Assembly: GCA_036679645.1 (NCBI GenBank) | Contig: JAZDCY010000015.1 | Location: 1-64,000, forward strand | DNA: 64,000 bases | Direction of reading: 5' to 3' | DNA from: Gemmatimonadota bacterium | Lineage (GTDB): Bacteria > Gemmatimonadota > Gemmatimonadetes > Gemmatimonadales > GWC2-71-9 | Shown: positions 1 through 64,000 of the stretch, piece by piece | How the letters are laid out: each line of letters starts with the position of its first letter | How positions within the stretch are numbered: position 1 is the first letter of the stretch | Notes under the pieces: model-generated | The model's database searches: none | Told to the model about the DNA's origin: nothing | What the model saw: only the letters and a program-made list of their open reading frames with translations | Position numbers and translations under genes: made by a program

Positions 1-1
1 C

Positions 2-715
2 GCGATCGCCCCGGGGCTAGCCGCCCAGGACGATGACGAATGGTGTCGCGAATGGGGTGACCGCGACCGCGGCTGGCATTGCGAGATCCAAGAGGTCACG
101 CTGTCCAATCGGGATGTCATTGTCGTGGATGGTCGTGCGAACGGTGGGATCACCGTCGAGGGCTGGGATCGCAACGACATCCTTGTGCGGGCCAAGATCC
201 AGGCACGGGCGCGCTCTGATGCCGACGCCCGAGATCTCGCCGCAGAGGTCGAGGTCATAACGTCGGGTCGCACGATCCGGGCCGAGGGTCCCAACACGCG
301 CCGACGCGAGTCGTGGTCGGTGAGCTATCAGATCTTCGTTCCTCGCAGCTCGAATCTCGACCTGCGCACGACGAACGGCGGTATCTCCATAGAGGGCGTT
401 GCCGGAGACGTCGAGTTCAACGCGACCAACGGCGGGATTCGCCTAACCGATCTGGCAGGCGACATCCGCGGACGTACGACGAACGGCGGACTCAGCATTT
501 GGTTGTCTGGCTCCGAGTGGGAGGGTGCCGGTATGGATGTCCGCAGCACGAATGGCGGCGTCACCATCCACGTCCCCGAGGACTACTCGGCACGCCTCGA
601 GACCGGTACCCGGAACGGCCACATGGACGTCGATTTCCCCGTGACTTTGGGACGGGGAGGCCGAACCATACGCGCGGTCACGACGAATGGTGGAGTGCGG
701 CTGCGGCGAGGGTAA
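2..715 (+). CDS. DUF4097 / adhesin-like beta-strand repeat protein (5' partial)
   Basis: Frame is open from base 2 (AIAPGLAAQDDDEWCREW..., end of a signal peptide). Repeated T(T)NGG(I/V) motifs are typical of DUF4097 proteins. The start lies before the window. Confidence 0.8.
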   Translation, partial: AIAPGLAAQDDDEWCREWGDRDRGWHCEIQEVTLSNRDVIVVDGRANGGITVEGWDRNDILVRAKIQARARSDADARDLAAEVEVITSGRTIRAEGPNTRRRESWSVSYQIFVPRSSNLDLRTTNGGISIEGVAGDVEFNATNGGIRLTDLAGDIRGRTTNGGLSIWLSGSEWEGAGMDVRSTNGGVTIHVPEDYSARLETGTRNGHMDVDFPVTLGRGGRTIRAVTTNGGVRLRRG

Positions 716-735
716 AAGCCCTTCAATCGACGGGA

Positions 736-782
736 ACAGATCGGGGGACTGCACCTGTGGCGGTTCCCCGGTTTGTGTATTG
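736..782 (+). terminator. Putative intrinsic terminator
   Basis: Stem acagatcgggggactgc / gcggttccccggtttgt (with G-U pairs) just after the stop at 715, followed by a weak T-rich tail. Confidence 0.45.
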
Positions 783-902
783 CCGGACGGAGATCAGTGA
801 ATCGTCTCTCTGGAAACACAACGTCTCGCCCGTATGTTCTCTGACCAAAGGGCGTGGGAAGGTTGCCGGGGAGTGCTGGACTTATCGCATGGGAGCTGAA
901 AG

Positions 903-1868
903 ATGCCTCGCCACCCTGTGTCGCGCGTGCTCGTTTGTGGAACCCTCGCCGGTCTGGCTGCCGGGGCGGTGGTTGCACTCTGGTTCCTCGCCGTGGATCT
1001 CACGACCGCCACTCTATTCGACACTCCGGCGCGGCTTGCCAGCCTGTGGATTGGGGAACCCTATGTGGGGCCGACGGCGCCGCTCGTCATCACCTACACG
1101 GTGTTCCATTTTGGGGCCTTTGCCGTGATCGGGCTGGCGGCGGGCTGGCTGCTCAACGTAACAGGTGTCGAGCCTCGCCTCCTCGTGGGTGCCGCCCTCG
1201 GTGTGGGGGTCTTGAACGCCGTCTACTACGGCGGACGAGTCATTCAGGGGATCGATCTGCTCAATGCGCTGCCATGGATCCATGTGCTGGGTGCCAACCT
1301 CGTCGGCGGAATGGTGCTGATGTGGTACCTCCACGGCGCTCTCGAGGCGACAGGTCCGCTGGGGTTCAGAGTCCTGGAGCGTCACCCCGCACTCGTCGAT
1401 GGGATCGTGACTGGGTCCATCGGGGCCTTGGCCGTTGCGTTGTGGTTCCTCATCGTCGACCTCGCCACTTCCATCCCTTTCGCGACGCCGGCCGCGCTCG
1501 GCTCGGCAGTCTTCCTAGGTGTGACGGACTCGGTCGATGTTGTGGTTAGTCCGGCGGTAGTTGGGGCGTACACCGTACTCCATGTGCTCGCGTTCTGGGT
1601 GGTTGGCACCGCGTTCGTATGGGTGGCTGAGCGGGTCGAGCAGGCACCCGGGTGGTGGATGATCGCCGTCCTCGCGTTCATCGTGCTGGAAGGCCTTTTT
1701 CTGGGAGTGGTGGGGAGCTTCAGCGCGTGGATCTTGGGATCGGTGGGCTGGTTGGCGATCGGTATCGGGAACCTCGTTGCCGTGTTCGCGATGGCCACAG
1801 TGATCTGGCGCTCCCATCCAGTGCTGAGGACGAGGCTCGCCGCGCCGGCGTTGGAGACGAGAGTGTAG
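903..1868 (+). CDS. Hypothetical multi-pass membrane protein with internal duplication
   Basis: 321 aa and very hydrophobic. Two homologous halves share VALWFLxVDL..FxTPAxL...YTVxH. Confidence 0.75.
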   Translation: MPRHPVSRVLVCGTLAGLAAGAVVALWFLAVDLTTATLFDTPARLASLWIGEPYVGPTAPLVITYTVFHFGAFAVIGLAAGWLLNVTGVEPRLLVGAALGVGVLNAVYYGGRVIQGIDLLNALPWIHVLGANLVGGMVLMWYLHGALEATGPLGFRVLERHPALVDGIVTGSIGALAVALWFLIVDLATSIPFATPAALGSAVFLGVTDSVDVVVSPAVVGAYTVLHVLAFWVVGTAFVWVAERVEQAPGWWMIAVLAFIVLEGLFLGVVGSFSAWILGSVGWLAIGIGNLVAVFAMATVIWRSHPVLRTRLAAPALETRV

Positions 1869-1873
1869 CGACT

Positions 1874-1899
1874 AGATGCTCAGACGCTCAGACGCTCAG
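1874..1899. repeat. 8-nt periodic repeat (AGACGCTC)n, left arm only
   Basis: agatgctc-agacgctc-agacgctc-ag just after the stop at 1868. Confidence 0.7.
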
Positions 1900-2066
1900 T
1901 AGATCTAGGACGTTCAGGGACGCTGTCCTCGGGAGAGGACGACTCTCGCGGGGGTCGATGATCTTCCAGATGATACAAAACGTGTGAGGACAAAGACTTA
2001 GCACATGAAGCGTGAAGGGCATGTCACTTGCCTCTTTGGTCTTCCGGAGCTTTCATCGAGGTGATC

Positions 2067-2609
2067 ATGCACAGAATTCTGTCTGCGGTGATCGTGCTCG
2101 CGCTCGTCGGGTCTCTCGCGAATACCGCAGATGCCCAACGACAGCGGCCGGGCATTCGCGAAGTGCACAAGCACAACGGGTTCTGGGCCAGTGCTGGTGC
2201 GGGTGGGGGTTGGTCCGACACTGACCTGTCGTTCGGGAACGACGGACGTGGAGCCTCTCTCTACGTGCGCATGGGCGGGACCGTCAATCCCCAAGTCCTG
2301 GTCGGCGTCGAATTGATCGGGTGGGGCCGCAGCGATTTCGATGATCAGAGTCGCGGCAATCTCATGGTGAGTGGGATCTTTTACCCGAGCATTCGGGGTG
2401 GGTGGTTTCTCAAGACGGGCTTCGGTGCCGCCGGCTACGAACGCCAGGGCGTCGAGCGCGATGGTATCGGCTCCGTCTTCGGGACCGGGTTCGATCTTCG
2501 TATCGGCCGCAATTTCTACATCACACCGAACGTGGATTACATGGTGCAGTTCTTCGAGGATGATACGGTTGGGAGTCTGTTGTTCACGGTAGGGGCGACG
2601 ATTCACTAG
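2067..2609 (+). CDS. Outer-membrane beta-barrel protein (8-stranded type)
   Basis: ATG at 2067 follows GAGG. Signal peptide MHRILSAVIVLALVGSLANTADA, then alternating Gly/aromatic beta-strands and C-terminal ...LFTVGATIH. Confidence 0.75.
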   Translation: MHRILSAVIVLALVGSLANTADAQRQRPGIREVHKHNGFWASAGAGGGWSDTDLSFGNDGRGASLYVRMGGTVNPQVLVGVELIGWGRSDFDDQSRGNLMVSGIFYPSIRGGWFLKTGFGAAGYERQGVERDGIGSVFGTGFDLRIGRNFYITPNVDYMVQFFEDDTVGSLLFTVGATIH

Positions 2610-2619
2610 GAGTACTGAT

Positions 2620-2708
2620 AGGCGCTCAGACGCTCAGACGCTCAGTGGTTTCAAGTCGTACACCACTGAGCGTCTGTGCATCTGAGCATCCAAGCGTCTG
2701 CGCGTCTA
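2620..2708. repeat. 8-nt periodic palindromic element between convergent genes (possible bidirectional terminator)
   Basis: (AGACGCTC)n left arm and (GAGCGTCT)n right arm. Perfect 14-bp stem at 2636-2649 / 2662-2675. Confidence 0.8.
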
Positions 2709-5700
2709 GAACCCCGGCGTAAACCCAAACTGCCACACCCACCGTTTCCGCTGGAAGGCATAGGTGTAGTCGGTCTCGATGATCGCGAACCCAAGGAGAT
2801 TGATGCGGATAGCTGCTCCGGTGCTGTAGACGGGGCGTCGATCGCCGCCGAGGAAGAAGGCTCGCTTATCGCCGGGCGTTTGCTGGAGGGTCGAGGTACA
2901 GTTCGCCGAGTCAGAATTCCCGCACCACGCGAGGCCGGCATCGGCGAAGAGAGCGAACTCGATTGGCAGGAACCCGTAGTAGCCGCTGCCGACGCCGAGG
3001 GCACCGAGCAACGGGAAGCGGAACTCCACGTTGGCCATTGCCAGCTTGCTCCCGACCAGGCGGCTGAAGAGCGGGCACGGGTCGGCGGAGTTCGGGTCGT
3101 TGGCCTCGGGACAATCGCTGAGGTCGAAGGAGTTGTCGTCGTAGCCGCGGATGAACCCGGGGAACCCGAGGAAGAGCGGGCGAACACGTGCGTCCTCGGC
3201 GTCGCCCCCGTATCGCCCGAAGTGGGAGATTCGCGCGGCGAGCGTAAATGGGCGGGTCGGCACGATGTAACGGCGATAATCAGCCAGGACGGTGAGGTAA
3301 TCGACCGATCCCACCACCGGCGACAGCTCCAGACGGTAGCGCTGGCCCAGGATCGGCGACGTCGCGCCGAGCAGGGCGTTGTCATAGACCAGGGCTGCGC
3401 TCGAGGTCACGAAGGACAGTGACCGGAACCTGGGGTCGTCGATGGAGATCGTCGAATCGAACACCGTAGTGCCGGCGGAGGTGAACCCCCGCGACCGCAC
3501 TTCCTGATCGAAACTGACTCTGCTAAGGGATGTCGAGAACTCGACCCGCCGCACGCGACTGAACGGATATGACAGTATCCCGCTCACTTCCCGTTGTGTC
3601 TGCCGGAACTTGAGAGTCTCGCTCACGAACACCGGCTGGCCATCGAAGACGTCGGTACGGCCGGAGGCGAATCCGGTGAGGATCGGTATCTGCGAGACAA
3701 AAATGCCCCAGTTCAGGCGCCGACTCCTGTTTGTGTACCCGACGATGCCGAGTCGTGAGGTTCCGGTTGCCGAGAACATCACTCCAGTAGAGCGCCGCCC
3801 CGCCACCGATGAACGTGCCGAACTGGTTGGAGCCGAAGAGGAGCGAAGGCTGCGAGATAAAGTCCAACGAGAGTCCGGGGCTGTACGGCCGCGTCTCGAA
3901 CTCGAGCGAGTCGGGCAGGCCCGTGCGCATGTCCGCGAGCACGTTGGTGAGATCGTCGGTGATCCGTTCGGCCGGGGGCAACACGCCGGGCGTGAGTGCC
4001 GCGTAGTCGGGGAGCACGTCTATCCCCGCCAGTACCTCCGGGTCGTCAATGCTGTACAGACGGTACCCGCCGTCTTCGTAGACCGAGATCACCACGCGGT
4101 CGCCCGCAGCCGATGCGGTAACGGCGGGGCTGAGAGGAGTAATGCCGGTGATCCCCGTATAGAGATTGGTGATCTGGCGGAGATCGCCGGTCCCGAGATT
4201 CACGCTGTAGAGATTGGTAACCCCGTTGCGGTCGGCGAGGAACGTGAGGCCCTGGCCGTCGGCGGTGAACTGCGGGTTCGTGTGCTTGCCGGTCTCGAAA
4301 CAGGTGACCTGCTGGATGGCGCCGGAGAACGGATCGATGATGCCCAGCTTGAGGTCGCCGTAGTCGAGATTGTCCACGTCGGTGGTGAATCGCTCAGTCG
4401 CAAAAACAATGCGACGGCCGTCCGGTGACCACGACGGGTGGAGATCAGCATACGGGTCATTCGTCACCCTGCGAAGGACACCCTCTTCGAGGTCGTACAG
4501 GAACAGATCAGTCAGCCCGCCCCGAATGGCGGAAAAGACGAGGTAGCGTCCGTTGGGAGACCACGCCGGGTTGTAGATCTCGCCCAGTTCGTTGAGGTGG
4601 ATGTCACGGATCACGTCTCCCGACTCGACGTCGATCAACGTCAGAATCGGGTTGCCCCGGCTGATGCCGGCGAGTGCGAACTGGGAACCGTCGGGTGACC
4701 ACGCCCCCGCCGAATTGATGAACTGGAGGCTCTCGAAATGCGGGTCCACGGCGGTGTGCGTGAGCTTGGCTGTCACGGTGCCGGTCCCGAGGTCGCCTAT
4801 GAACACGTCGATCGAGAAGAGATCGCGCGCCGAGATGAATGCCAGACGGGTCCCATCCGGGCTGATGGATGGTGCTACGTTGGTAGCCCCCGTTGGACCG
4901 TCGGCGAAGATTGGCGCGCCGTAGTCGGATGGCTGAGCGGTAAGCTCGACCAGCGGGTCGTATTGCTCGTGGATTGCCTGATGCCACGCCACAGACAGCT
5001 CATCGGTCGTTGCGCCGAGGAGCCTGGTCATGGCCCCATCGAGATTGCGGGCGGATGTCTTGAGCAACCGGCCGACGACCTCATCACCGTACCGGCCCGA
5101 CAGGTAGGACCAGAGCGCCTGGCCGTACCGGTACGGGAACCAGCGGTACGAGTCGTTCATCTCAACGATCGTTGGGAGCTTGTCGTTCCTGGCCGCGTCG
5201 CGCATCCACATGGCCGTATTAGGATCGATCGGACCGACAGAGAGGTACTCGGCCATTCCCTCGATGAACCAGAGCGGTAGGAACAGCGCGCCGGGAATCC
5301 CACCGGTCTGCACCGATCGCCCCGCTCCCGTGATATCGAACTGAAAGGCGTGGACCAACTCATGGCCCAGTACGTGATCGGTTTCCTTGAGGCCAATCCC
5401 AAAGGGAAGCACAATACGACGCTTGATGACTTCGGTCACCCCACCCGTCGACTCGCCCAACTCGCCCTGGAGCGCGTTGGTTTGCTCGAAATGGGGATGG
5501 TTCGCGTACATGATGAGCGGCTGGCGGCTGCCCAGCTCGTGGTTCAGCAGGCGGGACAGTCGTGAGTACCACCGCTCGGCCATGCGGCCTGCGAGCACGG
5601 CGGCGTCGCGTTCCTCTGAATAGTGGTAGACGTCGAAATGCTCGGTCCGGAGGACCTGGAAATCAAAGCTCTCGTACTGGACCTTGTTCCGGCCGAAGTA

Positions 5701-5784
5701 CTGTGCGTCCGCGCGTCGCACCAACGGCCCCGCCAACATGGTGACGCCCAGTACGAGCGGAAGCGTCCGAACGGCTAGCTTCAT
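2706..5784 (-). pseudogene. Peptidase-MA-like / PD40 propeller / BamA-type barrel protein, split by a frameshift at ~3750
   Basis: The N part (ATG 5784) has a signal peptide, QYFGRNKVQY, HELVH, WFIEGMAEY and WSP(D/N)G repeats. The C part, in another frame, has an Omp85-type barrel ending WQFGFTPGF. The frames switch between DVLGNRNLTT and GIVGYTNRS. Confidence 0.8.
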
Positions 5785-5851
5785 ACGCGTGATCCCCGAA
5801 ATGTAGGACATGCCAAGCTTGTGAGGGAAGAACGTCACGGACGCCCTTTTG

Positions 5852-6880
5852 TTAGGTAACCGTGGGTGTCGTGAATAGTTCCGAGTGGTGCGGGTCGATG
5901 AACTCTTCCCGGTACATGCGGATCAGCGCAAAGAAATAGCTGAGCGCCAGCGGCCCGATCAGGATGCCGAGTAGGCCGAAATAGCGAATGCCCGCAAAGG
6001 CGCCAACGAGGGTCACCATGGGGTGGACGTGGGCCCAGCGTCTGTAGACGAGCGGTCGGATGATGTTGTCCGCGCTTGCCACAATGACGGCGCCCCAGAT
6101 CCCGAGAAAGATCGCGTGGCCCCACCTGGCATCGATCGCCAGGGCGATGCAGGCGGGACCCCAGATCAAGACCGAGCCGATCACAGGCAGGATCGAAACG
6201 ATCCCGGTGACCACGCCCCAAAACAGCGGATCGCTGAGTTCGAGCACCCAGAACGAGCCGCCAATCATGACGCCCTGGACCAGCGCGATGAGGAAGACCC
6301 CGATCAACGTGGAGTTGGATACGTCCCGAAACCGCTGGCGCAACTTGTCGGTGTTTTCTTTGGAGAACGGTACGTAGGGGCGGAACAGGTCCCAACTCCG
6401 GTCGGGTGCGGCGCACAGGAAGTAGAGCCCGAAGAAGGCGATGGTCAGGTTGAGTGCCAGACGCGTCGCGGTGCCGATTATGCTGATGGCGCTTCCGCCC
6501 AGCCACGTAATGAGCTGCTCGCCCACCGTCGCCAACCGGGGTCCTACCTCGAACCCAGCCACCTCGAGAGCGCCGAGTCGATCGAGCAGGGGACTTCTTA
6601 TGACGTCGCGGGCCATGTCCTGAGCCCGGTCGACCAGGAGAGTCGCGACCGAGATACCCGGAAAGATGACCAGCAACACGGCGAGCACGGTGACGCTCGT
6701 GGCCGCTATCATCGGGCTCGTGTGGCGCAGAAGCAGACGGTTGATGGGCGCGAACAGGACGTACAATACTGCGGCGCCGATCAAACCACTCGCATAGGGC
6801 GACAGCGCCATTGCGAGACCGACGCCCAGGACGAGGATGAGCGCCGCGGCCCGCTGGCGACGCGTCTCGAGGAAGGCCAT
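5852..6880 (-). CDS. AI-2E family transporter
   Basis: Hydrophobic 342 aa from MAFLETRR. Motifs SILPVIGS, DNIIRP, HP, GLLGILIGP. Confidence 0.88.
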   Translation of the reverse strand: MAFLETRRQRAAALILVLGVGLAMALSPYASGLIGAAVLYVLFAPINRLLLRHTSPMIAATSVTVLAVLLVIFPGISVATLLVDRAQDMARDVIRSPLLDRLGALEVAGFEVGPRLATVGEQLITWLGGSAISIIGTATRLALNLTIAFFGLYFLCAAPDRSWDLFRPYVPFSKENTDKLRQRFRDVSNSTLIGVFLIALVQGVMIGGSFWVLELSDPLFWGVVTGIVSILPVIGSVLIWGPACIALAIDARWGHAIFLGIWGAVIVASADNIIRPLVYRRWAHVHPMVTLVGAFAGIRYFGLLGILIGPLALSYFFALIRMYREEFIDPHHSELFTTPTVT

Positions 6881-6903
6881 TGGGGAGAAGGTAGCACGTG
6901 CGT

Positions 6904-6956
6904 TTGGCGACAGCGATTGGCGATTGGCGATTGGCGATGGCAGATTGGCGATTGAC
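6904..6956. repeat. 7-nt tandem repeat (GGCGATT)n in a divergent intergenic region
   Basis: gcgattggcgattggcgattggcgatggcagattggcgattg. Confidence 0.85.
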
Positions 6957-6970
6957 GGGAAAGGGGCAGA

Positions 6971-7945
6971 ATGACGAAGGCGACTTTCGATCTCGGCGAA
7001 CTGACGGCGGCTGCGGAGACGGTGTACGAGGTGATGCCGCCGACGCCGCAGTACGCGTGGCCGCTTCTCTGCGAGCGCGCTGGAACCGAGCTGTGGGTCA
7101 AGCACGAAAACCACACACCCACGGGATCGTTCAAGATTCGTGGCGGGCTCGTGTACACCGCTGCACTGCGCGCATCCCACCCGGACGTTCGCGGTGTCAT
7201 TGCAGCGACCCGTGGCAACCACGGCCAGAGCGTGGCGTTCGCGGCCGCGCGGCACGGGTTGGCCAGCGCGGTCGTCGTACCGCACGGCAACAGCGTTGAG
7301 AAGAATGCCGCCATGCGGGCGTTTGGGGCCGAGCTAGTAATCCACGGAGCGGATTTTCAGGAAGCGCTCGAGTACACCCAGGGCCTCGCGGACGAGCGCG
7401 GTTTACATCTCTTCCCCTCGTTCGATCTAGAGTTGGTGCGGGGGATTGCCTCCTATGCGCTGGAGTTCTTCCGCGCCGTAGTCGAGATCGACGCGTTCTA
7501 CGTACCCATAGGGCAGGGCTCAGGCATCTGCTCTGTCATCGCAGCGCGCGACGTCCTCGGGCTGGGCACTCGTATCGTTGGCGTGGTGGCGGAAACGCAG
7601 CCGTGCTACAAGCTCTCCTTTGACGCGGGCAAGCCGGTGTCGACCCCGTCGGGCGAGACGATAGCCGACGGGGTCGCGTGCCGCGTGCCCGATCCGGATG
7701 CCCTGGACGTCATTCTCGCAGGCGCCGATCGCATCGTCACCGTCTCGGAAGCAGAGATCCGCGCGGCCATGCGGGCGTACTACACGGATACGCACAACGT
7801 GGTGGAAGGTGCAGGTGCGGCACCGCTCGCGGCGGTACTGAAAGAAAAGGATTCCCTTCAGGGGAGACGGGTGGGTGTGGTGGTGAGCGGTGGGAATGTC
7901 GATATGGATGTCTTTCGAGGGGTGTTGACTGAAGTAGACGGATAG
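6971..7945 (+). CDS. Threonine/serine dehydratase (PLP-dependent, fold type II)
   Basis: KHENHTPTGSFKIRG (PLP lysine), ATRGNHGQ, PIGQGSG, SGGNVD. Confidence 0.9.
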   Translation: MTKATFDLGELTAAAETVYEVMPPTPQYAWPLLCERAGTELWVKHENHTPTGSFKIRGGLVYTAALRASHPDVRGVIAATRGNHGQSVAFAAARHGLASAVVVPHGNSVEKNAAMRAFGAELVIHGADFQEALEYTQGLADERGLHLFPSFDLELVRGIASYALEFFRAVVEIDAFYVPIGQGSGICSVIAARDVLGLGTRIVGVVAETQPCYKLSFDAGKPVSTPSGETIADGVACRVPDPDALDVILAGADRIVTVSEAEIRAAMRAYYTDTHNVVEGAGAAPLAAVLKEKDSLQGRRVGVVVSGGNVDMDVFRGVLTEVDG

Positions 7946-8023
7946 ACGCTCAGTTGCTCAGACGCTCAGGAACTACCTGGGCGTATTCGCTGAGCGTCTG
8001 TGCAACTGTGCGTCTATGGCGTC
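7935..8023. repeat. 8-nt periodic palindromic element
   Basis: tagacgctcagttgctcagacgctcag ... ctgagcgtctgtgcaactgtgcgtcta. Overlaps the stop codon at 7943-7945. Confidence 0.75.
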
Positions 8024-8086
8024 CTCTTGTCCGTACGCCTAAACTCCAGGCCACAAAACCGAGCTGCCCCTTCGCCAGAGGTTGTC

Positions 8087-11000
8087 ATGCGAGCCGTCTC
8101 CGTCCTCCTCACGAGTTTTCTCGTTTCCGCCACTGCTTCCCTCGCCGCCCAAGTCGATGCCCGGATGTTCCGGTTTCCCGACATCTCGGCGTCGCAGATC
8201 GCGTTCGTTTACGCGGGCGACATTTGGGTCGTGGCCAAGGAGGGTGGAACGGCGAACCGGCTGAGTTCACCACGCGGCCAGGAGTCGTTTCCACGCTTCT
8301 CACCGGACGGGACGCAGATCGCCTACAGCGCCAACTACGACGGCAATACCGACGTGTACGTCATCCCTGCCGCGGGTGGTGCTCCGGTACGCGTTACACA
8401 CCACCCGATGACCGATCGGCTGATCGATTGGTATCCCGACGGCAGCCGTCTGCTGTTCGCGTCTGGGCGGGAGGCGGGCAGGCAACGCTTCAGTCAGTTC
8501 TTCGCCGTGTCACCGTCGGGCGGTCTACCCGAACGGTTGCCGGTTCCGTACGGCGAGTTCGGAGCGCTGTCGCCCGACGGGCGGAGCATTGCCTATATGC
8601 CCAAGAGCCGGGATTTCCGCACGTGGAAGCGGTACCGCGGTGGATGGGCGTCCGATATCTGGCTCTTCGATCTGTCCAGTTACGACGCACGGAACCTTAC
8701 CGACGACATCGCCGTCGACGGCCAGCCCATGTGGCACGGAAGGACGCTCTACTTTCTCTCCGACCGTGGTTCGGCCCAGCGGCCGAATATCTGGGCGCAT
8801 GGTCTCGATGACGGCTCGTTCCGGCAGATCACGCACTTCGCCGACTTCGACGTCACGTTTCCGGCGATCGGTCCGTCGGACATCGTGTTTCAGGCCGGCG
8901 GCCGGCTGTTCGTGATGGACCTCGGCACCGAGCAGTACGTCGAGGTTCAGATTGCCGTCGTCACCGATCGAGCGACGCTGCGACCCCGGACCGAGAACGT
9001 GGCGGGACTCATTCGAGGTGCAGCGGTCTCACCGAGTGGCCAGCGGGCGGTCTTCGAGGCGCGCGGCGAGATCTTCACCGTCCCCGCGGAACACGGCGTA
9101 GTGCGCAACCTCACCCGGAGTTCCGGCGTCGCCGAGCGTTACCCGACCTGGTCGCCCGATGCGCGGTACGTCGCGTATTGGAGCGATCGGTCCGGCGAGT
9201 ACGAACTCATGCTGCGACCGGCGCACGGATCGGGGACCGAACGCCAGGTTACACGTCTGGGTGTTGGCTATCGGTATCGGCCGCAGTGGTCACCCGACAG
9301 CAAGAAGATCGCGTTCATCGACTATATGCAGCAGATCCGCATCTACGATGTGGACGCCGACCGCATCACCAATGTTGACCGCATGCGCGCACAGTGGATT
9401 CACGGAGCGCTAGAGGGGTTCGACGTTCACTGGTCTGCCGATAGCCGGTGGTTCGCCTACAGCAAGATGCTGCCACACGGCCAGAACGCGATTTTTCTGT
9501 ACGATGTCGAGCGCGATGACGTTCACCAGGTGACATCCGGTTTCTACAGCGATCGGTCACCCGTCTTCGACCCGGACGGCGACTACCTCTACTATCTGAC
9601 CAACCGCAACCTCCAGCCCGTCTTCGGCGACCTGGACGGGACGTGGGTCTATCCCAACTCGACGCGCATCGTTGCTGTGGCGTTGCGCAATGATGTGGAG
9701 TCGCCGCTGAAGCCGCGCAGCGATGACGAAGAAGTAGCGGTAGAGGAAGAAGACGAGGAGGGAGAGGACGAGGATGCAGGTGACGACCGGTTGCGCATCG
9801 ATCTGCAGGAGTTTGAGCGACGCTTGATCGTGCTGCCGCCCGCCGCCGGGAACTACACCGACCTGGCGGCTGTATCGGGCAAAGTGCTGTACAGGCGCCT
9901 TCCCCGTGCGGGCGCGAGCGATCGACAGAGTGCAATCGTGTACTACGATCTCGGCGAGCGGGAAGAGAAGACCGTAATGCGCGACGCCGATGGCTTCACC
10001 GTGTCGGCGGACGGCGAGAAGTTGCTGGTCAGGAACGACCGGCAGTATGCAATCGTCGATATCGGCCCGGACCAGAAGATGGAGACACCCCTCCGCACGG
10101 ACGAGCTGGAGGCGACCGTCGAGCCGCTCGCCGAGTGGCGGCAGATGTTCCAGGACACGTGGCGGGCATATCGCGATTTTTTCTACGATCCGAACATGCA
10201 CGGTGTAGACTGGAACGGCGTGCGACAGCAATACGGCGCGCTCATCGAGGACGCCGTCACTCGATGGGATGTGACGGGTGTGCTCGGTGACGTCGCGGCC
10301 GAACTGTCGGCGTCGCACACGTACGTGTTTGGCGGGGACACGGAATCCGCACCGCGGCGCGGCGTCGGGCTGCTCGGCGTTGATTGGGCGCTCGAGCGGG
10401 GAGCTTACCGGATTGCGCGCATCGTTCGTGGGGCGCCGTGGGATGACGAGGTCCGCTCGCCGTTTGACGAACCGGGTGTGGACGTCGATGAGGGAGACTA
10501 CATCCTCGCGGTCAATGGCATCCCGCTCGACACCGCGAACGATCCGTGGACGGCGTTCGATGGGTTGGCCGGCCGCACGGTGGCTCTCACCGTGAACGAC
10601 CGTCCGACGACCGATGGTGCGCGACAGGTGCTCGTCGAGACCCTGCGCAGCGAGACTCGCCTGCGGCATCTGGAGTGGATACAGGCGAACAGGCGTCGCG
10701 TCGAGGAGGCCAGTGACGGCCGCTTGGCCTATGTCTACATGCCCAACACCGGTGGGCAGGGACAGACCGAGCTGATCCGCCAGTACTACGCTCAGATGGA
10801 CCGGGAAGGCTTCATCATAGATGAGCGCTTCAACAGCGGCGGCCAACTTGCCGACCGCTTCCTGGAATTGCTCACGCGGCCCGTCGTCGCCTATCTGGCG
10901 CCGCGTAGCGGGGACGATATCCAGTATCCCGCCATGGCGAACCCTGGCCCCAAGGTCATGCTGATCAACGGGTGGAGCGTCTCCGGCGGTGATGCGTTCC

Positions 11001-11356
11001 CCTGGATCTTTCAGAACCAGCACGCCGGTCCCGTCGTGGGAACACGCACGACCGGTGCGCTGATCGGACCGGTGTCGCGCCATGCGCTCGTGGACGGAGG
11101 TGGCATCTCCGTGCCGCCGGCGCGCCTGTTCGATCCCAGCGGGACATGGTTTGCCGAGGGCATTGGTGTGGATCCCGACATCCTCGTCATCGAGGATCCC
11201 GCCCAACTCGCGCGCGGTGTGGACCCGCAATTGGAGCGGGCAATCGAAGAGGCGCTCCGCCTGCTGCGGGAACGGCCACCGCATGTTGTGGATCGGCCGG
11301 AGTATCAGGATCGGTCGGTGACGGACGAGAGGGCGGCGGGCGGAGGCGGGAAGTAG
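8087..11356 (+). CDS. Tricorn protease homolog (S41 family; beta-propellers, PDZ and catalytic domain)
   Basis: Signal peptide, then RFPDIS..IAFVYAGDIW, WKRYRGG, FFYDPNMHGVDW, IIDERFNSGG, SGGDAFP and DPQLERAI. Confidence 0.93.
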   Translation: MRAVSVLLTSFLVSATASLAAQVDARMFRFPDISASQIAFVYAGDIWVVAKEGGTANRLSSPRGQESFPRFSPDGTQIAYSANYDGNTDVYVIPAAGGAPVRVTHHPMTDRLIDWYPDGSRLLFASGREAGRQRFSQFFAVSPSGGLPERLPVPYGEFGALSPDGRSIAYMPKSRDFRTWKRYRGGWASDIWLFDLSSYDARNLTDDIAVDGQPMWHGRTLYFLSDRGSAQRPNIWAHGLDDGSFRQITHFADFDVTFPAIGPSDIVFQAGGRLFVMDLGTEQYVEVQIAVVTDRATLRPRTENVAGLIRGAAVSPSGQRAVFEARGEIFTVPAEHGVVRNLTRSSGVAERYPTWSPDARYVAYWSDRSGEYELMLRPAHGSGTERQVTRLGVGYRYRPQWSPDSKKIAFIDYMQQIRIYDVDADRITNVDRMRAQWIHGALEGFDVHWSADSRWFAYSKMLPHGQNAIFLYDVERDDVHQVTSGFYSDRSPVFDPDGDYLYYLTNRNLQPVFGDLDGTWVYPNSTRIVAVALRNDVESPLKPRSDDEEVAVEEEDEEGEDEDAGDDRLRIDLQEFERRLIVLPPAAGNYTDLAAVSGKVLYRRLPRAGASDRQSAIVYYDLGEREEKTVMRDADGFTVSADGEKLLVRNDRQYAIVDIGPDQKMETPLRTDELEATVEPLAEWRQMFQDTWRAYRDFFYDPNMHGVDWNGVRQQYGALIEDAVTRWDVTGVLGDVAAELSASHTYVFGGDTESAPRRGVGLLGVDWALERGAYRIARIVRGAPWDDEVRSPFDEPGVDVDEGDYILAVNGIPLDTANDPWTAFDGLAGRTVALTVNDRPTTDGARQVLVETLRSETRLRHLEWIQANRRRVEEASDGRLAYVYMPNTGGQGQTELIRQYYAQMDREGFIIDERFNSGGQLADRFLELLTRPVVAYLAPRSGDDIQYPAMANPGPKVMLINGWSVSGGDAFPWIFQNQHAGPVVGTRTTGALIGPVSRHALVDGGGISVPPARLFDPSGTWFAEGIGVDPDILVIEDPAQLARGVDPQLERAIEEALRLLRERPPHVVDRPEYQDRSVTDERAAGGGGK

Positions 11357-11380
11357 TATGCGGCCGCTCCGGCGTCGCCC

Positions 11381-11464
11381 TCAGAACCGCGTGGAGCAGT
11401 AGTCGCAGATGGCGTTAACTGTGAATGGCGAGTTGAGAGGTCCCTGCCTGATTCGCTCGATCAG
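11381..11464 (-). pseudogene. Probable C-terminal remnant of the toxin partner of the Panacea antitoxin
   Basis: Start-less frame LIERIRQGPLNSPFTVNAICDYCSTRF* begins at the antitoxin stop. It resembles, from memory, the C-termini of small ORFs found downstream of DUF4065 genes. Confidence 0.4.
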
Positions 11465-12012
11465 GCAAGCAGATCGTCAGCCGATGCCTCTGCGTGCAGT
11501 GCCTCTTCGATCTCCTTCACGTCCTCTGTGGACATCCCCTCGCCAAACAGGATGTCGCGAATCTCAATCGGCAAGTGCGATCCCTCTGGGTCCCGCCACT
11601 CAGGAAGCTGGTGCGAGTAATCCCGAAGGTCCCACTGGGACATGTGACCGAATTTCTCGAATATCTCACGAAGTAGATCTTCTTCGGCAGGCGACAATTG
11701 ATCGTTGGGGACTTCGTCGGTCGCCAGACTGATTTCGTGGCCCATGCGCTCCGAGATGATCTGGTGCCAGTAGGACGGCCCGCTCGGGTCTGGTTCCTCG
11801 TTGATCTTGTCAAGCGTAAAACTCAACACGGGTCCGTGCGGGAGGGAGAAGTACCAGTCGAAGGTGATCGGGCGGCCCCAGCGGATGAGCGCCTCGCGGT
11901 CGGCAAGGTAAAGGAGCTTGATGAGCTTCATGTGGCTCATCCGGCTGCCCGCTAGCTGCAGGAGGCGAGCCGCTGCTTGCGTCGTCTTGTCCTCGCGGTA
12001 TGTCAACGGCAT
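11461..12012 (-). CDS. Panacea-domain (DUF4065 / SocA-like) antitoxin
   Basis: MKLIKLLYLADREAL..WGRPITFD.YFSLPHGPV and LRDYSH.LPEW are the DUF4065 signature. Confidence 0.88.
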   Translation of the reverse strand: MPLTYREDKTTQAAARLLQLAGSRMSHMKLIKLLYLADREALIRWGRPITFDWYFSLPHGPVLSFTLDKINEEPDPSGPSYWHQIISERMGHEISLATDEVPNDQLSPAEEDLLREIFEKFGHMSQWDLRDYSHQLPEWRDPEGSHLPIEIRDILFGEGMSTEDVKEIEEALHAEASADDLLA

Positions 12013-12333
12013 CTCGATCAATGTTCAGCCGGCATCCGTGCCAGTCAAGCGCATTCCTACGCATTCATCAAGTACGTTCTTGTACCCCGCGGACGCGAGT
12101 CGTTGCCCTTCCACCAAACATCGGGTGCACCGCCGGAATTCCCAAGGTGGTGCAGCGGCCGCTCCTGGGTCTACGCTAGCCACCGCTATAGAGCCTGAAC
12201 CATGTGAGGGCGCCACCTATGCGCGCCGTCGCGACCGGCCTGACCGCCGTCAGACGTTGCCGGGGGTGCGGGAGGGGATCGAGGAGCGCAGTCTACCGCT
12301 GTACGCCAGAGCAATTCTGTGGCTCAGTCTAGG

Positions 12334-14391
12334 TCACTCCTCCAACGCCTTGAACACTGCGTCCGGCGCATCCTTGTAGAACTCGATCTTGACCCGCGTC
12401 CAAATATCGTCGTCCAAGTCATTCAGCTGGCGTCGCGCACTCACAGGCATCAGGAGCGTTTGAGCCTGCTTGTCCACCGCGAGCTCGGCAATCGCTACCG
12501 CGTGCGGCAACATCTCTACGGAGCCGCCAAGGTTGAGCTGACCGACGATGATCGTCGCCCCCCGAGTATTCCGCTCGAGAAGGGAACCGGCGAAGGCCAC
12601 CAGGATCGGCAGCCCCAGCCCCTGGCCCGACTTGTCCGCATCCATGGGCCGCATCTGGAGGGAGAACTCGTGCTCGCGGGGATTCCGGTCACCCACCAGC
12701 TCTTTCGCCCGGGCGTACAGATTCTGCTCTCCGACCTTGACGCTCTCGCGGAAGGGCGGTGGCGTCGGTTGGTTGAGGATCTTCACCCCACCGCCGGGCC
12801 CACTCGTGACCTCTATGCGATATAGGCCCGCCCCGGTCTCAGGTGACCCGGGGCTCACTGCCCAGACCTGTCCGGGCGGCAGCGGGTCCGCGTCGATAGC
12901 CTCGTCGCTGTGCAATTCTGGCGTGGCTACGAACAGTTCCGGCCCGTCGGGAGCCATGATGTAACTGAAATGGGTGTTGCGGAACTCTGCCTTGAAACAC
13001 CGTTTCTGCTGCTCCTTCACTCGTCGCCGGGACTCGAGGGCTAAGCGGACGATCCATTCCAGGTCCTCATCGGAAACCGGCATTTCAGGATCGGGAAAGA
13101 GCAGCTTGGTCAGACCACTGACCGTCTTGTTGACAGCTTCGATGTCGCGGCCGCTGAGCGCGCCGCCCAAGTGCACGCGCTCCTGCATGACCGAGACGCG
13201 GTTGCCAGTTCGAAGGCGATTCCAGCACTCACTGAGAAAGTCACTGACCAGGCCGAAGTGATCGGTGAAGTGATCGCTCGGAGTCAGCTTCGGGAAGTCC
13301 CATCCGGGAGCGAACGAGTGCAAGCGATCCATGAACGCCGTGTCGTCACGCATCTCCTTGGGGAGTGGGCTCAAGAGGTGACCGATCCTCTGCTGCTGTT
13401 CGACGTCCACATCGAAGTTGCCCAGCATGACCATGCAGCCGTCGGCTCGGATATTCTCCTTGCCGCGACTGAACTGGCCAGACGCCATGTATCCCTTCAT
13501 GATGCTGACGCCGTCCTTCTGGTCGAAGGAGATGCCCGATACCTCGTCGAAGGCTACGACGTCGTACTGGCACACGAGGCCACGCTGGCCTGTAGCGTTG
13601 TTGACGAACATTTTCGCTACGGTAGCCGTGCCGCCGGAAAGGAGATGGGCATACGGCGAGATCTGTTGAAAGAGGTGACTCTTGCCCGTCCCGCGGGGCC
13701 CCAGCTCCACGAAATTGTAGTTGCGCTCAACAAAGGGGACCATGCGGAGCAGGGCAACGCGCCTTGCTCGTTCATCCAGGCCGCCAGGCTCGAGGCCGAT
13801 GGAGCGAAGCAAGAGTTCGGACCACTCTTGTGTCGTGAACGTGCTGCGGCCCTTGTTGAGAATGTCGAGCACATCCGGCTTGGACATCTGAATGGGCCGA
13901 AGCGAGTCGATGGCGAACGGTCGGCCGCCCGTCTGCTGCGCGATGATGCCGTCATATGAGAGCGTAACCTCGGCATAGAAGCCGCCGGTGAGCATGCGCT
14001 CATTATCCCGCACGAGCTGGTCGTCGATCCGAACGTCCCGAAGGGTGAGACTCGGCAGCTCGGCGACATGACAGTCATTCTTGGCGTCGAGCTTGGCCTT
14101 GATGATGTCGATGAGGCGGATGGAGCCGCGCTCCCGGGCCCGCGCCTTGAATAACTCCTCCTCTCCAGTCCGAACGGTGCGGTCCTTGAGCTGCTGCTCG
14201 ACGATCTCCAGCCCTTCGGCAATCTCCTTCTCGTCGATGCTGGCGCAGTAGCGGCCGAGCAAGAACTCCACGACGTAGGTCGGGACCGGATACTGCCTGG
14301 AGTACTTGCGGACGAGGTCCTTTCGAACCAGGTATCCGTCGAACGCCTTTGCAGCCAGCTCGTCCAGCTGATCGATCGTCAGGGTCGTCAT
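12334..14391 (-). CDS. brxL: BREX Lon-related AAA+ protein BrxL
   Basis: GYLVRKDL, VPTYVVEFLLGRYC, Walker A GPRGTGKS, VAFDEV, AFMDRLH and a C-terminal Lon-like domain. Last gene of the brx operon. Confidence 0.92.
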   Translation of the reverse strand: MTTLTIDQLDELAAKAFDGYLVRKDLVRKYSRQYPVPTYVVEFLLGRYCASIDEKEIAEGLEIVEQQLKDRTVRTGEEELFKARARERGSIRLIDIIKAKLDAKNDCHVAELPSLTLRDVRIDDQLVRDNERMLTGGFYAEVTLSYDGIIAQQTGGRPFAIDSLRPIQMSKPDVLDILNKGRSTFTTQEWSELLLRSIGLEPGGLDERARRVALLRMVPFVERNYNFVELGPRGTGKSHLFQQISPYAHLLSGGTATVAKMFVNNATGQRGLVCQYDVVAFDEVSGISFDQKDGVSIMKGYMASGQFSRGKENIRADGCMVMLGNFDVDVEQQQRIGHLLSPLPKEMRDDTAFMDRLHSFAPGWDFPKLTPSDHFTDHFGLVSDFLSECWNRLRTGNRVSVMQERVHLGGALSGRDIEAVNKTVSGLTKLLFPDPEMPVSDEDLEWIVRLALESRRRVKEQQKRCFKAEFRNTHFSYIMAPDGPELFVATPELHSDEAIDADPLPPGQVWAVSPGSPETGAGLYRIEVTSGPGGGVKILNQPTPPPFRESVKVGEQNLYARAKELVGDRNPREHEFSLQMRPMDADKSGQGLGLPILVAFAGSLLERNTRGATIIVGQLNLGGSVEMLPHAVAIAELAVDKQAQTLLMPVSARRQLNDLDDDIWTRVKIEFYKDAPDAVFKALEE

Positions 14392-16727
14392 CCTTCTCCC
14401 ACCGTGGTGCTGGCTCGGTCGAGTACGTTACCGGCCTGATCCAAGACTACGACCGTCACAGCCTGTCCCTCATGTTCGTCGCTCACCGGAAATCTTATTT
14501 CTCCATCGTCGTCGACGGGTTTCGGGTTCGCGACTACCGAGGTCTCGGCTTTCTTCCAGTTCCGCCTGATGTCCACCGCTGACTCGGTACCGGCAGACGT
14601 CACGGTGATCACGCATCGCAGGCGCCGCCACTCCACTTTCTCGATCCGCGCTGCCACGGCCACCGTGCCGCGCTCAACGTCCAGCACGGGTACGATGCAC
14701 TCCTGTGGACTCACGCCGCCATGGGCGTATTCCTTATTGCTGTAGACGCCGATACCTGGCGGGCAGGCGATGCGGGCGTGAGGATTCCAGTACCAACCGT
14801 AGGTCGTCACGTCCGGTGTGGCGCCTTCCTTGATCGTGGCGCAACGAGCCCAGCGGCTCTCGACGAGGTACTTGGGCAGATCGATCTTCGGCAGGCCGCC
14901 CGGTAGCAGGAGCCAGCCGTGATCGGTGACCACGCGCACTCGGCTCCACCCAGCCTCGATGAGCTGGACCACGCGGTTGGCGATGCGCTCTACCTCACGA
15001 TCGACGTGCAGCGCGAGGCCGGCTCCGAGTTTGTGGCCCATCTCGTCGAGCCGCCCCGTCTCCGTCCACCCGTGGGTGTCGGCATCGGTGGGCATGCGGA
15101 CCTCGTCGCCGTCCATCACCTCCACGCCGCGTTGCTGCATCTCGTCGCGGAGCTTCTTGGACGTGGCCGATTGACCGGTGTCAGTGAAGACCGGCGAGAA
15201 GTCCGCCGGCGTTCCGACTCCCTTCAATCCATCGTGAACGAAAGTGGCGAGCGGCTTCGCCGTGGCGGTCACCGTGGGAATGGGCACGATCCGATGCGTG
15301 AGACGCACCTGGAAAGCCATTGCCTCGAGCTTCGCCTGCACTAGCGCGCCCACGTCGAACCGCAGTCCGTCCGCGAACACCGTGCAGGTGTCGGGGTGAG
15401 GGCTTTCCCCTATCGCGTCATCGCGCAGGTCTGAGCCACTTTGTGCGACGAGCTGTTGGAAGTGCCGAGCCGAGGCGTCGAGCCAAGGCTCGTAGATCGC
15501 GCGCACGACACAATTGATCACGGCGCCTTCCGCCGGCCCCGGAGCGCTGGCGACCGCCCGGAGAGCGGCCTGGTCGCATCGCCAGCCGTCTGTCGCGTAG
15601 GCCGCGGCGACTCGCTCGACCGTGTCACCACCCAGCGTGGTCTTGGCAGACTGTGCGAGCGAGGCGAGATGTTCCAGTGCGCGAGCATAGGGACTCTCAG
15701 CCAACTCCGCCCACACCCAACCGCGCCGCTCACCGTGTTCTCCCTCGAGGCGCAGCACCCGCTCACAGGCCTCCCGATGCGGCAGCGTGTCGATCTCTTC
15801 CAGCGAAGCCTTCAATCGCTCTTCGGCTTCCTCGTTGAGCAGCGGTTGCTTCGCGGCGTCGATGAGCAGGTTGCCCTGGCCGGCCGTGGGTTCCCGCAGG
15901 AGCCGGCTGACGCCCCGGTAACGCAACGGCGCCTCCGCAAACCTGAGCCACACGCTCTTCCACGTCCCCTCGCCTTCCAGGAGGTGCTGCGCAGCCTCCA
16001 TGTGCCCGTCGTCCTCCGGGTCGATTCCGAAGTCCGACGAGATCAGGTTACGGAACGCGCCCCACTCCGATTCGGAGTGCCCAGCGCGGAACGTGTCCGG
16101 GTCGTGCATCCACAGGAGCAAATCGCGGTGCACATCCGGCACGGCCAGCTTATCGAAGTCGTCGGCGGTGAGGCGAATACCGTGGAGCGCTTCCAGCGGC
16201 GTATCCGCCAGCAGTGCCAGGTTGCGAAGCGCTGCCTCCCGGGTGCGTGTGTCACGGGCCATGTCAAGGCTGAGCCCGTCGTCGGACATCAGGAACGCCT
16301 CCACCGTCCAATCCCGGCCGTTTCTCTGATGCCAGACTGCGCCCCGGTACTGCAGCTCGACCAGCGGCTGCAATTGGGGCGGGCAATCGCCACCGGCCCG
16401 CAGCTCCTGTCGGCTCACCTTGGGGAGATAGAGCACGGGGATGCTGCCAGGCGGCGGAGCGTCGGTGAGTGTCCGATCGACGATGCAGCGGAGCCAGATC
16501 GCCGGGCCCGTCCGCTGTTCCGGATCGTATAGACCGTAGGTGAAGAACTCGGCCATCTCGTCGCGGAGCCGGCGGGCGAGTTCCAGCCACTGCCCGTCCG
16601 CGTCCGTCCACAAGAGGACCACCGGTTCCGCTACGCCATCCGGCGAAGCGAGTGTCGTCTTGAACGACGCCCTCAATGCTTCGATGAGTGTCTCATGGGC
16701 CGCGGTCGTACGCGTCATCACGTTCAT
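14388..16727 (-). CDS. pglZ: BREX PglZ (alkaline-phosphatase superfamily, type B-like)
   Basis: FADGLRFD, PTVTATAK, VTDHGW and YAHGGVSPQEC; lies between pglX and brxL. Confidence 0.92.
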   Translation of the reverse strand: MNVMTRTTAAHETLIEALRASFKTTLASPDGVAEPVVLLWTDADGQWLELARRLRDEMAEFFTYGLYDPEQRTGPAIWLRCIVDRTLTDAPPPGSIPVLYLPKVSRQELRAGGDCPPQLQPLVELQYRGAVWHQRNGRDWTVEAFLMSDDGLSLDMARDTRTREAALRNLALLADTPLEALHGIRLTADDFDKLAVPDVHRDLLLWMHDPDTFRAGHSESEWGAFRNLISSDFGIDPEDDGHMEAAQHLLEGEGTWKSVWLRFAEAPLRYRGVSRLLREPTAGQGNLLIDAAKQPLLNEEAEERLKASLEEIDTLPHREACERVLRLEGEHGERRGWVWAELAESPYARALEHLASLAQSAKTTLGGDTVERVAAAYATDGWRCDQAALRAVASAPGPAEGAVINCVVRAIYEPWLDASARHFQQLVAQSGSDLRDDAIGESPHPDTCTVFADGLRFDVGALVQAKLEAMAFQVRLTHRIVPIPTVTATAKPLATFVHDGLKGVGTPADFSPVFTDTGQSATSKKLRDEMQQRGVEVMDGDEVRMPTDADTHGWTETGRLDEMGHKLGAGLALHVDREVERIANRVVQLIEAGWSRVRVVTDHGWLLLPGGLPKIDLPKYLVESRWARCATIKEGATPDVTTYGWYWNPHARIACPPGIGVYSNKEYAHGGVSPQECIVPVLDVERGTVAVAARIEKVEWRRLRCVITVTSAGTESAVDIRRNWKKAETSVVANPKPVDDDGEIRFPVSDEHEGQAVTVVVLDQAGNVLDRASTTVGEG

Positions 16728-19700
16728 CGGTTCAACTCGGCATGTCGCTTACGCGCAGCCTCTTTGACCGCGGAGGTGTAGTGCATGTCGTTCCAACGAT
16801 TCCCGTCGAACTCCGGGCCGCCTTTGAAGTTCTCCGTCTTCTCATCCCAATCCCAGAACCACGGGAAGTCTTCCTTGGGCCGTAGGCTCTGCGGTTCCTT
16901 ACCCCTGTCCTTCTTCCATTTGATGTTTGGCTTCCACCGCAAGATCCCCGCGCCTTTCTTGCCGCCTTTCCGCAACGTGCCGCTCATGAAAGGTCGGATA
17001 TTGATGCGAACGCCGTCGTTGATGTCCGGCTCCCAACCCATCGGTTGTTCGTGAAGCGGCTTCCAGCGAACGAAGATGTCGTAGGGTGGCTCGCCGGCCA
17101 GGATCTTCTCGAGCTGTTCCTTGAGGTCCAGCGCCGCGGCGAGACGTGCGTCAGAGCCCTCCGTCCCCTTCTGCTGCTCTGCCCTCTGCCGGTCGATCCA
17201 GTCGCCCAGATACGTGTAGGTAATTGCTTGCAGCGTGCGGTGGCCTTCGCCGTCGGGGCCGGTGAGCTTGTGGGTGTTCACCAGGCAGTGGAAGCCTTTC
17301 CCGTTGCCATCCCAGATGTGCCACACGAAGGGACGGTGTTGGAAGAGCTTGCAGTGCTCCTCGAAGAACTTGTCGCGCAGCCAAGTGTCGAGGGAGTCCG
17401 CGGGTCTATTACCGTCGCCGGCGACGGCGAGGAGTTCTCGTTCCTTGGCGGCGGACCAGTCGGGCCCGAAGGCGGCAGAGAGGAGTTCCCGGACACGATC
17501 GGCGGCCGAGCGTTCACCGCGCGCGGCGGAGAGGCACACGATGCCGTCTTCGTCGGCGTACTCCTTCAGTTCATCGCAGCGCGCCACCCAGTCGCGGGCC
17601 TCCTTCGCCAGGCGCATCTCTGGGTCCAGCTCCGGTGGCCACCGGTAGCCCAACAGGCGACCAACGGCGACTTGGAGCAGTGTAGCCGGCTCTGCCTTGG
17701 CCGGGTGGCTGTGGAAGAGCCATTGGGTGGGGTCGTCGGACTGGGGTTCGGGGAGGCCGTTGGGGTACTTCTCGCCTGCGACCCCTTGCCAGTGAGCAAG
17801 GTCGAAAGGGACTTTCACCAGAGTGGCTGTTGCGACATTGAGCTTGGTGTTGATCTGCCGAATTGCGCTGTTGTAGTTGTCAGCCTCACAGAACGCCCAT
17901 ATCGCGGGCAAGTTGGTTGGGTTCAATGGGACTATCGCCCCCGTTATCTTGTCGTGAATCTCACCAGTATAGATACTGCACTTCAGCTGGCTCATCTGGC
18001 CAACTATTACCCCGTCTTGCCCCCACGCGGAGTGACCCTGAATCCGCGCGCGGTCAGAATGAGCAAGTTCGCCATTTCCATCTTCCCAAAGAAGAACTGA
18101 CTCACGCCCTCGATGGCGTGTTGTATATGGTGGGGGCCCTTGGAACCAAACCCACGGCGTGCCAACCAATCGGATTTCCCAAAACCCACGAACATATCGG
18201 TCGCTGTCGCCTGTCGAGAGTCCTTCAGTGACCGTCGCGTACTCACCGAGCAGTTCACCGCGGGTTAGCGTTGAGGTGAGTACAACTGCATCTGGATTAC
18301 CCAATTGCTGTGCTTGGGATAGCACTTGCACTGTCCCATCCGACTGTCCCGTTTCCGGGCCGGCAACTGGTTGGCCTCTGAGGAGAGTGGCCTTGTGCGC
18401 AGGTGTTGATCCATGCATCGCATCAACACCAGCCATCTCGGCGACTTCCCTTGGCTTCGAGCCCGAGATTGCAACTAAGGCGACATTGACGACTTCTCCA
18501 CCTATAGTCTCGAAAGCGCCTGACCCTAGTCGCGCCACAAGATTCCACGTCCGCCGCTTGAGCAGCTTCTCTCGCAGCTTCCTGTAACTGGTCAGGAAGA
18601 GCCAGTTCTGCGGGGTGACCGCGGCCGCGGTGCCAGTGCCACCGAGCCACCGCAACATCCGCTCGACAAAGAGCGTGGCGAGATCTGCCTTAGCCTCCTT
18701 GTAGTGCTCGTCGGCGAAGTCCTTGAGCAGATCGCTCTGCTGGCCACGGCCGAGATACGGCACATTCGTAATCACCAGCGTGTACTCGCCCGACAACAGC
18801 TCCGCCGCCCGCGCCATGCCCTGCGCCGCCACCGTACGCTCTGTGTCTTCGACGTCCTCCGACTCTCGCGCCAGGGTCTGCGCCAGCAGCGGCTGCAGCT
18901 CAGCGAAGTCCGCAATCAGCAAGTCGCCCTTGAGCGCCTTTGGATCAATCAGCGACCCCAGCTCCGGCGCCTGCTCGAAGAGGTCGTGGAGCTGGGCCAT
19001 ACCCGCGCGGAGGCGTTCGTTCTCACCGGCGAGCTTCGTCCATTCCTTTTTGCTCGAGCCCACCGCCAGACCAGAGCAAGCGATGTGGAGCGGCGGCAGC
19101 TCGATTGGCTTGCCAGCCAACTTCCAGGCTGCCATTGCGAGGTTGAAGGCCGCGATCTGCGTGCAGCGTAGGTCGAGCTCCAGACCGTGAAGGTTGTCGG
19201 TCAGGACGCGGCGGATGGCGTCTTCGAGATTCATTCCCTCCTCATGCGTCCGCAGCCGCACTAGCAGTTCGAAGCCCTCGACGAGGAAGTGGCCGCTGCC
19301 ACAGCAGGGGTCGAGAACCTTCAACTCCTTCGCGGTCTTCGGCCAGCCCTCATAGGTGCCGGCGGCGGGACACCAGGAGCCGGTGGGCGTGTCCTCTTCG
19401 TCGCCTTCCTGGGGTTCGCGCACGAAGCGCAAGTAATCGAAGTCGTAGCCACCTTGAGAGCGGAGCCGGACTGCTTGGCGCAGCTCCTCTTCGCTCTCAG
19501 CGGTCTCGGCGAGGCTCGGGTTCTCTGCGAGCACCTTGCCCGCGTGCCAGGCGCCGATGGTGTTGTGGTAGAGGAAGAGCACCATGTAGTGCTCGGTGAA
19601 GAGCTGGGTGACGGCCGGCAACTCGTCCGCGCCGATCTTCACCCCCGAGGCGTTCACCTCATCTTTCTTGTCCGCCTGCCAGTATTGGTAGGTCCAGCCG

Positions 19701-20242
19701 AGGCTGTCGTCGGCAAGGAACACCTCGGTTGGCATGGATTCGAGCAGCCGCTCCAGTTCCTGTCGCGTTTCGGGCGAGAGCACGACCTCCAATACTGGGT
19801 CATCGGCACGGAAGATCTGCGGCAGCATCCGGACAGCGTAGTTGCTGGCAAGAGTCAACCAGTCGGTGTTTCCCTCACGCGCCAGCTCTCGGCAGTCGTC
19901 CAGCGACACCGGCACGCCGTGCTCAGGCTCGATCAGGAGGCCGTTCTCCGCCAGGAACCGTGCGAAGAGCATGCGGTGCCAGTGTTCGTACGCGACCTCG
20001 TGAGCGAGACGTCCGATTGCCTGGGTGCCGCTGCGCATGTTTCTCTTGTCCCCAAGTTGCCGACCGTGGGCGCGCAGCCGATTGCGCAGTGCACGGTCCT
20101 CGGCGGACATGCTGCCCCATGGCTCGTGGTGGTGCACCGCGAGACTCTTCAACGCCTTGTCTGCATCCTCTTCGCCGACCCGGCGGGCGGTGAGAACCGT
20201 ACGGCCCAACAGGTTCCGAAGAGCGGTGTTCAGCGCGCCCAT
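16724..20242 (-). CDS. pglX: BREX adenine DNA methyltransferase PglX
   Basis: Motif I LDPCCGSGHFL, motif IV ITNVPY, TQLFTEHYMV, HRPFVWHIWDG and DGVRINIRPF. Confidence 0.92.
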   Translation of the reverse strand: MGALNTALRNLLGRTVLTARRVGEEDADKALKSLAVHHHEPWGSMSAEDRALRNRLRAHGRQLGDKRNMRSGTQAIGRLAHEVAYEHWHRMLFARFLAENGLLIEPEHGVPVSLDDCRELAREGNTDWLTLASNYAVRMLPQIFRADDPVLEVVLSPETRQELERLLESMPTEVFLADDSLGWTYQYWQADKKDEVNASGVKIGADELPAVTQLFTEHYMVLFLYHNTIGAWHAGKVLAENPSLAETAESEEELRQAVRLRSQGGYDFDYLRFVREPQEGDEEDTPTGSWCPAAGTYEGWPKTAKELKVLDPCCGSGHFLVEGFELLVRLRTHEEGMNLEDAIRRVLTDNLHGLELDLRCTQIAAFNLAMAAWKLAGKPIELPPLHIACSGLAVGSSKKEWTKLAGENERLRAGMAQLHDLFEQAPELGSLIDPKALKGDLLIADFAELQPLLAQTLARESEDVEDTERTVAAQGMARAAELLSGEYTLVITNVPYLGRGQQSDLLKDFADEHYKEAKADLATLFVERMLRWLGGTGTAAAVTPQNWLFLTSYRKLREKLLKRRTWNLVARLGSGAFETIGGEVVNVALVAISGSKPREVAEMAGVDAMHGSTPAHKATLLRGQPVAGPETGQSDGTVQVLSQAQQLGNPDAVVLTSTLTRGELLGEYATVTEGLSTGDSDRYVRGFWEIRLVGTPWVWFQGPPPYTTRHRGRESVLLWEDGNGELAHSDRARIQGHSAWGQDGVIVGQMSQLKCSIYTGEIHDKITGAIVPLNPTNLPAIWAFCEADNYNSAIRQINTKLNVATATLVKVPFDLAHWQGVAGEKYPNGLPEPQSDDPTQWLFHSHPAKAEPATLLQVAVGRLLGYRWPPELDPEMRLAKEARDWVARCDELKEYADEDGIVCLSAARGERSAADRVRELLSAAFGPDWSAAKERELLAVAGDGNRPADSLDTWLRDKFFEEHCKLFQHRPFVWHIWDGNGKGFHCLVNTHKLTGPDGEGHRTLQAITYTYLGDWIDRQRAEQQKGTEGSDARLAAALDLKEQLEKILAGEPPYDIFVRWKPLHEQPMGWEPDINDGVRINIRPFMSGTLRKGGKKGAGILRWKPNIKWKKDRGKEPQSLRPKEDFPWFWDWDEKTENFKGGPEFDGNRWNDMHYTSAVKEAARKRHAELNR

Positions 20243-20255
20243 TTCGTCGTCCTCT

Positions 20256-23200
20256 TCAACTCAACAGTACCGGCCCCTTCTTCAGGGCTTTCCGGATGTT
20301 CGCAGCCTGGCCTTCCAGCCATTCATTCAGTTCGTCCTCTGACCTAATGGTTGATCGGTCGATGTGAACCGTCTGGATCTCCGGCTCCAGTTTTCGGGCC
20401 GCCTCGACCAGGGCTTGCTGCACCCGGTTCGGCACGGCCGCGGCCTCGGCCCGTCGAGCCGAGAGTGGTTGACGATCGAGGCACTCGATCAGGGCGTCGT
20501 CAGATGACAGGTCCTCCTCCGGAGGAGCCTTGAAACGCACCTGGTCGAGTATCTCTTGGCGCACTGCCGGTTCCAGTTTCTTCCAGGTCTCGCTCTCGTC
20601 GAGCTGTCGCGCCCCCGCTTCGTGTGCCGAGGCCCAAGCCTCGTTGGCGGCGTTGAGCGCGGACCGGAGCGTGCCGGCAAGTGATGCGCGGATCGCGTTG
20701 GCCGGATCGCCAGGATCGAGGAGCATCCGGCCGGTGCGTACCGCCTCGACTTCTCTCGAGGCATCGGCGGCTTCCGGCAGGTCGGCCGCGAAGTGCGCCA
20801 GGCGTTCGACCGATCGCCATAACGGCAGTCGGCTCTCAGCGAGCGCGCTGGTTTCCTTCCAATCGGAAATCCACTTCTCGATCTGGGCCGCACGGTCCTT
20901 GATGGCAGCGAGTTGCTGGTTGCCAGCCATGCCCTTCAGGTCCTCGATGGGCGTGACCGAAGGCGGCTTGGGTAACGGCGGCTCACCCCCGGCCGCGCGG
21001 GCGAGCTGCAGGAGTTTCTCGAGAAACTCGGGCGCGCGGCTGGATTCCTCACCGGTCTTGCAGCTGACACCGAGTTGGCCGAACGGTCGAGCTGACCGAG
21101 TGGAACCGCAACACCGTTGAGTGTCGCCGTGAGATGCTGCGATCGGTGGAGAGCCAACAGGGCCGCATCGATCGCATCCTGCGGCCATCCGAAAGGCGCT
21201 GCCCGTAATTCCTTTCGAACGGCTGTTCCCGTTGCACCACTGCCGATCGTTCGTATCACTTCACGGGAAACAGGATGATCCTCGGTGCTTCCCGTATGAC
21301 CAATCGGCTGGAACGGCTGATCCGCGCCGTCCCGTGCGCGCTTGATGGCCGACCTCCACGCACTCGAACTGGCGTCCGCGTCGCCAAACCGCGGGTAGAG
21401 TCTCGCCAAGGATGCCTCGGCCGCTTCCCGAATCTTGTCGGCCAGCTCGAGTTGGAGGACCTCAGATCCACCACCCTGGAAGACCTTGGCGTTGCCGACC
21501 ACCTGCTTGACGAGGTCATCCCGCCGCCTCTGTGCCATGGCCTTGCGTCCCTCCAGGCTCTGACGGGCCAGCTGCCCCTCAGCGGTCGTCGGATGCCCAC
21601 GTTGGTTCAGGGTGTCTTCTGCGGCTTCGGTCTCGACAATCGCCGCCTTCAGGTCTTCGGCTGCCTGCCTCGGAACGAATACGTAGATGATGGGATCGTC
21701 CGAACCAGCCTTTCGGGCGGCCTCCACCATTTCCTTCTCGGGCGCCGACCATCCGTCCCGAATCCAGACAGGAATCCCGTCGCTCGGCAGGGCCGGTGGT
21801 GTCTGGTCCCGGTGGATGATCAGTTGCCGGGGATCCTTTGCTTGGCCGTGGAGCAACTTGACGGCGCCGATGATCCGGCCCGCCTCCGCATACAGGAGTC
21901 GATCCCGCTCGGCCTGCACCGTCACGTCGTCGTTGGCGAGCTTCGCCTGCAGGTTTCGAAAGGCCTTGTCCAGCGCCTCGCCCTCGCGGGTCTGGAGGCG
22001 GTACTCCTCGCCGAGCTGCATCAATACGCCCTTCTTGGCCAGCCGCTCGAGCGTCGTCTCCACGTCGTCGCGCAGCTTCCCGTTGTCGGCTCGCAGATCT
22101 TCCACCAGGAGGTCCGCCAGGTGTTCCTTGATGGCGCGGACACCGATGTCGGCGCCCGTCTGTCGTGGCAACTGTCCGATGAGGAAGACGAGACTGCAGA
22201 TTCGGTACGCCAGCTCTCCGTCGGGCGTGCCGTCCTTCACGCTGATGATCCGCTCGTTGATTTCGCGAAGTAGGACGCCGGTGTTTACCATCTCAGGTGC
22301 CAGCGCATCGTAGAGTTCGTCGGCGGGCACCACGGCTCCCAAAGGCTCATCGGCCACCTTGGCGACCGCGTCGTGAATGATCCGGAGCTGCGAGCGGAGC
22401 TGGCTGCTGGTGCCCGCGAGGTCAACAGTGCGGAAGCAGTGTTCCCAAAAACGCCGCCGCACGGGAAGAAGCGGATAGTCCTCGACGATAGTGCCACGAT
22501 CGTCGCCGGTCTCACCGATTTTCGTGCCCTGCAGTTGCCGGGAAACCTCGCCGGCATGGTCCTCGAGCACTTTTCGCACGTCGGCAACGGTGCTGGCTTT
22601 TTTCTGCAGCAACACCTTTCGCGTGACGACTTCCACATCTGTGTCGGAGAGCGTGACGCGAATCGTAAAGCGATCCAGCATCTTGTGAAGCAGGCGCATG
22701 TCGGAAAGCGCGCTCTGTCCGGCGCCCACGACGATGAGGTGGTTGTCGAGTTGTTTCGACAGTGCCTCCGTCACCTCGGTCACGAGCGCAGAGCGATCCA
22801 CCGAGTCTCCGATGTACTGCTGCACTTCGTCGAGGACTAGAATGGTGCAGGGCAAGCGCCCATCGTTTCCACGGAGCTGCATGACCCGCTTGGCCATGTT
22901 CAGGAACTCGCTCGTGGATATGTCGGTCTTCGGCTGGTCGAACTGCGCCCGGATTGTCTTACGGGCCTCCGCCTCGTTCGTGCCGAAGTTGGGGTCACAG
23001 GACAGCACCGCCCGGGCGAGGAGGCCGCTGACGTAGAGGTTGTTCAGCTCCACTTCCCACACCTTGCCGGCTGCCTCCACCGTCTTTCGGACCTGGTTGA
23101 GATAGCCCTCGTCGTGGAGCCACAGGCAGAACTTGGCCTGGGCGTACTGCTCGGGGAGTCCCGCGCCGCGAAGAAGCACGCTCAGCACCGTTTGTCTGAC

Positions 23201-23638
23201 ATTGTCGGTGCTACCGCTCAGGAGTGAGCCTGCCGCCGCCAGGAGTGACCCGGCTCGCTTTCCGGCGGTGTCCAGTTCACGGAGGAGAGCGATGATGTCG
23301 GCTGGAACGTGCGGGACGAGACTCCGCGCGGTGGACCCATCCTCGAAACTCGTATCGACCCACAGGTGACACAGCATCTTGAGCAGATGGGACTTGCCGC
23401 TCCCGAAGAACCCGCTTACCCACGCCGCCTTTTGGCTCGTGTGATTGAGATTCGTGAGGAACGACTGGAGAATCCGCTGGATCCCCTCCGCGTACTCACC
23501 CTCGCAGACGAACGTGGCCAGTTCGCCCTGCAACTCCTTGATCTCACGCTCCGTGGTTCGGTCCGCGATGCGGGCCTGTCCCTGATTGACCAGTGGATGG
23601 GTGGACGGATCTCGCTGAAGTGTGTCTTTGATCTTCAT
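20256..23638 (-). pseudogene. brxC: BREX P-loop ATPase BrxC, frameshifted at ~21085
   Basis: Walker A SGFFGSGKS, Walker B LVLDE, YPLLP and PFGWPQDAID. The frame switches after LGQLD. The C-terminal part (FGQLGVSCKTGEE...KKGPVLLS) is in another frame ending at 20256. Confidence 0.88.
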
Positions 23639-24198
23639 CGGGCTTCTCCCGAACCGTGCGCGGTGATGGGCACCGCCATGTAGTTCCAACCGTCGCGGGC
23701 GTCAAGCAGTCGATAGTTGTTGTGCTCGTACTGGCCCGGAAAGAAGACGACTAGGCGTCCCTTGATGTCGCGCTCAACGAGGCGCAGCACCTTCGAGAAG
23801 CGAGTCAATCCGAAAAGCGATCCAACGCCGAAGACGGCCACGACGGAGTTTTCCGTCGCGTCGGGGTTGGTGAGCGTCTCGCTGAGGTGTTCAGCCACTG
23901 CTTCCGCGAACTCCGCCTCCAGCTTCAGATCCAGGTCATCGGGTGTCTCGAAGTACGCGTCGCGGTACTCATCGTCCGCCATCCACCGCGCGAAGAAGCC
24001 CGTCAAGTCGACCTCGAACCACTCGTGCAAGCCCTTCTGCGTCTCCAATTCGAACAACTGCTTCCGGGCTCGAAGCGTGCGCTCGAGTTCCTTGTCGTAG
24101 ACGACCATAACGACCCGCTGGGCGCCGGCCACCGTCCGTTGCCACGGAGTGGCGATGTGCCGGCCGAACCGTTCCGCGACGTCTTCGATGCGTCCCAT
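23635..24198 (-). CDS. brxB: BREX protein BrxB (DUF1788)
   Basis: 187 aa with GRLVVFFPGQY..NNYRLLDARDGWNY. ATGA overlap with brxC. Confidence 0.85.
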   Translation of the reverse strand: MGRIEDVAERFGRHIATPWQRTVAGAQRVVMVVYDKELERTLRARKQLFELETQKGLHEWFEVDLTGFFARWMADDEYRDAYFETPDDLDLKLEAEFAEAVAEHLSETLTNPDATENSVVAVFGVGSLFGLTRFSKVLRLVERDIKGRLVVFFPGQYEHNNYRLLDARDGWNYMAVPITAHGSGEAR

Positions 24199-24200
24199 GC

Positions 24201-25010
24201 TCAGAATCCCTCAGACCACGGGTCTAATGGCTCGAACCCGATCTCCAGGACGTTTGACAACTCCCGGATGTCCAGCAGCCCCAGACGCTTAGCGTCGTTA
24301 GCCAAATCTCGGGCCCTACGGAAGTCTAGGTCCAACACCTGCACCCACCCTGATGTGAAGAGGGCGGTGCCTCGAAAACCCACCCGATGTGCCAGATAGA
24401 GTGCGAATGCCAATGCACCGGGACTCGGAGTGACCAGTCGGCGGACCTTGAACGTGCGGCCCTCAAGATGACCGGCCTGAGTCCAAGAACTTGCGGCGTT
24501 GCGCACGACCTTGTCGAGGATCGAGTCGTTTAGCCGATCGCGAACGGACTCCCGCAGGGCGTCTCGCATCCGGAGGCGCGAGAACTCCTCGCCGGCCCCC
24601 AGGGGAACGATGGCTTGAGCCGTCCCGGCCAGCAGTGGATCCCGAGCCAGGGCCGCCAGGAGCGCGAGCAGAGGCCGGCCCTCACTGTCGAGCGACCAGA
24701 GACGCCGAAGTACTCGGAAGATGGGGATGTTTGGATCCAGGCCGTATAGCTCCCCAAGCCGCTGATTGGTCAGCTTACGAGTGGCTCCGGTAGTCTTCCC
24801 CAGCAGGTTCTCGTCGACTATGGCACGGGTGTAATCCGCCCGTTTGGCCTCAGCTGGCGTCGAGGCCAGCAGGGCATCCAGCTCGGCCAGCATCATCGTG
24901 CGGCTGGTGTGCGTTCCTTTGTCTCCAAACCTGAATCCGGCCTGCTCGGCCACCTTTCCTGTTTGGCCCGTCTGGGGTAGGAATCCGGCAAAACCTGTCA
25001 CCACAGCCAC
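24201..25010 (-). CDS. brxA: BrxA-like first gene of the BREX operon
   Basis: Immediately upstream of brxB. Helical protein (GTHTSRTMML, ENLLGKTT..TR, RNAASSWTQAGHL). Family assignment is mainly by synteny and the start is uncertain. Confidence 0.6.
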   Translation of the reverse strand: MAVVTGFAGFLPQTGQTGKVAEQAGFRFGDKGTHTSRTMMLAELDALLASTPAEAKRADYTRAIVDENLLGKTTGATRKLTNQRLGELYGLDPNIPIFRVLRRLWSLDSEGRPLLALLAALARDPLLAGTAQAIVPLGAGEEFSRLRMRDALRESVRDRLNDSILDKVVRNAASSWTQAGHLEGRTFKVRRLVTPSPGALAFALYLAHRVGFRGTALFTSGWVQVLDLDFRRARDLANDAKRLGLLDIRELSNVLEIGFEPLDPWSEGF

Positions 25011-25067
25011 TTATAGATCCTCACTATTTGGGTTACAGCTGTTCTATCAGTAGGGGACAACATACTC

Positions 25068-25153
25068 GCCGGCAAACTTGCCGGCAAGTTCCTTGACACG
25101 TCTCGGCCATGCGTTAAATTGGTACGTGGTAGTTGGCCGGCAAACTTGCCGGC
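25068..25153. promoter_or_regulatory. Tandem palindromic operators flanking a sigma70-like promoter between brxA and rmuC
   Basis: GCCGGCAAACTTGCCGGC occurs at 25068-25085 and 25136-25153. Perfect palindrome AACTTGCCGGCAAGTT at 25075-25090. TTGACA at 25093 and TAAATT at 25115. Confidence 0.7.
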
Positions 25154-25197
25154 GCAGCGTGAGCGGTCCTTCGACATACGGCACCACGGAGTTGGCC

Positions 25198-26643
25198 ATG
25201 GAAACGGTAACTGTAGTAGTCAGCTTGCTTGGCGCCCTGCTCAGTGGCGGCGTGATCGGATGGTTCTTGGGGCGGGCGCAGGTAGCCCCGGTGCAGTCTC
25301 GCTTAGACGATCGTGACCGCGAGCTCCAGCGAGTTCGGGGCGAGGCCGCCGAGGCCGCGCGGAACCACGGTACCGAATCAGCCGGTCTTCGAGATCAGTT
25401 GCTCTTGGCGAACGGGGAACGGGAACGGCTGGACGCGGAGCTTGCGGCCGAGCGGCGTGCGACGACCGAGAAGCTCGCGGTGCTCGAGAACGCGCAGCAG
25501 CAACTTCGTGAATCGTTCGACGTGGCGTGTCATCAAGCCTTGCAGGCGAACAACCATGCGTTTCTGGATTTGGCGCAGACGAAGCTCGGCGAATTCAATC
25601 AGCTCGCGAAAGCCGACCTCGATGCGCGGCGGAAGTCGATTGACGAACTGGTGGCGCCCGTTCGCGACGGGCTCGACGCAGTGGGAGAGACGCTTCAGAA
25701 GCTCGACGTGGATCGCGCGGCGAGCGCGGCCCAGATCGAGGAGTCGCTGAAGCAGGTCTCCGAGCACAGCCGGGAACTGGCGGGAGAGACGAAGGTCCTT
25801 GTACGGGCCCTGCGACAGCCTACTTCGCGTGGTCGGTGGGGCGAGATGCAGCTTCGCCGCGTTGTCGAGCTCGCCGGCATGCAGGAGCACTGCGACTTCA
25901 CCGAGCAGCAGACCATCGCGACGGAAGATGGACGCCTTCGTCCCGATCTCCTTGTGCACCTGCCTCAGCAGAAGCTCGTGGTGGTGGACTCCAAGGTGCC
26001 GCTCGACGCATACCTCCAGGCGATGGAGGCGGTGGATGACGCGGTCCGGGACGAGGCGCTCGATCGCCACGTCGTGCAGGTGCGAGCCCATGTTGACACG
26101 CTGGCCAGCAAAGAGTACGCGACGCAGTTCGCGGAGACCCCGAACTTCGTGGTGATGTTCCTGCCCGGCGAGAGCATCTTCAGCGCTGCATGCGCGCGCG
26201 ATCCTTCGTTGATCGAGTACGCGATCGGGAAGAGTGTCATGCCCGCCAGCCCGACCACGCTCATCACGCTGCTGAAGGCGGTGGCCTACGGCTGGCAGCA
26301 GGAGCGGCTCGCCGCGAACACGGAGCAACTACGCGACCTCGGTCGATGCCTCTATGACCGCGTAAGGTTGCTGGCAGAGCATCTCGCCGACATCCGCGCA
26401 GGTCTCGAGAAGGCGGTCGAGGCGTACAACAAGACAGTGGGCTCCCTCGAGAAGCGTTTCTTGCCGGTGGCGCGAAAGCTCAAGGATCTCGGCGTTGGAG
26501 CTGACGGTGAGATTGAGGTTCTGGAGACCGTGACCGTTACCGCGAGCCTCCCGGCCGCTTCGGAGCTTGCCCCGGAGCAACCTCTCGATGGGGATGCTTC
26601 ACCGCGACGGTGGGGAGCGCGAGAGCGAAAACTGCCCACCTGA
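25198..26643 (+). CDS. rmuC: DNA recombination protein RmuC
   Basis: N-terminal TM helix and coiled coil. Motifs RGRWGEMQL, RPDLLVHLP, VVDSKVPL, FVVMFLPGE, SPTTLITLLKAV. Confidence 0.92.
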   Translation: METVTVVVSLLGALLSGGVIGWFLGRAQVAPVQSRLDDRDRELQRVRGEAAEAARNHGTESAGLRDQLLLANGERERLDAELAAERRATTEKLAVLENAQQQLRESFDVACHQALQANNHAFLDLAQTKLGEFNQLAKADLDARRKSIDELVAPVRDGLDAVGETLQKLDVDRAASAAQIEESLKQVSEHSRELAGETKVLVRALRQPTSRGRWGEMQLRRVVELAGMQEHCDFTEQQTIATEDGRLRPDLLVHLPQQKLVVVDSKVPLDAYLQAMEAVDDAVRDEALDRHVVQVRAHVDTLASKEYATQFAETPNFVVMFLPGESIFSAACARDPSLIEYAIGKSVMPASPTTLITLLKAVAYGWQQERLAANTEQLRDLGRCLYDRVRLLAEHLADIRAGLEKAVEAYNKTVGSLEKRFLPVARKLKDLGVGADGEIEVLETVTVTASLPAASELAPEQPLDGDASPRRWGARERKLPT

Positions 26644-26714
26644 CTCTTAGTGCCTGGATCACACACTTCGGCCCGACGGTTGTGACATAATGACCTTGCG
26701 TTATCTTCCATCCC

Positions 26715-27569
26715 ATGGAAGCAAACACAAGTTCAGTATCTCACCGAGGTGGGCTGTCGGCTACGAACCGGGTCAAACTGACCCGACTGCACCGAGAACT
26801 GCGGCACCCCTTCGGGGTGAGCGACGCGGCACCCGTGCTCGCGCTGAACGCAGTACGCGCGGGTCGTTTCCTCGCCTATCTCGCGTCGCGCGGGTGGCTC
26901 ACTAGAGTACGGCGCGGGCTGTACACCACGGTTCCGTTGGACGCGTCGGAGCCCTCCGATTGGCGCGTTGATCCGTGGGTCGTTGCTTCTCGTGCGTTCG
27001 AACCGTGCTACATCGGTGGGTGGAGCGCCGCGGAACACTGGGGACTGACCGATCAGCTGTTTCGTGTTGTGGTTGTCTTCACCGCGAAGTGGACCCGGAA
27101 TCGCAGGCCGACGATCCAGGAGATCTCATACCGCGTCAAGGTCGTCGAACTCCATCGTATCTTCGGCACGAAAAAGGTGTGGCGCGGCAACGTCCCGGTA
27201 CTGGTAGCCGATCCCTCCAGGACTATCGTTGACGTTCTGGATGACCCGCGTCTCGGCGGGGGACTACGTCATGTGGCAGAGATGCTGTCGGAGTATTTCT
27301 CCGGGGAGCACCGGTCCGAAGCTACGCTTCTCGAGTACGCCGCGCTGGTCGGCAATCGCTCGGTCTACAAGCGTCTGGGCTACCTCATTGAAGTGGTCGG
27401 TCTCGATGCCGCGGAACTCGTTGACGCCTGCCGTACACGAATGAGCTCAGGCGTTGTCCTGCTCGATCCGGGGTCACCGCGCCGCGGGAAGATCGTCACG
27501 CGCTGGCGAGTCCGGGTGAATGTCAGACTTCTGGGCGACTTGACCGGCGAGAAAGACTATAGTATATAG
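26715..27569 (+). CDS. Type IV TA AbiEi-family antitoxin / transcriptional regulator
   Basis: wHTH ending GWLTRVRRGLY, then YIGGWSAAEHWGLTDQ, DPSRTIVDVL and KRLGYL. Confidence 0.85.
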   Translation: MEANTSSVSHRGGLSATNRVKLTRLHRELRHPFGVSDAAPVLALNAVRAGRFLAYLASRGWLTRVRRGLYTTVPLDASEPSDWRVDPWVVASRAFEPCYIGGWSAAEHWGLTDQLFRVVVVFTAKWTRNRRPTIQEISYRVKVVELHRIFGTKKVWRGNVPVLVADPSRTIVDVLDDPRLGGGLRHVAEMLSEYFSGEHRSEATLLEYAALVGNRSVYKRLGYLIEVVGLDAAELVDACRTRMSSGVVLLDPGSPRRGKIVTRWRVRVNVRLLGDLTGEKDYSI

Positions 27570-27594
27570 TCTATAAGACTATGTAATATAGCTT
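27554..27594. promoter_or_regulatory. Two AT-rich inverted-repeat operators 22 bp apart
   Basis: AGACTATA-GTA-TATAGTCT (27554-27572, perfect) and AGACTATG-TAA-TATAGCTT (27576-27594). TTGACC at 27540. Confidence 0.7.
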
Positions 27595-27612
27595 TGTTCT
27601 GACATAACCTCT

Positions 27613-28191
27613 ATGAAGCTCACCGGACCAGCCGCAATCGTGTCGGCTCTATCCGCCGTAGGCGAGCGACTTGCTCACGCGAACGAACCCTGCGCCATCG
27701 TCGTGCTGGGCGGTGCCGCGATGAACCTCCTGGGGATCGTGGACCGCCCGACCATTGACGTTGACGTGCTCGCGCGGGCCGACTCTACCGGTTCCATCAG
27801 CCCGCCGGACCCGCTGCCGGGCGCGCTGCAGCGGGCGATAGCCGCGGTGGCCCGCGACCAGGGCCTGCTGCAGCACTGGATGAATACGACGGTCGCCGAC
27901 CAGTGGCGATTCGGCTTGCCCCCGGGCCTCGCGGACCGAATCGAATGGCGGTCATACGGAGCGTTGCGGGTCGGTATCGTTGGGCGGCGCGACCTCGTTT
28001 GTTTCAAGCTTTACGCATCGGCCGACCAGACGGGGCCCGACAACGTGCACGTCCGCGACCTCGTCGCCCTCGAGCCGACCGACGAGGAGCTCGAGCGGGC
28101 TGCCGAGTGGGTCCGCGAGCAGGATTCCTCCGCTCAGTTCCATGAAGTCGTCGGCAAGGTGGTGGCCTATGTCCAAGACGCGCTTCGCTAG
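27613..28191 (+). CDS. DUF6036-type nucleotidyltransferase (putative type IV/VII TA component)
   Basis: VVLGGAAM....RPTIDVDV (Pol-beta NTase G[GS]...DxD), HWMN, KLYA and H..DL..L. Confidence 0.8.
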   Translation: MKLTGPAAIVSALSAVGERLAHANEPCAIVVLGGAAMNLLGIVDRPTIDVDVLARADSTGSISPPDPLPGALQRAIAAVARDQGLLQHWMNTTVADQWRFGLPPGLADRIEWRSYGALRVGIVGRRDLVCFKLYASADQTGPDNVHVRDLVALEPTDEELERAAEWVREQDSSAQFHEVVGKVVAYVQDALR

Positions 28192-29101
28192 CATTGCGCG
28201 AGCGCTCGGCGACGCTGCGGCCGCCGCGGCCTGGATCCAGTGGCAGGCGCTGGGCGGCCAGGCTGCGGCGCCCCGCTCGCCATCGGCGATCGTGGATCCG
28301 GAAGCGCTCGTTTTGTTCTCCCTCTGGCTCGCGGACGACGAGCCGCGCTTGCGCGACTTTCTCGCGGGGTTCGCGAAGTTGGGATCGCGTCTCCTCAGCG
28401 TTCAGCGGCTGAAGCGCGTCATGCGTCTCTACCCGGCTGACGCTGATGTGCGCGTTGCCGACTTCGCTGCTCGGATCGAAAGCTCCGGTAAAGACCCCAG
28501 GTGGCGAAAACTGGCGGGACAAGCTCCCAGCGGTTCGAGCCGGCCCGGTAAGGTGGCGCCTGCCTCATTGAGGATGGGCGAACCGGGCTCTCTCATGCTG
28601 CGACTGCGGACGGCGTTCGGCATCGATGTCCGCACCGATACGCTCACCTATCTCATCGGACGCCGGGAAGTGTGGACCGACGTGAAGGAGATTTCCGAGG
28701 CGCTCCACTACGCGAAATACTCCGTGCGCCTCGCCTGTGAGGCGTTGGCCGATGCCCGGCTGATCGAGTCCCGCGCGGACCGGCCAGTCAGGTACTACGC
28801 CAATCAGACACGGTGGTCCACATTGCTCGACCTTGCGGACACACCCCCGTGGCATCCCTGGGCTACTGTCTTTGCCTTCGTGCTGCGTCTTCAAGAATGG
28901 CTCCGCCAACCACGCATCGACACGGCCTCTGCCACACTCGCGGCATCGCTCGCACGCGAGTTCATGCTCGAGCACGGGAAGGTTCTGACAGACGTTCAGC
29001 TCGACATGCCCGACGACCGGGATCACCTCGGCGAGGCATATCTACCCGCGTTTGAGCACACGGTGATGGCGCTTGCGCAGTGGCTGCGGGAGAACGTGTA
29101 G
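28169..29101 (+). CDS. Hypothetical HTH-containing partner of the DUF6036 NTase
   Basis: Overlaps the NTase stop. [18 protein letters not shown] and [14 protein letters not shown] precede a wHTH-like segment ([22 protein letters not shown]). Confidence 0.7.
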
Positions 29102-29117
29102 GGAGGTTTAGGTCGCC

Positions 29118-29147
29118 GCATCTCCGCGTCTATGCGTCTCCGCGTCC
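29118..29147. repeat. 8-nt periodic repeat, right arm only, at the island boundary
   Basis: gcatctcc-gcgtctat-gcgtctcc-gcgtcc. Confidence 0.5.
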
Positions 29148-29193
29148 AGACGGTACATTCCTGCCGCCTAATTCCGCCAATTCCGAGGTCCCA

Positions 29194-32100
29194 ATGCGAC
29201 GTCTCCTTCCCCTCGTACTACTCGTCTTCGTTTCCACTCCCGCCTCAGCCCAGCACATCGATCCTCTCATCGACACGACACTGTACCAGGCCCTGCAGTG
29301 GCGCAACATCGGCCCGTTTCGTGGTGGACGGTCGGTGGCGGTGACGGGCGTCGCGTCGGATCCCAACACCTACTACTTCGGTGGGGTGGGTGGCGGCGTG
29401 TGGAAGACGGACGACGCGGGCGAGACGTGGAGCAATGTGTCCGATGGGTTTCTCCACACCAGCTCGGTCGGTGCCATTGCCGTCGCGCCGTCCGATCCCA
29501 ACGTCGTCTACGTCGGGATGGGCGAGCATGCCGTGCGAGGGGTCACTACATCACACGGGGACGGTGTCTACCGCTCGACCGATGCGGGCAAGACGTGGAC
29601 ACACGTGGGCCTCGAGCGCACGCGAGCCATCTCGCGTATTCGTATCCACCCGACGAATCCGGATCTAGTCTACGTGGCGGCACAGGGGGCGCCATACGGT
29701 GCGACGGAAGATCGCGGCATCTACCGATCGGCCGACGGGGGAGACACCTGGGAAAAGGTGCTGTACGTCGCCGAAACCGCGGGCGCGAGTGATCTCAGCA
29801 TGGACGTCACCAATCCGCGCATTCTCTACGCGGCGTTTTGGGATCACCTGCGCCGGCCCTGGGAGGTGCGCAGCGGCGGTCCGGGCAGCGGGATCTGGAA
29901 GTCGACCGACGGTGGCGATACGTGGGAGCGACTCACCGAAGGATTGCCGGAGGTGATGGGCAAGACGTCTGTCGATGTGTCACCGGCCAACCCAAACCGC
30001 GTCTGGGCCATGATCGAGGCGGAGCGCGGCGGTCTGTACCGGTCGGACGATGCGGGAAAGACGTGGCGACGGCTCAACTCGGATCGGGTGCTCCAGGCGC
30101 GCGCGTGGTATTACATCGAGGTCTTCGCCGATCCCCAGGACGAAGAGACGGTCTACGTCCTCAACGCGCCCATGATGCGCTCGGTCGACGGCGGCCGAAG
30201 TTTTCGCAACGTGTCCACCCCGCACGGCGACAATCACGATCTCTGGATCAACCCTACGAATAACCAGGTCATGATCAACGCCAACGATGGTGGGGCGAAC
30301 ATCTCGTTCAATGCCGGTCGCTCCTGGTCCTCACAACGGAACCAACCGACCGCGCAGTTCTATCGGGTCAACACCGACAACCGGTTCCCCTACTGGGTGT
30401 ACGGCGGACAGCAGGACAACAGCTCCGTGGCAATCGCGAGCCGAACGACGGACGCGTCGATCGACTGGAAGGACTGGCACGCGGTGGCCGGGTGCGAGAG
30501 TGCGTACCTGGCGTTCGATCGAGATGACCCTACACTCGTCTATGGCGGATGCTACCAGGGGCAGATAGCCGAATGGGATGCGACCACCAACACCACCCGG
30601 TCGATCATGGCGTACCCGTTCCTGGGGCTGGGGATGGAGCCCAAAGACATGCGGTACCGCTTCAACTGGAACGCGCCGATCGTGATGTCCACGCATGACC
30701 CGAACGTGGTGTACCATGCGGGGAACGTGCTGTTGCGAACGCGGGATCGCGGGATGACGTGGCAGGAGATCTCACCCGACCTCACGCGGGACGAAGAGGA
30801 TAAGCAGGGACCCGGCGGCGTGCCTATCACGAAAGAGGGGGCCGGCGGAGAGGTCTACAACACGATCATGTACGTCGCCGAGTCACCACACGACGCGCGT
30901 ACGATCTGGGTGGGTACCGACGACGGGCTGGTGCACGTGACGCGGGACGCGGGAACGACCTGGACCGACGTCACCCCGGACGGGATCGGGACGGCAATGG
31001 TCAACGCTATCGAGGTGTCGCCGCACGACACCGCGACGGCCTATCTCGCCGTGACCAACTACAAGTACAACGACTTCACGCCCCATATTTACCGCACCGA
31101 CGATTACGGGCGGAACTGGCGCCGCATCGTGCGGGGGATTGCAGCAGAGGCCTGGGTCCGTGTGGTGCGCGAGGACCCCGTGCGGCCCGGTCTGCTGTAT
31201 GCCGGTACCGAGACCGGCGTGTACGTCTCGTTCGATGCGGGTGCGCACTGGCAGTCGCTACAGCTCAACCTGCCGGTCACGCCGATCACCGATCTGCGCA
31301 TCCAGGACGACGATCTCGTGGCCGCGACTCAGGGCCGGGCGTTCTGGATACTCGATGACCTGACACCGCTGCAGCAGCTTAGCGACGATGTGGTCTCGCA
31401 GGAGAAACACCTGTTCCGGCCCCGGCAGACGCATCTGATGGGTGGGGGGAGTGGCAATCCGAGCAACGCGGGACGCAATCCACCCAACGGTGCGGTCATC
31501 TACTACACCATGCGGGACGTGCCCGACTCGGTGCGGATCGACATACTCGATTCCGATGGCGAGACCGTCAGGACGTACGAACGGCGCGAGGGGGACACAA
31601 CTGCCGCCGCCCCCGGGCAAGGGACCGCGGGACCAGGCGGCCCGCCGGGACCGAGCGGCCCCGGCCGGATCGATCCGAAGCCCGGGCAGAATCGTCTGGT
31701 GTGGAACCTGGCCTACGAGTCCATGCCCAGGGTACAGGGACTCTTCGTTTTCGGCAGCCTGAACGGACGGCGCGTCCCGCCGGGTACGTACACCGTGCGC
31801 CTGATCGCGGGATCGGATACGCTGTCGCAGCCGGTCGATGTGGTGCCGGACCCGCGGATGCACCACGCGCAGTCGGACTACGATGCGCAGGCAGTGTTCC
31901 TCCGCTCAATTCAGGAACAGGTTACGGCCATCCACGAGATGGTGACACAGGTCCGCGATATCCGCACACAGGTGAAGGACTTCCTCACGCGGCTAGAGGA
32001 CGGGGAAGACGAGGACAGCATCCGGACGCGCGGTGAGGCCCTCATGGGGCAGCTCACCGACCTCGAGGAGGCGCTGGTGCAGCCGGACCAGAAGACTTTC

Positions 32101-32337
32101 CAAGACGTGATCAACTTCCCCAACCGGCTCAACGCCAACTTGATTTATCTGGCCGGAGCGGTCTCGGGTCCGGACCCTCGAATCTCTGCGGGCGCCCGTG
32201 AGCGGTTGGACGATCTCTCCGCCGAGTGGGCTCTGTCTCAGGAGACGTTTCGCGATGCGCTTCATCGGCTTGCGGAGTGGAACGGTCTTGTCCGCGACGC
32301 TGGGATCCCGGCGGTGACAGTGACGCCCCCGAACTAG
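29194..32337 (+). CDS. Secreted VPS10/BNR-repeat glycosyl-hydrolase-like protein
   Basis: Signal peptide, [12 protein letters not shown], many SxDxGxTW Asp-box repeats and RFNWNAP. Confidence 0.9.
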
Positions 32338-32543
32338 GGGCACGCACGTCGTGGCCCGCGAGGGATTCCGGACGTCGCTCGGCCCATAGCGTTCTAAGAA
32401 GCTCCCGCCAGCGCCGGCGACCCACCTCGTTGTGCTCTGCTGGAGGGGGATCGTTTGGCGCGCAAGCAGTGTATCTTGCGAGGTCTTTCTTTAGATTCTG
32501 CGCCCATTCCGGGCAGCCAGCCACACTTTGGACAGAGGACGGT

Positions 32544-34940
32544 ATGAGACAGGTTCGGACGGCTTTGCTCGCGGCGGCAGCCGCGCTACTCGTTGCGAAA
32601 TCGGCCGCGGCACAGACCTACGCCGATGCGCCTCGGGCGATGGCGGGATATGGGCGTGCGGTGGCCGTTGCGGGCCGCGACGTGATTGCTACCGAGGCGC
32701 TCAACGCGGGTCGTCCCGGTGTCATCTTCGTCTATCGCAAGCAGGGAGACCAGTGGGTCGAGGTCGCTCAGCTCACCGCGTCCGATGCGACCGCCGGCGA
32801 TCGGTTCGGCCGGGCGGTTGCGGTGGACGGCAACACCATGGTGGCGGGCGCGACGACGGCCAATCAATCGATCGGTGCGGCGTACATCCTGAACCGAGAC
32901 GACGCCGGCCGGTGGGCCGAGGTGGCCCGGCTCGCGGCAGGCGACGGGGTTGAGGGCGATGCGCTTGGCCGCGCGGTGGCAATCGACGGTGATTGGGCGT
33001 TCGTGGCGTCGGTGGCGAACAACCAGGCTGCGGGCGCGGTGTACGTCTTTCGGCGTTCCGGATCGTCGTGGGCGGAGCACTCGAAGCTCACGGGTGATAG
33101 CCTGAGCGCCGGCGATTTCTTCGGCATCTCCCTCTCGGCGTCGGATGGCTGGTTGGTCGTTGGGGCGCCGCGCCACGACAGCCGTAAGGGCGCGGCGTAC
33201 GTGTTCCGGTACGATGACGACAGCGACCAGTGGACGCAGACCGCCACGCTCGCGGGTACCGGTGTCGAGAACAACCACCAGTTCGGGACCGTCGTGCTGA
33301 CCGAAGGTGGCCGCGCAATGGTGAGCGCGCCCTTTGCCAATCAGTTCGCGGGCGTCGTGCACTCCTTCCGCTACGACGACGACCAGGCGGAATGGACCGA
33401 AGTCGGGCAGCTCGCGGCGTTCGACGGCGGCGGGCAACACCGGTTCGGCTCCACGATGGCGCACGCCGGTATGGAGTTGTGGGTGGGCGCGCCCGGCGCC
33501 TCGCGCTTCGAGGGACGGGTCTACGCTTTTATGCACGATCCCGAGGCGGGTGAACTCACCGCCAGCATCAAGATCGGTAGCGACCTGTCAGCGCGGGACT
33601 TCTTCGGGGGATCCATCGCGCTGGGAGAGGATGTCGCGGTCGTGGGTGTTCGGGGCGACGACTACGGCGAGGGAACCGCAATCATCTACGAGCGCGAGGG
33701 CCCAGGTCATTGGAAGCGGGCCGCCAAGGTGTTCAGCGAGAGTACCGGGCTCGATCCCATCGTCGGCGGAGAGGTGCAGTGTGCCGGTGGTGTGGCCGCG
33801 CAGTTCGATTGCGGGCAGGTCGATATGGTCGCGTTCCTCCCGGTCTCCGCAATCGGCGGCAGCAGGGGCGTTCGTGTGAACGACGTGTGGGGCTGGACCG
33901 ATACCGAGACGGGTCACGAGTACGCTCTCGTCGGCCGGCTCGACGGTGCGGCATTCGTCGACGTGACCGACGCCGCGAATCCCGTCTTCGTCGGTGACCT
34001 GCCTCGCACCGAAGGCTCACCCGGCTCGACGTGGCGGGACATCAAGGTCTACCAGAATCACGCGTTCATCGTCGCCGATGGCGCCGGTCAGCACGGGATG
34101 CAGGTGTTCGACCTCACGCGGCTGCGCAACGTGGTGGGCGCGCCGGTGACGTTCGATGAGGACGCGCACTACGACGGGATCGCGAGCGCGCACAATATCG
34201 TCATCAATGAGGAGAGCGGGTTTGCCTATGCGGTAGGCAGCCGTTCGGGTGGTGAGACATGTGGCGGGGGACTCCACATGATCAACATCCAGGAACCCAC
34301 CCGGCCCACGTTTGCGGGGTGCTTTGCGGATCCGGAGACGGGTCGGCGCAGCACGGGATACACCCATGACGCGCAGTGCGTCACCTATTCCGGGCCCGAT
34401 GCCGATCACGCCGGTAGCGAGATCTGCTTTGGCGCAAACGAGACGGCGCTCTCCATCGCGGATGTCACCGACAAGGAACACCCCGTCGCCCTGTCCAGCG
34501 CCTCGTACCCGAACGTCGGGTACACGCACCAGGGGTGGCTCACCGAAGATCAGCGTTACTTCTTCATGAACGATGAGTTGGATGAGTTGCAGGGGAAGGT
34601 TGAGTTCACGCGCACGCTCATCTGGGACGTCACCGATCTCGACGATCCGGTCTTGCTCAAGGAGCACTTCGGCACGCAGCGCTCGACCGATCACAACTTG
34701 TACATCCGGGGCAACCTGATGTACCAGTCGAATTACGTGAGCGGGTTGCGGGTACTCGACATCAGCGATGTCGAGAATCCCGTCGAGGTTGGCTACTTCG
34801 ACACGGTACCCTATGGCGACAACAGCGCCGGTTTCGGCGGCTCGTGGAGTAATTATCCGTTCTTTGCGAGCGGCGTAGTCGTGGTGACGAGCGGGCAGGA
34901 AGGGCTCTTCATTCTGAAGAAGAGAGAACTGGTCCCGTAG
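32544..34940 (+). CDS. Choice-of-anchor B family protein (FG-GAP repeats plus LVIVD-like domain)
   Basis: Signal peptide and FG.AVA..G repeats. NDVWGWTD, WRDIKVY, YTHDAQC, YTHQGWL, DELDE and GSWSNYPFF. Confidence 0.88.
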   Translation: MRQVRTALLAAAAALLVAKSAAAQTYADAPRAMAGYGRAVAVAGRDVIATEALNAGRPGVIFVYRKQGDQWVEVAQLTASDATAGDRFGRAVAVDGNTMVAGATTANQSIGAAYILNRDDAGRWAEVARLAAGDGVEGDALGRAVAIDGDWAFVASVANNQAAGAVYVFRRSGSSWAEHSKLTGDSLSAGDFFGISLSASDGWLVVGAPRHDSRKGAAYVFRYDDDSDQWTQTATLAGTGVENNHQFGTVVLTEGGRAMVSAPFANQFAGVVHSFRYDDDQAEWTEVGQLAAFDGGGQHRFGSTMAHAGMELWVGAPGASRFEGRVYAFMHDPEAGELTASIKIGSDLSARDFFGGSIALGEDVAVVGVRGDDYGEGTAIIYEREGPGHWKRAAKVFSESTGLDPIVGGEVQCAGGVAAQFDCGQVDMVAFLPVSAIGGSRGVRVNDVWGWTDTETGHEYALVGRLDGAAFVDVTDAANPVFVGDLPRTEGSPGSTWRDIKVYQNHAFIVADGAGQHGMQVFDLTRLRNVVGAPVTFDEDAHYDGIASAHNIVINEESGFAYAVGSRSGGETCGGGLHMINIQEPTRPTFAGCFADPETGRRSTGYTHDAQCVTYSGPDADHAGSEICFGANETALSIADVTDKEHPVALSSASYPNVGYTHQGWLTEDQRYFFMNDELDELQGKVEFTRTLIWDVTDLDDPVLLKEHFGTQRSTDHNLYIRGNLMYQSNYVSGLRVLDISDVENPVEVGYFDTVPYGDNSAGFGGSWSNYPFFASGVVVVTSGQEGLFILKKRELVP

Positions 34941-34955
34941 CTGCTGACGCGACAG

Positions 34956-36824
34956 ATGCGGCATCCATCTCGCAGCCTGTTGTCGGCTGCCGTTTCGGTG
35001 GTGCGCCTCGCCGCTGTCTTCCTGACGGCGACGAGTTGCGCAACCCAGACCGGTCGAATGCCCGACAGCCCGACCGCCGCGCGAGGAATACCTTCGTTCG
35101 TGCGGCGACTCGCACCATTTCCCGTCGAACGTCCCGATGGCGTGGCCTACAGCAATCCGTTCATCGGCGGTCTGAACGTGCCGCGGCCGCAGTTCGTCGA
35201 CATCGATCAGGACGGCGACTTCGACCTGTTTCTCCAGGAACGGTCGGGCGAGATCATGTTCTTCGAAAACGTGGGGACCGGGACACGCCCCGAGTATCTG
35301 TGGCGCTCGGACCGGTTTGGCAATATCGCGGTGGGCGAGTGGTATCGTTTTGTCGATATGGACGGGGACGGCGACTACGATCTGCTCGCCGAGGAGCGGT
35401 TCAGCCATATCCGCTACTATCGCAATGACGGCCGGCCGGGCGCGCCCGCTTTCACGCTCGCCGCCGACACGCTGCGCGATGCGGCGGGACAACCGTTGTT
35501 CTCGGATCGCCAGAACATCCCGAACGTCACGGACATCGATTGCGACGGCAGGCTCGATCTGTTCATTGGCCGGCTGGTGGGGACGGTGAGCCGCTACGAG
35601 GTGGTGACGACCGACGAGGCCGGCGTTCCGCGATTTGAATTGGTCACTGACCGGTTCGAGGATATCGAGATCATAGCACAGATCGGATCCCTTCACGGCG
35701 CGAATACGTTGACGTTCGCAGATGTCGATGCAGACGGCGACCAGGACCTGTTCTGGGGTGATTTCTTCGAGCCAGGGTTGCTGTTCATAGAAAATACGGG
35801 CCCAAACTGTGCGACGCCCGTCCTACGCGGCGAACCGGTGCCGTTCCCTGAGTCGAATCCGCTCGCGACGAGCGGATACAACGCGCCCACCTTTGCCGAC
35901 GTCGATGGCGACGGCGATCCGGATTTGCTCGTTGGGGTGATCGGCGGTGCCTACAACGCCAACCGCACGGCCGCCGACAACATGAACTTCTACGAGCAGT
36001 TGTCAGACGGGGACTTCGTCCTGCGGTCCGACCGATACGTCGGTGGCGTGGACATCGGTAGCGAGAGCGTTCCGGTCTTCATCGACGACGACGGAGACGG
36101 CGATCAGGACATGTGGCTTGGCAACAAGATCCAACCCGATGATCCGCGGACCGCACGCCTCTACCGTTTCGAGAATATCGGATCGCCGACGGCACCCGCG
36201 TTCTGGCTCACCGATACACTCGAGCTGTCGGGCACGTACCACCTGCTGCCGGCGTTCGGCGACCTCGACGGTGATGGCGACCGCGACATGGTACTCGGTT
36301 CCTGGAAGGCCGACGTTGCGTACTACCGGAACGAGGGATACAACGGCGTTGCCCGGTTCACGTTGGTGGATTCGTCGATGGTGAAACTCACACGCGGGAG
36401 CAATACAGCGCCCGCGCTGGTGGACATCGACGCCGACGGCGATCTGGATCTGTTCATTGGGGAGGCGTCCGGTACTCTGAACTTCTATCGCAACGAAGGA
36501 ACCGCATTGGCACCGCAGTTTGTGCTCGTGAGCGACCGCTATCTGGACATCGATGTGGGACGACGGAGTTTCCCGGTATTCGTCGATCTCGATCGCGATG
36601 GCGACCAGGATCTCATACTCGGCAGGGAAGCCGGAGTGATTGCCTACTACAGGAACGACGGGACACCGCAAGTTCCACGGTTCGTTGCTGACTCGGGATT
36701 CGCGCTCGAGTTGGATGGGTACTCGATGCCGGCGTTCGTGGACCTGGACGGCGACGGAGATCTGGATGTGGTGAGTGGCGGGGCCGGGGGCGGTCTGCTG
36801 TACTTCGAGAATCAACGGAGATAA
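34956..36824 (+). CDS. FG-GAP/VCBS repeat (lipo)protein
   Basis: Repeated PxFVDxDGDGDxDL...YYRNxGT units and a possible lipobox ATSC. Confidence 0.85.
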   Translation: MRHPSRSLLSAAVSVVRLAAVFLTATSCATQTGRMPDSPTAARGIPSFVRRLAPFPVERPDGVAYSNPFIGGLNVPRPQFVDIDQDGDFDLFLQERSGEIMFFENVGTGTRPEYLWRSDRFGNIAVGEWYRFVDMDGDGDYDLLAEERFSHIRYYRNDGRPGAPAFTLAADTLRDAAGQPLFSDRQNIPNVTDIDCDGRLDLFIGRLVGTVSRYEVVTTDEAGVPRFELVTDRFEDIEIIAQIGSLHGANTLTFADVDADGDQDLFWGDFFEPGLLFIENTGPNCATPVLRGEPVPFPESNPLATSGYNAPTFADVDGDGDPDLLVGVIGGAYNANRTAADNMNFYEQLSDGDFVLRSDRYVGGVDIGSESVPVFIDDDGDGDQDMWLGNKIQPDDPRTARLYRFENIGSPTAPAFWLTDTLELSGTYHLLPAFGDLDGDGDRDMVLGSWKADVAYYRNEGYNGVARFTLVDSSMVKLTRGSNTAPALVDIDADGDLDLFIGEASGTLNFYRNEGTALAPQFVLVSDRYLDIDVGRRSFPVFVDLDRDGDQDLILGREAGVIAYYRNDGTPQVPRFVADSGFALELDGYSMPAFVDLDGDGDLDVVSGGAGGGLLYFENQRR

Positions 36825-37849
36825 GGGAAACGAGCACGCCGTTCGTCCCGGCTTGGTGGCTACCGGGCGCGCACGCGCAGACGGTAGGGGCGCGGCTCAC
36901 GCGGACCCGGCGAGGCGTCACGCTGACACGGGAACGCCTCGATCTGCCCGACGGCGATTTCGTGGATCTCGATTGGGCGGAAATCGCGTCTGAGCGGCCT
37001 TCAGGCCTGGTGCTGGTTCTTCATGGTCTCGAAGGATCGGCGCGGTCAAAATACGCGTTCGAGATCTACCGGCAGCTGACACGTCGCGGGGTGGCGGCGG
37101 TGGGGCTGAACTTCCGCTCGTGCAGCGGCGAGTTGAATCGCGGACGTCGTCTGTACCACTCTGGGGAGACCGAGGACATGCGGTACGTGCTGCGTGTGCT
37201 CAGGGAGCGATTCCCCGATAGACCAATTGGAGCCGTAGGTGTCTCGTTGGGTGGGAACGTGCTGCTCAAGTATCTCGGTGAAGAGGGTCGCGGGGCGGGG
37301 GTGGGGGCGGACGGCTCCGGGGTGATCCCTATGGCCGCTGCGGCCATCTCGGTGCCGTACGATCTGTCGGCGGGTGCCGACTACCTCGAACGCGGTTTCG
37401 CCCGCGTTTACGTGGGGCGGCTGTTGCGTTCGCTCAAGGCCAAGGTGCGCGCGCGCGTTGACGAGCTGGGATCGCTGCTGGACGTCCCTCGTTCACTCGC
37501 GTCGCGCACATTTTGGGAATTTGACGATGCCGCAACGGCTCCACTCCACGGGTTCGCGTCCGCCAAGGAGTACTATCAGCGGTCGAGTTCCAATCAGTTC
37601 CTGGCCGACATCACGATTCCCACGCGACTGATCCACGCGGCCGACGATCCGTTCCTGCCGGCGACCGCTCTTCCGCACGATGCCATCCGTGCCAACGCGC
37701 TGCTCGACGCGCACTTCACGGAACGCGGTGGGCACGTGGGGTTCGTGACGGGGCATCCATGGTCGCGTCGCTATTGGGCGGAAGAGATGGCGGTGACATT
37801 CGTCTCATCACACCTCACCGCGTCGCTCGCCGCGCAGCCGGGCTCATGA
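36821..37849 (+). CDS. YheT-family alpha/beta hydrolase
   Basis: HGLEGS, NFRSCSG, YHSGET, GVSLGG, DDPF and GGHVGF. The conserved N-terminus FVPAWWLPGAHAQT lies upstream of the first canonical start (36962), so an ATA start at 36821 is proposed. Confidence 0.85.
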   Translation: MRETSTPFVPAWWLPGAHAQTVGARLTRTRRGVTLTRERLDLPDGDFVDLDWAEIASERPSGLVLVLHGLEGSARSKYAFEIYRQLTRRGVAAVGLNFRSCSGELNRGRRLYHSGETEDMRYVLRVLRERFPDRPIGAVGVSLGGNVLLKYLGEEGRGAGVGADGSGVIPMAAAAISVPYDLSAGADYLERGFARVYVGRLLRSLKAKVRARVDELGSLLDVPRSLASRTFWEFDDAATAPLHGFASAKEYYQRSSSNQFLADITIPTRLIHAADDPFLPATALPHDAIRANALLDAHFTERGGHVGFVTGHPWSRRYWAEEMAVTFVSSHLTASLAAQPGS

Positions 37850-38163
37850 CCGATCCACCGGTCCCCATCGCCATCCACCGCACCGACGACGCGATTACCA
37901 TTACGTGGCAGGAGGGACACACAGGTGTCTATCCGGCGCGCGACCTCCGACTGGCGTGCCAGTGCGCAGCATGCAAGGAGGAGATGACGGGCCGAGCGCT
38001 GCTCGATCCCGCGACTCTTCCCGAGGAGATCGCACCGCTCAAGGTGGAGCTGGTTGGGGCGTACGCAATCAAGTTCGCGTGGAGCGACGGTCACGATACG
38101 GGGATCTATACGTATGAGTACTTGAGGGCGATTTGTCCTTGCGGGTGTCGGGGTGATGATTAG
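37846..38163 (+). CDS. DUF971 / GBBH-like N-terminal domain protein
   Basis: LRLACQCAAC, VGAYAI...WSDGHDTGIY and an ATGA overlap with the hydrolase. Confidence 0.88.
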   Translation: MTDPPVPIAIHRTDDAITITWQEGHTGVYPARDLRLACQCAACKEEMTGRALLDPATLPEEIAPLKVELVGAYAIKFAWSDGHDTGIYTYEYLRAICPCGCRGDD

Positions 38164-38250
38164 TGATGTGAGAATACTTATTGGCGATTACTGATTTGGC
38201 CGCGCACGCCAATCTCCAATCGCTAATCACCAATCAGTAATCACAAATCG
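38157..38250. repeat. 7-nt periodic palindromic element
   Basis: Left arm gattagt/gatt.. and right arm aatctcc-aatcgct-aatcacc-aatcagt-aatcaca-aatcg. Confidence 0.75.
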
Positions 38251-38261
38251 TGAGAGGCAGC

Positions 38262-39317
38262 GTGATACACGAACTGATCGAAGGCTGGGATGGGATGGGG
38301 GTCGTGACGTCGCACGATGCCGATACGGGCACGTGGTTCTTCATTGCGCTCCATGACACGACGCTCGGGCCGGCCGTCGGCGGGACCCGCATGAAGGTGT
38401 ATGACTCGCCGGACGACGGTCTCCGTGACGCCATGCGTCTGGGCGAGGGCATGACCTACAAGTGGGCGGGTGTGGGCATCGAGTTCGGCGGGGGCAAAGG
38501 CGTGATCGCCTTGTCGCGTCCGCTGTCCGACGGCGAGCGCGCCGCCGTGCTCAAGCGGTACGGTAGGTTGATCGCTTCGCTGCGCGGCAGTTTCCAGACG
38601 GGACAGGATCTGGGCACGACACCCGAAGACATGGTGGCGATCGCGCGTGAGGCGAAATTCGTGCATGGCATCGATCGGGAAGCGTGGACGGCCCTGGATC
38701 CGGGACCCTACACCGCGCTGGGTGTGTTCGTTGGTATCCGCGCTGCCGTCAAACATGTCTTTGGATCGGACGATCTCACGGGGAAGAGCGTGCTCATCCA
38801 GGGTGCGGGTGACGTCGGCGCGCCTTTGGCCCGACAGCTGCGCGATGCCGGAGCCAAGGTTCTGGTGACTGACATCGACAGCGCTCGCGAGGAGGCGTTG
38901 GCGCAGGAGGTGGATGGTCCGGTCGTCGATCCTGCCCAGGTTTACGAGACCCCCTGCGACGTGTACGCGCCGTGTGCGATCGGAGCGACGGTCAATGCCG
39001 AGACCATTCCGCTACTGGCGTGCCGCATCGTCGCGGGGTCGGCCAACAATCAACTGGCGGAAGCCGAGGACGCCGCGCGACTGCACGCACGCGGGATTCT
39101 GTATGCTCCGGACTACATCATCAATGGTGGTGGGGCGGCGGCCTTTGGGATGATGGCACACGGCACGACGGACGACACGGCGTTGTTCGCTCGGTGCGAG
39201 CAGATAGGCGAGGTACTCGCTGAGATCTTCGATGAAGCCGCCGAGCGAGACGAGTCGCCGCTGAACGCGGCGCGACGGCGGGTGGATCGGGTCCTACGAG
39301 TTGAGATTGGAGATTAG
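38262..39317 (+). CDS. Glu/Leu/Phe/Val dehydrogenase (leucine dehydrogenase-like)
   Basis: LGPAVGGTR, GMTYK, GGGKG, QGAGDVG, GSANNQL and PDYIINGGG. Confidence 0.92.
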   Translation: MIHELIEGWDGMGVVTSHDADTGTWFFIALHDTTLGPAVGGTRMKVYDSPDDGLRDAMRLGEGMTYKWAGVGIEFGGGKGVIALSRPLSDGERAAVLKRYGRLIASLRGSFQTGQDLGTTPEDMVAIAREAKFVHGIDREAWTALDPGPYTALGVFVGIRAAVKHVFGSDDLTGKSVLIQGAGDVGAPLARQLRDAGAKVLVTDIDSAREEALAQEVDGPVVDPAQVYETPCDVYAPCAIGATVNAETIPLLACRIVAGSANNQLAEAEDAARLHARGILYAPDYIINGGGAAAFGMMAHGTTDDTALFARCEQIGEVLAEIFDEAAERDESPLNAARRRVDRVLRVEIGD

Positions 39318-39453
39318 AGATTGGAGATTGCTGTCGAGAGTGGTGTTCCCCAGAATGATGGACGTCTCTTATCTCGGTGTCCACCAAACCGCGGGAGGCT
39401 CAAGAGGCAGAGCAATCGCCAATCACTAATCTCCAATCAGTAATCTAGAATCG
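39303..39453. repeat. 7-nt periodic palindromic element with an ~80-nt spacer
   Basis: (GAGATTG/A)x4 at 39303-39330 supplies the stop of the dehydrogenase. (AATCNNN)x6 at 39412-39453. Confidence 0.75.
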
Positions 39454-39511
39454 TCCGTCCTGCTCCCCTAGCGCGACCCCGCTGGTGCTAGGTAGCTTGT
39501 GGTGGCTCGAC

Positions 39512-40537
39512 ATGGCCCCACGAGACACCTACGGGCGCCCGCATGGCGCCCTCAGGATATCCGTCACCGATCGGTGCAACCTCAGGTGTGCTTACTGCAT
39601 GCCTGAGGATGACTACGTCTGGCTCCCCCGGCAGTCCATTCTCTCGTTCGAAGAGATCGAGCGGCTGACGCGCGTATTCACGGCACAGGGCGTCAGCAAG
39701 ATCCGCTTGACCGGTGGGGAACCTCTCCTGCGCAGTGACCTCCCCGCGCTCGTGCGCCGGCTCGCCGCGCTTCCCGGCGTCAAAGACCTTGCCCTGACGA
39801 CGAATGCGGTCTTGCTGGAGCGGTATGCCGCGGACCTGCGCGCTGCGGGTCTTCACCGCATTACGGTCAGTCTGGATACGCTGCGGCCCGAACGGTATCG
39901 CGACATGGTGCGCGCCGATCGGCTCGATCAGGCGCTCCGTGGGATCGAGGTGGCCCGCGAGGCAGGGTTCGGCCCAATGAAGTTGAACATGGTTGTGGTG
40001 CGTGGGGTGAACGACGACGAGATGGTCGACATACTAGGGTTCGGCGCGGCGCGTGGCATCGAGGTGCGTTACATCGAATACATGGATGTAGGCGGGGCCA
40101 CTCGCTGGACCTCCGATCTCGTCGTGTCGCGTGCCGATATGCTCGAGCGGTTGTCGGCGGCGCACGGTACGATCGTCGAAGAGGTCCGGGACCACCCTGC
40201 GGCACCAGCCGACCGGTTCAGGCTTCCAGATGGCACGGTGTTCGGCATTGTCGCATCAACGACCCAGCCGTTCTGTCGCACGTGCGATCGCAGCCGGCTC
40301 ACCGCCGACGGGACGTGGTTCCTCTGTCTGTACGCCACCGACGGCGTGGATCTGAAGGAGCTGATGCGTGGCGGTGCGACCGACGCGGAGATCACGGATG
40401 TCATCTCGCGTACATGGGGCGCGCGGACCGACCGCGGCGCCGAGGAGCGGGCGGCCGTGACCGATCGTGCAGCGTTGTATCAGATCGAGGGCCTGCGTGC
40501 GAATCCGCATCGTGAGATGCATACCCGAGGAGGCTGA
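39512..40537 (+). CDS. moaA: GTP 3',8-cyclase MoaA
   Basis: LRISVTDRCNLRCAYC, TGGEPL, FCRTCDRSRLTADG....CL and C-terminal GG. Confidence 0.95.
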   Translation: MAPRDTYGRPHGALRISVTDRCNLRCAYCMPEDDYVWLPRQSILSFEEIERLTRVFTAQGVSKIRLTGGEPLLRSDLPALVRRLAALPGVKDLALTTNAVLLERYAADLRAAGLHRITVSLDTLRPERYRDMVRADRLDQALRGIEVAREAGFGPMKLNMVVVRGVNDDEMVDILGFGAARGIEVRYIEYMDVGGATRWTSDLVVSRADMLERLSAAHGTIVEEVRDHPAAPADRFRLPDGTVFGIVASTTQPFCRTCDRSRLTADGTWFLCLYATDGVDLKELMRGGATDAEITDVISRTWGARTDRGAEERAAVTDRAALYQIEGLRANPHREMHTRGG

Positions 40538-40538
40538 G

Positions 40539-41771
40539 ATGGAGTTCGGGGAGCCTGACGATTTGAGATTACTGATTGGAGATTCGAGATTGCGCATTGC
40601 TAGCCGGCGTAGGCCCGGCGCACCCGTTCTGCAATCTGCAATCTGCAATCTGAAATCTGCAATTGTTGGGTCCCGCTGGGCCGTCATGCTCGTGGTCGCG
40701 GCACTCGCCTCGGGATGCGGCGCCAAGGGTCCTCCTCCAGACTTCGCCCCCGATCCCGGTCTCATCTCTCACATTACGTCGGTTCAGATGTTCGTACCCG
40801 AGACCGCGTGTCCGGGACAAACGATCCGTGCCAGTTACACGGCGCTGCTCGATGATGGACGCACGATTCCCTTTGCGACGCGATACGACGAGGACGATCC
40901 GCCCGAGCTGCACGTCGTCTTTCTGAGTCGCTACAGCGCCAATGCCGCTGCCCTCGAGAACGGCAACTGGGATGCCATCGACGATCCCCTCTTCAGCGCG
41001 ATGGAGGGGTTCCCGTTACGGGCCGCGCTGCGCGCGAAGCCGGATGTGGTGGCGTCGGTCATCGTCAGGCCCAACTACGGATGCACGAATAACGTCTATC
41101 GATTCGAAGGAGCGCGTGGGCGCCGGGGCGGTGCCGGTGGGCCGGGGCCGGATGTCACGGTGCGGATGGCAGTGGTGTCATCGCCGTTCTACGATCGCCT
41201 GATCGTGGCGGGCATCCAGGTCGAGGCGGCGCCGCCCTTCTACCTGTTCGCCGACGCGAATGCAGTGCCGCCGGCCGACTGGCTCGTTGTGGGCTCGCGC
41301 GGTGGTCGTGGTGGCCGCGGGCGGAACGGCGAGGACGGCGAGCCGGGCGCGGATGGTCGTGCGGGATGTCCCGGCGGTCCCGGTGGTGCCGGCGGTGCAG
41401 GTGACAATGGTGCCCCGGGTGGCCCCGGGGGACGTGGTGGGCGGGTCACCGTCATCGTCCCCGAAGGCGAACCGTTCCTCGCCGGCCTGGTCGAGGGGCG
41501 TGTGTCGGGTGGCGAGGGCGGGGCGGGAGGAAACGCGGGTGACGGGGGAGCCGGCGGCGAGGGTGGCAAGGTCGCGGGGGATGCGCGCCGCTGCTCCGCC
41601 GGCGCCGATGGCGCGAACGGTCCCGATGGCAGTGACGGTCCGGAGGGGCCCGACGGACTGCCGGGACCACGCATGCAGGTGATCACAGTGCCTCAGGCGG
41701 ATGTGTTCGGCGCTCGTGCGCCGGCCGCTCTGCGGGCACTCATCAACTATGAAAGAGGGAACGACCGTTGA
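40539..41771 (+). CDS. Collagen-like (Gly-X-Y) lipoprotein
   Basis: Lipobox LASGC and four Gly-X-Y tracts. The start is either 40539 (GAGGAGG RBS) or 40686. TTGA overlap with pntA. Confidence 0.7.
   Translation: MEFGEPDDLRLLIGDSRLRIASRRRPGAPVLQSAICNLKSAIVGSRWAVMLVVAALASGCGAKGPPPDFAPDPGLISHITSVQMFVPETACPGQTIRASYTALLDDGRTIPFATRYDEDDPPELHVVFLSRYSANAAALENGNWDAIDDPLFSAMEGFPLRAALRAKPDVVASVIVRPNYGCTNNVYRFEGARGRRGGAGGPGPDVTVRMAVVSSPFYDRLIVAGIQVEAAPPFYLFADANAVPPADWLVVGSRGGRGGRGRNGEDGEPGADGRAGCPGGPGGAGGAGDNGAPGGPGGRGGRVTVIVPEGEPFLAGLVEGRVSGGEGGAGGNAGDGGAGGEGGKVAGDARRCSAGADGANGPDGSDGPEGPDGLPGPRMQVITVPQADVFGARAPAALRALINYERGNDR
40560..40665. repeat. 7-nt periodic palindromic element
   Basis: gatttga-gattact-gattgga-gattcga-gattgcg ... 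gcaatct-gcaatct-gcaatct-gaaatct-gcaattg. Confidence 0.8.
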
Positions 41772-42898
41772 TCGTATCCGTTCCGAAGGAGACCGCTGCG
41801 GGAGAGACGCGGGTCGCGCTGACACCGGACGCGGCGAAGAAGCTCGCCGCGCAAGAAGGCGTCACGGTACGCCTGGAGACCGGTGCCGGTGTGGCCGCGA
41901 GCTTTCCCGATGACGCATATCGCGAGGCGGGGTGTGAAGTGACAGACCGGTCGCAGGTCCTGGCCGGCGACATCATTCTCAGTATCGATCCTCCCGTTGG
42001 CGACGAGTTGAGGGCTGGCGCCGTCACGATCGGGCTGTTCTATCCGCTCTCCAACCACGATGTCGTGCGCTCTCTTGCCGCGCGAAAGGTGACGAGCTTC
42101 AGCCTCGACCTAATGCCGCGTATCACGCGCGCCCAATCGATGGATGTGCTCTCGTCGATGAGTACGGTGTCTGGATACAAGGCCGTCCTGCTCGCAGCCA
42201 CATCACTCGGGAAGTTCTTTCCCATGCTGATTACGGCCGCGGGGACGATCGCGCCGGCGCGTGCGCTGATTCTGGGTGCTGGTGTAGCGGGTCTCCAGGC
42301 CATCGCGACGGCACGGCGGTTGGGTGCCGTCGTCGAGGCGTTCGACGTGCGGCCGGCGGCGAAGGAGCAGGTCGAGTCGCTCGGCGCGAGGTTCCTCGCC
42401 GTCGACGCCGGTGATCTCACCGCCGAGGGTGAAGGGGGATACGCCAAAGAGATGTCCGAGGAACAGCACAAACGGGAGTTGAAGCTGCTCCACGAACACA
42501 TCGTCGATGCTGACATCGTCGTAACTACTGCGCTCATTCCCGGAAGGCCCGCGCCGCTGCTCATTACCGAGGAGATGGTGAAGGACATGAAACCCGGGTC
42601 CGTGATCGTCGATCTGGCGGCGGAGATGGGCGGTAACTGCGCGTGCACCGAGAAAGGGCAGGATGTCGTGAAGCACGACGTGATGATTATCGGCCAGACC
42701 AACATCCCGGCGTCGATGCCGGTGCATGCGAGTCAGATGTACGCGCGGAACCTCACGACGTTCCTGGCGCTCATGAATGACAACGGTGCCGTGAAGTTGG
42801 ATTTCGACGACGAGATCATCAGCGGCACGTGCGTGACGCGCGACGGAGAAATCGTTCATGACCGCGTGAAGCAGGCGGTCGGGGGAGGGGCGGCATGA
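41768..42898 (+). CDS. pntA: NAD(P) transhydrogenase subunit alpha part 1
   Basis: VPKE..GETRVA, RITRAQSMDVLSS, GAGVAG, GGYAKE and TTALIPG. Confidence 0.95.
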   Translation: MIVSVPKETAAGETRVALTPDAAKKLAAQEGVTVRLETGAGVAASFPDDAYREAGCEVTDRSQVLAGDIILSIDPPVGDELRAGAVTIGLFYPLSNHDVVRSLAARKVTSFSLDLMPRITRAQSMDVLSSMSTVSGYKAVLLAATSLGKFFPMLITAAGTIAPARALILGAGVAGLQAIATARRLGAVVEAFDVRPAAKEQVESLGARFLAVDAGDLTAEGEGGYAKEMSEEQHKRELKLLHEHIVDADIVVTTALIPGRPAPLLITEEMVKDMKPGSVIVDLAAEMGGNCACTEKGQDVVKHDVMIIGQTNIPASMPVHASQMYARNLTTFLALMNDNGAVKLDFDDEIISGTCVTRDGEIVHDRVKQAVGGGAA

Positions 42899-43188
42899 TC
42901 GAGACGTTGGTTACGCTCATCGTCATCTTCGTACTGGCGATGTTCGTGGGCTTCGAGGTGATCACCAAGGTCCCGCCCACGCTGCATACGCCGCTCATGT
43001 CCGGATCGAACGCCATTTCGGGAATATCCATCATCGGGGCGATCATTGTCGCGGGGCGCGGCGACACGACGGTTGGGTCCGTTCTCGGCCTGGTGGCCGT
43101 GATCTTCGCGATGATCAACGTCGTTGGCGGATTCATGGTGACGGATCGGATGCTGCGCATGTTCCGCAAGCGTCCGGAGGAGAAATAG
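42895..43188 (+). CDS. pntA: NAD(P) transhydrogenase subunit alpha part 2
   Basis: VPPTLHTPLMSGSNAISG and NVVGGFMVTDRMLRMF. Confidence 0.95.
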   Translation: MIETLVTLIVIFVLAMFVGFEVITKVPPTLHTPLMSGSNAISGISIIGAIIVAGRGDTTVGSVLGLVAVIFAMINVVGGFMVTDRMLRMFRKRPEEK

Positions 43189-44577
43189 ATGGCCGCGCTC
43201 GTCAAGCTGCTCTATCTGCTCGCGGCCGTCTTCTTCATTCTTGGCCTCAAGCGCCTCAGCTCGCCGGCCACGGCGCGCACCGGCAACTGGATCGCGTCCG
43301 TCGGCATGTTGCTTGCGATCGTCGCGACCCTTGCGTTCCAACACGTCCTGAGCTGGCAGATGATCATCATCGGGATGATCGTGGGGTCGTTGATTGGGGG
43401 TGTGTTCGCGCGCACCGTCAGTATGACCGCCATGCCCGAGATGGTCGCGTTGCTGAACGGTTTTGGCGGCGGCGCGTCGGCGGTCGTGGCCAGCGCGGAG
43501 TATGCGCAGTACATGTCCACAGGGGCGGGCATCCCAGTCAACGTTGGGATTGCCATTCAGCTCAGCGTACTGATCGGTGCAGTCACCTTCTCCGGAAGCC
43601 TCATCGCGCTTGGGAAGCTGCGCGAATGGGTAACCGGCCGGGCCGTGACGTATCCGCTCCAGAAGACGCTGAACGGCCTGCTGCTCATCGGCATGGTGAG
43701 CCTGTTGGTCTGGCTCGTGGTGCAACCTGAGCACGCGACCTGGTTCTACGTCATGGTTGGTGCGTCGTTGATGCTGGGCGTTCTGTCGGTCGTGCCGATC
43801 GGCGGCGCTGATATGCCGGTCGTGATCTCATTGCTCAACGCCTACTCGGGCATCGCTGCGGCGATGACCGGGTTCGTGATCAACAATGAAGGGCTGATCA
43901 TCTCGGGAGCGCTGGTTGGAGCTTCCGGCCTCATCCTCTCCAACATCATGTGTAAGGGGATGAACCGCTCGCTCGCGAACGTGCTGTTCGGCGCGTTCGG
44001 GTCGGTCGTGCAGGAGGTGGCGCTGCCGGGTGCCACGGGCGACAGGACCGTGCGGCAGGCCACGCACGAGGACGTCGCCACCATGCTGGCGTACGCACAG
44101 CGCGTCGTGATCGCACCCGGGTACGGGCTCGCGGTCGCCCAGGCACAGCACGAGGTCCGGGAGTTGGCCGAGTTGCTCGAGAAACGCGGCGTGAGCGTGA
44201 AGTATGCGATCCATCCGGTCGCGGGACGCATGCCGGGGCACATGAACGTGCTGCTGGCGGAGGCGAACGTTCCGTACGATCAGCTGTTGGACATGGACCA
44301 GATCAATCCGGAGTTCGACCGGACCGACGTAGTGCTCGTCATCGGGGCGAACGACGTGGTGAACCCGGCGGCGCGGAACGATGCGTCGAGCCCCATCTAC
44401 GGGATGCCCATTCTCGACGTCGATCACGCGCAGATCGCGATCGTGATGAAGCGCTCGATGCGACCCGGTTTCGCCGGCATCGACAACGAGCTGTTTTACG
44501 CGGAGAAGACGCGGATGCTGTTTGGGGATGCGAAGGATTCGGTGAAGAAGCTCGTGACCGAAGTGAAAGCAGCGTAA
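43189..44577 (+). CDS. pntB: NAD(P) transhydrogenase subunit beta
   Basis: MTAMPEMVA, GGADMPVVISLLN, HPVAGRMPGHMNVLLAEA and GANDVVNP. Confidence 0.96.
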   Translation: MAALVKLLYLLAAVFFILGLKRLSSPATARTGNWIASVGMLLAIVATLAFQHVLSWQMIIIGMIVGSLIGGVFARTVSMTAMPEMVALLNGFGGGASAVVASAEYAQYMSTGAGIPVNVGIAIQLSVLIGAVTFSGSLIALGKLREWVTGRAVTYPLQKTLNGLLLIGMVSLLVWLVVQPEHATWFYVMVGASLMLGVLSVVPIGGADMPVVISLLNAYSGIAAAMTGFVINNEGLIISGALVGASGLILSNIMCKGMNRSLANVLFGAFGSVVQEVALPGATGDRTVRQATHEDVATMLAYAQRVVIAPGYGLAVAQAQHEVRELAELLEKRGVSVKYAIHPVAGRMPGHMNVLLAEANVPYDQLLDMDQINPEFDRTDVVLVIGANDVVNPAARNDASSPIYGMPILDVDHAQIAIVMKRSMRPGFAGIDNELFYAEKTRMLFGDAKDSVKKLVTEVKAA

Positions 44578-44595
44578 GAGATAGACGCTCAGATG

Positions 44596-45796
44596 CTAGT
44601 CTTCTCGTATCGACACCACCAACCTATACTCCCCCGACGCCCCTCCACCCAACCCCGACGCGATCACGTGGTACGTTCCCGCCTCGCGCAGTGTGGTTTC
44701 GATCTCCGAATCGAGATCACCGGCGCTATCGTCGTCGCGCATCGGGGACGACAATGAGGTAAAGGTAGGAATCGAAGTCGTCTGACTCGAGCGTGATCCG
44801 CACGCGCATGCCCGTGTCGCCTTCAAGCGCCCAAGCCTGCACGGGCCGGTCGTCGTACGTCCAGTCGGTCGCCGACAGGAATCCGCCGGCCATTTCTCCC
44901 ACCATGAGCTGGCGTCCGTCCGTCTCGAGGTCCCAGAGATCCTCGACCTCGTGACTCTCTGCCACGATGATCTCGAACGAGCCCGTGCCACCACGTGACA
45001 ACGCACTGGCCACGAGTGTGTACATCGCCGTCTCTGGAAAGATGAAGTCGATCTTCGAGTCGAGGTCGCCGGCACCGTCGTCGTTCGAGAGAGGCTCACC
45101 TAGACCGGGGCCCAGAATATAGAGGTACGGGTCGAACGCGTCGGACTTCAGCAGCACCGTAACGGACTGACCCTCGACTCCCTCCAGGGCCCATGCCTGA
45201 ATGGGTCGGCCCTCCATGCGTTCGTCCGCGCTGGACAGACGGCCCGACGCCGTATCGCCGAGCGCGACGGAGCGCTCATCGGTTGGCAGGCCCATCAGCC
45301 TTTCGGGGTTGATGCCGCCGCAGGGGTAGGACATGCCTTCGCCCTCTCCCTCCGTTGCGCGGATGGTGTAGATGCCCGTATTCCTGCCGGTGGACGACGC
45401 GATGATGCGGAACACCCCGTCCTCGAGTAGCGTGACGGTAATGCGCGCATTGCACCCGCCGCCGCCATCGTCGTCGGAGATCGTCTCGGCAAAGCCCGGA
45501 CCCACGAGGTAGAGGTAGCCGTCGAACTCGTCGGAGATCAGGTCGAACGTGACGCGTGTGCGTCCTTGTCCCTCGAACGCCCATGCGTCGACGTAGCTGT
45601 CACTGATCGATATGTAGTCGAAGCTGGACAGCGCGCCCTGCATCTCCTCTCCCAACAGCAACCGGCCTTCCGGCTCCAGCAGGTAGAGGATCGAGCCGCC
45701 TCGGTCGGGGGACTGTGCCGCGAGGAGGGGGGGGAGCGTGGCAACGAGGGCACTGGCTACGGCGAGCGTCGAAACGGCTAGACGGGCGGCACGCAC
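44596..45796 (-). pseudogene. Secreted protein with three PPC (pre-peptidase C-terminal)-like repeats, frameshifted at ~44753
   Basis: Repeats SDxFDxYLYxxGPG....DDG. The third repeat reads DSYLYLI then continues LSSPMRDDDSAGDLDSEI in another frame. Confidence 0.78.
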
Positions 45797-45889
45797 GGAG
45801 ACACCTCAGGAAAACGATTGGGAGATGTGGCTAAGGTAGTGCGCCGCGGCTGTTCGGCAAAGGGGGATCACCAGTTATACTGCGCCCCT

Positions 45890-46600
45890 GTGACTCTTCT
45901 CCAGTTTCTCCTTGCCACCGGGGTCGTCACGCTCGGCGCCACGCTGCAGGGCTCGATCGGCTACGGTCTCGGCATCTTCTCCGTGCCGTTCCTGCTGCTC
46001 ATCGAGCCCGAGCTGATCCCCGGGCCACTGCTGTCGTCCTCGTTTGTGCTCACCCTTCTCGTGGCCCGGCGCCATTGGGAGGCCGTGCGGCTCGGAGACC
46101 TCAAGTGGGCGGTGGTCGGGCGGTTCGTTGGGGTGGGTCTGGCGCTGCTGGTTCTCCTCACCGCCCCGCCCGATTGGCTCGCCCCCGGATTCGGGGTCGT
46201 CATCCTGCTAGGCGTCGTGCTCTCGGCGTCCGGGATGCACGTGAATCCTGCCCCCACGTCTCTCTCCGTGGCGGGGCTGATCTCGGGTTTCATGGCCACG
46301 TTGGTCTCGGTTGGCGGCCCGCCCATGGCGCTGCTCTACCAGCGCGAGTCGGGGCCCCGCATGCGGGGCACGCTCTCCGCGTATTTCCTCGTGGGCGTTG
46401 TGATATCCATCGCCGGCCTGGTGCTGATCGGCAGGTATGGGCTGCGCGAACTGTCTCTCGCAGCGGCGCTGGTGCCCGGGTTGCTGATCGGCTTCACGAT
46501 CTCACGGACCACGTCGCGTCTGCTCGACCGAGGCTATACGCGTGTTGGCGTAATGGTGATCTCGGCGATCGCGGCGGTGATGGTGATCGCCAGAGGCTAG
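45890..46600 (+). CDS. Sulfite exporter TauE/SafE family protein
   Basis: LQGSIGYGLG, SGFMATLVSVGGPP and RGTLSAYF. The GTG start is 8 nt after TATACT. Confidence 0.88.
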   Translation: MTLLQFLLATGVVTLGATLQGSIGYGLGIFSVPFLLLIEPELIPGPLLSSSFVLTLLVARRHWEAVRLGDLKWAVVGRFVGVGLALLVLLTAPPDWLAPGFGVVILLGVVLSASGMHVNPAPTSLSVAGLISGFMATLVSVGGPPMALLYQRESGPRMRGTLSAYFLVGVVISIAGLVLIGRYGLRELSLAAALVPGLLIGFTISRTTSRLLDRGYTRVGVMVISAIAAVMVIARG

Positions 46601-46670
46601 GTGCTCAGGTGCTCAGGTGCTCAGTGATTTTGACTGCGCACCCCTGAGCGTCTGAGCAACTGAGCGTCTT
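46598..46670. repeat. 8-nt periodic palindromic element
   Basis: taggtgctcaggtgctcaggtgctcag ... ctgagcgtctgagcaactgagcgtct, starting at the TauE stop. Confidence 0.75.
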
Positions 46671-46769
46671 GCGCAAAGGGACTCGCGCAACTGCTGCGGT
46701 GGCTGCATCTTAGAAGGTCGATACCCGACTGAGACGCTCTGCTTTCACGATTCCATAAGGTATGGTACG

Positions 46770-46880
46770 AATGCGATTTGCGATGGACAATTGGCGATCG
46801 GCGATCTGCGATTTGCGTCAATTGCCGTTCGCCAATCGTAAATCGGCAATCGCCGATCGTTCTTGCAGGGGGGAGCTTGC
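46770..46880. repeat. Leader A: 7-nt periodic palindrome plus RBS, copy 1
   Basis: 46845-46915 matches 52460-52530 with one mismatch. Confidence 0.8.
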
Positions 46881-49529
46881 ATGAGCGAAATCACCGAGCG
46901 TCTTTCCTCAGCGATAGCTGACCGCTACAAGATCGAACGCCACCTCGGCCAGGGTGGCATGGCGACCGTCTATCTCGCACACGACGTAAAGCACGACCGC
47001 AAGGTCGCGCTCAAGGTGCTTCGCCCCGAACTCGCGGCCGTCATCGGTGCCGAGCGGTTCCTGCAAGAGATCAAGGTCACCGCGAACCTGCAGCACCCGA
47101 ACATCCTCGCGCTCTACGACTCCGGCGAAGCAGACACCTTCCTCTATTACGTGATGCCCTTCGTGGAAGGCGACACGCTGCGCGACAAGCTGGATCGAGA
47201 GAAACAACTCGGTATCGAAGACGCGATCGAGATTGCCCGGAGCGTAGCGGCCGCGCTCGACTACGCGCATCGCCACGAGGTCATTCACCGCGACATCAAG
47301 CCCGAGAACGTCTTGCTGCACGATGGGCAGGCCCTAGTAGCCGATTTCGGGATTGCACTCGCGGTGAGCCAGGCAGGCGGCAGCCGGTTGACCGAGACCG
47401 GTCTCTCACTCGGCACGCCGCACTACATGAGCCCAGAACAGGCAATGGGCGATCGCGAGATCGACGCGCGCAGCGACGTCTACTCGTTGGGCGCCATGCT
47501 GTACGAGATGCTCGCCGGTGAGCCGCCGTACACGGGCACGACGGCGCAGGCGATCGTGGCGCGGGTGATCACGGAAGACCCGCGTCCGGTCACGCTGCAA
47601 CGGCGGACGGTGCCGTCGCATGTGGCGGCGGCGGTGCACAAGGCACTCAACAAGCTGCCGGCCGACCGCTTCGCGACCGCGGCACAGTTCGCTGACGCGT
47701 TGACCAACCCGGCGTTCACGGTACCGACAACGACCGCGATGGCGGCAGGCACGGCTTCACGACCCTCGCTGGGTCGGTTTGCATGGCCCGCCGTCGCTGT
47801 GGTGGCGGTGGCCGTGGCGCTGTTCGGCTGGCTCCGCCCAATGCCCACTACCGAGCGCCTGCCTACCAGATTCGCGCTGGACCTGTCGGAGCAGGCGATG
47901 ATCGGGGCCTATGGCCTCATGTCGTCGGTCGCCATTGCCCCGGACGGTCGCACGGTGGTCTACGTGGGCCGCGGCGATCCGGAAACGCGACTGTATCGGC
48001 GGCGGTTGGATCGGTTGGACTGGGAGCCGATCGCGGGGACGGACAACGGCGACAGTCCGTTCTTCTCGCCGGATGGCCGGTGGGTCGGTTTTCGTCAGGG
48101 GAACCGTCTGCGAAAAGTGGATCTCCGCACCGGGTCGACCGTCACGCTCGCGACCCTGGACCGCTCGGCACTTATCACCGGCGCCGGGTGGAGTCCATCG
48201 GACACGATCTATCTGGCGCTCGAAGCCATTGGCGGATTGTTCAAGGTCCCGGCGGAGGGCGGGACGCTCGAGCGCGTCGCCATGGAGGACACTGTCAGCC
48301 TCCTCTATGGGCCCTCCCTGTTACCCGGCGGCGAATGGGTCCTCGGCTCGGTCTTGCCGCCCGATCGAGGCAGCTTGTTCATTCTGTCAGCGATATCGCT
48401 GCGCACCGGTGAAGTCCGACACCTCGTGGAGGGTCCGGGTTACGCGTATTACCTCGGCAACGGACGCCTGTTCTTCCTGCTCCAGGACGGCACGGCCGTG
48501 ACCGCGCCGCTGGATCCGCGCGACCCGCAGCCCACTACGGAGCGGGTTCCGACCGGCGAGACGATTGCGCGGAATCCCGGCGGCACCGCCAATCTCGCGG
48601 TGGCGCAGAATGGGACCGCCGTGTTCCTCGCCGGGGGCTCCGCAGAGAACACGGTCGTGTTCGTGGACCGGAGCGGACGCGAAACGCCCGTCCTCACAGC
48701 ACCGCGCGATTACAAGGATCCCCGCTTTTCGCCAGATGGGCGGCGCCTGGCGTATGAACTTCGCGACGGCGACGAAGGGGACATCTGGGTCTACGAGTTC
48801 GACCGGGCTACGGCCACGCGTCTCACGTTTGAGAGTGAGAACCTCTATCCGGTCTGGTCGCCCGATGGGTCGCGCCTGGCGTTTACGTCGCGACGCACCG
48901 GCATTGCGGGCTTGTGGTGGAGGGCGGCCGACGGCAGCGGCGCAGTGGAAGAGCTGCTCGCGGGCACGGAGTTGCGGTTCCCAGGCGCCATTACGCCGGA
49001 CGGAGAGACGTTGCTGTACCGGGAGACGGCGGCCGCTACGGGCCACGACATCTACTCTCTAGCGCTCGCGGGAGATCGCACACCTCGGCCCGTCATCGTT
49101 ACGCCCTTCGACGAGATTTCGCCCACGTTGTCGCCCAACGGGCGATGGATGGCGTACGTGTCGGACCGCTCGGGCCGCAACGAGGTCTACGCCCGAGCTT
49201 TCCCTGACGGAACCACCGACTACCAGATCTCCGCCGGGGGCGGAGCCGAACCCGTCTGGGACAACGACGGTGCGCGCCTCTATTATCGCCGCGGCCCCAC
49301 GCTGACGCAGGCAACGCTCCAGGTGACCGACGCCGTCCGTGTGCTCGAGCGGGACTCGCTGTTCTCCGGTGACTACCTGGAGAACGTGCGATGGCCGGAG
49401 TACGATATCCATCCCGACGGGAGCGGGTTCGTGTTCATCCGGCTGGGCGACGCCGGACTGCGGCCCGTCATCGTGCTCAACTGGCTCGAGGAACTCGAGC
49501 GGCGTGCCGAGGGGTGGGAGGGGAGTTGA
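46881..49529 (+). CDS. Ser/Thr protein kinase, TM helix and TolB/PD40 beta-propeller (K1)
   Basis: GQGGMATVY, VALK, HRDIKPEN, DFG and GTPHYMSPE. Hydrophobic segment, SPDG repeats and C-terminal VLNW. Confidence 0.93.
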   Translation: MSEITERLSSAIADRYKIERHLGQGGMATVYLAHDVKHDRKVALKVLRPELAAVIGAERFLQEIKVTANLQHPNILALYDSGEADTFLYYVMPFVEGDTLRDKLDREKQLGIEDAIEIARSVAAALDYAHRHEVIHRDIKPENVLLHDGQALVADFGIALAVSQAGGSRLTETGLSLGTPHYMSPEQAMGDREIDARSDVYSLGAMLYEMLAGEPPYTGTTAQAIVARVITEDPRPVTLQRRTVPSHVAAAVHKALNKLPADRFATAAQFADALTNPAFTVPTTTAMAAGTASRPSLGRFAWPAVAVVAVAVALFGWLRPMPTTERLPTRFALDLSEQAMIGAYGLMSSVAIAPDGRTVVYVGRGDPETRLYRRRLDRLDWEPIAGTDNGDSPFFSPDGRWVGFRQGNRLRKVDLRTGSTVTLATLDRSALITGAGWSPSDTIYLALEAIGGLFKVPAEGGTLERVAMEDTVSLLYGPSLLPGGEWVLGSVLPPDRGSLFILSAISLRTGEVRHLVEGPGYAYYLGNGRLFFLLQDGTAVTAPLDPRDPQPTTERVPTGETIARNPGGTANLAVAQNGTAVFLAGGSAENTVVFVDRSGRETPVLTAPRDYKDPRFSPDGRRLAYELRDGDEGDIWVYEFDRATATRLTFESENLYPVWSPDGSRLAFTSRRTGIAGLWWRAADGSGAVEELLAGTELRFPGAITPDGETLLYRETAAATGHDIYSLALAGDRTPRPVIVTPFDEISPTLSPNGRWMAYVSDRSGRNEVYARAFPDGTTDYQISAGGGAEPVWDNDGARLYYRRGPTLTQATLQVTDAVRVLERDSLFSGDYLENVRWPEYDIHPDGSGFVFIRLGDAGLRPVIVLNWLEELERRAEGWEGS

Positions 49530-49599
49530 AGGTGACTGACGTGAAACGCGCAACGTTCAGGGTACGAACCTCGGCGTGCAGCGTTACTGATTGCAGCCG

Positions 49600-49746
49600 G
49601 GTTCCCGCGCTGAAGCGCGGGCTCGGCGCTGCGCGGACCGTCCTGAAGGACGGTCGAGGTGCACGCCCTTCAGGGCGTGTCGCGGCCCTGTGGGCCGCGC
49701 CGAGCCGGGGCTTCAGCCCCGGAACACCGGGTACGGACGGAAGCTC
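49600..49746. repeat. Leader B: multi-hairpin REP/REPIN-like element, copy 1
   Basis: Five GC stems with TGAA/TTCA loops. 147 bp, with 4 differences from 55215-55361. Confidence 0.85.
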
Positions 49747-52386
49747 ATGAACGAGATAACGCAGCGCCTTACGACGGCGATCGCCGATCGCTACAAGATC
49801 GAATCCCACCTCGGCCAGGGCGGGATGGCGACCGTCTATCTCGCCGAGGACATCCGGCACAAGCGGAAGGTCGCGCTCAAGGTCCTGCGGCCCGAGCTGG
49901 CCGCGGTGATCGGCGCCGAGCGCTTCCTTCAGGAGATCACCGTCACTGCCAACCTGCAGCATCCCAACATCCTCGCGCTCTACGACTCCGGTGAGGCCGA
50001 TTCGTTCCTTTACTATGTGATGCCGTTCGTCGAAGGCGACACGCTGCGCGACAAGCTGGATCGGGAGAAACAACTCGGTATCGAAGAAGCGATCGAGATC
50101 GCCAGAAGCGTAGCCGCCGCGCTCGATTACGCACATCGCCACGAGGTTATTCATCGCGACATCAAGCCCGAGAACGTGTTGCTGCACGATGGGCAGGCAC
50201 TAGTAGCCGATTTTGGGATTGCGCTCGCGGTGAGCCAGGCAGGCGGCAGCCGGTTGACCGAGACCGGTCTCTCACTCGGCACGCCGCACTACATGAGCCC
50301 CGAACAGGCAATGGGCGATCGCGAGATCGACGCGCGCAGCGATGTCTATTCGCTCGGTGCGATGCTGTACGAGATGCTCGCCGGTGAGCCGCCGTACACG
50401 GGCACGACGGCGCAGGCGATCGTGGCGCGCGTGATCACGGAAGACCCGCGTCCGGTCACGCTGCAACGCCGGACGGTGCCGTCGCATGTTGCGGCGACGG
50501 TACACAAGGCACTCAATAAACTGCCGGCCGACCGGTTCCCTAGTGCGGCGAGCTTCGCCGAAGCGCTGGTGCGGCCGGGCATGGTGGATACGACCGAGTA
50601 CCAGGCGGCCGGCAAGACGCCCGCGGCTGCAGCTCGTCCGGTGCCGGGTGGCGTCGTGCGCCGCGGCGCGATGCCCGTCGCCCTGCTCGTGCTCGCCGGT
50701 CTCGCGGCGTGGGGCTGGTTCCGCGGTACGCCGCCGCCGGCCGTCGCGCGGTTCGACATCGGCGTGGCCGGCAGCCCCGGTCCAGCCACCGTCAGCAATG
50801 GGGCATCGCTGGCGATCGCCCCGGACGGCTCGCACTTCGTGTACGCCGCGAGCGACGGTGGACTGTATGTCCGGGACCTCGATCAGCTCCAGAGCCGCGC
50901 GCTGTCCGCGAATGGGTTCGCGCCGTTCTTCTCGCCGGACGGTGAATGGGTGGGGTATGCGGATGGGAACTCGCTCAAGAAAGTCGCGCCGGCCGGTGGG
51001 CCGCCGTTGGCGATCGCCTCCGTGAGCGGCGACCTGTTCCGCGGGGGGTCGTGGGGCGAGGACGGCACCATTGTCTTCGCGCCCGATGTCGGCTCCCCGC
51101 TCCTGCTGGTCCCCGATGGCGGCGGCCCGACAGACACGTTGACGCACCTGGACGTTGCGCACGGGGTGACCAGCCACCGCTGGCCGGCGTGGCTGCCGGG
51201 GCAGGATGGCCTCCTGTTTCAGGCCTGTCGTGGCTCGGCAGACGTCTGTGAGATCGCCGTGCTCGACCTGCGAACGGACAGCGTCCGCTACCTGGTGCCG
51301 GGGACGAGCCCCCACTACATCTCCACCGGCCATCTCCTGTACACGGCGCCGAGCGGTGCGCTGCTCGCGGCGCCATTCGACTTGGATCGCATGGAGTTGA
51401 CGGGCAATCCGGTCTCCCTGATGGAAGGAATCCTCATACGCGCGTCGTGGAACGGCGAGTTCGCCATCGCCCGCAACGGCACGCTGCTGTACGTGGGCGG
51501 TCAGACTGCCGGTGGAGACCTGACCCTCGTGGACAGTGCGGGGAGTGGGCGAGTGGTGCTCCCGGATCTGGCCGAGGGATCCGCCCCGCGGTTTTCACCC
51601 GACGGAGGTCGCATTGCGTTTACGGCGTCCCCGGAAGGCGCCAACGAAGTCTGGATCTTCGACCGGACGTTGGCGACCATGTCCCGACTCACGTTCGAAG
51701 GGAGCGCCTTGTATCCGACGTGGTCGGCGCAGGGCGACACCGTGTACTACTCAACCGATGCGGAGTCGCCGGACCGGGACATCTGGCGACGAGCCGCCGA
51801 CGGGAGTGGGGCGCCGGAGCGTGTGCTGGAGCGGCCAGGGCAGCAGTTCGAAATCGCGGTCCCTGCCACGGGTGGGGTTGCGCTGGTTCGCGAAATCGCG
51901 TCCACCGGGCCGGCCCTGTACGCCCTGCCATTGGCCCCGGCGGGTGAGCTCCGTCCCTGGGTCGTGAGCAGTTTCTCAGAACGCTCGGCGTCACTCTCGC
52001 CGGACGCGCGATGGGCGGCCTACACCTCCAACGAGTCGGGTCAGGACGAGATCTACGTGCGGGCCTTCCCCGAGGCGGAGGGGCGCTGGCAGGTGTCTTC
52101 CGGTGGCGGCACCGAACCCCTGTGGTCGAGTGACGGTCGGACGATCTACTACCGGCGGGCCGACACGCTGTTCGCGACCGCGGTGCAGACCCGACCCACT
52201 TTTACCGTGGGTCCGCGCCGCACGGTGTTCACCACCAGCTTCCAGCAGAATTCGTCTCACACCAACTACGATCGGGATCGCCGCACCGGCGAATTCGTGG
52301 TGATTGCGCAGACCGAGGGAAACGCCACTGCGCTCGTGGTGGTGCTCAACTGGTTCGAGGAGCTACGGGAACGGATGGGGCAATGA
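49747..52386 (+). CDS. Ser/Thr protein kinase, TM and beta-propeller (K2)
   Basis: Same intact kinase motifs, TM MPVALLVLAGLAAWGW, PD40 repeats and VLNWFEEL. Confidence 0.93.
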   Translation: MNEITQRLTTAIADRYKIESHLGQGGMATVYLAEDIRHKRKVALKVLRPELAAVIGAERFLQEITVTANLQHPNILALYDSGEADSFLYYVMPFVEGDTLRDKLDREKQLGIEEAIEIARSVAAALDYAHRHEVIHRDIKPENVLLHDGQALVADFGIALAVSQAGGSRLTETGLSLGTPHYMSPEQAMGDREIDARSDVYSLGAMLYEMLAGEPPYTGTTAQAIVARVITEDPRPVTLQRRTVPSHVAATVHKALNKLPADRFPSAASFAEALVRPGMVDTTEYQAAGKTPAAAARPVPGGVVRRGAMPVALLVLAGLAAWGWFRGTPPPAVARFDIGVAGSPGPATVSNGASLAIAPDGSHFVYAASDGGLYVRDLDQLQSRALSANGFAPFFSPDGEWVGYADGNSLKKVAPAGGPPLAIASVSGDLFRGGSWGEDGTIVFAPDVGSPLLLVPDGGGPTDTLTHLDVAHGVTSHRWPAWLPGQDGLLFQACRGSADVCEIAVLDLRTDSVRYLVPGTSPHYISTGHLLYTAPSGALLAAPFDLDRMELTGNPVSLMEGILIRASWNGEFAIARNGTLLYVGGQTAGGDLTLVDSAGSGRVVLPDLAEGSAPRFSPDGGRIAFTASPEGANEVWIFDRTLATMSRLTFEGSALYPTWSAQGDTVYYSTDAESPDRDIWRRAADGSGAPERVLERPGQQFEIAVPATGGVALVREIASTGPALYALPLAPAGELRPWVVSSFSERSASLSPDARWAAYTSNESGQDEIYVRAFPEAEGRWQVSSGGGTEPLWSSDGRTIYYRRADTLFATAVQTRPTFTVGPRRTVFTTSFQQNSSHTNYDRDRRTGEFVVIAQTEGNATALVVVLNWFEELRERMGQ

Positions 52387-52387
52387 G

Positions 52388-52495
52388 ACGATTTGCGATG
52401 GACGATTGGCGATCTGTGATTTGCGATTGCCGTCAATCGCCAATCGCCGATCGCAAGTTGGCAATCGCCGATCGTTCTTGCAGGCGGGAGCTTGC
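52388..52495. repeat. Leader A: 7-nt periodic palindrome plus RBS, copy 2
   Basis: gatttgcgatggacgattggcgatctgtgatttgcgattgc / caatcgccaatcgccgatcgc... Confidence 0.8.
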
Positions 52496-55177
52496 ATGAG
52501 CGAAATCACCGAGCGTCTTTCCTCAGCGATCGCCGATCGATACAAGATCGAGTCCCACCTCGGCCAGGGCGGGATGGCGACCGTCTATCTCGCCGAGGAC
52601 ATCCGCCACAAGCGGAAGGTCGCGCTCAAGGTGTTGCGACCGGAGCTGGCCGCCGTGATCGGTGCCGAGCGTTTCTTGAAAGAGATCACCGTCACTGCCA
52701 ACCTGCAGCACCCCAACATCCTCGCGCTCTACGATTCTGGCGAGGCCGACACCTTCCTCTTTTATGTGATGCCGTTCGTGGAAGGTGATACGCTGCGTGA
52801 TAAGCTCGACCGCGAGAAGCAATTGGCAATTGACGAAGCGGTGGATATCACGAAGGCAGTCGCGTCGGCGCTCGATTACGCGCACCGGCACGATGTCATT
52901 CATCGCGACATCAAGCCCGAGAACATTCTGCTCCACGACGGGCAGGCGCTCGTGGCGGATTTTGGGATTGCGCTCGCCGTGAGCGAAGCCGGCGGCAGCC
53001 GGTTGACCGAGACGGGTCTCTCCCTCGGCACGCCGCACTACATGAGTCCCGAGCAGGCGATGGGCGACCGCGAGATCGACGCGCGCAGCGACGTCTACTC
53101 GTTGGGCGCCATGCTGTACGAGATGCTGGCGGGTGAGCCGCCGTACACAGGGACGACGGCGCAGGCGATCGTGGCGCGCGTGATCACGGAAGATCCGCGC
53201 CTAGTGACGCTCCAACGCCCGACCGTGCCTGGCCACGTTGCGGCGACCGTGCACAAAGCGTTGAACAAGTTGCCGGCCGACCGCTTCGCGACCGCAGCCC
53301 AGTTCGCGGAGGCGTTGACCAATCCAGCGTTCACGGTGCCGGCGACCGCAGCGGTGCCGGTGGTGGGTGGTGGACGGTCCGGTGTGCGGCGATTCGTGTG
53401 GCCCGCCGTTGCCGCGATTGCCGTGGCCGCGGCACTGTTCGGCTGGCTCCGGCCAGGCGCCGAGCCACCTCCCGTCATGCGCCAGGGCATCGTGTTGGGC
53501 TCGGTCGGGGCGGCTCCGTTCAGTGTGCTCAGCGGCACCGCGATCGCCCCAGACGGCTCCGCCATCGTCTTCATCGATTCGTCCGGGAGCGGGCCACAGC
53601 TCTGGATCAAGGAGCGCGACCAGCGGGATCCGGCACCCATCCCCGGTGCGGTCGGCGTGACCGGGGGGATCACATTCTCGCCGGACGGTGAGTGGATTGC
53701 ATACTCCGCCGGCGTGCAGCTCAAGAAGATCCCCCGGAGCGGTGGTGCGCCGGTGACGCTCTCGGACTCGGCCGGTGGTCCACGGCCCGCGTGGCTCGAT
53801 GACGGCACGATCGTATTCGCGAGCACAGGCGGGGCGAGACTGTTCCGGGTGAGCAGTGATGGGGGAGGTGAGGAGCGCCTCCTGGCACTGCAGGACGTCG
53901 GGCGTGCGTTTGCCAACGTCACCCCGCTCCCCGGCCGGAGGGCCGTGCTCATCACGGCCGTCGCGCTATCGTTTGTCGCAAGCGATCTGATGGTGCTCGA
54001 CCTCGAGAGTCATGAACTCGAGACGCTGGTCGCCGGTGCGGGATGGGGTGCATACGCCCCGACGGGTCACCTCGTTTACGCGCTCCGCAACGGAGGCCTC
54101 TGGGCCGCCCCCTTCGATCTCGACGGATTCTCGGTCGGGGAGGCGGTCCCGCTCGAGGCGGGGGTGCGCACGATCTTGGGGTTGGCCGAGGCCACGCTGG
54201 GAGCGGACGGCACTCTGCTCTACGTGCGAGGGCAGGCGACCGTCACTCCTGGCCGGATCGTGTGGGTGGATCGGGACGGCGGCGCGAGCGAGGTCGATCC
54301 CGATTTCGCCTTTGCCGGAGTGCCCTTGAACGGTGGAATGCGCCTCTCGCCTGACGGAGGACGTCTGGCGCTGACCCTTCCGGGTGAAGGTGCCGCGGCC
54401 GTGACCGGTGACGTCTACGTCAAGCGGCTCCCGACCGGTCCGGCCGCCAGGGTCACGTTCGAGGGGGCGTCGAATCGGCGCCCGTCGTGGTCACCCGACG
54501 GAACACGGCTCACGATCATCTCGAATCGCGATGGCGCGGGGGACGACGTGTGGATGAAGCGTGCCGACGGCGGCGGCTCGGCGACGCTGCTGGTCGATCG
54601 CGAGCGACAGATCTTCGAGGCGGAATGGTCGCAAGACGGTCAGTGGCTGGTGTACCGCACCGACGACGATCAGGGGGGCGAAGGCCGCGGCGACATCCTC
54701 GCTGTCCGCACGGACGGCGACACCACACCGGTCCCGCTCGTGGCGACTCCTGCGGAAGAAACCGGACCGGCGGTTTCGTGGGATAGCCGGTGGCTGGCCT
54801 ACGCATCCGACGAGACCGGGCGCAAGGAGATCTACGTGCGGCCGTTTCCGAATACGGACGACGGCAAGTGGCTGGTCTCGACCAACGGGGGGAGCGAGGT
54901 GGCGTGGGCCCGGTCCGGGCGGGAGCTGTTCTACCGCGATGGCGTCGGTAACATGGTCGTGGCAACGGTCTCGGCGCAACAGAACTCGTTCGAGGTACTC
55001 GACCGCCGCATTCTCTTCGACGCGACCCCTTACCTCGGGCAAGACGACCACCGGTTATATGACGTTTCCGCAGACGGTGAGCGGTTCGTCATGATCAGCC
55101 TTGGCGCGGCGGCGGTGGCGGGAGACCTTATCATGGTGTCGAATTTTCATGAGGTGTTGAGGGGGATCGGCAGGTGA
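52496..55177 (+). CDS. Ser/Thr protein kinase, TM and beta-propeller (K3)
   Basis: Same intact kinase motifs, TM FVWPAVAAIAVAAALFGW and PD40 repeats. Confidence 0.93.
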   Translation: MSEITERLSSAIADRYKIESHLGQGGMATVYLAEDIRHKRKVALKVLRPELAAVIGAERFLKEITVTANLQHPNILALYDSGEADTFLFYVMPFVEGDTLRDKLDREKQLAIDEAVDITKAVASALDYAHRHDVIHRDIKPENILLHDGQALVADFGIALAVSEAGGSRLTETGLSLGTPHYMSPEQAMGDREIDARSDVYSLGAMLYEMLAGEPPYTGTTAQAIVARVITEDPRLVTLQRPTVPGHVAATVHKALNKLPADRFATAAQFAEALTNPAFTVPATAAVPVVGGGRSGVRRFVWPAVAAIAVAAALFGWLRPGAEPPPVMRQGIVLGSVGAAPFSVLSGTAIAPDGSAIVFIDSSGSGPQLWIKERDQRDPAPIPGAVGVTGGITFSPDGEWIAYSAGVQLKKIPRSGGAPVTLSDSAGGPRPAWLDDGTIVFASTGGARLFRVSSDGGGEERLLALQDVGRAFANVTPLPGRRAVLITAVALSFVASDLMVLDLESHELETLVAGAGWGAYAPTGHLVYALRNGGLWAAPFDLDGFSVGEAVPLEAGVRTILGLAEATLGADGTLLYVRGQATVTPGRIVWVDRDGGASEVDPDFAFAGVPLNGGMRLSPDGGRLALTLPGEGAAAVTGDVYVKRLPTGPAARVTFEGASNRRPSWSPDGTRLTIISNRDGAGDDVWMKRADGGGSATLLVDRERQIFEAEWSQDGQWLVYRTDDDQGGEGRGDILAVRTDGDTTPVPLVATPAEETGPAVSWDSRWLAYASDETGRKEIYVRPFPNTDDGKWLVSTNGGSEVAWARSGRELFYRDGVGNMVVATVSAQQNSFEVLDRRILFDATPYLGQDDHRLYDVSADGERFVMISLGAAAVAGDLIMVSNFHEVLRGIGR

Positions 55178-55214
55178 GTCGATTGGCGATGGACGGAGGG
55201 AAGGTGATCGCGGC

Positions 55215-55361
55215 GGTTCCCACGCTGAAGCGCGGACTCGGCGCTGCGCGGACCGTCCTGAAGGACGGTCGAGGTACACGCCCTTCAGGGCGTGTCGCGG
55301 CCCTGTGGGCCGCGCCGAGCCGGGGCTTCAGCCCCGGAATACCGGGTACGGACGGAAGCTC
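55215..55361. repeat. Leader B: multi-hairpin REP/REPIN-like element, copy 2
   Basis: Near-identical to 49600-49746. Confidence 0.85.
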
Positions 55362-58007
55362 ATGAACGAGATAACGCAGCGCCTTTCGTCGGCGATCGCC
55401 GATCGCTACAAGATCGAGCGCCACCTCGGCCAGGGTGGCATGGCCACGGTCTATCTCGCCCACGACGTCAAACACGACCGCAAGGTCGCGCTCAAGGTGT
55501 TGCGCCCAGAACTCGCGGCCGTGATCGGCGCCGAGCGATTCCTGCAGGAGATCAAGGTCACGGCGAATCTGCAGCACCCTAACATCCTTGCACTATACGA
55601 CTCCGGTGAAGCCGACACGTTTCTCTATTACGTGATGCCGTTCGTGGAAGGCGACACGCTGCGCGACAAGCTCGATCGTGAAAAGCAGCTCAGTGTCGAG
55701 GACTCGGTCGAACTCACGCGGAGCGTTGCCGCTGCACTCGATTACGCGCATCGCCAGCAGATCATCCACCGCGATATCAAGCCCGAAAACATCCTGCTGC
55801 ACGACGGCCAGGCGTTGGTGGCGGACTTTGGCATTGCGCTGGCGGTTAGCGCGGCAAGCGGGAACCGGCTCACGGAAACCGGGCTGAGCATTGGGACGCC
55901 ACACTACATGAGTCCCGAGCAAGCGATGGGCGACCGTGAGCTGGACGCGCGTAGCGATGTCTACTCTCTCGGGGCGATGATGTACGAGATGCTCGCGGGT
56001 GATCCGCCATACACCGGCAGCACCGCACAGGCGATCGTGGCAAAGGTGATTACGGAGAAGGCGCCGCCCGTCACTGCGGTGCGGGATACGGTGCCGGATC
56101 ATATAGCTGCGGCGATTCAGAAGGCGCTCAGCAAGTTGCCCGCGGATCGGTTTCACTCCGCCGCGGAGTTTGCCGAGGCGGTCGCAAAACCTGGCCTCTC
56201 GATCGCCACGACCGCGGCGGCCCCGCTCGCTGCGGTTCCTTCTCGCACGATTTCGTTCCGGCTTCCTCCCGCCGCAGTCGCGATTCCCTGGGTGCTATTT
56301 CTTGCCGCGCTGGGCTTCGGCGTGTGGAGCATTGTGCGTTCCGCCCCACCCCCGGCGATCGCCCGATTCAATGTTGGCTTGCCGCCGGATACGGGCCTGG
56401 CGACAACCAACGGCGGCACGCTCGCCATTTCTCCTGACGGGGGTGCCATTGTGTACGTGGGGCCAAGCCGTCGCCTCTACGTGCGCACGGTGTCGCAGTT
56501 CGGCGTGCGGCCCTTGCCGGGGACGGAGGGCGCGCATACGCCGTTCTTCTCCTACGATGGTGCGTGGGTCGGATTCTATGAGTCCCCGGATCTGAAGAAG
56601 GTTGCCCTGGCCGGAGGGCCGCCGCTCACCATCGCGAACGCCCCTACCCTCCGCGGCGCCAGCTGGGGCGATGACGGGCGCATCGTCTACTCTCCCAGTC
56701 TCTCGACGGGCTTGCTAGCGGTTGCGGCCGCGGGGGGGACAGTCGATACCGTGACCAGGCTCGATGCTGGCCGTGGCGAAGTGTCGCACCGGTGGCCGGA
56801 TGTCCTGCCTGGCAGCCGCGCGGCGCTCTTCACGGTGTGGTACGGCAGTCTCGAGGGGGCGGAGATCGCGGTCGCCGACCTGGAAACCGGTGAGGTCCGG
56901 CGGCTGTTCGGAGGAACCTACGCCCGGTACGTCCGTACCGGGCACATCGTGCACAGCACCGCAGAGGGAGCACTCCTGGCCATCCCATTCGATGTCGACC
57001 GGCTCGAGGTAACGGGGAACCCCGTGGCTCTGAGCGAAGGACTGGTTGTGAAGCCGGCGGGGGTGGGAGAGTTCGCCGTCTCATCTGGTGGGACCTTGGT
57101 GTACCTCGAGGGAGAGGCCGCGGAGTTGAGCCTGGTGAGTGTTGACCGGACTGGTGGACAGCACGTGTTGGCCGAGAAGCTCTTTGCGGCCTTCGCTCCG
57201 CGTACGTCACCGGACGGGCGCCGAGTCGCTTTGCGCATATCCGCCGACGGCAATCAGGACATCTGGGTCCATGAACTGGAGCAGGCCACGATGTCGCGCC
57301 TGACGTTCGAGGGGAACAACGATTATCCTGCGTGGTCGCCGGATGGCGAGTACATCTACTTCGGCAGCGCGCGCGGTGATTCGAGCGCCCGGGATATCTA
57401 CCGGCGGCGTGCCGACGGCAGCGGCGCGGCCGAGCACTTCGTTTCGCGTCCCGGGGCGCAATGGGAAATCGAGATCGCCCCGAACGGTCATGTGGGGATA
57501 CTGCGGGAGGTCAGTGAGGTGACCGGGCGTGACCTCATGGTAGTGCAGATGGATGGTGCGGACGTCACCCCCTATCTCGTCACCAACTTCCAGGAGCGGG
57601 CGGCCGCCATCTCGCCCGACGGCCGCTGGCTGGCGTACGTGTCCGATGAATCGGGGCAAGACGAAGTGTATGTGCGCGCGTTTCCGGAGCCGTCGGGTCG
57701 TTGGCAGATCTCGGCGGACGGTGGGGCGGAACCGCTCTGGGCGACCGCTGGCGGATCGATCTTCTATCGACACGACGACGAACTCGTCGAGGCACAGGTG
57801 CGGAGCGACGAAAACTCCTTTGCCGTCGGGACCCGACAGACGCTGTTTGCTGGGCCATTCACGACCAACGGGAACCGCACCAACTATGATCTCAACCGAC
57901 GCACGGGCGAATTCGTGATGATCAGGTCGGCCGAACGCTCGTCGACTGAACTCGTCGTGGTACTCAATTGGTTCGAGGAGCTGCGTGCCATGGTGGGCGG
58001 TGGCTGA
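55362..58007 (+). CDS. Ser/Thr protein kinase, TM and beta-propeller (K4)
   Basis: Same intact kinase motifs, TM IPWVLFLAALGFGVW, PD40 repeats and VLNWFEEL. Confidence 0.93.
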   Translation: MNEITQRLSSAIADRYKIERHLGQGGMATVYLAHDVKHDRKVALKVLRPELAAVIGAERFLQEIKVTANLQHPNILALYDSGEADTFLYYVMPFVEGDTLRDKLDREKQLSVEDSVELTRSVAAALDYAHRQQIIHRDIKPENILLHDGQALVADFGIALAVSAASGNRLTETGLSIGTPHYMSPEQAMGDRELDARSDVYSLGAMMYEMLAGDPPYTGSTAQAIVAKVITEKAPPVTAVRDTVPDHIAAAIQKALSKLPADRFHSAAEFAEAVAKPGLSIATTAAAPLAAVPSRTISFRLPPAAVAIPWVLFLAALGFGVWSIVRSAPPPAIARFNVGLPPDTGLATTNGGTLAISPDGGAIVYVGPSRRLYVRTVSQFGVRPLPGTEGAHTPFFSYDGAWVGFYESPDLKKVALAGGPPLTIANAPTLRGASWGDDGRIVYSPSLSTGLLAVAAAGGTVDTVTRLDAGRGEVSHRWPDVLPGSRAALFTVWYGSLEGAEIAVADLETGEVRRLFGGTYARYVRTGHIVHSTAEGALLAIPFDVDRLEVTGNPVALSEGLVVKPAGVGEFAVSSGGTLVYLEGEAAELSLVSVDRTGGQHVLAEKLFAAFAPRTSPDGRRVALRISADGNQDIWVHELEQATMSRLTFEGNNDYPAWSPDGEYIYFGSARGDSSARDIYRRRADGSGAAEHFVSRPGAQWEIEIAPNGHVGILREVSEVTGRDLMVVQMDGADVTPYLVTNFQERAAAISPDGRWLAYVSDESGQDEVYVRAFPEPSGRWQISADGGAEPLWATAGGSIFYRHDDELVEAQVRSDENSFAVGTRQTLFAGPFTTNGNRTNYDLNRRTGEFVMIRSAERSSTELVVVLNWFEELRAMVGGG

Positions 58008-60700
58008 TGAGCGAGATCACTGAACGCCTATCTACCGCGATCGCCGATCGATACAAGATCGAACGTCACTTGGGTCAAGGCGGCATGGCGACCGTCTATC
58101 TTGCCCACGACGTAAAACACGACCGGCAGGTCGCGCTCAAGGTGCTGCGGCCGGAACTGGCCGCCGTCATCGGCGCCGAGCGTTTCCTGCAGGAGATCAA
58201 GACCACTGCCAACCTGCAGCATCCGCACATACTCGGCCTGCACGATTCGGGCGAAGCCGACGGGCTCGTGTTCTACGTCATGCCGTATGTGGAAGGCGAG
58301 ACGCTGCGTGACCGCATGGACCGCGAGCGGCAACTTCCCGTTGGCGAGGCGGTGCGCATTGCACGCGAAGTGGCGGACGCGCTCGAGTACGCGCACGGCC
58401 GTGGTGTGATCCATCGCGACATCAAACCCGAGAACATCCTGTTGCACGGCGGACATGCTCAGGTGGTGGATTTCGGCATCGCGCTGGCGGTGAGTCGCAG
58501 TGAAGGTGGGACACGTCTCACCGAGACGGGCATGTCACTAGGGACGCCGCACTACATGAGTCCCGAGCAGGCGATGGGCGAGCGCGAGATCACGGCAAAG
58601 AGTGACGTCTACGCTCTTGGATGCGTGCTCTACGAAATGCTCACGGGAGAACCGCCCTTCGCGGGTCCCACGGCCCAAGCAATCATCGCGCGGGTGCTCA
58701 CCGAACAGCCGCGCTCGCTCACGGTGCAGCGGAGCACGATCCCGCCGCACGTGGACGCGGCCGTGAGTACGGCACTCGCCAAGCTGCCGGCGGATCGGTT
58801 CGCGAGTGCGGCGCAATTCGCGGAGGCCCTGGGGGATCCCACGTTCGCCACGGCGGCAGCGGCAGCGACCGCGGCGCGCGCCGAAGCAGCGGAGCCGACG
58901 GACCGCCGACGCAGTCGCCGGTCTGTGCTCACGCTCGGGCTTGCCGCAGTCGCGCTTGCGAGCACGTCCCTCGCCGGGTGGGGTTGGCTGAGCGTACGCA
59001 GCGCGTCGCGCCGGCCTACGACGTGGCAGTACACCTCGCTGAGCAACTCGGTCGATCTCATCACGTCGACGCCGTCCCTGGCACTGTCCCCGGATGGCAC
59101 GCTGCTGTTCCGGGAAGACGGCCAGGAGGGGCGGTTGTGGATCAAGCGGCGTGGCGAGCTGGATGCAACACCCGTTCCCGGAACCGAACGCTCTCAGAAC
59201 CCGGTGTTCTCTCCAGACGGTGAGTGGATCGCGTTCGTCGCCGACGGCCGCCTGAAGAAGATCCGGACCAGCGGCGGGGCAAGCGTCACGATCGCCGACT
59301 CGGTGACCGGCGGATTCGGTGGGGCGGCGTGGCTGGACGACGGCTCGTTGGTGTACGTGGGGAACACCTTGCAGAAGTTGTGGCGTGTGAGCGCTGCCGG
59401 TGGCTCGAGTCGGGTGGTCCTGCGTGACGCGTCACTTATCGGTGGTGGGATTGGGATGCCGGTTCCTCTGCCCGACGCGCGGGGCGTGCTGTTTCAGTAT
59501 TGCTCGTCCGGCTGTGTCACCATGAGCATCCACGTATTGGATTTGCGCACGGAAACACAAAAGACGCTGCTCGATGACGTCGCGCAGGCGTGGGTGCTTC
59601 CAAACGGGCGCCTCATGTACGTCCGGCGCGATGGCGTAGCCGTGGCCGCGCCGTTCGATCTCGAAACCCTCGAGATTACGGGAGAAGCCGTGCCGGTGCT
59701 CGAGGACATCGAGGTTCGGGCCTTCAACGGGTTTGCCTTACTCGCGTGGTCCGAATCGGGTTCGTTGATCTACGTGCAGGGATCCGGTAGCACGACGGCC
59801 AACGTGGCCATCCGCGTGGACCGCGATGGGGAAGTCACCGCCATCGACACCGCATGGTCCGGCGCCTTCAACTCGCTCGACCTCTCGCCGGACGGCCGCC
59901 AGTTGGCGGTGGGCGTAGGCGCCGGCGCGGGGATCAATATCTGGGTAAAACAACTCGATGACGGCCCGTTCACACGACTTACGTTCGGCAACCAGGACCG
60001 ACGGCCCGCGTGGTCACCCGACGGACGTCTCGTGGCCTTCGTGCGCGACGATGGCAGCACCAACGCAATCTTTGCCCGCCCCGTAGACGGCAGCGGTCCC
60101 GACCGGGAGATCGCCCGCATCGATCGACAGGTGCAGGAGGCCGCGTGGTCTCCTGACGGCGAGTGGATCGTTCTGCGCACGGATAACGGGACGGAAGGTG
60201 CGGGGGACCTCGTGGGCGTACGCCTGACCGGTGACTCGGTAGGAGTCCCGTTGGTCGCGAGCCCATTCAGTGAGCTGCACCCAACCATCTCGCCCGATGG
60301 GCGTTGGCTGGCCTACACGTCGAACGAATCCGGTCGGAGCGAGGTGTACGTGCGACCCTTTCCCAACACGAACGACGTACGCTGGCAGATCTCGAACGGG
60401 GGAGGTACACAACCGGTGTGGGCACAGAACGGTCGCGAGCTGTTCTATATCGATCCCGCCGGGATGGTGGTTGCTGCCCGTGTTGAGGTGACGTCCACGT
60501 TTACCATCGCCGGTCTCACGACGTTGTTCGACGCGTCGGAGTTCGCATTGGATGCCTTCCATCAATCATATGACGTCACTCCGGACGGGAGCGCCTTCGT
60601 GTTCCTCAGTCCACGGCGGTTGGCGGTCGGAGGGCAAGCATTGCGGATCGTCTGGGTGGATCACTGGTTCACGGATCTCGAAGAGCGTCTCGCGCAGTGA
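58007..60700 (+). CDS. Ser/Thr protein kinase, TM and beta-propeller (K5)
   Basis: TGATG coupling to K4. Intact kinase motifs, TM and PD40 repeats. Confidence 0.93.
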   Translation: MSEITERLSTAIADRYKIERHLGQGGMATVYLAHDVKHDRQVALKVLRPELAAVIGAERFLQEIKTTANLQHPHILGLHDSGEADGLVFYVMPYVEGETLRDRMDRERQLPVGEAVRIAREVADALEYAHGRGVIHRDIKPENILLHGGHAQVVDFGIALAVSRSEGGTRLTETGMSLGTPHYMSPEQAMGEREITAKSDVYALGCVLYEMLTGEPPFAGPTAQAIIARVLTEQPRSLTVQRSTIPPHVDAAVSTALAKLPADRFASAAQFAEALGDPTFATAAAAATAARAEAAEPTDRRRSRRSVLTLGLAAVALASTSLAGWGWLSVRSASRRPTTWQYTSLSNSVDLITSTPSLALSPDGTLLFREDGQEGRLWIKRRGELDATPVPGTERSQNPVFSPDGEWIAFVADGRLKKIRTSGGASVTIADSVTGGFGGAAWLDDGSLVYVGNTLQKLWRVSAAGGSSRVVLRDASLIGGGIGMPVPLPDARGVLFQYCSSGCVTMSIHVLDLRTETQKTLLDDVAQAWVLPNGRLMYVRRDGVAVAAPFDLETLEITGEAVPVLEDIEVRAFNGFALLAWSESGSLIYVQGSGSTTANVAIRVDRDGEVTAIDTAWSGAFNSLDLSPDGRQLAVGVGAGAGINIWVKQLDDGPFTRLTFGNQDRRPAWSPDGRLVAFVRDDGSTNAIFARPVDGSGPDREIARIDRQVQEAAWSPDGEWIVLRTDNGTEGAGDLVGVRLTGDSVGVPLVASPFSELHPTISPDGRWLAYTSNESGRSEVYVRPFPNTNDVRWQISNGGGTQPVWAQNGRELFYIDPAGMVVAARVEVTSTFTIAGLTTLFDASEFALDAFHQSYDVTPDGSAFVFLSPRRLAVGGQALRIVWVDHWFTDLEERLAQ

Positions 60701-60752
60701 TCGGGCGACACCGAGCCGAGATCGGGGGAGGAACCGCGACGATGGCTTGTTC

Positions 60753-60782
60753 TGACACCATGATGGCATTATCATGATGTCA
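60753..60782 (+). promoter_or_regulatory. vapBC autoregulatory operator / leaderless promoter
   Basis: TGACACCATGAT-N6-ATCATGATGTCA inverted repeat with 1 mismatch. TTGTTC-N17-TATCAT ends 6 nt before the ATG. Confidence 0.7.
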
Positions 60783-61033
60783 TGGTTAGAACTCAGATTC
60801 AGCTGACCGAGAGCCAGCACCGAGCCCTGAAGCATTGGGCCAACCGCCTGGGCATCTCGCTCGCCGAGGCCGTGCGGCGTTGCGTGGCGGAGCGGCTGGA
60901 GCGCGACGATACCTCCCTTGGCCGGGCCGCTCGGGTGCGCGAGGCGGAGGTCGTCATTGGGAAGTACGCTTCCGGCCGTTCGGACGTGGCCACGCATCAC
61001 GACGACTACCTGGCCGACGCGTTCTCCAGTTGA
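60782..61033 (+). CDS. vapB: RHH/CopG-type antitoxin
   Basis: MVRTQIQLT....GISLAEAVRR and SG.SDVA..HDDYL; overlaps the PIN gene. Confidence 0.85.
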   Translation: MVRTQIQLTESQHRALKHWANRLGISLAEAVRRCVAERLERDDTSLGRAARVREAEVVIGKYASGRSDVATHHDDYLADAFSS

Positions 61034-61431
61034 GCGTCTTCGTCGATACGTCGGCGCTGTATGCGTTGCTGGACCGGGACGATGCTGGCCACGGTCGTAT
61101 GGCAGAGGCCTGGGCCAAGTTGCTCTCGGGCCCCCGCCCGCTCATCACCAGCAATTACATACTGCTGGAGACCGCCGCGCTACTCCAGCGTCGGCTAGGC
61201 CTCGGCGCCGTGCATGATCTGGACGACTACCTGATGCCGCTGCTCCGGGTTTGGTGGATCACGGAGTCGACGCATCGTCGCGCCATGCGGCGCCTGCGGC
61301 GCCTGGACCGGCGCGGTGTGAGCCTCGTGGATTGCAGCAGCTTCGAGGTGATGGAAGCTGAGGCGATCCGGGACGCGCTCGCCCTCGACGAAGACTTCGC
61401 GGCGGAGGGATTCCGTCTGCTGCCAGCGTAG
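61030..61431 (+). CDS. vapC: PIN-domain toxin
   Basis: VFVDTSALYA, YILLET, SLVDC.SF and LDEDF. The TTG start overlaps the vapB stop. Confidence 0.88.
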   Translation: MSVFVDTSALYALLDRDDAGHGRMAEAWAKLLSGPRPLITSNYILLETAALLQRRLGLGAVHDLDDYLMPLLRVWWITESTHRRAMRRLRRLDRRGVSLVDCSSFEVMEAEAIRDALALDEDFAAEGFRLLPA

Positions 61432-61482
61432 GCGGGGAAGCTCGCGCGAACCCCACATCACTTCGCTGAATGGATTCGTGAT

Positions 61483-61629
61483 ATGAGCGGAATAACGGAA
61501 CGCCTCGAGCACGGCCGCAAGGTCGCCCTCAAAGTCTTACGCCCAGAATCGGCCGCAGTCTTGGGCGCCGAGCGCGTGCAAAGGAGAGCTGTGGATCTGC
61601 TGCTCGAGGACCGCGGGGAAGGACGATGA
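61483..61629 (+). pseudogene. Chimeric remnant: kinase N-terminus fused to an antitoxin C-terminus
   Basis: Translates MSGITERL|EHGRKVALKVLRPESAAVLGAERVQ|RRAVDLLLEDRGEGR*. ATGA overlap with the next PIN ORF. Confidence 0.7.
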
Positions 61630-61829
61630 AGTTCTGGGACACTTCGGCGATCCTGCCCCTCTTGGTGGACGAACCGCAGACGAAGGCCATGGTCGGGCTC
61701 ATGGGGGACGATCCCGCGGCGGCCGTGGTGTTGGCGGACTTTGAACCCCGAACGTTGCCCCTCGTTACACTGGATGACCGGCTGGCCGCCGCCGCGCGGC
61801 GAGAAGGCTTCGAGGTGCTCGGCACATGA
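61626..61829 (+). pseudogene. Internally deleted PIN-domain (VapC) toxin
   Basis: Keeps the N-terminus MKFWDTSAILPLL and the C-terminus VTLDDRLAAAARREGF but is only 67 aa, about half a VapC. Confidence 0.78.
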
Positions 61830-64000
61830 GCGAAATCAGCGAGAAACTGCAGGTTGCGATCGCCGACCGCTACACCATCGAGCGCGAACTCGGCGCCGGT
61901 GGCATGGCGACGGTCTATCTCGCGGAAGATCTGAAACACAAACGCAAGGTCGCACTCAAGGTCCTGCGGCCCGAACTTGCCGCCGTGCTCGGCGCTGAGC
62001 GGTTCGTGCAGGAGATCACCACCACTGCGGCGCTGCAGCACCCGCACATCCTCCCGCTGTACGACAGCGGGAAGGCGGGAGGGCGGGAAGGCGGGACGGA
62101 GTTTCTCTACTATGTGATGCCGTATGTCGAGGGGGAGACGCTGCGTGACAAACTCGACCGTGAGACGCAGCTCGGCATCGACGAAGCGGTGAAGATCACG
62201 GCCGAGGTGGCCGACGCGCTGTACTACGCGCACCAGCAGGGAGTGATCCACCGGGACATCAAGCCGGAGAACATCTTGCTGCACAATGGTCGACCGATGC
62301 TGGCCGATTTCGGCATCGCGCTGAGTGCCGGGGCGGATCGCAACCGGTTAACCGGGATCGGACTCGTGATCGGCACACCTGCCTACATGAGTCCGGAGCA
62401 GGTGGCCGCCGACCGAAACGTCGATGCGCACACCGATCAGTACGCGCTCGCGTGTGTGGTGTACGAGATGCTCGCCGGCGACCCGCCGTTTGTCGCTTCC
62501 AGTGATCAGGCAGTCATGGCCCGCCACGTGACGGATGCGGCACCGCCAATCGACACGGTGCGACCAGAGGTGAACGCTGCGGTGGTCCGTGCGCTTACGA
62601 AAGCCCTCGCCAAGGCGCCGATTGACCGCCATGAATCAGTGAGTGCATTCTGTGCGGCGCTGACGTCCGACACGTCTCCCGTAGATAGCGGCCCGATGTC
62701 CATCGCGGTATTGCCCTTCGTCAACATGAGCCCCGATCCGGACCAGGAGTACTTCGCCGATGGCATGGCGGAAGAACTGATCAGCGCGCTGACCAAGGTC
62801 CCGGGCCTCCGCGTCATCGCCCGTATGTCGGCCTTCGTATTCAAGGGAACGAACCAGGACATTGTGACGATCGGCGCACGACTCAGGGTCGCCATGATCG
62901 TGGAGGGCAGTGTTCGAAGACTGGGGGGACGTCTCCGTGTGACAGTGCAGTTGATCGAGGTATCGGGTGGCCACCAGGTATGGTCCGAGCGATACGATCG
63001 TGCGCTCGACGATCTCTTTGAGGTTCAAGACGATATTGCCCGTCGCATCGTGACGAGCATCACGCCGAAACTCATCGACCAAGGGAGTGAAGCGCTGATC
63101 GTCCGTCCGACCAATAGCCAGGACGCGTACGATCTGTATCTGCGTGCCGGTGAGCATCTCGCGCGCCTGAGTTCCGCAGAGACGCGCAAAGCGGTCACGA
63201 TGCTCGACAGCGCCACCGCTCTCGATCCCCACTTCGCAGGGGCGTGGGCTCGTTTGTCCGGCGCTTGTTGCTTGATGGACGGTTGGTTCGATCACGGAGT
63301 CCATTGGCACGACAAGACGGATCAGGCACTAACTCGGGCCCTCGAATTGGATCCTGACAACGCGGAGGCTCGTATGGTGCAGGGTCGCGTCCTGTGGACG
63401 CCACGTCACGGATTCCGCCACAGAGAGGCGTTGCGCGCCTTGGAGGAATCGCTTCGGTCGCAACCGGGCTCTGCTGCCGCGCGACTATGGCATAGTCTGA
63501 TCCTCTTGCATGTTGGCCTCATGACAAATGCGGAGGAGGGCCTCGAGGAATTGCTGGCGACCGAGCCGAACGATGCGACGGTGTTACAGTTCATCGCGCA
63601 ATGCATGCTATTCCAGTTCCGCTTCGACGCCGCGCAGGAATATCAGGCGCGGGCCCTGGCTGCGGATCCAGGGCATCATTTCGCGCAGATCTTTCAGCCG
63701 ACGGTGCTCCTGTATCAGAACGATCTTGCGGGAGCCGAGTCCGCCCTCGGGGTCGCGCGGCAGTTGCTGAAAGACGATCCGTTGCTTGACGGAAACGAGG
63801 CACTTCTGTGGGCGAAGCGGGGCGAGAGGGATCATGCCGAGGCGGCAATCGCGCGTGCGACGGACGACCGACCCTCCGTAAGTCACAGCCACCATGCGTG
63901 GCACTATGCAGCGGCGGCGTACGCCGTACTACACGAGCACAGCAAGGCGATCGCCCTGCTTCGGGACTCGGCCGACGCTGGGCTTCCAAATTATCCTTTA
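61826..64000 (+). CDS. Ser/Thr protein kinase, TolB_N-like (SIAVLPF) domain and TPR repeats (K6, 3' partial)
   Basis: Hand translation from ATG 61826 gives GAGGMATVY, HRDIKPEN, DFG, GTPAYMSPE and SIAVLPFVNMSPDPDQEYFADG, then helical TPR-like repeats. Open to the window end. Confidence 0.9.
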   Translation, partial: MSEISEKLQVAIADRYTIERELGAGGMATVYLAEDLKHKRKVALKVLRPELAAVLGAERFVQEITTTAALQHPHILPLYDSGKAGGREGGTEFLYYVMPYVEGETLRDKLDRETQLGIDEAVKITAEVADALYYAHQQGVIHRDIKPENILLHNGRPMLADFGIALSAGADRNRLTGIGLVIGTPAYMSPEQVAADRNVDAHTDQYALACVVYEMLAGDPPFVASSDQAVMARHVTDAAPPIDTVRPEVNAAVVRALTKALAKAPIDRHESVSAFCAALTSDTSPVDSGPMSIAVLPFVNMSPDPDQEYFADGMAEELISALTKVPGLRVIARMSAFVFKGTNQDIVTIGARLRVAMIVEGSVRRLGGRLRVTVQLIEVSGGHQVWSERYDRALDDLFEVQDDIARRIVTSITPKLIDQGSEALIVRPTNSQDAYDLYLRAGEHLARLSSAETRKAVTMLDSATALDPHFAGAWARLSGACCLMDGWFDHGVHWHDKTDQALTRALELDPDNAEARMVQGRVLWTPRHGFRHREALRALEESLRSQPGSAAARLWHSLILLHVGLMTNAEEGLEELLATEPNDATVLQFIAQCMLFQFRFDAAQEYQARALAADPGHHFAQIFQPTVLLYQNDLAGAESALGVARQLLKDDPLLDGNEALLWAKRGERDHAEAAIARATDDRPSVSHSHHAWHYAAAAYAVLHEHSKAIALLRDSADAGLPNYPL

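Follow-up and report, generated by a model that had tools for sequence, protein, structure and literature searches.

A conserved palindrome in front of brxA, duplicated around a divergent rmuC promoter, as a candidate BrxA operator in a Gemmatimonadota BREX island

Results

A complete BREX operon in an island of accreted genes

The window analysed here, a 64,000-nt stretch of a Gemmatimonadota contig, contains a defence island flanked by a tricorn protease gene and a VPS10/BNR protein gene. Profile searches (Pfam, PADLOC, NCBIfam) confirmed the gene order and identities proposed in the first-pass annotation, with a Panacea antitoxin gene and brxL-pglZ-pglX-brxC-brxB-brxA on the minus strand and rmuC, abiEi, a DUF6036 gene and an HTH gene running divergently. 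Type 1 BREX systems methylate a non-palindromic 6-bp site and exclude phage. Within the island, six genes make up a type 1 BREX from the PglZ type B branch and form one operon in the canonical order brxA-brxB-brxC-pglX-pglZ-brxL: brxL (12334..14391; PF13337, PF20442, PDLC02506, TIGR02688), pglZ type B (14388..16727; NF033450, 836 bits against a cut-off of 400), the adenine methyltransferase gene pglX (16724..20242; PDLC02528, 1556 bits; its product contains the motifs DPCCGSG and NVPY), the ATPase gene brxC (20256..23638; NF033441, 634 bits over the N-terminal part, and PDLC02489 over both parts), brxB (23635..24198; PF08747 E 1e-8, PDLC02469) and a long form of brxA (24201..25010; PDLC02450 E 2e-96), whose product is our candidate operator-binding protein. 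For PglX, BrxC, BrxB and BrxA, the best PADLOC models reach E-values of 1e-70 or lower. Motifs of the Walker, methyltransferase and phosphatase types can be read in the translations, and the operon carries no inserted regulator. The phrase 'PglZ type B' was not found in the BREX literature searched.

Five of the BREX reading frames are intact and brxC alone is broken in the assembly, by a frameshift at 21084/21085 that the first-pass annotation had overlooked. The sole contig across the break in sequencing run X1 (depth 93.9), probably from the same sample as the assembly, has 79 extra bases that restore the frame and match an 81-nt gap in the Shinella homologue. The frameshift is probably an assembly error, and in view of these bases a programmed frameshift or a dead brxC was rejected. 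Runs X2 and X3 yielded only short pieces from other organisms.

As had been noted before, the island has no recognisable mobility features: a scan of 20 ORFs detected no integrase, the window contains no tRNA, and the 20 largest repeat families, out of at least 60, include no direct repeat flanking the island. The GC content is flat across the island, staying at 60-67% with a genome value of 64.2%, and thus gives no compositional sign of an island. Comparison with relatives, suggested as a way to find an empty site between tricorn and vps10, revealed no clean one. In a genome from the same genus (G001), the conserved block runs up to vps10, but tricorn is missing from it and found on a different contig; since G001 and a second relative (G002) both lack tricorn at this place, there is no exact empty site. 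The island thus shows none of the integrase, att/tRNA and clean empty site that mark an integrative genomic island, and BREX with several toxin-antitoxin-like genes, as first described, is ordinary accretion.

Two orphan antitoxins and a putative toxin-antitoxin pair

The genes around BREX and rmuC are later accretions: Panacea and AbiEi are antitoxins left without partners, and the DUF6036 and HTH genes form a putative toxin-antitoxin pair that stands on its own. The SocA-like Panacea antitoxin (11461..12012, minus strand; PF13274 E 1.1e-22) is followed by the last ~28 codons of another gene (11382..11465, minus strand; tblastx to locus L286, 55% over 22 aa). In two other loci (L289, L290) the gene after Panacea is an intact ORF of 129 aa, and a run contig across 11000-12283 does not differ from the assembly; judged by these homologues, the fragment is the remnant of a ~129-aa gene that probably encoded the lost toxin partner of Panacea. 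The abiEi antitoxin gene (26715..27569, plus strand; PDLC02271 E 6e-81) runs at its 3' end into the promoter of the DUF6036 gene and is not followed by abiEii; an abiEi paralogue on another contig overlaps an intact abiEii. The gene after abiEi encodes a 192-aa DUF6036 protein with no PADLOC AbiEii match, where an AbiE system would be expected to have an AbiEii nucleotidyltransferase of ~300 aa. As orphan antitoxins, AbiEi and Panacea cannot act as abortive effectors. The lack of intact partners for both had escaped the first reading.

DUF6036 itself is a minimal nucleotidyltransferase (27613..28191, plus strand; PF19502 E 8e-5, PF08843 E 0.006), its PF19502 match of 23 bits falling just below the 23.6 cut-off. 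The start of its partner, a 310-aa protein with a central winged helix (wHTH; 28169..29101, plus strand), overlaps the DUF6036 stop. Upstream of the pair lies an AT-rich palindromic stretch (27538..27612, plus strand), assigned by sequence likeness as a promoter/operator; a similar sequence precedes DUF6036 in genome G194, and AT-rich palindromes do so in most other loci. The wHTH protein has 172 homologues, and DUF6036 is encoded directly upstream in 24 of 30 loci, while abiEi, rmuC and brxA were all absent from within 1.5 kb of the pair in the 29 other loci. An overlapping, conserved gene pair with its own palindromic operator is the arrangement of a two-gene nucleotidyltransferase toxin-antitoxin system, and we regard DUF6036-wHTH as a putative free-standing pair of this type with its own promoter. 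The wHTH protein is modelled at pLDDT 93.4 with weak MarR-type matches only (by sequence, MarR_2 at E 0.03); Foldseek gave no clear fold match, and the Atlas clusters matched are all unnamed. Sequence searches found no relative of DUF6036 with a solved structure, and DUF6036 was not found in the literature searched.

A conserved palindrome in front of brxA

The region between brxA and rmuC contains an 18-bp palindrome, GCCGGCAA-AC-TTGCCGGC, as a brxA-proximal candidate operator (25068..25085) and an identical copy 68 nt further on in the rmuC leader (25136..25153). A candidate rmuC promoter (TTGACA-16-TAAATT; 25093..25120, plus strand), matching the consensus at 10/12 positions and the sole promoter-like site between 24700 and 29400 in the promoter scan, starts 7 nt from the first palindrome and is flanked by both. 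Towards brxA, a weak candidate promoter below the scan threshold can be read from the sequence (TTGTCC-17-TGTAAC; 25032..25060, minus strand), likewise 7 nt from the proximal palindrome. The twin palindromes had gone unnoticed in the first-pass annotation.

In order to assess conservation, the motif was defined on the window plus 29 genome loci and then applied to new data. Among 83 metagenome and viral loci, taken from the best 80 of 572 by similarity to the query and hence over-representing one clade, 73 carry the palindrome at most 500 nt upstream of the brxA anchor, against a background at the same stringency of 22 sites in 4.05 Mb. Five of the remaining ten have it 1.9-2.2 kb upstream, ahead of an inserted co-directional gene, and the last five have at most 1.3 kb of upstream sequence. 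The palindrome occurs in 54 of 76 BrxA clusters formed at 80% identity, including those of Shinella and an Azospirillum plasmid. A strict pattern found 15 sites in 10 of 401 genomes of the phylum, with none for the reversed control: ten (in eight genomes) lie at brxA, one marks a BREX scar where a remnant of brxL is left, and four fall inside ORFs. Viral contigs gave 36 motif matches, two of them at brxA, the rest looking like chance hits mostly within ORFs. The palindrome is therefore conserved in front of brxA across the PglZ type B branch. An upstream search in operator-less BrxA clades gave no common palindrome, with shorter AT-rich ones in two loci (L045, L046). No description of such an operator upstream of brxA was found in the literature searched, mostly non-subscription papers.

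The position of the palindrome relative to promoter elements is equally regular. A -35-like box pointing towards brxA lies 4-8 or 14-18 nt away in 43 of 86 loci (2.5 in shuffled sequence), and 44 such boxes are in phase compared to seven out of phase, in windows picked after a first look at the box spacings. Where two copies are present, 36 loci space them by 56-86 nt, mostly 64-71. Among two-copy loci, 9 of 37 have a box pointing away from brxA (0.95 after shuffling), several of the nine being close relatives; among one-copy loci, 2 of 48 do (1.3 after shuffling). All three loci with a divergent rmuC belong to these nine; the divergent slot of the others holds CBASS-like, SIR2-HerA, helicase-nuclease or SDH-protease genes.

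BrxA as the candidate binder

BREX regulation is known mainly through BrxR, and many loci have no BrxR. A WYL domain (PF13280) was not found in the source genome, which is 92.7% complete. BrxA is our candidate binder. Its model (pLDDT 92.9) contains two HTH motifs and a C-terminal winged helix, matching the BrxA structure 7ZGE best (Foldseek E 9e-4, VIA Z 14.8, rmsd 2.9 over 184) and the BpuJI recognition domain weakly (Z 5.3). Four residues, T38, R84, E87 and R170, which lie within the two predicted recognition helices or next to them, show no deviation in 51 canonical-operator representatives and deviate in 5, 5, 5 and 8, respectively, of eight nested operator-less BrxAs (placed by a quick tree method); this loss may be drift, as the operator-less proteins are kin and more diverged overall (0.44 vs 0.31). 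Of all columns, position 80 covaries most strongly with variant operators, changing in five of six lineages versus 6 of 51 (p 6e-4, or about 0.15 after correction for 242 columns), and one locus (L043) has G80 despite a canonical operator. As T53 of 7ZGE aligns with T77, R56 of 7ZGE maps to position 80, in an alignment that is weak (E 0.59) and was lengthened by three residues without gaps. The homodimer prediction scored 0.00 and speaks neither for nor against. BrxA of E. fergusonii is a monomer reported only to shift lambda DNA (PMC9240713), and the accessible part of a 2026 paper calls BrxA specificity unknown (PMC13326643). Judging from these sequence patterns, BrxA is the most likely binder, with about even odds that it recognises the palindrome and controls BREX together with RmuC. 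AbiEi and the wHTH protein were rejected as binders because operator-bearing loci lack both.

A possible but doubtful alternative is that the palindrome is a real operator bound by another BREX protein or complex (a BrxC dimer, BrxA-BrxC or BrxL), in which case co-regulation of rmuC would stand. Because the motif goes with the entire operon, it singles out no one gene, and BrxC is an equally placed candidate: in the portion of PMC13326643 available, BrxA modulates BrxC, a dimer with wHTH domains that binds dsDNA in the presence of ATP. Against this, the operator-tracking residues fall in the predicted recognition helices of BrxA, the protein that the test covered.

rmuC in the divergent slot

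The rmuC gene (25198..26643, plus strand; PF02646 E 4e-96) encodes an N-terminal hydrophobic helix, a coiled coil and an RmuC domain of PD-(D/E)XK type with conserved GE-QL, PD and DSK residues; the hydrophobic N-terminus is kept in 16 homologues, as judged by eye. The rmuC-palindromes-brxA layout recurs in a genome of another family in the same order (G303) and in a metagenome locus (L171). It is rare: rmuC is at brxA in 1 of 58 metagenome or viral loci with at least 1 kb of upstream sequence (again from the best 80 of 572), in none of the 29 genome loci, and in one of the best 29 RmuC loci of the phylum. RmuC relatives were not found in the viral contigs searched, and rmuC beside BREX was not described in the literature searched, mostly non-subscription papers. 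The best PADLOC match of RmuC, RTasRmuC, is also matched by an RmuC in a non-defence context. Coiled-coil genes inserted between operator and brxA in other loci are not called RmuC-like, since profile comparison with RmuC was not significant (probability 0.5 for the family of L229, L208, L212 and L222; 2.7 for DUF2130).

It is rather unlikely that the operator serves BREX only and that rmuC is an ordinary patchy gene, landed once and carried along with no role in defence. RmuC homologues are indeed common, being present in 67 of 401 genomes and for the most part in ordinary, non-defence contexts, and the source genome has no other rmuC (one tblastn match). The three BREX-linked RmuCs form one clade with that of G202 (SH-aLRT 89, in a tree built without nine distant loci that tblastn missed), so a single capture would suffice. 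However, the promoter between the operators faces rmuC with the same geometry in all three loci, the two genes have stayed together although RmuC identity is down to 54-58% and BrxA identity to 59-61%, and in G070 a related RmuC lies in an RM-rich island, in G142 inside a DISARM-like drmD-drmMI cluster and in G202 near an Old nuclease.

Discussion

The most far-reaching reading, at a probability of about 35%, is that BrxA of the PglZ type B branch is a sequence-specific regulator that reads the GCCGGCAA half-site with two recognition helices, and that twin operators form a bidirectional switch with a swappable slot for RmuC, CBASS-like, SIR2-HerA or helicase-nuclease modules that would fire when BREX is disturbed. 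In our best explanation, at the even odds given above, we infer that a protein binds the palindrome and that this protein is BrxA, one monomer possibly contacting each 9-bp half-site through a pair of HTH motifs resembling those of FokI and BpuJI. Binding would autoregulate BREX and, through the back-to-back promoter, also co-regulate RmuC, a predicted membrane-anchored backup nuclease. Restriction-modification controller proteins set a concentration window through operator copies; by analogy, one copy 7 nt upstream of the -35 box and another downstream of the start could give rmuC such a window. Disturbance of the BREX complex might then alter the amount of free BrxA and switch on RmuC, which may cut DNA as ShdA of Shield does.

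It is quite unlikely that a host or other trans-acting regulator binds the palindrome, or that it works by folding into a cruciform or hairpin, with BrxA uninvolved. Changes in the outer arms are symmetric (GAC/GTC, GCA/TGC, GTC/GAC), as base pairing would also give, and the incompleteness of the source assembly means that a regulator could be missing from it. Yet the same sequence is kept in genomes of the Gemmatimonadota group, Shinella and Azospirillum, the strict motif occurs in the source genome at BREX only, no WYL domain was found there, and the ~10-nt phasing to the -35 boxes suits a bound protein.

That rmuC, abiEi, DUF6036 and the HTH gene form a single co-regulated abortive layer for BREX, as first proposed, is very improbable: the four genes are co-directional with short gaps, AbiEi is of antitoxin and DUF6036 of nucleotidyltransferase type, and a complete AbiE occupies the divergent slot of one locus (L192), but abiEii is missing here, DUF6036-wHTH stands apart with its own promoter, an unrelated gene follows rmuC in G303, and L171 has no abiEi, DUF6036 or wHTH match. 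Co-regulation with BREX holds up as a suggestion for rmuC, whose promoter lies between the palindromes, and not for the rest of the arm. Likewise, the proposed search of gene neighbourhoods recovered rmuC beside BREX in G303 and L171, whereas abiEi, DUF6036, wHTH and Panacea were not found with our queries beside 29 other genome brxA loci or in 19 brxL-downstream regions; the 83 metagenome and viral loci (best 80 of 572) hold one rmuC and one distant complete AbiE.

If BrxA is indeed the binder, the palindrome would be its first specific DNA target and would wire backup defences to BREX independently of BrxR. The conserved 18-bp site and its natural variants make BrxA specificity and BREX regulation testable, with residues 80, 83, 84, 87, 170 and 171 as candidate contacts. 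Should the divergent slot be under the same operator, the motif would flag co-regulated backup effectors, including unnamed ones.

Among known systems, AbiE (type IV) and Panacea toxin-antitoxin modules are represented here by intact antitoxin domains, their cognate toxins being absent or a remnant. That BREX recruits backup nucleases is a general idea already published (PMC12839542), and PD-(D/E)XK nucleases, the SIR2/CBASS-type neighbours in our loci and MNT-type modules fit the pattern; the words 'RmuC', 'AbiE', 'operator' and 'promoter' do not appear in the main text of that paper, which describes no common cis-element. The same source predicts a tripartite BrxA subset. ShdA, an RmuC-domain protein, is a membrane-bound defence nuclease (PMC10270631, as far as accessible), and ShdA of Shield and DISARM-associated ShdA share with the predicted nuclease here an N-terminal membrane helix, an RmuC domain (PF02646) and a place beside a methylation-based defence system. 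In the accessible part of that paper ShdA is reported only from Pseudomonas and BREX appears only as background and in references; the likeness drawn here is one of domain layout and gene neighbourhood. BrxR/WYL control (PMC9122601) similarly involves inverted-repeat boxes beside the BREX promoter, including one that precedes brxA, but the BrxR box has two 11-bp arms and a 5-bp spacer, compared to two 8-bp arms and a 2-bp spacer here, and needs an upstream WYL regulator gene, which the island lacks. With type 1 BREX the locus shares six genes in canonical order and a BrxA fold matching 7ZGE and 3BHW; it differs in a longer BrxA with a third, winged helix domain added, and in the conserved operator-like palindrome carried by the PglZ type B branch.

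A conserved candidate operator upstream of brxA

The island represents an already known BREX subtype that has gained ordinary accretions, two of which have decayed, and its worthwhile part is likely a conserved operator, BrxA as its likely reader and a divergent slot occupied in the window by rmuC. The gap between brxA (24201-25010, minus strand) and rmuC (25198-26643, plus strand) contains an 18-bp palindrome in two identical copies spaced 68 nt apart, with a TTGACA-16-TAAATT element directed at rmuC between them. A motif built from the window together with 29 brxA loci from genomes, seven of which bear the palindrome, was then tested on new data. Among 83 further loci (the best 80 of 572 metagenome brxA loci plus three viral), the palindrome lies within 500 nt of the brxA anchor in 73 and 1.9-2.2 kb upstream, before an inserted gene, in five more; upstream sequence is too short in the remaining five, and the background amounts to 22 sites over 4.05 Mb. 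Of the 401 phylum genomes, 10 contained the strict pattern, at 15 sites in total (reversed control, 0): ten at brxA in eight genomes, one ahead of a BREX scar that retains part of brxL, and four within ORFs. The palindrome occurs in 54 of 76 BrxA clusters formed at 80% identity; a search near brxA in one distant BrxA clade and one nested subclade did not find it.

A -35-like box directed at brxA lies 4-8 or 14-18 nt from the palindrome in 43 of 86 loci versus 2.5 in shuffles, with 44 in-phase versus 7 out-of-phase positions, these phase windows having been chosen post hoc, after inspection of the box positions. The palindrome behaves like a protein-bound operator of the BREX operon and is a candidate site; the literature searched gave no description of this operator. 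Among 37 two-copy loci, 9 had a divergent in-phase -35 box (shuffle 0.95), compared with 2 of the 48 loci with one copy (shuffle 1.3). The twin copies may work as those of restriction-modification controller proteins do.

At G109:C13 965 (locus L131), operator and promoter persist before a short brxL remnant, the scar of a deleted BREX. Three viral-collection contigs (L102/L248, L105/L247 and L249), one adjoining a recombinase-like ORF, carry a PglZ-B-type brxA with the operator, which suggests a mobile route for the PglZ type B branch.

BrxA as the candidate reader

Since no WYL domain was found in the window's genome (G000), the BREX operon there contains no inserted regulator and the palindrome is conserved at loci of Shinella and Azospirillum, the pattern points to a BREX-encoded reader. 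The predicted BrxA structure (pLDDT 92.9) resembles 7ZGE (Foldseek E 9e-4; Z 14.8 and rmsd 2.9 across 184 residues) and also shows a weak similarity (Z 5.3) to the BpuJI recognition domain. PMC9240713 places the BrxA recognition helices at R56 and K147, and a weak alignment carries R56 of 7ZGE to position 80 of the window BrxA. Position 80 ranks first among the columns that track variant operators (5/6 versus 6/51; p 6e-4 uncorrected, about 0.15 corrected). T38, R84, E87 and R170 deviate in none of 51 canonical-operator representatives and in 5/8, 5/8, 5/8 and 8/8, respectively, of the nested operator-less BrxAs, a tracking weakened because the latter share kinship and higher overall divergence. 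We put the probability that BrxA binds the palindrome and co-regulates rmuC at about 0.5. The L045-L047 subclade has altered BrxA recognition helices and AT-rich repeats upstream of brxA in place of the GC-rich operator, and its BrxA has possibly switched specificity.

The divergent slot and its occupants

The rmuC-palindromes-brxA layout recurs in locus L171 and, through the pattern search, in G303, a genome of another family, where two palindromes 66 nt apart separate an rmuC (product 54% identical to the window RmuC) from brxA-brxB-brxC. In all three cases a candidate promoter between the palindromes is directed at rmuC. The other six of the nine two-copy loci with a divergent box, several of which are close relatives, encode an SDH protease, two RecB-like helicase-nucleases, two CBASS-like modules and SIR2-HerA; divergent neighbours without such a box, from a subset of 67 hand-picked ORFs, include AbiE, a short Argonaute pair, PD-T7-5, SoFic and a methyltransferase. 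The rmuC-BREX link is not strong, because rmuC adjoins brxA in 1/58 metagenome or viral loci that have 1 kb or more of upstream sequence and in 0/29 genome loci, and brxA adjoins rmuC in one of the best 29 RmuC loci from 67 genomes with a match. A single capture may suffice, since the three BREX-linked RmuCs form one clade with that of G202 (SH-aLRT 89). Relatives in G070, G142 and G202 likewise sit among defence genes; at G142:C2 (L252, 6166-13020), a DISARM-like cluster from outside Pseudomonas has rmuC flanked by drmD and a drmMI-like gene.

A coiled-coil family of ~520-590 aa (L208:4169-5941, L229:2572-4302, L212:1171-2810, L222:2808-4358, L205:197-1171), which matches nothing in Pfam or PADLOC and on visual inspection has motifs resembling PD-(D/E)XK, is encoded between operator and brxA or divergently, preceding a CBASS-type cyclase in L222, and is a candidate unnamed BREX accessory. 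DUF2130 genes (L224:5680-7260, L230:2204-3949), inserted downstream of the operator, occupy the first position in the BREX operon.

A probably intact BREX and its setting

The genes named in the first-pass annotation are present as ORFs with the expected matches in Pfam (Panacea, BrxL, BrxB, RmuC, AbiEi and, weakly, DUF6036) and PADLOC (BrxA, BrxB, BrxC, PglX, PglZ, BrxL, AbiEi), PglZ being type B (836 bits; cut-off 400). The window indeed contains no tRNA and no obvious flanking repeat, and the island shows no GC shift. Because PglZ type B exceeds the cut-off in 18/401 phylum genomes, G000 (4.05 Mb, 92.7% complete; window at C8:1-64000) counted, and in none of 165 other genomes searched from its family, BREX was probably acquired. 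The clean tricorn-VPS10 gap sought in relatives did not emerge: both same-genus genomes (G001, G002) keep the flanking block without the island and without tricorn here, giving no exact empty site. The site is plastic.

In the window, brxC is split into two overlapping ORFs at 21084/21085. A single contig of sequencing run X1 (depth 93.9) spans the break with 79 more bases and otherwise no differences; X1 is probably the source sample, so that it offers another assembly rather than an independent strain, and contigs can drop rare variants. As these bases restore the frame (2501 + 79 being a multiple of three) and fit an 81-nt gap seen in the Shinella homologue, the break is probably an assembly error and BREX intact. 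Similar false frameshifts may exist in other genes of the assembly.

A patchwork arm

Panacea relatives have a recognisable partner directly downstream in 3/5 cases, a full 129-aa ORF in L289 and L290. In the window its last ~28 codons remain (11382-11465); since the X1 contig agrees there, we take the loss to be real. The window AbiEi ends at the conserved terminus and its 3' end enters the promoter of the next module, unlike the paralogue on C18, which overlaps an intact abiEii. On either side of abiEi, at 26681-26692 and 27595-27606, lie 12-nt stretches that differ at a single position, which could be an insertion mark or chance. A second defence/TA-rich cluster (G000:C18 8000-24000; L026) holds a complete AbiE pair and Fic-, HNH- and radical-SAM-looking ORFs by eye.

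DUF6036 and the 310-aa wHTH gene (27538-29101; L256-L284) form a conserved pair that occurs widely across the phylum, preceded by AT-rich palindromic operators. A search for the wHTH protein found it in 34/401 genomes, and its named homologues are Gemmatimonadota, so the host of the window probably belongs to that phylum too. In 24 of the 30 loci fetched the gene directly upstream is DUF6036, and AT-rich palindromes precede most of the loci. In the other 29 loci, no abiEi, rmuC or brxA lies within 1.5 kb. DUF6036 was not named in the literature searched, the wHTH partner gave no clear fold match, and we regard the pair as a putative, uncharacterised toxin-antitoxin family. With these queries, the four TA and arm genes were not found beside 12 + 17 genome brxA loci and 19 brxL-downstream regions, and neighbours in the 83 metagenome/viral loci include one rmuC and one distant AbiE. 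With an orphan AbiEi, a self-standing DUF6036-wHTH pair and arm genes rarely found at other BREX loci, the arm reads as a patchwork, contrary to the proposal that it may be one co-regulated backup layer for BREX. Of the suggested co-regulation, the part concerning rmuC is favoured by its candidate promoter between BREX palindromes in three loci; the part concerning abiEi, DUF6036 and wHTH is not supported.

Comparison with known systems

The main text of PMC12839542 describes no operator, and its supplements may list RmuC; it reports that backup nucleases are common beside BREX, that a tripartite BrxA exists and that a regulatory role of BrxA is possible. According to PMC13326643, BrxA binds BrxC, BrxC is a dimer and the DNA specificity of BrxA is unknown. 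BrxR boxes, one of them upstream of brxA, appear in PMC9122601, and ShdA, a membrane-bound RmuC nuclease, occurs inside DISARM loci too, as stated in PMC10270631.

Follow-up and report, generated by a model that had tools for sequence, protein, structure and literature searches.

The window analysed here is a 64,000-nt stretch (C8:1-64000) of a draft genome of 4.05 Mb in 100 contigs, and it ends in a row of tandem kinase genes, all on the forward (+) strand. To judge by the labels of named homologs, the host is likely a member of the Gemmatimonadales. Five consecutive genes, K1 (46881-49529), K2 (49747-52386), K3 (52496-55177), K4 (55362-58007) and K5 (58007-60700, its start overlapped by the stop of K4), encode proteins of 879-897 aa with a Pkinase domain (160-177 bits against the Pfam profile), a hydrophobic segment around residue 300 and PD40 repeats. 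This confirms the co-oriented kinase-TM-PD40 layout described in a first-pass annotation of the same DNA. In K1, a Hanks kinase (residues ~1-280) is followed by a predicted transmembrane segment (~300-320) and a predicted double six-bladed PD40/TolB-like propeller (~330-882). All six Hanks-type motifs (Gly loop, VAxK lysine, HRDxKPxN, DFG, activation-loop end and subdomain IX) are present in K1 to K14, and hydropathy predicts a transmembrane segment near residue 300 of the propeller genes, with a modest score for K2 and K5 (1.7).

Downstream of K5 lie, in order, a toxin-antitoxin (TA) pair, a kinase remnant, a dead TA pair and a sixth kinase, K6. The first pair (60782-61431) is predicted to be an intact vapBC type II TA module. 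Its vapB-type RHH antitoxin (60782-61033; RHH_1 21.6 bits, cut-off 20.5), which has an inverted repeat upstream as its likely operator, overlaps by 4 nt a vapC-type PIN toxin gene (61030-61431) that scores 44 bits, above the Pfam cut-off. Of the two vapBC modules originally proposed this one stands, but the other (61591-61829) is a deleted remnant consisting of an antitoxin tail and a PIN gene (61626-61829) with a 222-nt internal deletion, judged against the intact copy at C8:82.4-83.2 kb (vapC at 82.7-83.2 kb), and it has no Pfam match. The kinase remnant (from 61483) and the sixth kinase with TPR repeats were both recognised correctly. The former belongs to a segment (61459-61629) in which the end of a type C leader and an internally deleted K12-like kinase start are fused in frame to the C-terminal tail of an antitoxin; the latter, K6 (61826-64000 in the window, ending at C8:64114), combines a kinase with a TolB_N/CadC-like segment and TPR, has no transmembrane segment, and has its start overlapped by the stop of the dead vapC.

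The array extends beyond the window to a total of 40 kb, with 13 co-oriented kinases and six vapBC modules, five intact-looking and one dead. The row reaches K13 at C8:85943 and comprises 12 kinase-propeller genes, one of them (K8) frameshifted, together with K6; four further vapBC modules lie downstream of K6, the last ending at C8:86815. Genome-wide, 112 reading frames have a kinase match, including 33 intact kinase-propeller genes and many fragments. Between 44 and 64 kb, no Rfam family matched at the gathering score, so no structured RNA family was found in the leaders, and a scan for sigma-70 promoters and terminators returned 3 and 10 sites, too close to the 2.3 and 8.5 of shuffled sequence to be informative.

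Comparison of the locus across relatives shows differences even between congeners. In G001, tauE precedes orthologs of C8:98-106 kb, with the K5 ortholog and three further kinases ~10 kb beyond. In G002, different genes come after tauE, and a PIN gene then stands immediately before a kinase at the contig end. Locus order and content are thus not conserved between congeners. G058, G018, G165, G239 and G032 have kinase rows about as large.

Conserved ectodomain types

The ectodomains of K1 to K5 had been described as hypervariable and as sharing little beyond SPDG motifs. Instead they form a colinear family that aligns end to end at 32-49% identity. An AlphaFold model of K1 (pLDDT 93.5, pTM 0.89) has 12 blades in two six-bladed propellers, with a TolB-like propeller (255-528; Z 28.8-30.8) inserted in the first, and the first propeller aligns to the PknD sensor with Z 21.5; TolB and this sensor are the closest structures. 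A Foldseek search returned generic double-propeller matches only, with TM-scores up to 0.35.

The ectodomain is carried by 46 of the 61 related genomes searched, which makes receptor Ser/Thr kinases one of the lineage's largest signalling families. Each propeller type recurs in other genera at 55-75% identity, and its nearest relatives lie in other genomes rather than at home. The K1 propeller is 71-72% identical to P0001 and to a G044 gene, that of K2 68% to a G039 gene, that of K7 73-75% to genes of G002 and G039, and that of K5 55-74% to genes of five genomes. The propellers are under purifying selection, with whole-domain dN/dS values of 0.08-0.36 across 11 ortholog, allele or recent-paralog pairs, although these values are rough because many pairs are near saturation.

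Mapping of variable residues to the top face of the propeller had been proposed as a check. With faces assigned by strand order rather than model coordinates, the top-face loops are variable across the family (0.40-0.46 vs 0.66-0.69). Within a type, however, top-face positions are about as invariant as structural turns (30/64 and 29/59 vs 34/62 and 31/57 for the K5 type). In 11 of 16 tests the predicted top face has an excess of type-specific residues, but part of this contrast follows by construction, given the family-wide conservation of bottom turns; no significant result was obtained for propeller 1 in the K1 and K14 types or for propeller 2 in three pairs. The predicted top-face residues thus appear largely fixed within a type and variable between types, a pattern that would suit stable specificities better than an arms race. 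Given full-length alignment, the dN/dS range and top faces largely fixed within types, hypervariable ectodomains are rejected. The type-specific top-face residues offer direct targets for mutagenesis and ligand screening.

Incongruent relationships of kinase and propeller halves

The kinases of K1 to K5 share 72-93% protein identity. Kinase dN/dS values are 0.03-0.21, and much of the kinase similarity is plain purifying selection. Near-identity at synonymous sites had also been claimed for the kinase halves, and for the K1/K2 tract cited as an example it holds: 47341-47625 and 50207-50490 are identical at 273 of 285 positions, with 11 silent and 0 replacement differences over 94 codons. The same tract is only 66-88% identical in the nine other K1-K5 pairs, the first 95 codons of K1 and K2 match at merely 229 of 285 positions, and four-fold sites of the K1-K5 kinases differ at 0.29-0.57, the saturation level being 0.65. 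Silent-site near-identity is restricted to patches such as that of K1/K2, and genome-wide near-identity of the kinases is rejected.

The patches do not follow one genealogy. Along the gene, the quartet K1-K4 is grouped as K1K3|K2K4 in the leaders and kinase start, K1K4|K2K3 in the N-lobe and K1K2|K3K4 in the C-lobe, so that the K2 kinase consists of a K4-like start, a K3-like N-lobe and a K1-like C-lobe. The 68 informative sites of this quartet fall into 25 runs, a number as low as this being reached in 0 of 20000 shuffles (p<5e-5), and silent sites alone (39 sites, 18 runs) give p=0.002, with all three topologies present in blocks. Three further quartets are all significant when all sites are used; at silent sites alone, two are not significant (p=0.48 and 0.56) and the third is so weakly (p=0.04). 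Neighbouring array members have kinases more alike than in shuffled orders (p=0.0015), which is not the case for their propellers (p=0.11).

Mosaics of this kind could in principle be produced by an assembly in which near-identical kinase blocks were collapsed or mis-joined. The genome is a draft of 100 contigs, and contigs of run X1, possibly the source run, break inside every kinase block and only there, so that none spans a whole block, let alone the stretch; gene order across the blocks is, to that extent, not independently proven. The same contigs nevertheless match the unique segments exactly at an even depth of 95-111x and connect kinase C-lobe, propeller and next leader. In run X2, from another study, pieces 90-95% alike cross some of the joints, linking the K2 and K4 kinases to their own propellers and the end of K2 to the start of K3. 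The longest identical tracts between different genes are just 77 nt (K1/K2) and 86 nt (K12/K13), and the same pattern recurs in other genomes. The check thus gave no sign of collapse, which is unlikely, and an artefactual origin of the mosaics is hardly credible. The K3 propeller is thinly covered in run X2, and this low coverage is not used as evidence.

The two halves also differ in their relationships across genomes. K1 and K2 share 93% of their kinase and 34% of their propeller, whereas K1 and P0001 share 71% of their propeller and 74% of their kinase. In trees of 73 rows (76 minus three near-duplicates from G018; quick trees built under different models), the kinase tree has 19 changes of genome label and the propeller tree 26, compared with 37 after shuffling: the kinase tree groups by genome and the propeller tree does not. 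The kinases of K1-K3 form one clade (support 99), while their propellers fall in three separate clades. In AU tests on a 20-row subset, with groups chosen after the trees were seen, 4 of 4 cross-domain clades were rejected (p≤1.6e-4), and the separate kinase and propeller trees are thus incongruent. Among 85 genes from 11 genomes, of which only G000 was sampled completely, the best match lies in the same genome for 47 kinases vs 20 propellers; without G000 the counts are 21 vs 2, of 52. For 35 cross-genome pairs with propellers at least 55% identical, both kinases are closer to a home paralog in 20; in the other 15, this fails for one kinase or both.

The exchange is not universal, since K5 kept an orthologous kinase. 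Its G001 ortholog is 75% identical over 898 aa, a value inside the 53-89% spanned by orthologs of nearby housekeeping genes, and is also the closest relative of its kinase (87%).

An unlikely account of these data is plain birth-and-death of an old family by tandem duplication, with kinase constraint, ectodomain drift and occasional gene conversion, and with TA and REP elements tolerated by redundant genes. Under such a process a genome with 33 intact copies and numerous fragments would be expected, as would most kinase pairs lying near silent-site saturation, and expansions through duplication and/or recombination have been described, in the part of the source available, for Planctomycetota and myxobacteria (PMC11032199). 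The reversed ranking of kinase and propeller similarity and the AU tests, however, need the exchange of long kinase tracts. The kinase half behaves as a recombination handle, as had been proposed from the first reading: the mosaic quartets and incongruent trees point to exchange between copies, probably by homologous recombination.

Leaders, kinase stubs and toxin-antitoxin cargo

The spacers before the kinases are of three types. Type A leaders (46771-46869 before K1, with 7-nt tandem repeats in an inverted, hairpin arrangement, and 52388-52484 before K3) have 30 dispersed copies, 6 at kinase starts and 24 elsewhere, and a search for their source element found none. Type B leaders (49598-49724 before K2 and 55210-55339 before K4) are REPIN-like inverted REP doublets, kin to the repeats that flank a Y1_Tnp (RAYT) gene on contig C50, and a second RAYT gene (C53) sits right before a kinase. 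Type C leaders match the flanks of a four-helix-bundle gene at C7:93267, and 16 of 19 lie away from kinases. The dispersal of types A and C, mostly elsewhere in the genome, is compatible with birth-and-death. Against it, 12 of 19 type B REPINs lie at kinase starts (8 of 15 without seeds; random mean 0.2).

Further evidence at the kinase 5' end comes from stubs, truncated kinase starts that break off in the Gly loop or close to it and precede REP elements and vapBC on contigs C8, C4, C9 and C75. They are 18-97 nt long and 69-89% alike to the start that follows, which is the level of paralogs. Their ends are confined to a narrow zone, after which a new kinase start appears, and this holds in several genera, which counts against birth-and-death. 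A pattern search for stubs across 301 genomes matched 14 times, in 8 of them, and its reversed control 12 times, in 10; because this count is not above background the case for stubs rests on inspection. Among inspected foreign loci, 9 of 10 have the order stub-REP-full kinase, and G165 has stub-REP-RAYT-REP-kinase. A tighter stub-REP pattern, with a gap limit shorter than the observed spacing, matched 0 of 251 phylum genomes and so carries no weight. Ahead of the K2 and K4 type B leaders, no stub is convincing.

A perfect target-site duplication is unsupported as the origin of the stubs. With stub and downstream start only 69-89% alike, the resident start would rather have been displaced by an incoming paralog start than copied as an exact target, possibly by homology-facilitated illegitimate recombination. 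The sequences suggest that the kinase 5' end is likely an insertion slot for cargo, and this slot is the most original part of the locus.

Among the cargo, the TA pairs belong to unrelated subtypes (RHH-PIN and Phd-PIN) and are preceded by operator-like repeats. Two vapC stops overlap kinase starts (K6 and K9), and the 14 kb of K1-K5 contain no TA module. The suggestion that such modules are enriched beside arrays holds in this genome, where 10 of 27 PIN genes lie ≤2 kb from a member of the 68 strong family kinases (mean 2.2 and maximum 9 in 5000 random draws), the ten representing only six loci. Enrichment is weak in six relatives, with 6 of 51 PINs kinase-adjacent vs ~2 expected. Four further relatives have no PIN match, and three of these (G165, G206 and G239, 75-81% complete) have large arrays; large arrays of this kind would also be expected under birth-and-death. 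The single PIN of G058 lies on a different contig from the array. G018 has three copies of an array, possibly haplotypes of different strains, and in one of them the slot holds an RHH-PIN of the type seen in the last pair of the C8 array. Weak enrichment in relatives, arrays with no PIN match and the one filled copy in G018 thus make the toxins optional passengers. The vapBC pairs are likely selfish, and by analogy a stabilising role is plausible.

The embedded toxins had prompted the proposal of a surveillance or immune cluster in which propellers sense phage, predator or competitor proteins and kinases trigger the adjoining VapC in an abortive response. Tandem receptors with recombination do resemble plant RLK loci as these are described in part of one account (PMC3136440), PIN genes are enriched in this genome, the vapC stops overlap the starts of K6 and K9, and the kinase domain scores against PD-T4-6 and MADS6 profiles. 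Set against these points, the propellers are under purifying selection and each type is maintained across genera with its top face mostly unchanged; the defence-profile matches cover the kinase domain only, those from NCBIfam far below cut-off; and the TA subtypes are unrelated, vary between copies and were undetected in other arrays. The proposal is therefore not borne out, and we regard it as very unlikely. Identity with a known defence kinase (PD-T4-6, MADS6 or BREX PglW) is rejected, as no whole-protein match exceeds the cut-off (MADS6 188 of 460 bits, PglW 94 of 990). The locus provides no evidence for a new immune system.

Interpretation and related systems

The reading that best fits these observations is a stable sensor library, reshuffled via kinase homology and carrying selfish cargo. 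We consider it probable that the row consists of predicted single-pass receptor kinases whose mosaic kinase halves are exchanged between copies while old, conserved double-propeller sensor types are retained. Each propeller type would likely bind its own ligand outside the inner membrane, and binding on the propeller top face may lead to dimerisation and autophosphorylation, as in mycobacterial PknD. Homogenised kinases would let many sensors act on the same one or two sets of substrates. With kinase DNA on both sides of each ectodomain in the row, crossovers would remove, duplicate or bring in ectodomains, an imported one being placed behind the host's own kinase. Incoming DNA, composed of cargo, a leader and a kinase start, likely anchors through homology, and the old start then remains as a stub of 20-90 nt; the cargo observed at the slot comprises REP/RAYT elements, four-helix-bundle shells and vapBC. 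Once inserted, vapBC would penalise loop-out deletion of the array.

A joint reading that we regard as possible but doubtful takes these elements as an integrase-free cassette system, with kinase DNA as the recombination site, a traded pool of sensors, a 5' dock and a vapBC lock. A phylum-wide pool of ligand-specific double-propeller sensors would then pass between genera and be wired to the kinase and substrates of each host. The first 90 nt of the kinase would serve as a dedicated dock to which RAYT/REPIN elements bring new leaders and vapBC, and vapBC would lock the array against collapse, as TA cassettes do in superintegrons. Some vapBC might also set the next kinase under a stress-responsive TA promoter.

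Returning to the stable sensor library, of which the array is an extensive and well-preserved instance, the locus shows many old sensor specificities kept on a common, locally homogenised output module, and small selfish elements exploiting the 5' end of that module. Bacterial receptor kinases are already known to expand and to form tandem clusters. Our literature searches found no paper on this receptor-kinase family in Gemmatimonadota, and nothing on point for gene conversion in bacterial receptor-kinase arrays or for concerted evolution of sensor domains.

The closest single protein is PknD of Mycobacterium tuberculosis (sensor PDB 1rwi), which like K1 has an N-terminal kinase, a single transmembrane segment and a C-terminal six-bladed propeller, and for which the available part of the report describes allosteric activation by dimerisation (PMC1847690). 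In contrast to its single propeller, the proteins studied here have two interlocked PD40/TolB-type propellers, the second TolB-like, and they occur as dozens of paralogs per genome, in tandem and with exchanged kinases. Planctomycetota and myxobacteria provide the closest families, with a lineage-specific expansion of membrane Ser/Thr kinases with periplasmic WD40/TPR domains (PMC11032199). The accessible text describes species-specific kinase clades, tandem neighbours and cytoplasmic kinases with periplasmic repeats, all shared with our array, and the terms gene conversion, Gemmatimonad, Acidobacteri and toxin are absent from its main text. Trans-genus sensor types and the 5' cargo slot are seen here and not in the accessible passages. 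In Streptomyces coelicolor, SCO4775-4779 (pkaH, SCO4776, pkaD, pkaI and pkaJ) are likewise five consecutive Ser/Thr kinase genes, but they are separately transcribed and act in spore-wall synthesis, and the accessible part of the paper does not mention propellers or TA modules (PMC4416010).

As far as the available sections describe it, the Arabidopsis OAK cluster resembles the array in having receptor kinases in tandem, with divergent ectodomains, cytoplasmic domains that are interchangeable, and recombination or gene conversion (PMC3136440). There, ectodomain codons are positively selected among the alleles of one species, whereas the types found here are conserved across genera. The analogy with plant RLK/NLR loci thus extends to a tandem cluster with recombination, and whole-domain dN/dS, like the largely fixed top faces within types, gives no sign of diversifying selection on the sensors. 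TA pairs are likewise interspersed in the recombining arrays of sedentary chromosomal integrons, where, according to the portion available, TA cassettes kill cells if excision is too frequent (PMC13108822); integron units are bounded by attC, and the units of the present array by kinase homology. Finally, inverted REP doublets that also flank Y1_Tnp genes are described for RAYT/REPIN systems, where the part of the source available places them in extragenic positions (PMC3116915), whereas here they lie inside kinase 5' ends, flanked by gene-start copies of 18-97 nt that are only 69-89% alike.

Surroundings of the main array

On its left, the main kinase array is bordered by genes for a PPC-domain exported protein (window 44726-45796, minus strand) and a TauE permease (window 45818-46600, plus strand), and the related genome G001 keeps the gene order pntB-PPC-tauE. 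Directly after tauE lies a short tandem/inverted repeat hairpin built of 9-nt and 7-nt units (window 46600-46670), which resembles the A and C leaders, the repeat-type spacers that precede kinases.

Beyond the array, contig C8 of the source genome (G000) carries at 86815-96666 a cytochrome c/PQQ-dehydrogenase-like gene, a lipoprotein and TonB-receptor-like pair and an additional PIN (vapC-type toxin) gene at 89741, all named from reading the translations rather than from a family scan. A second kinase cluster on this contig (C8:106489-122503) comprises K14-K17 and one partial kinase at the contig end, where C8 terminates within a kinase block. This cluster also includes REPINs (inverted REP doublets) and a PIN gene at 109822. 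Contig C7 has a tight minus-strand group of three genes (C7:93267-96737): one for a four-helix bundle, accompanied by type C repeats, one for a kinase-propeller protein and one for a PIN toxin.

Slot contents and mobile repeats

In the related genome G018, a 20-kb kinase array is present in three copies that are 86-97% alike (L014-L019; contigs C2, C16 and C6), representing either strain haplotypes or segmental duplications. What separates two of the kinases varies from copy to copy: this slot holds a short hairpin, vapBC with REP, or a fragment that reads from its sequence as phosphatase-like.

In G165, an autonomous RAYT gene flanked by REP arms (L042:8001-8700) is inserted with a kinase stub on one side and a complete kinase on the other. 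A third RAYT in G000 (C92:24600-25600) is followed downstream by tandem repeats of a different REP family.

Outputs of the double propeller

In the homologous protein P0040, the same double propeller is fused to a BTAD domain (PF03704) in place of the kinase. The sensor can thus be coupled to outputs other than a kinase.
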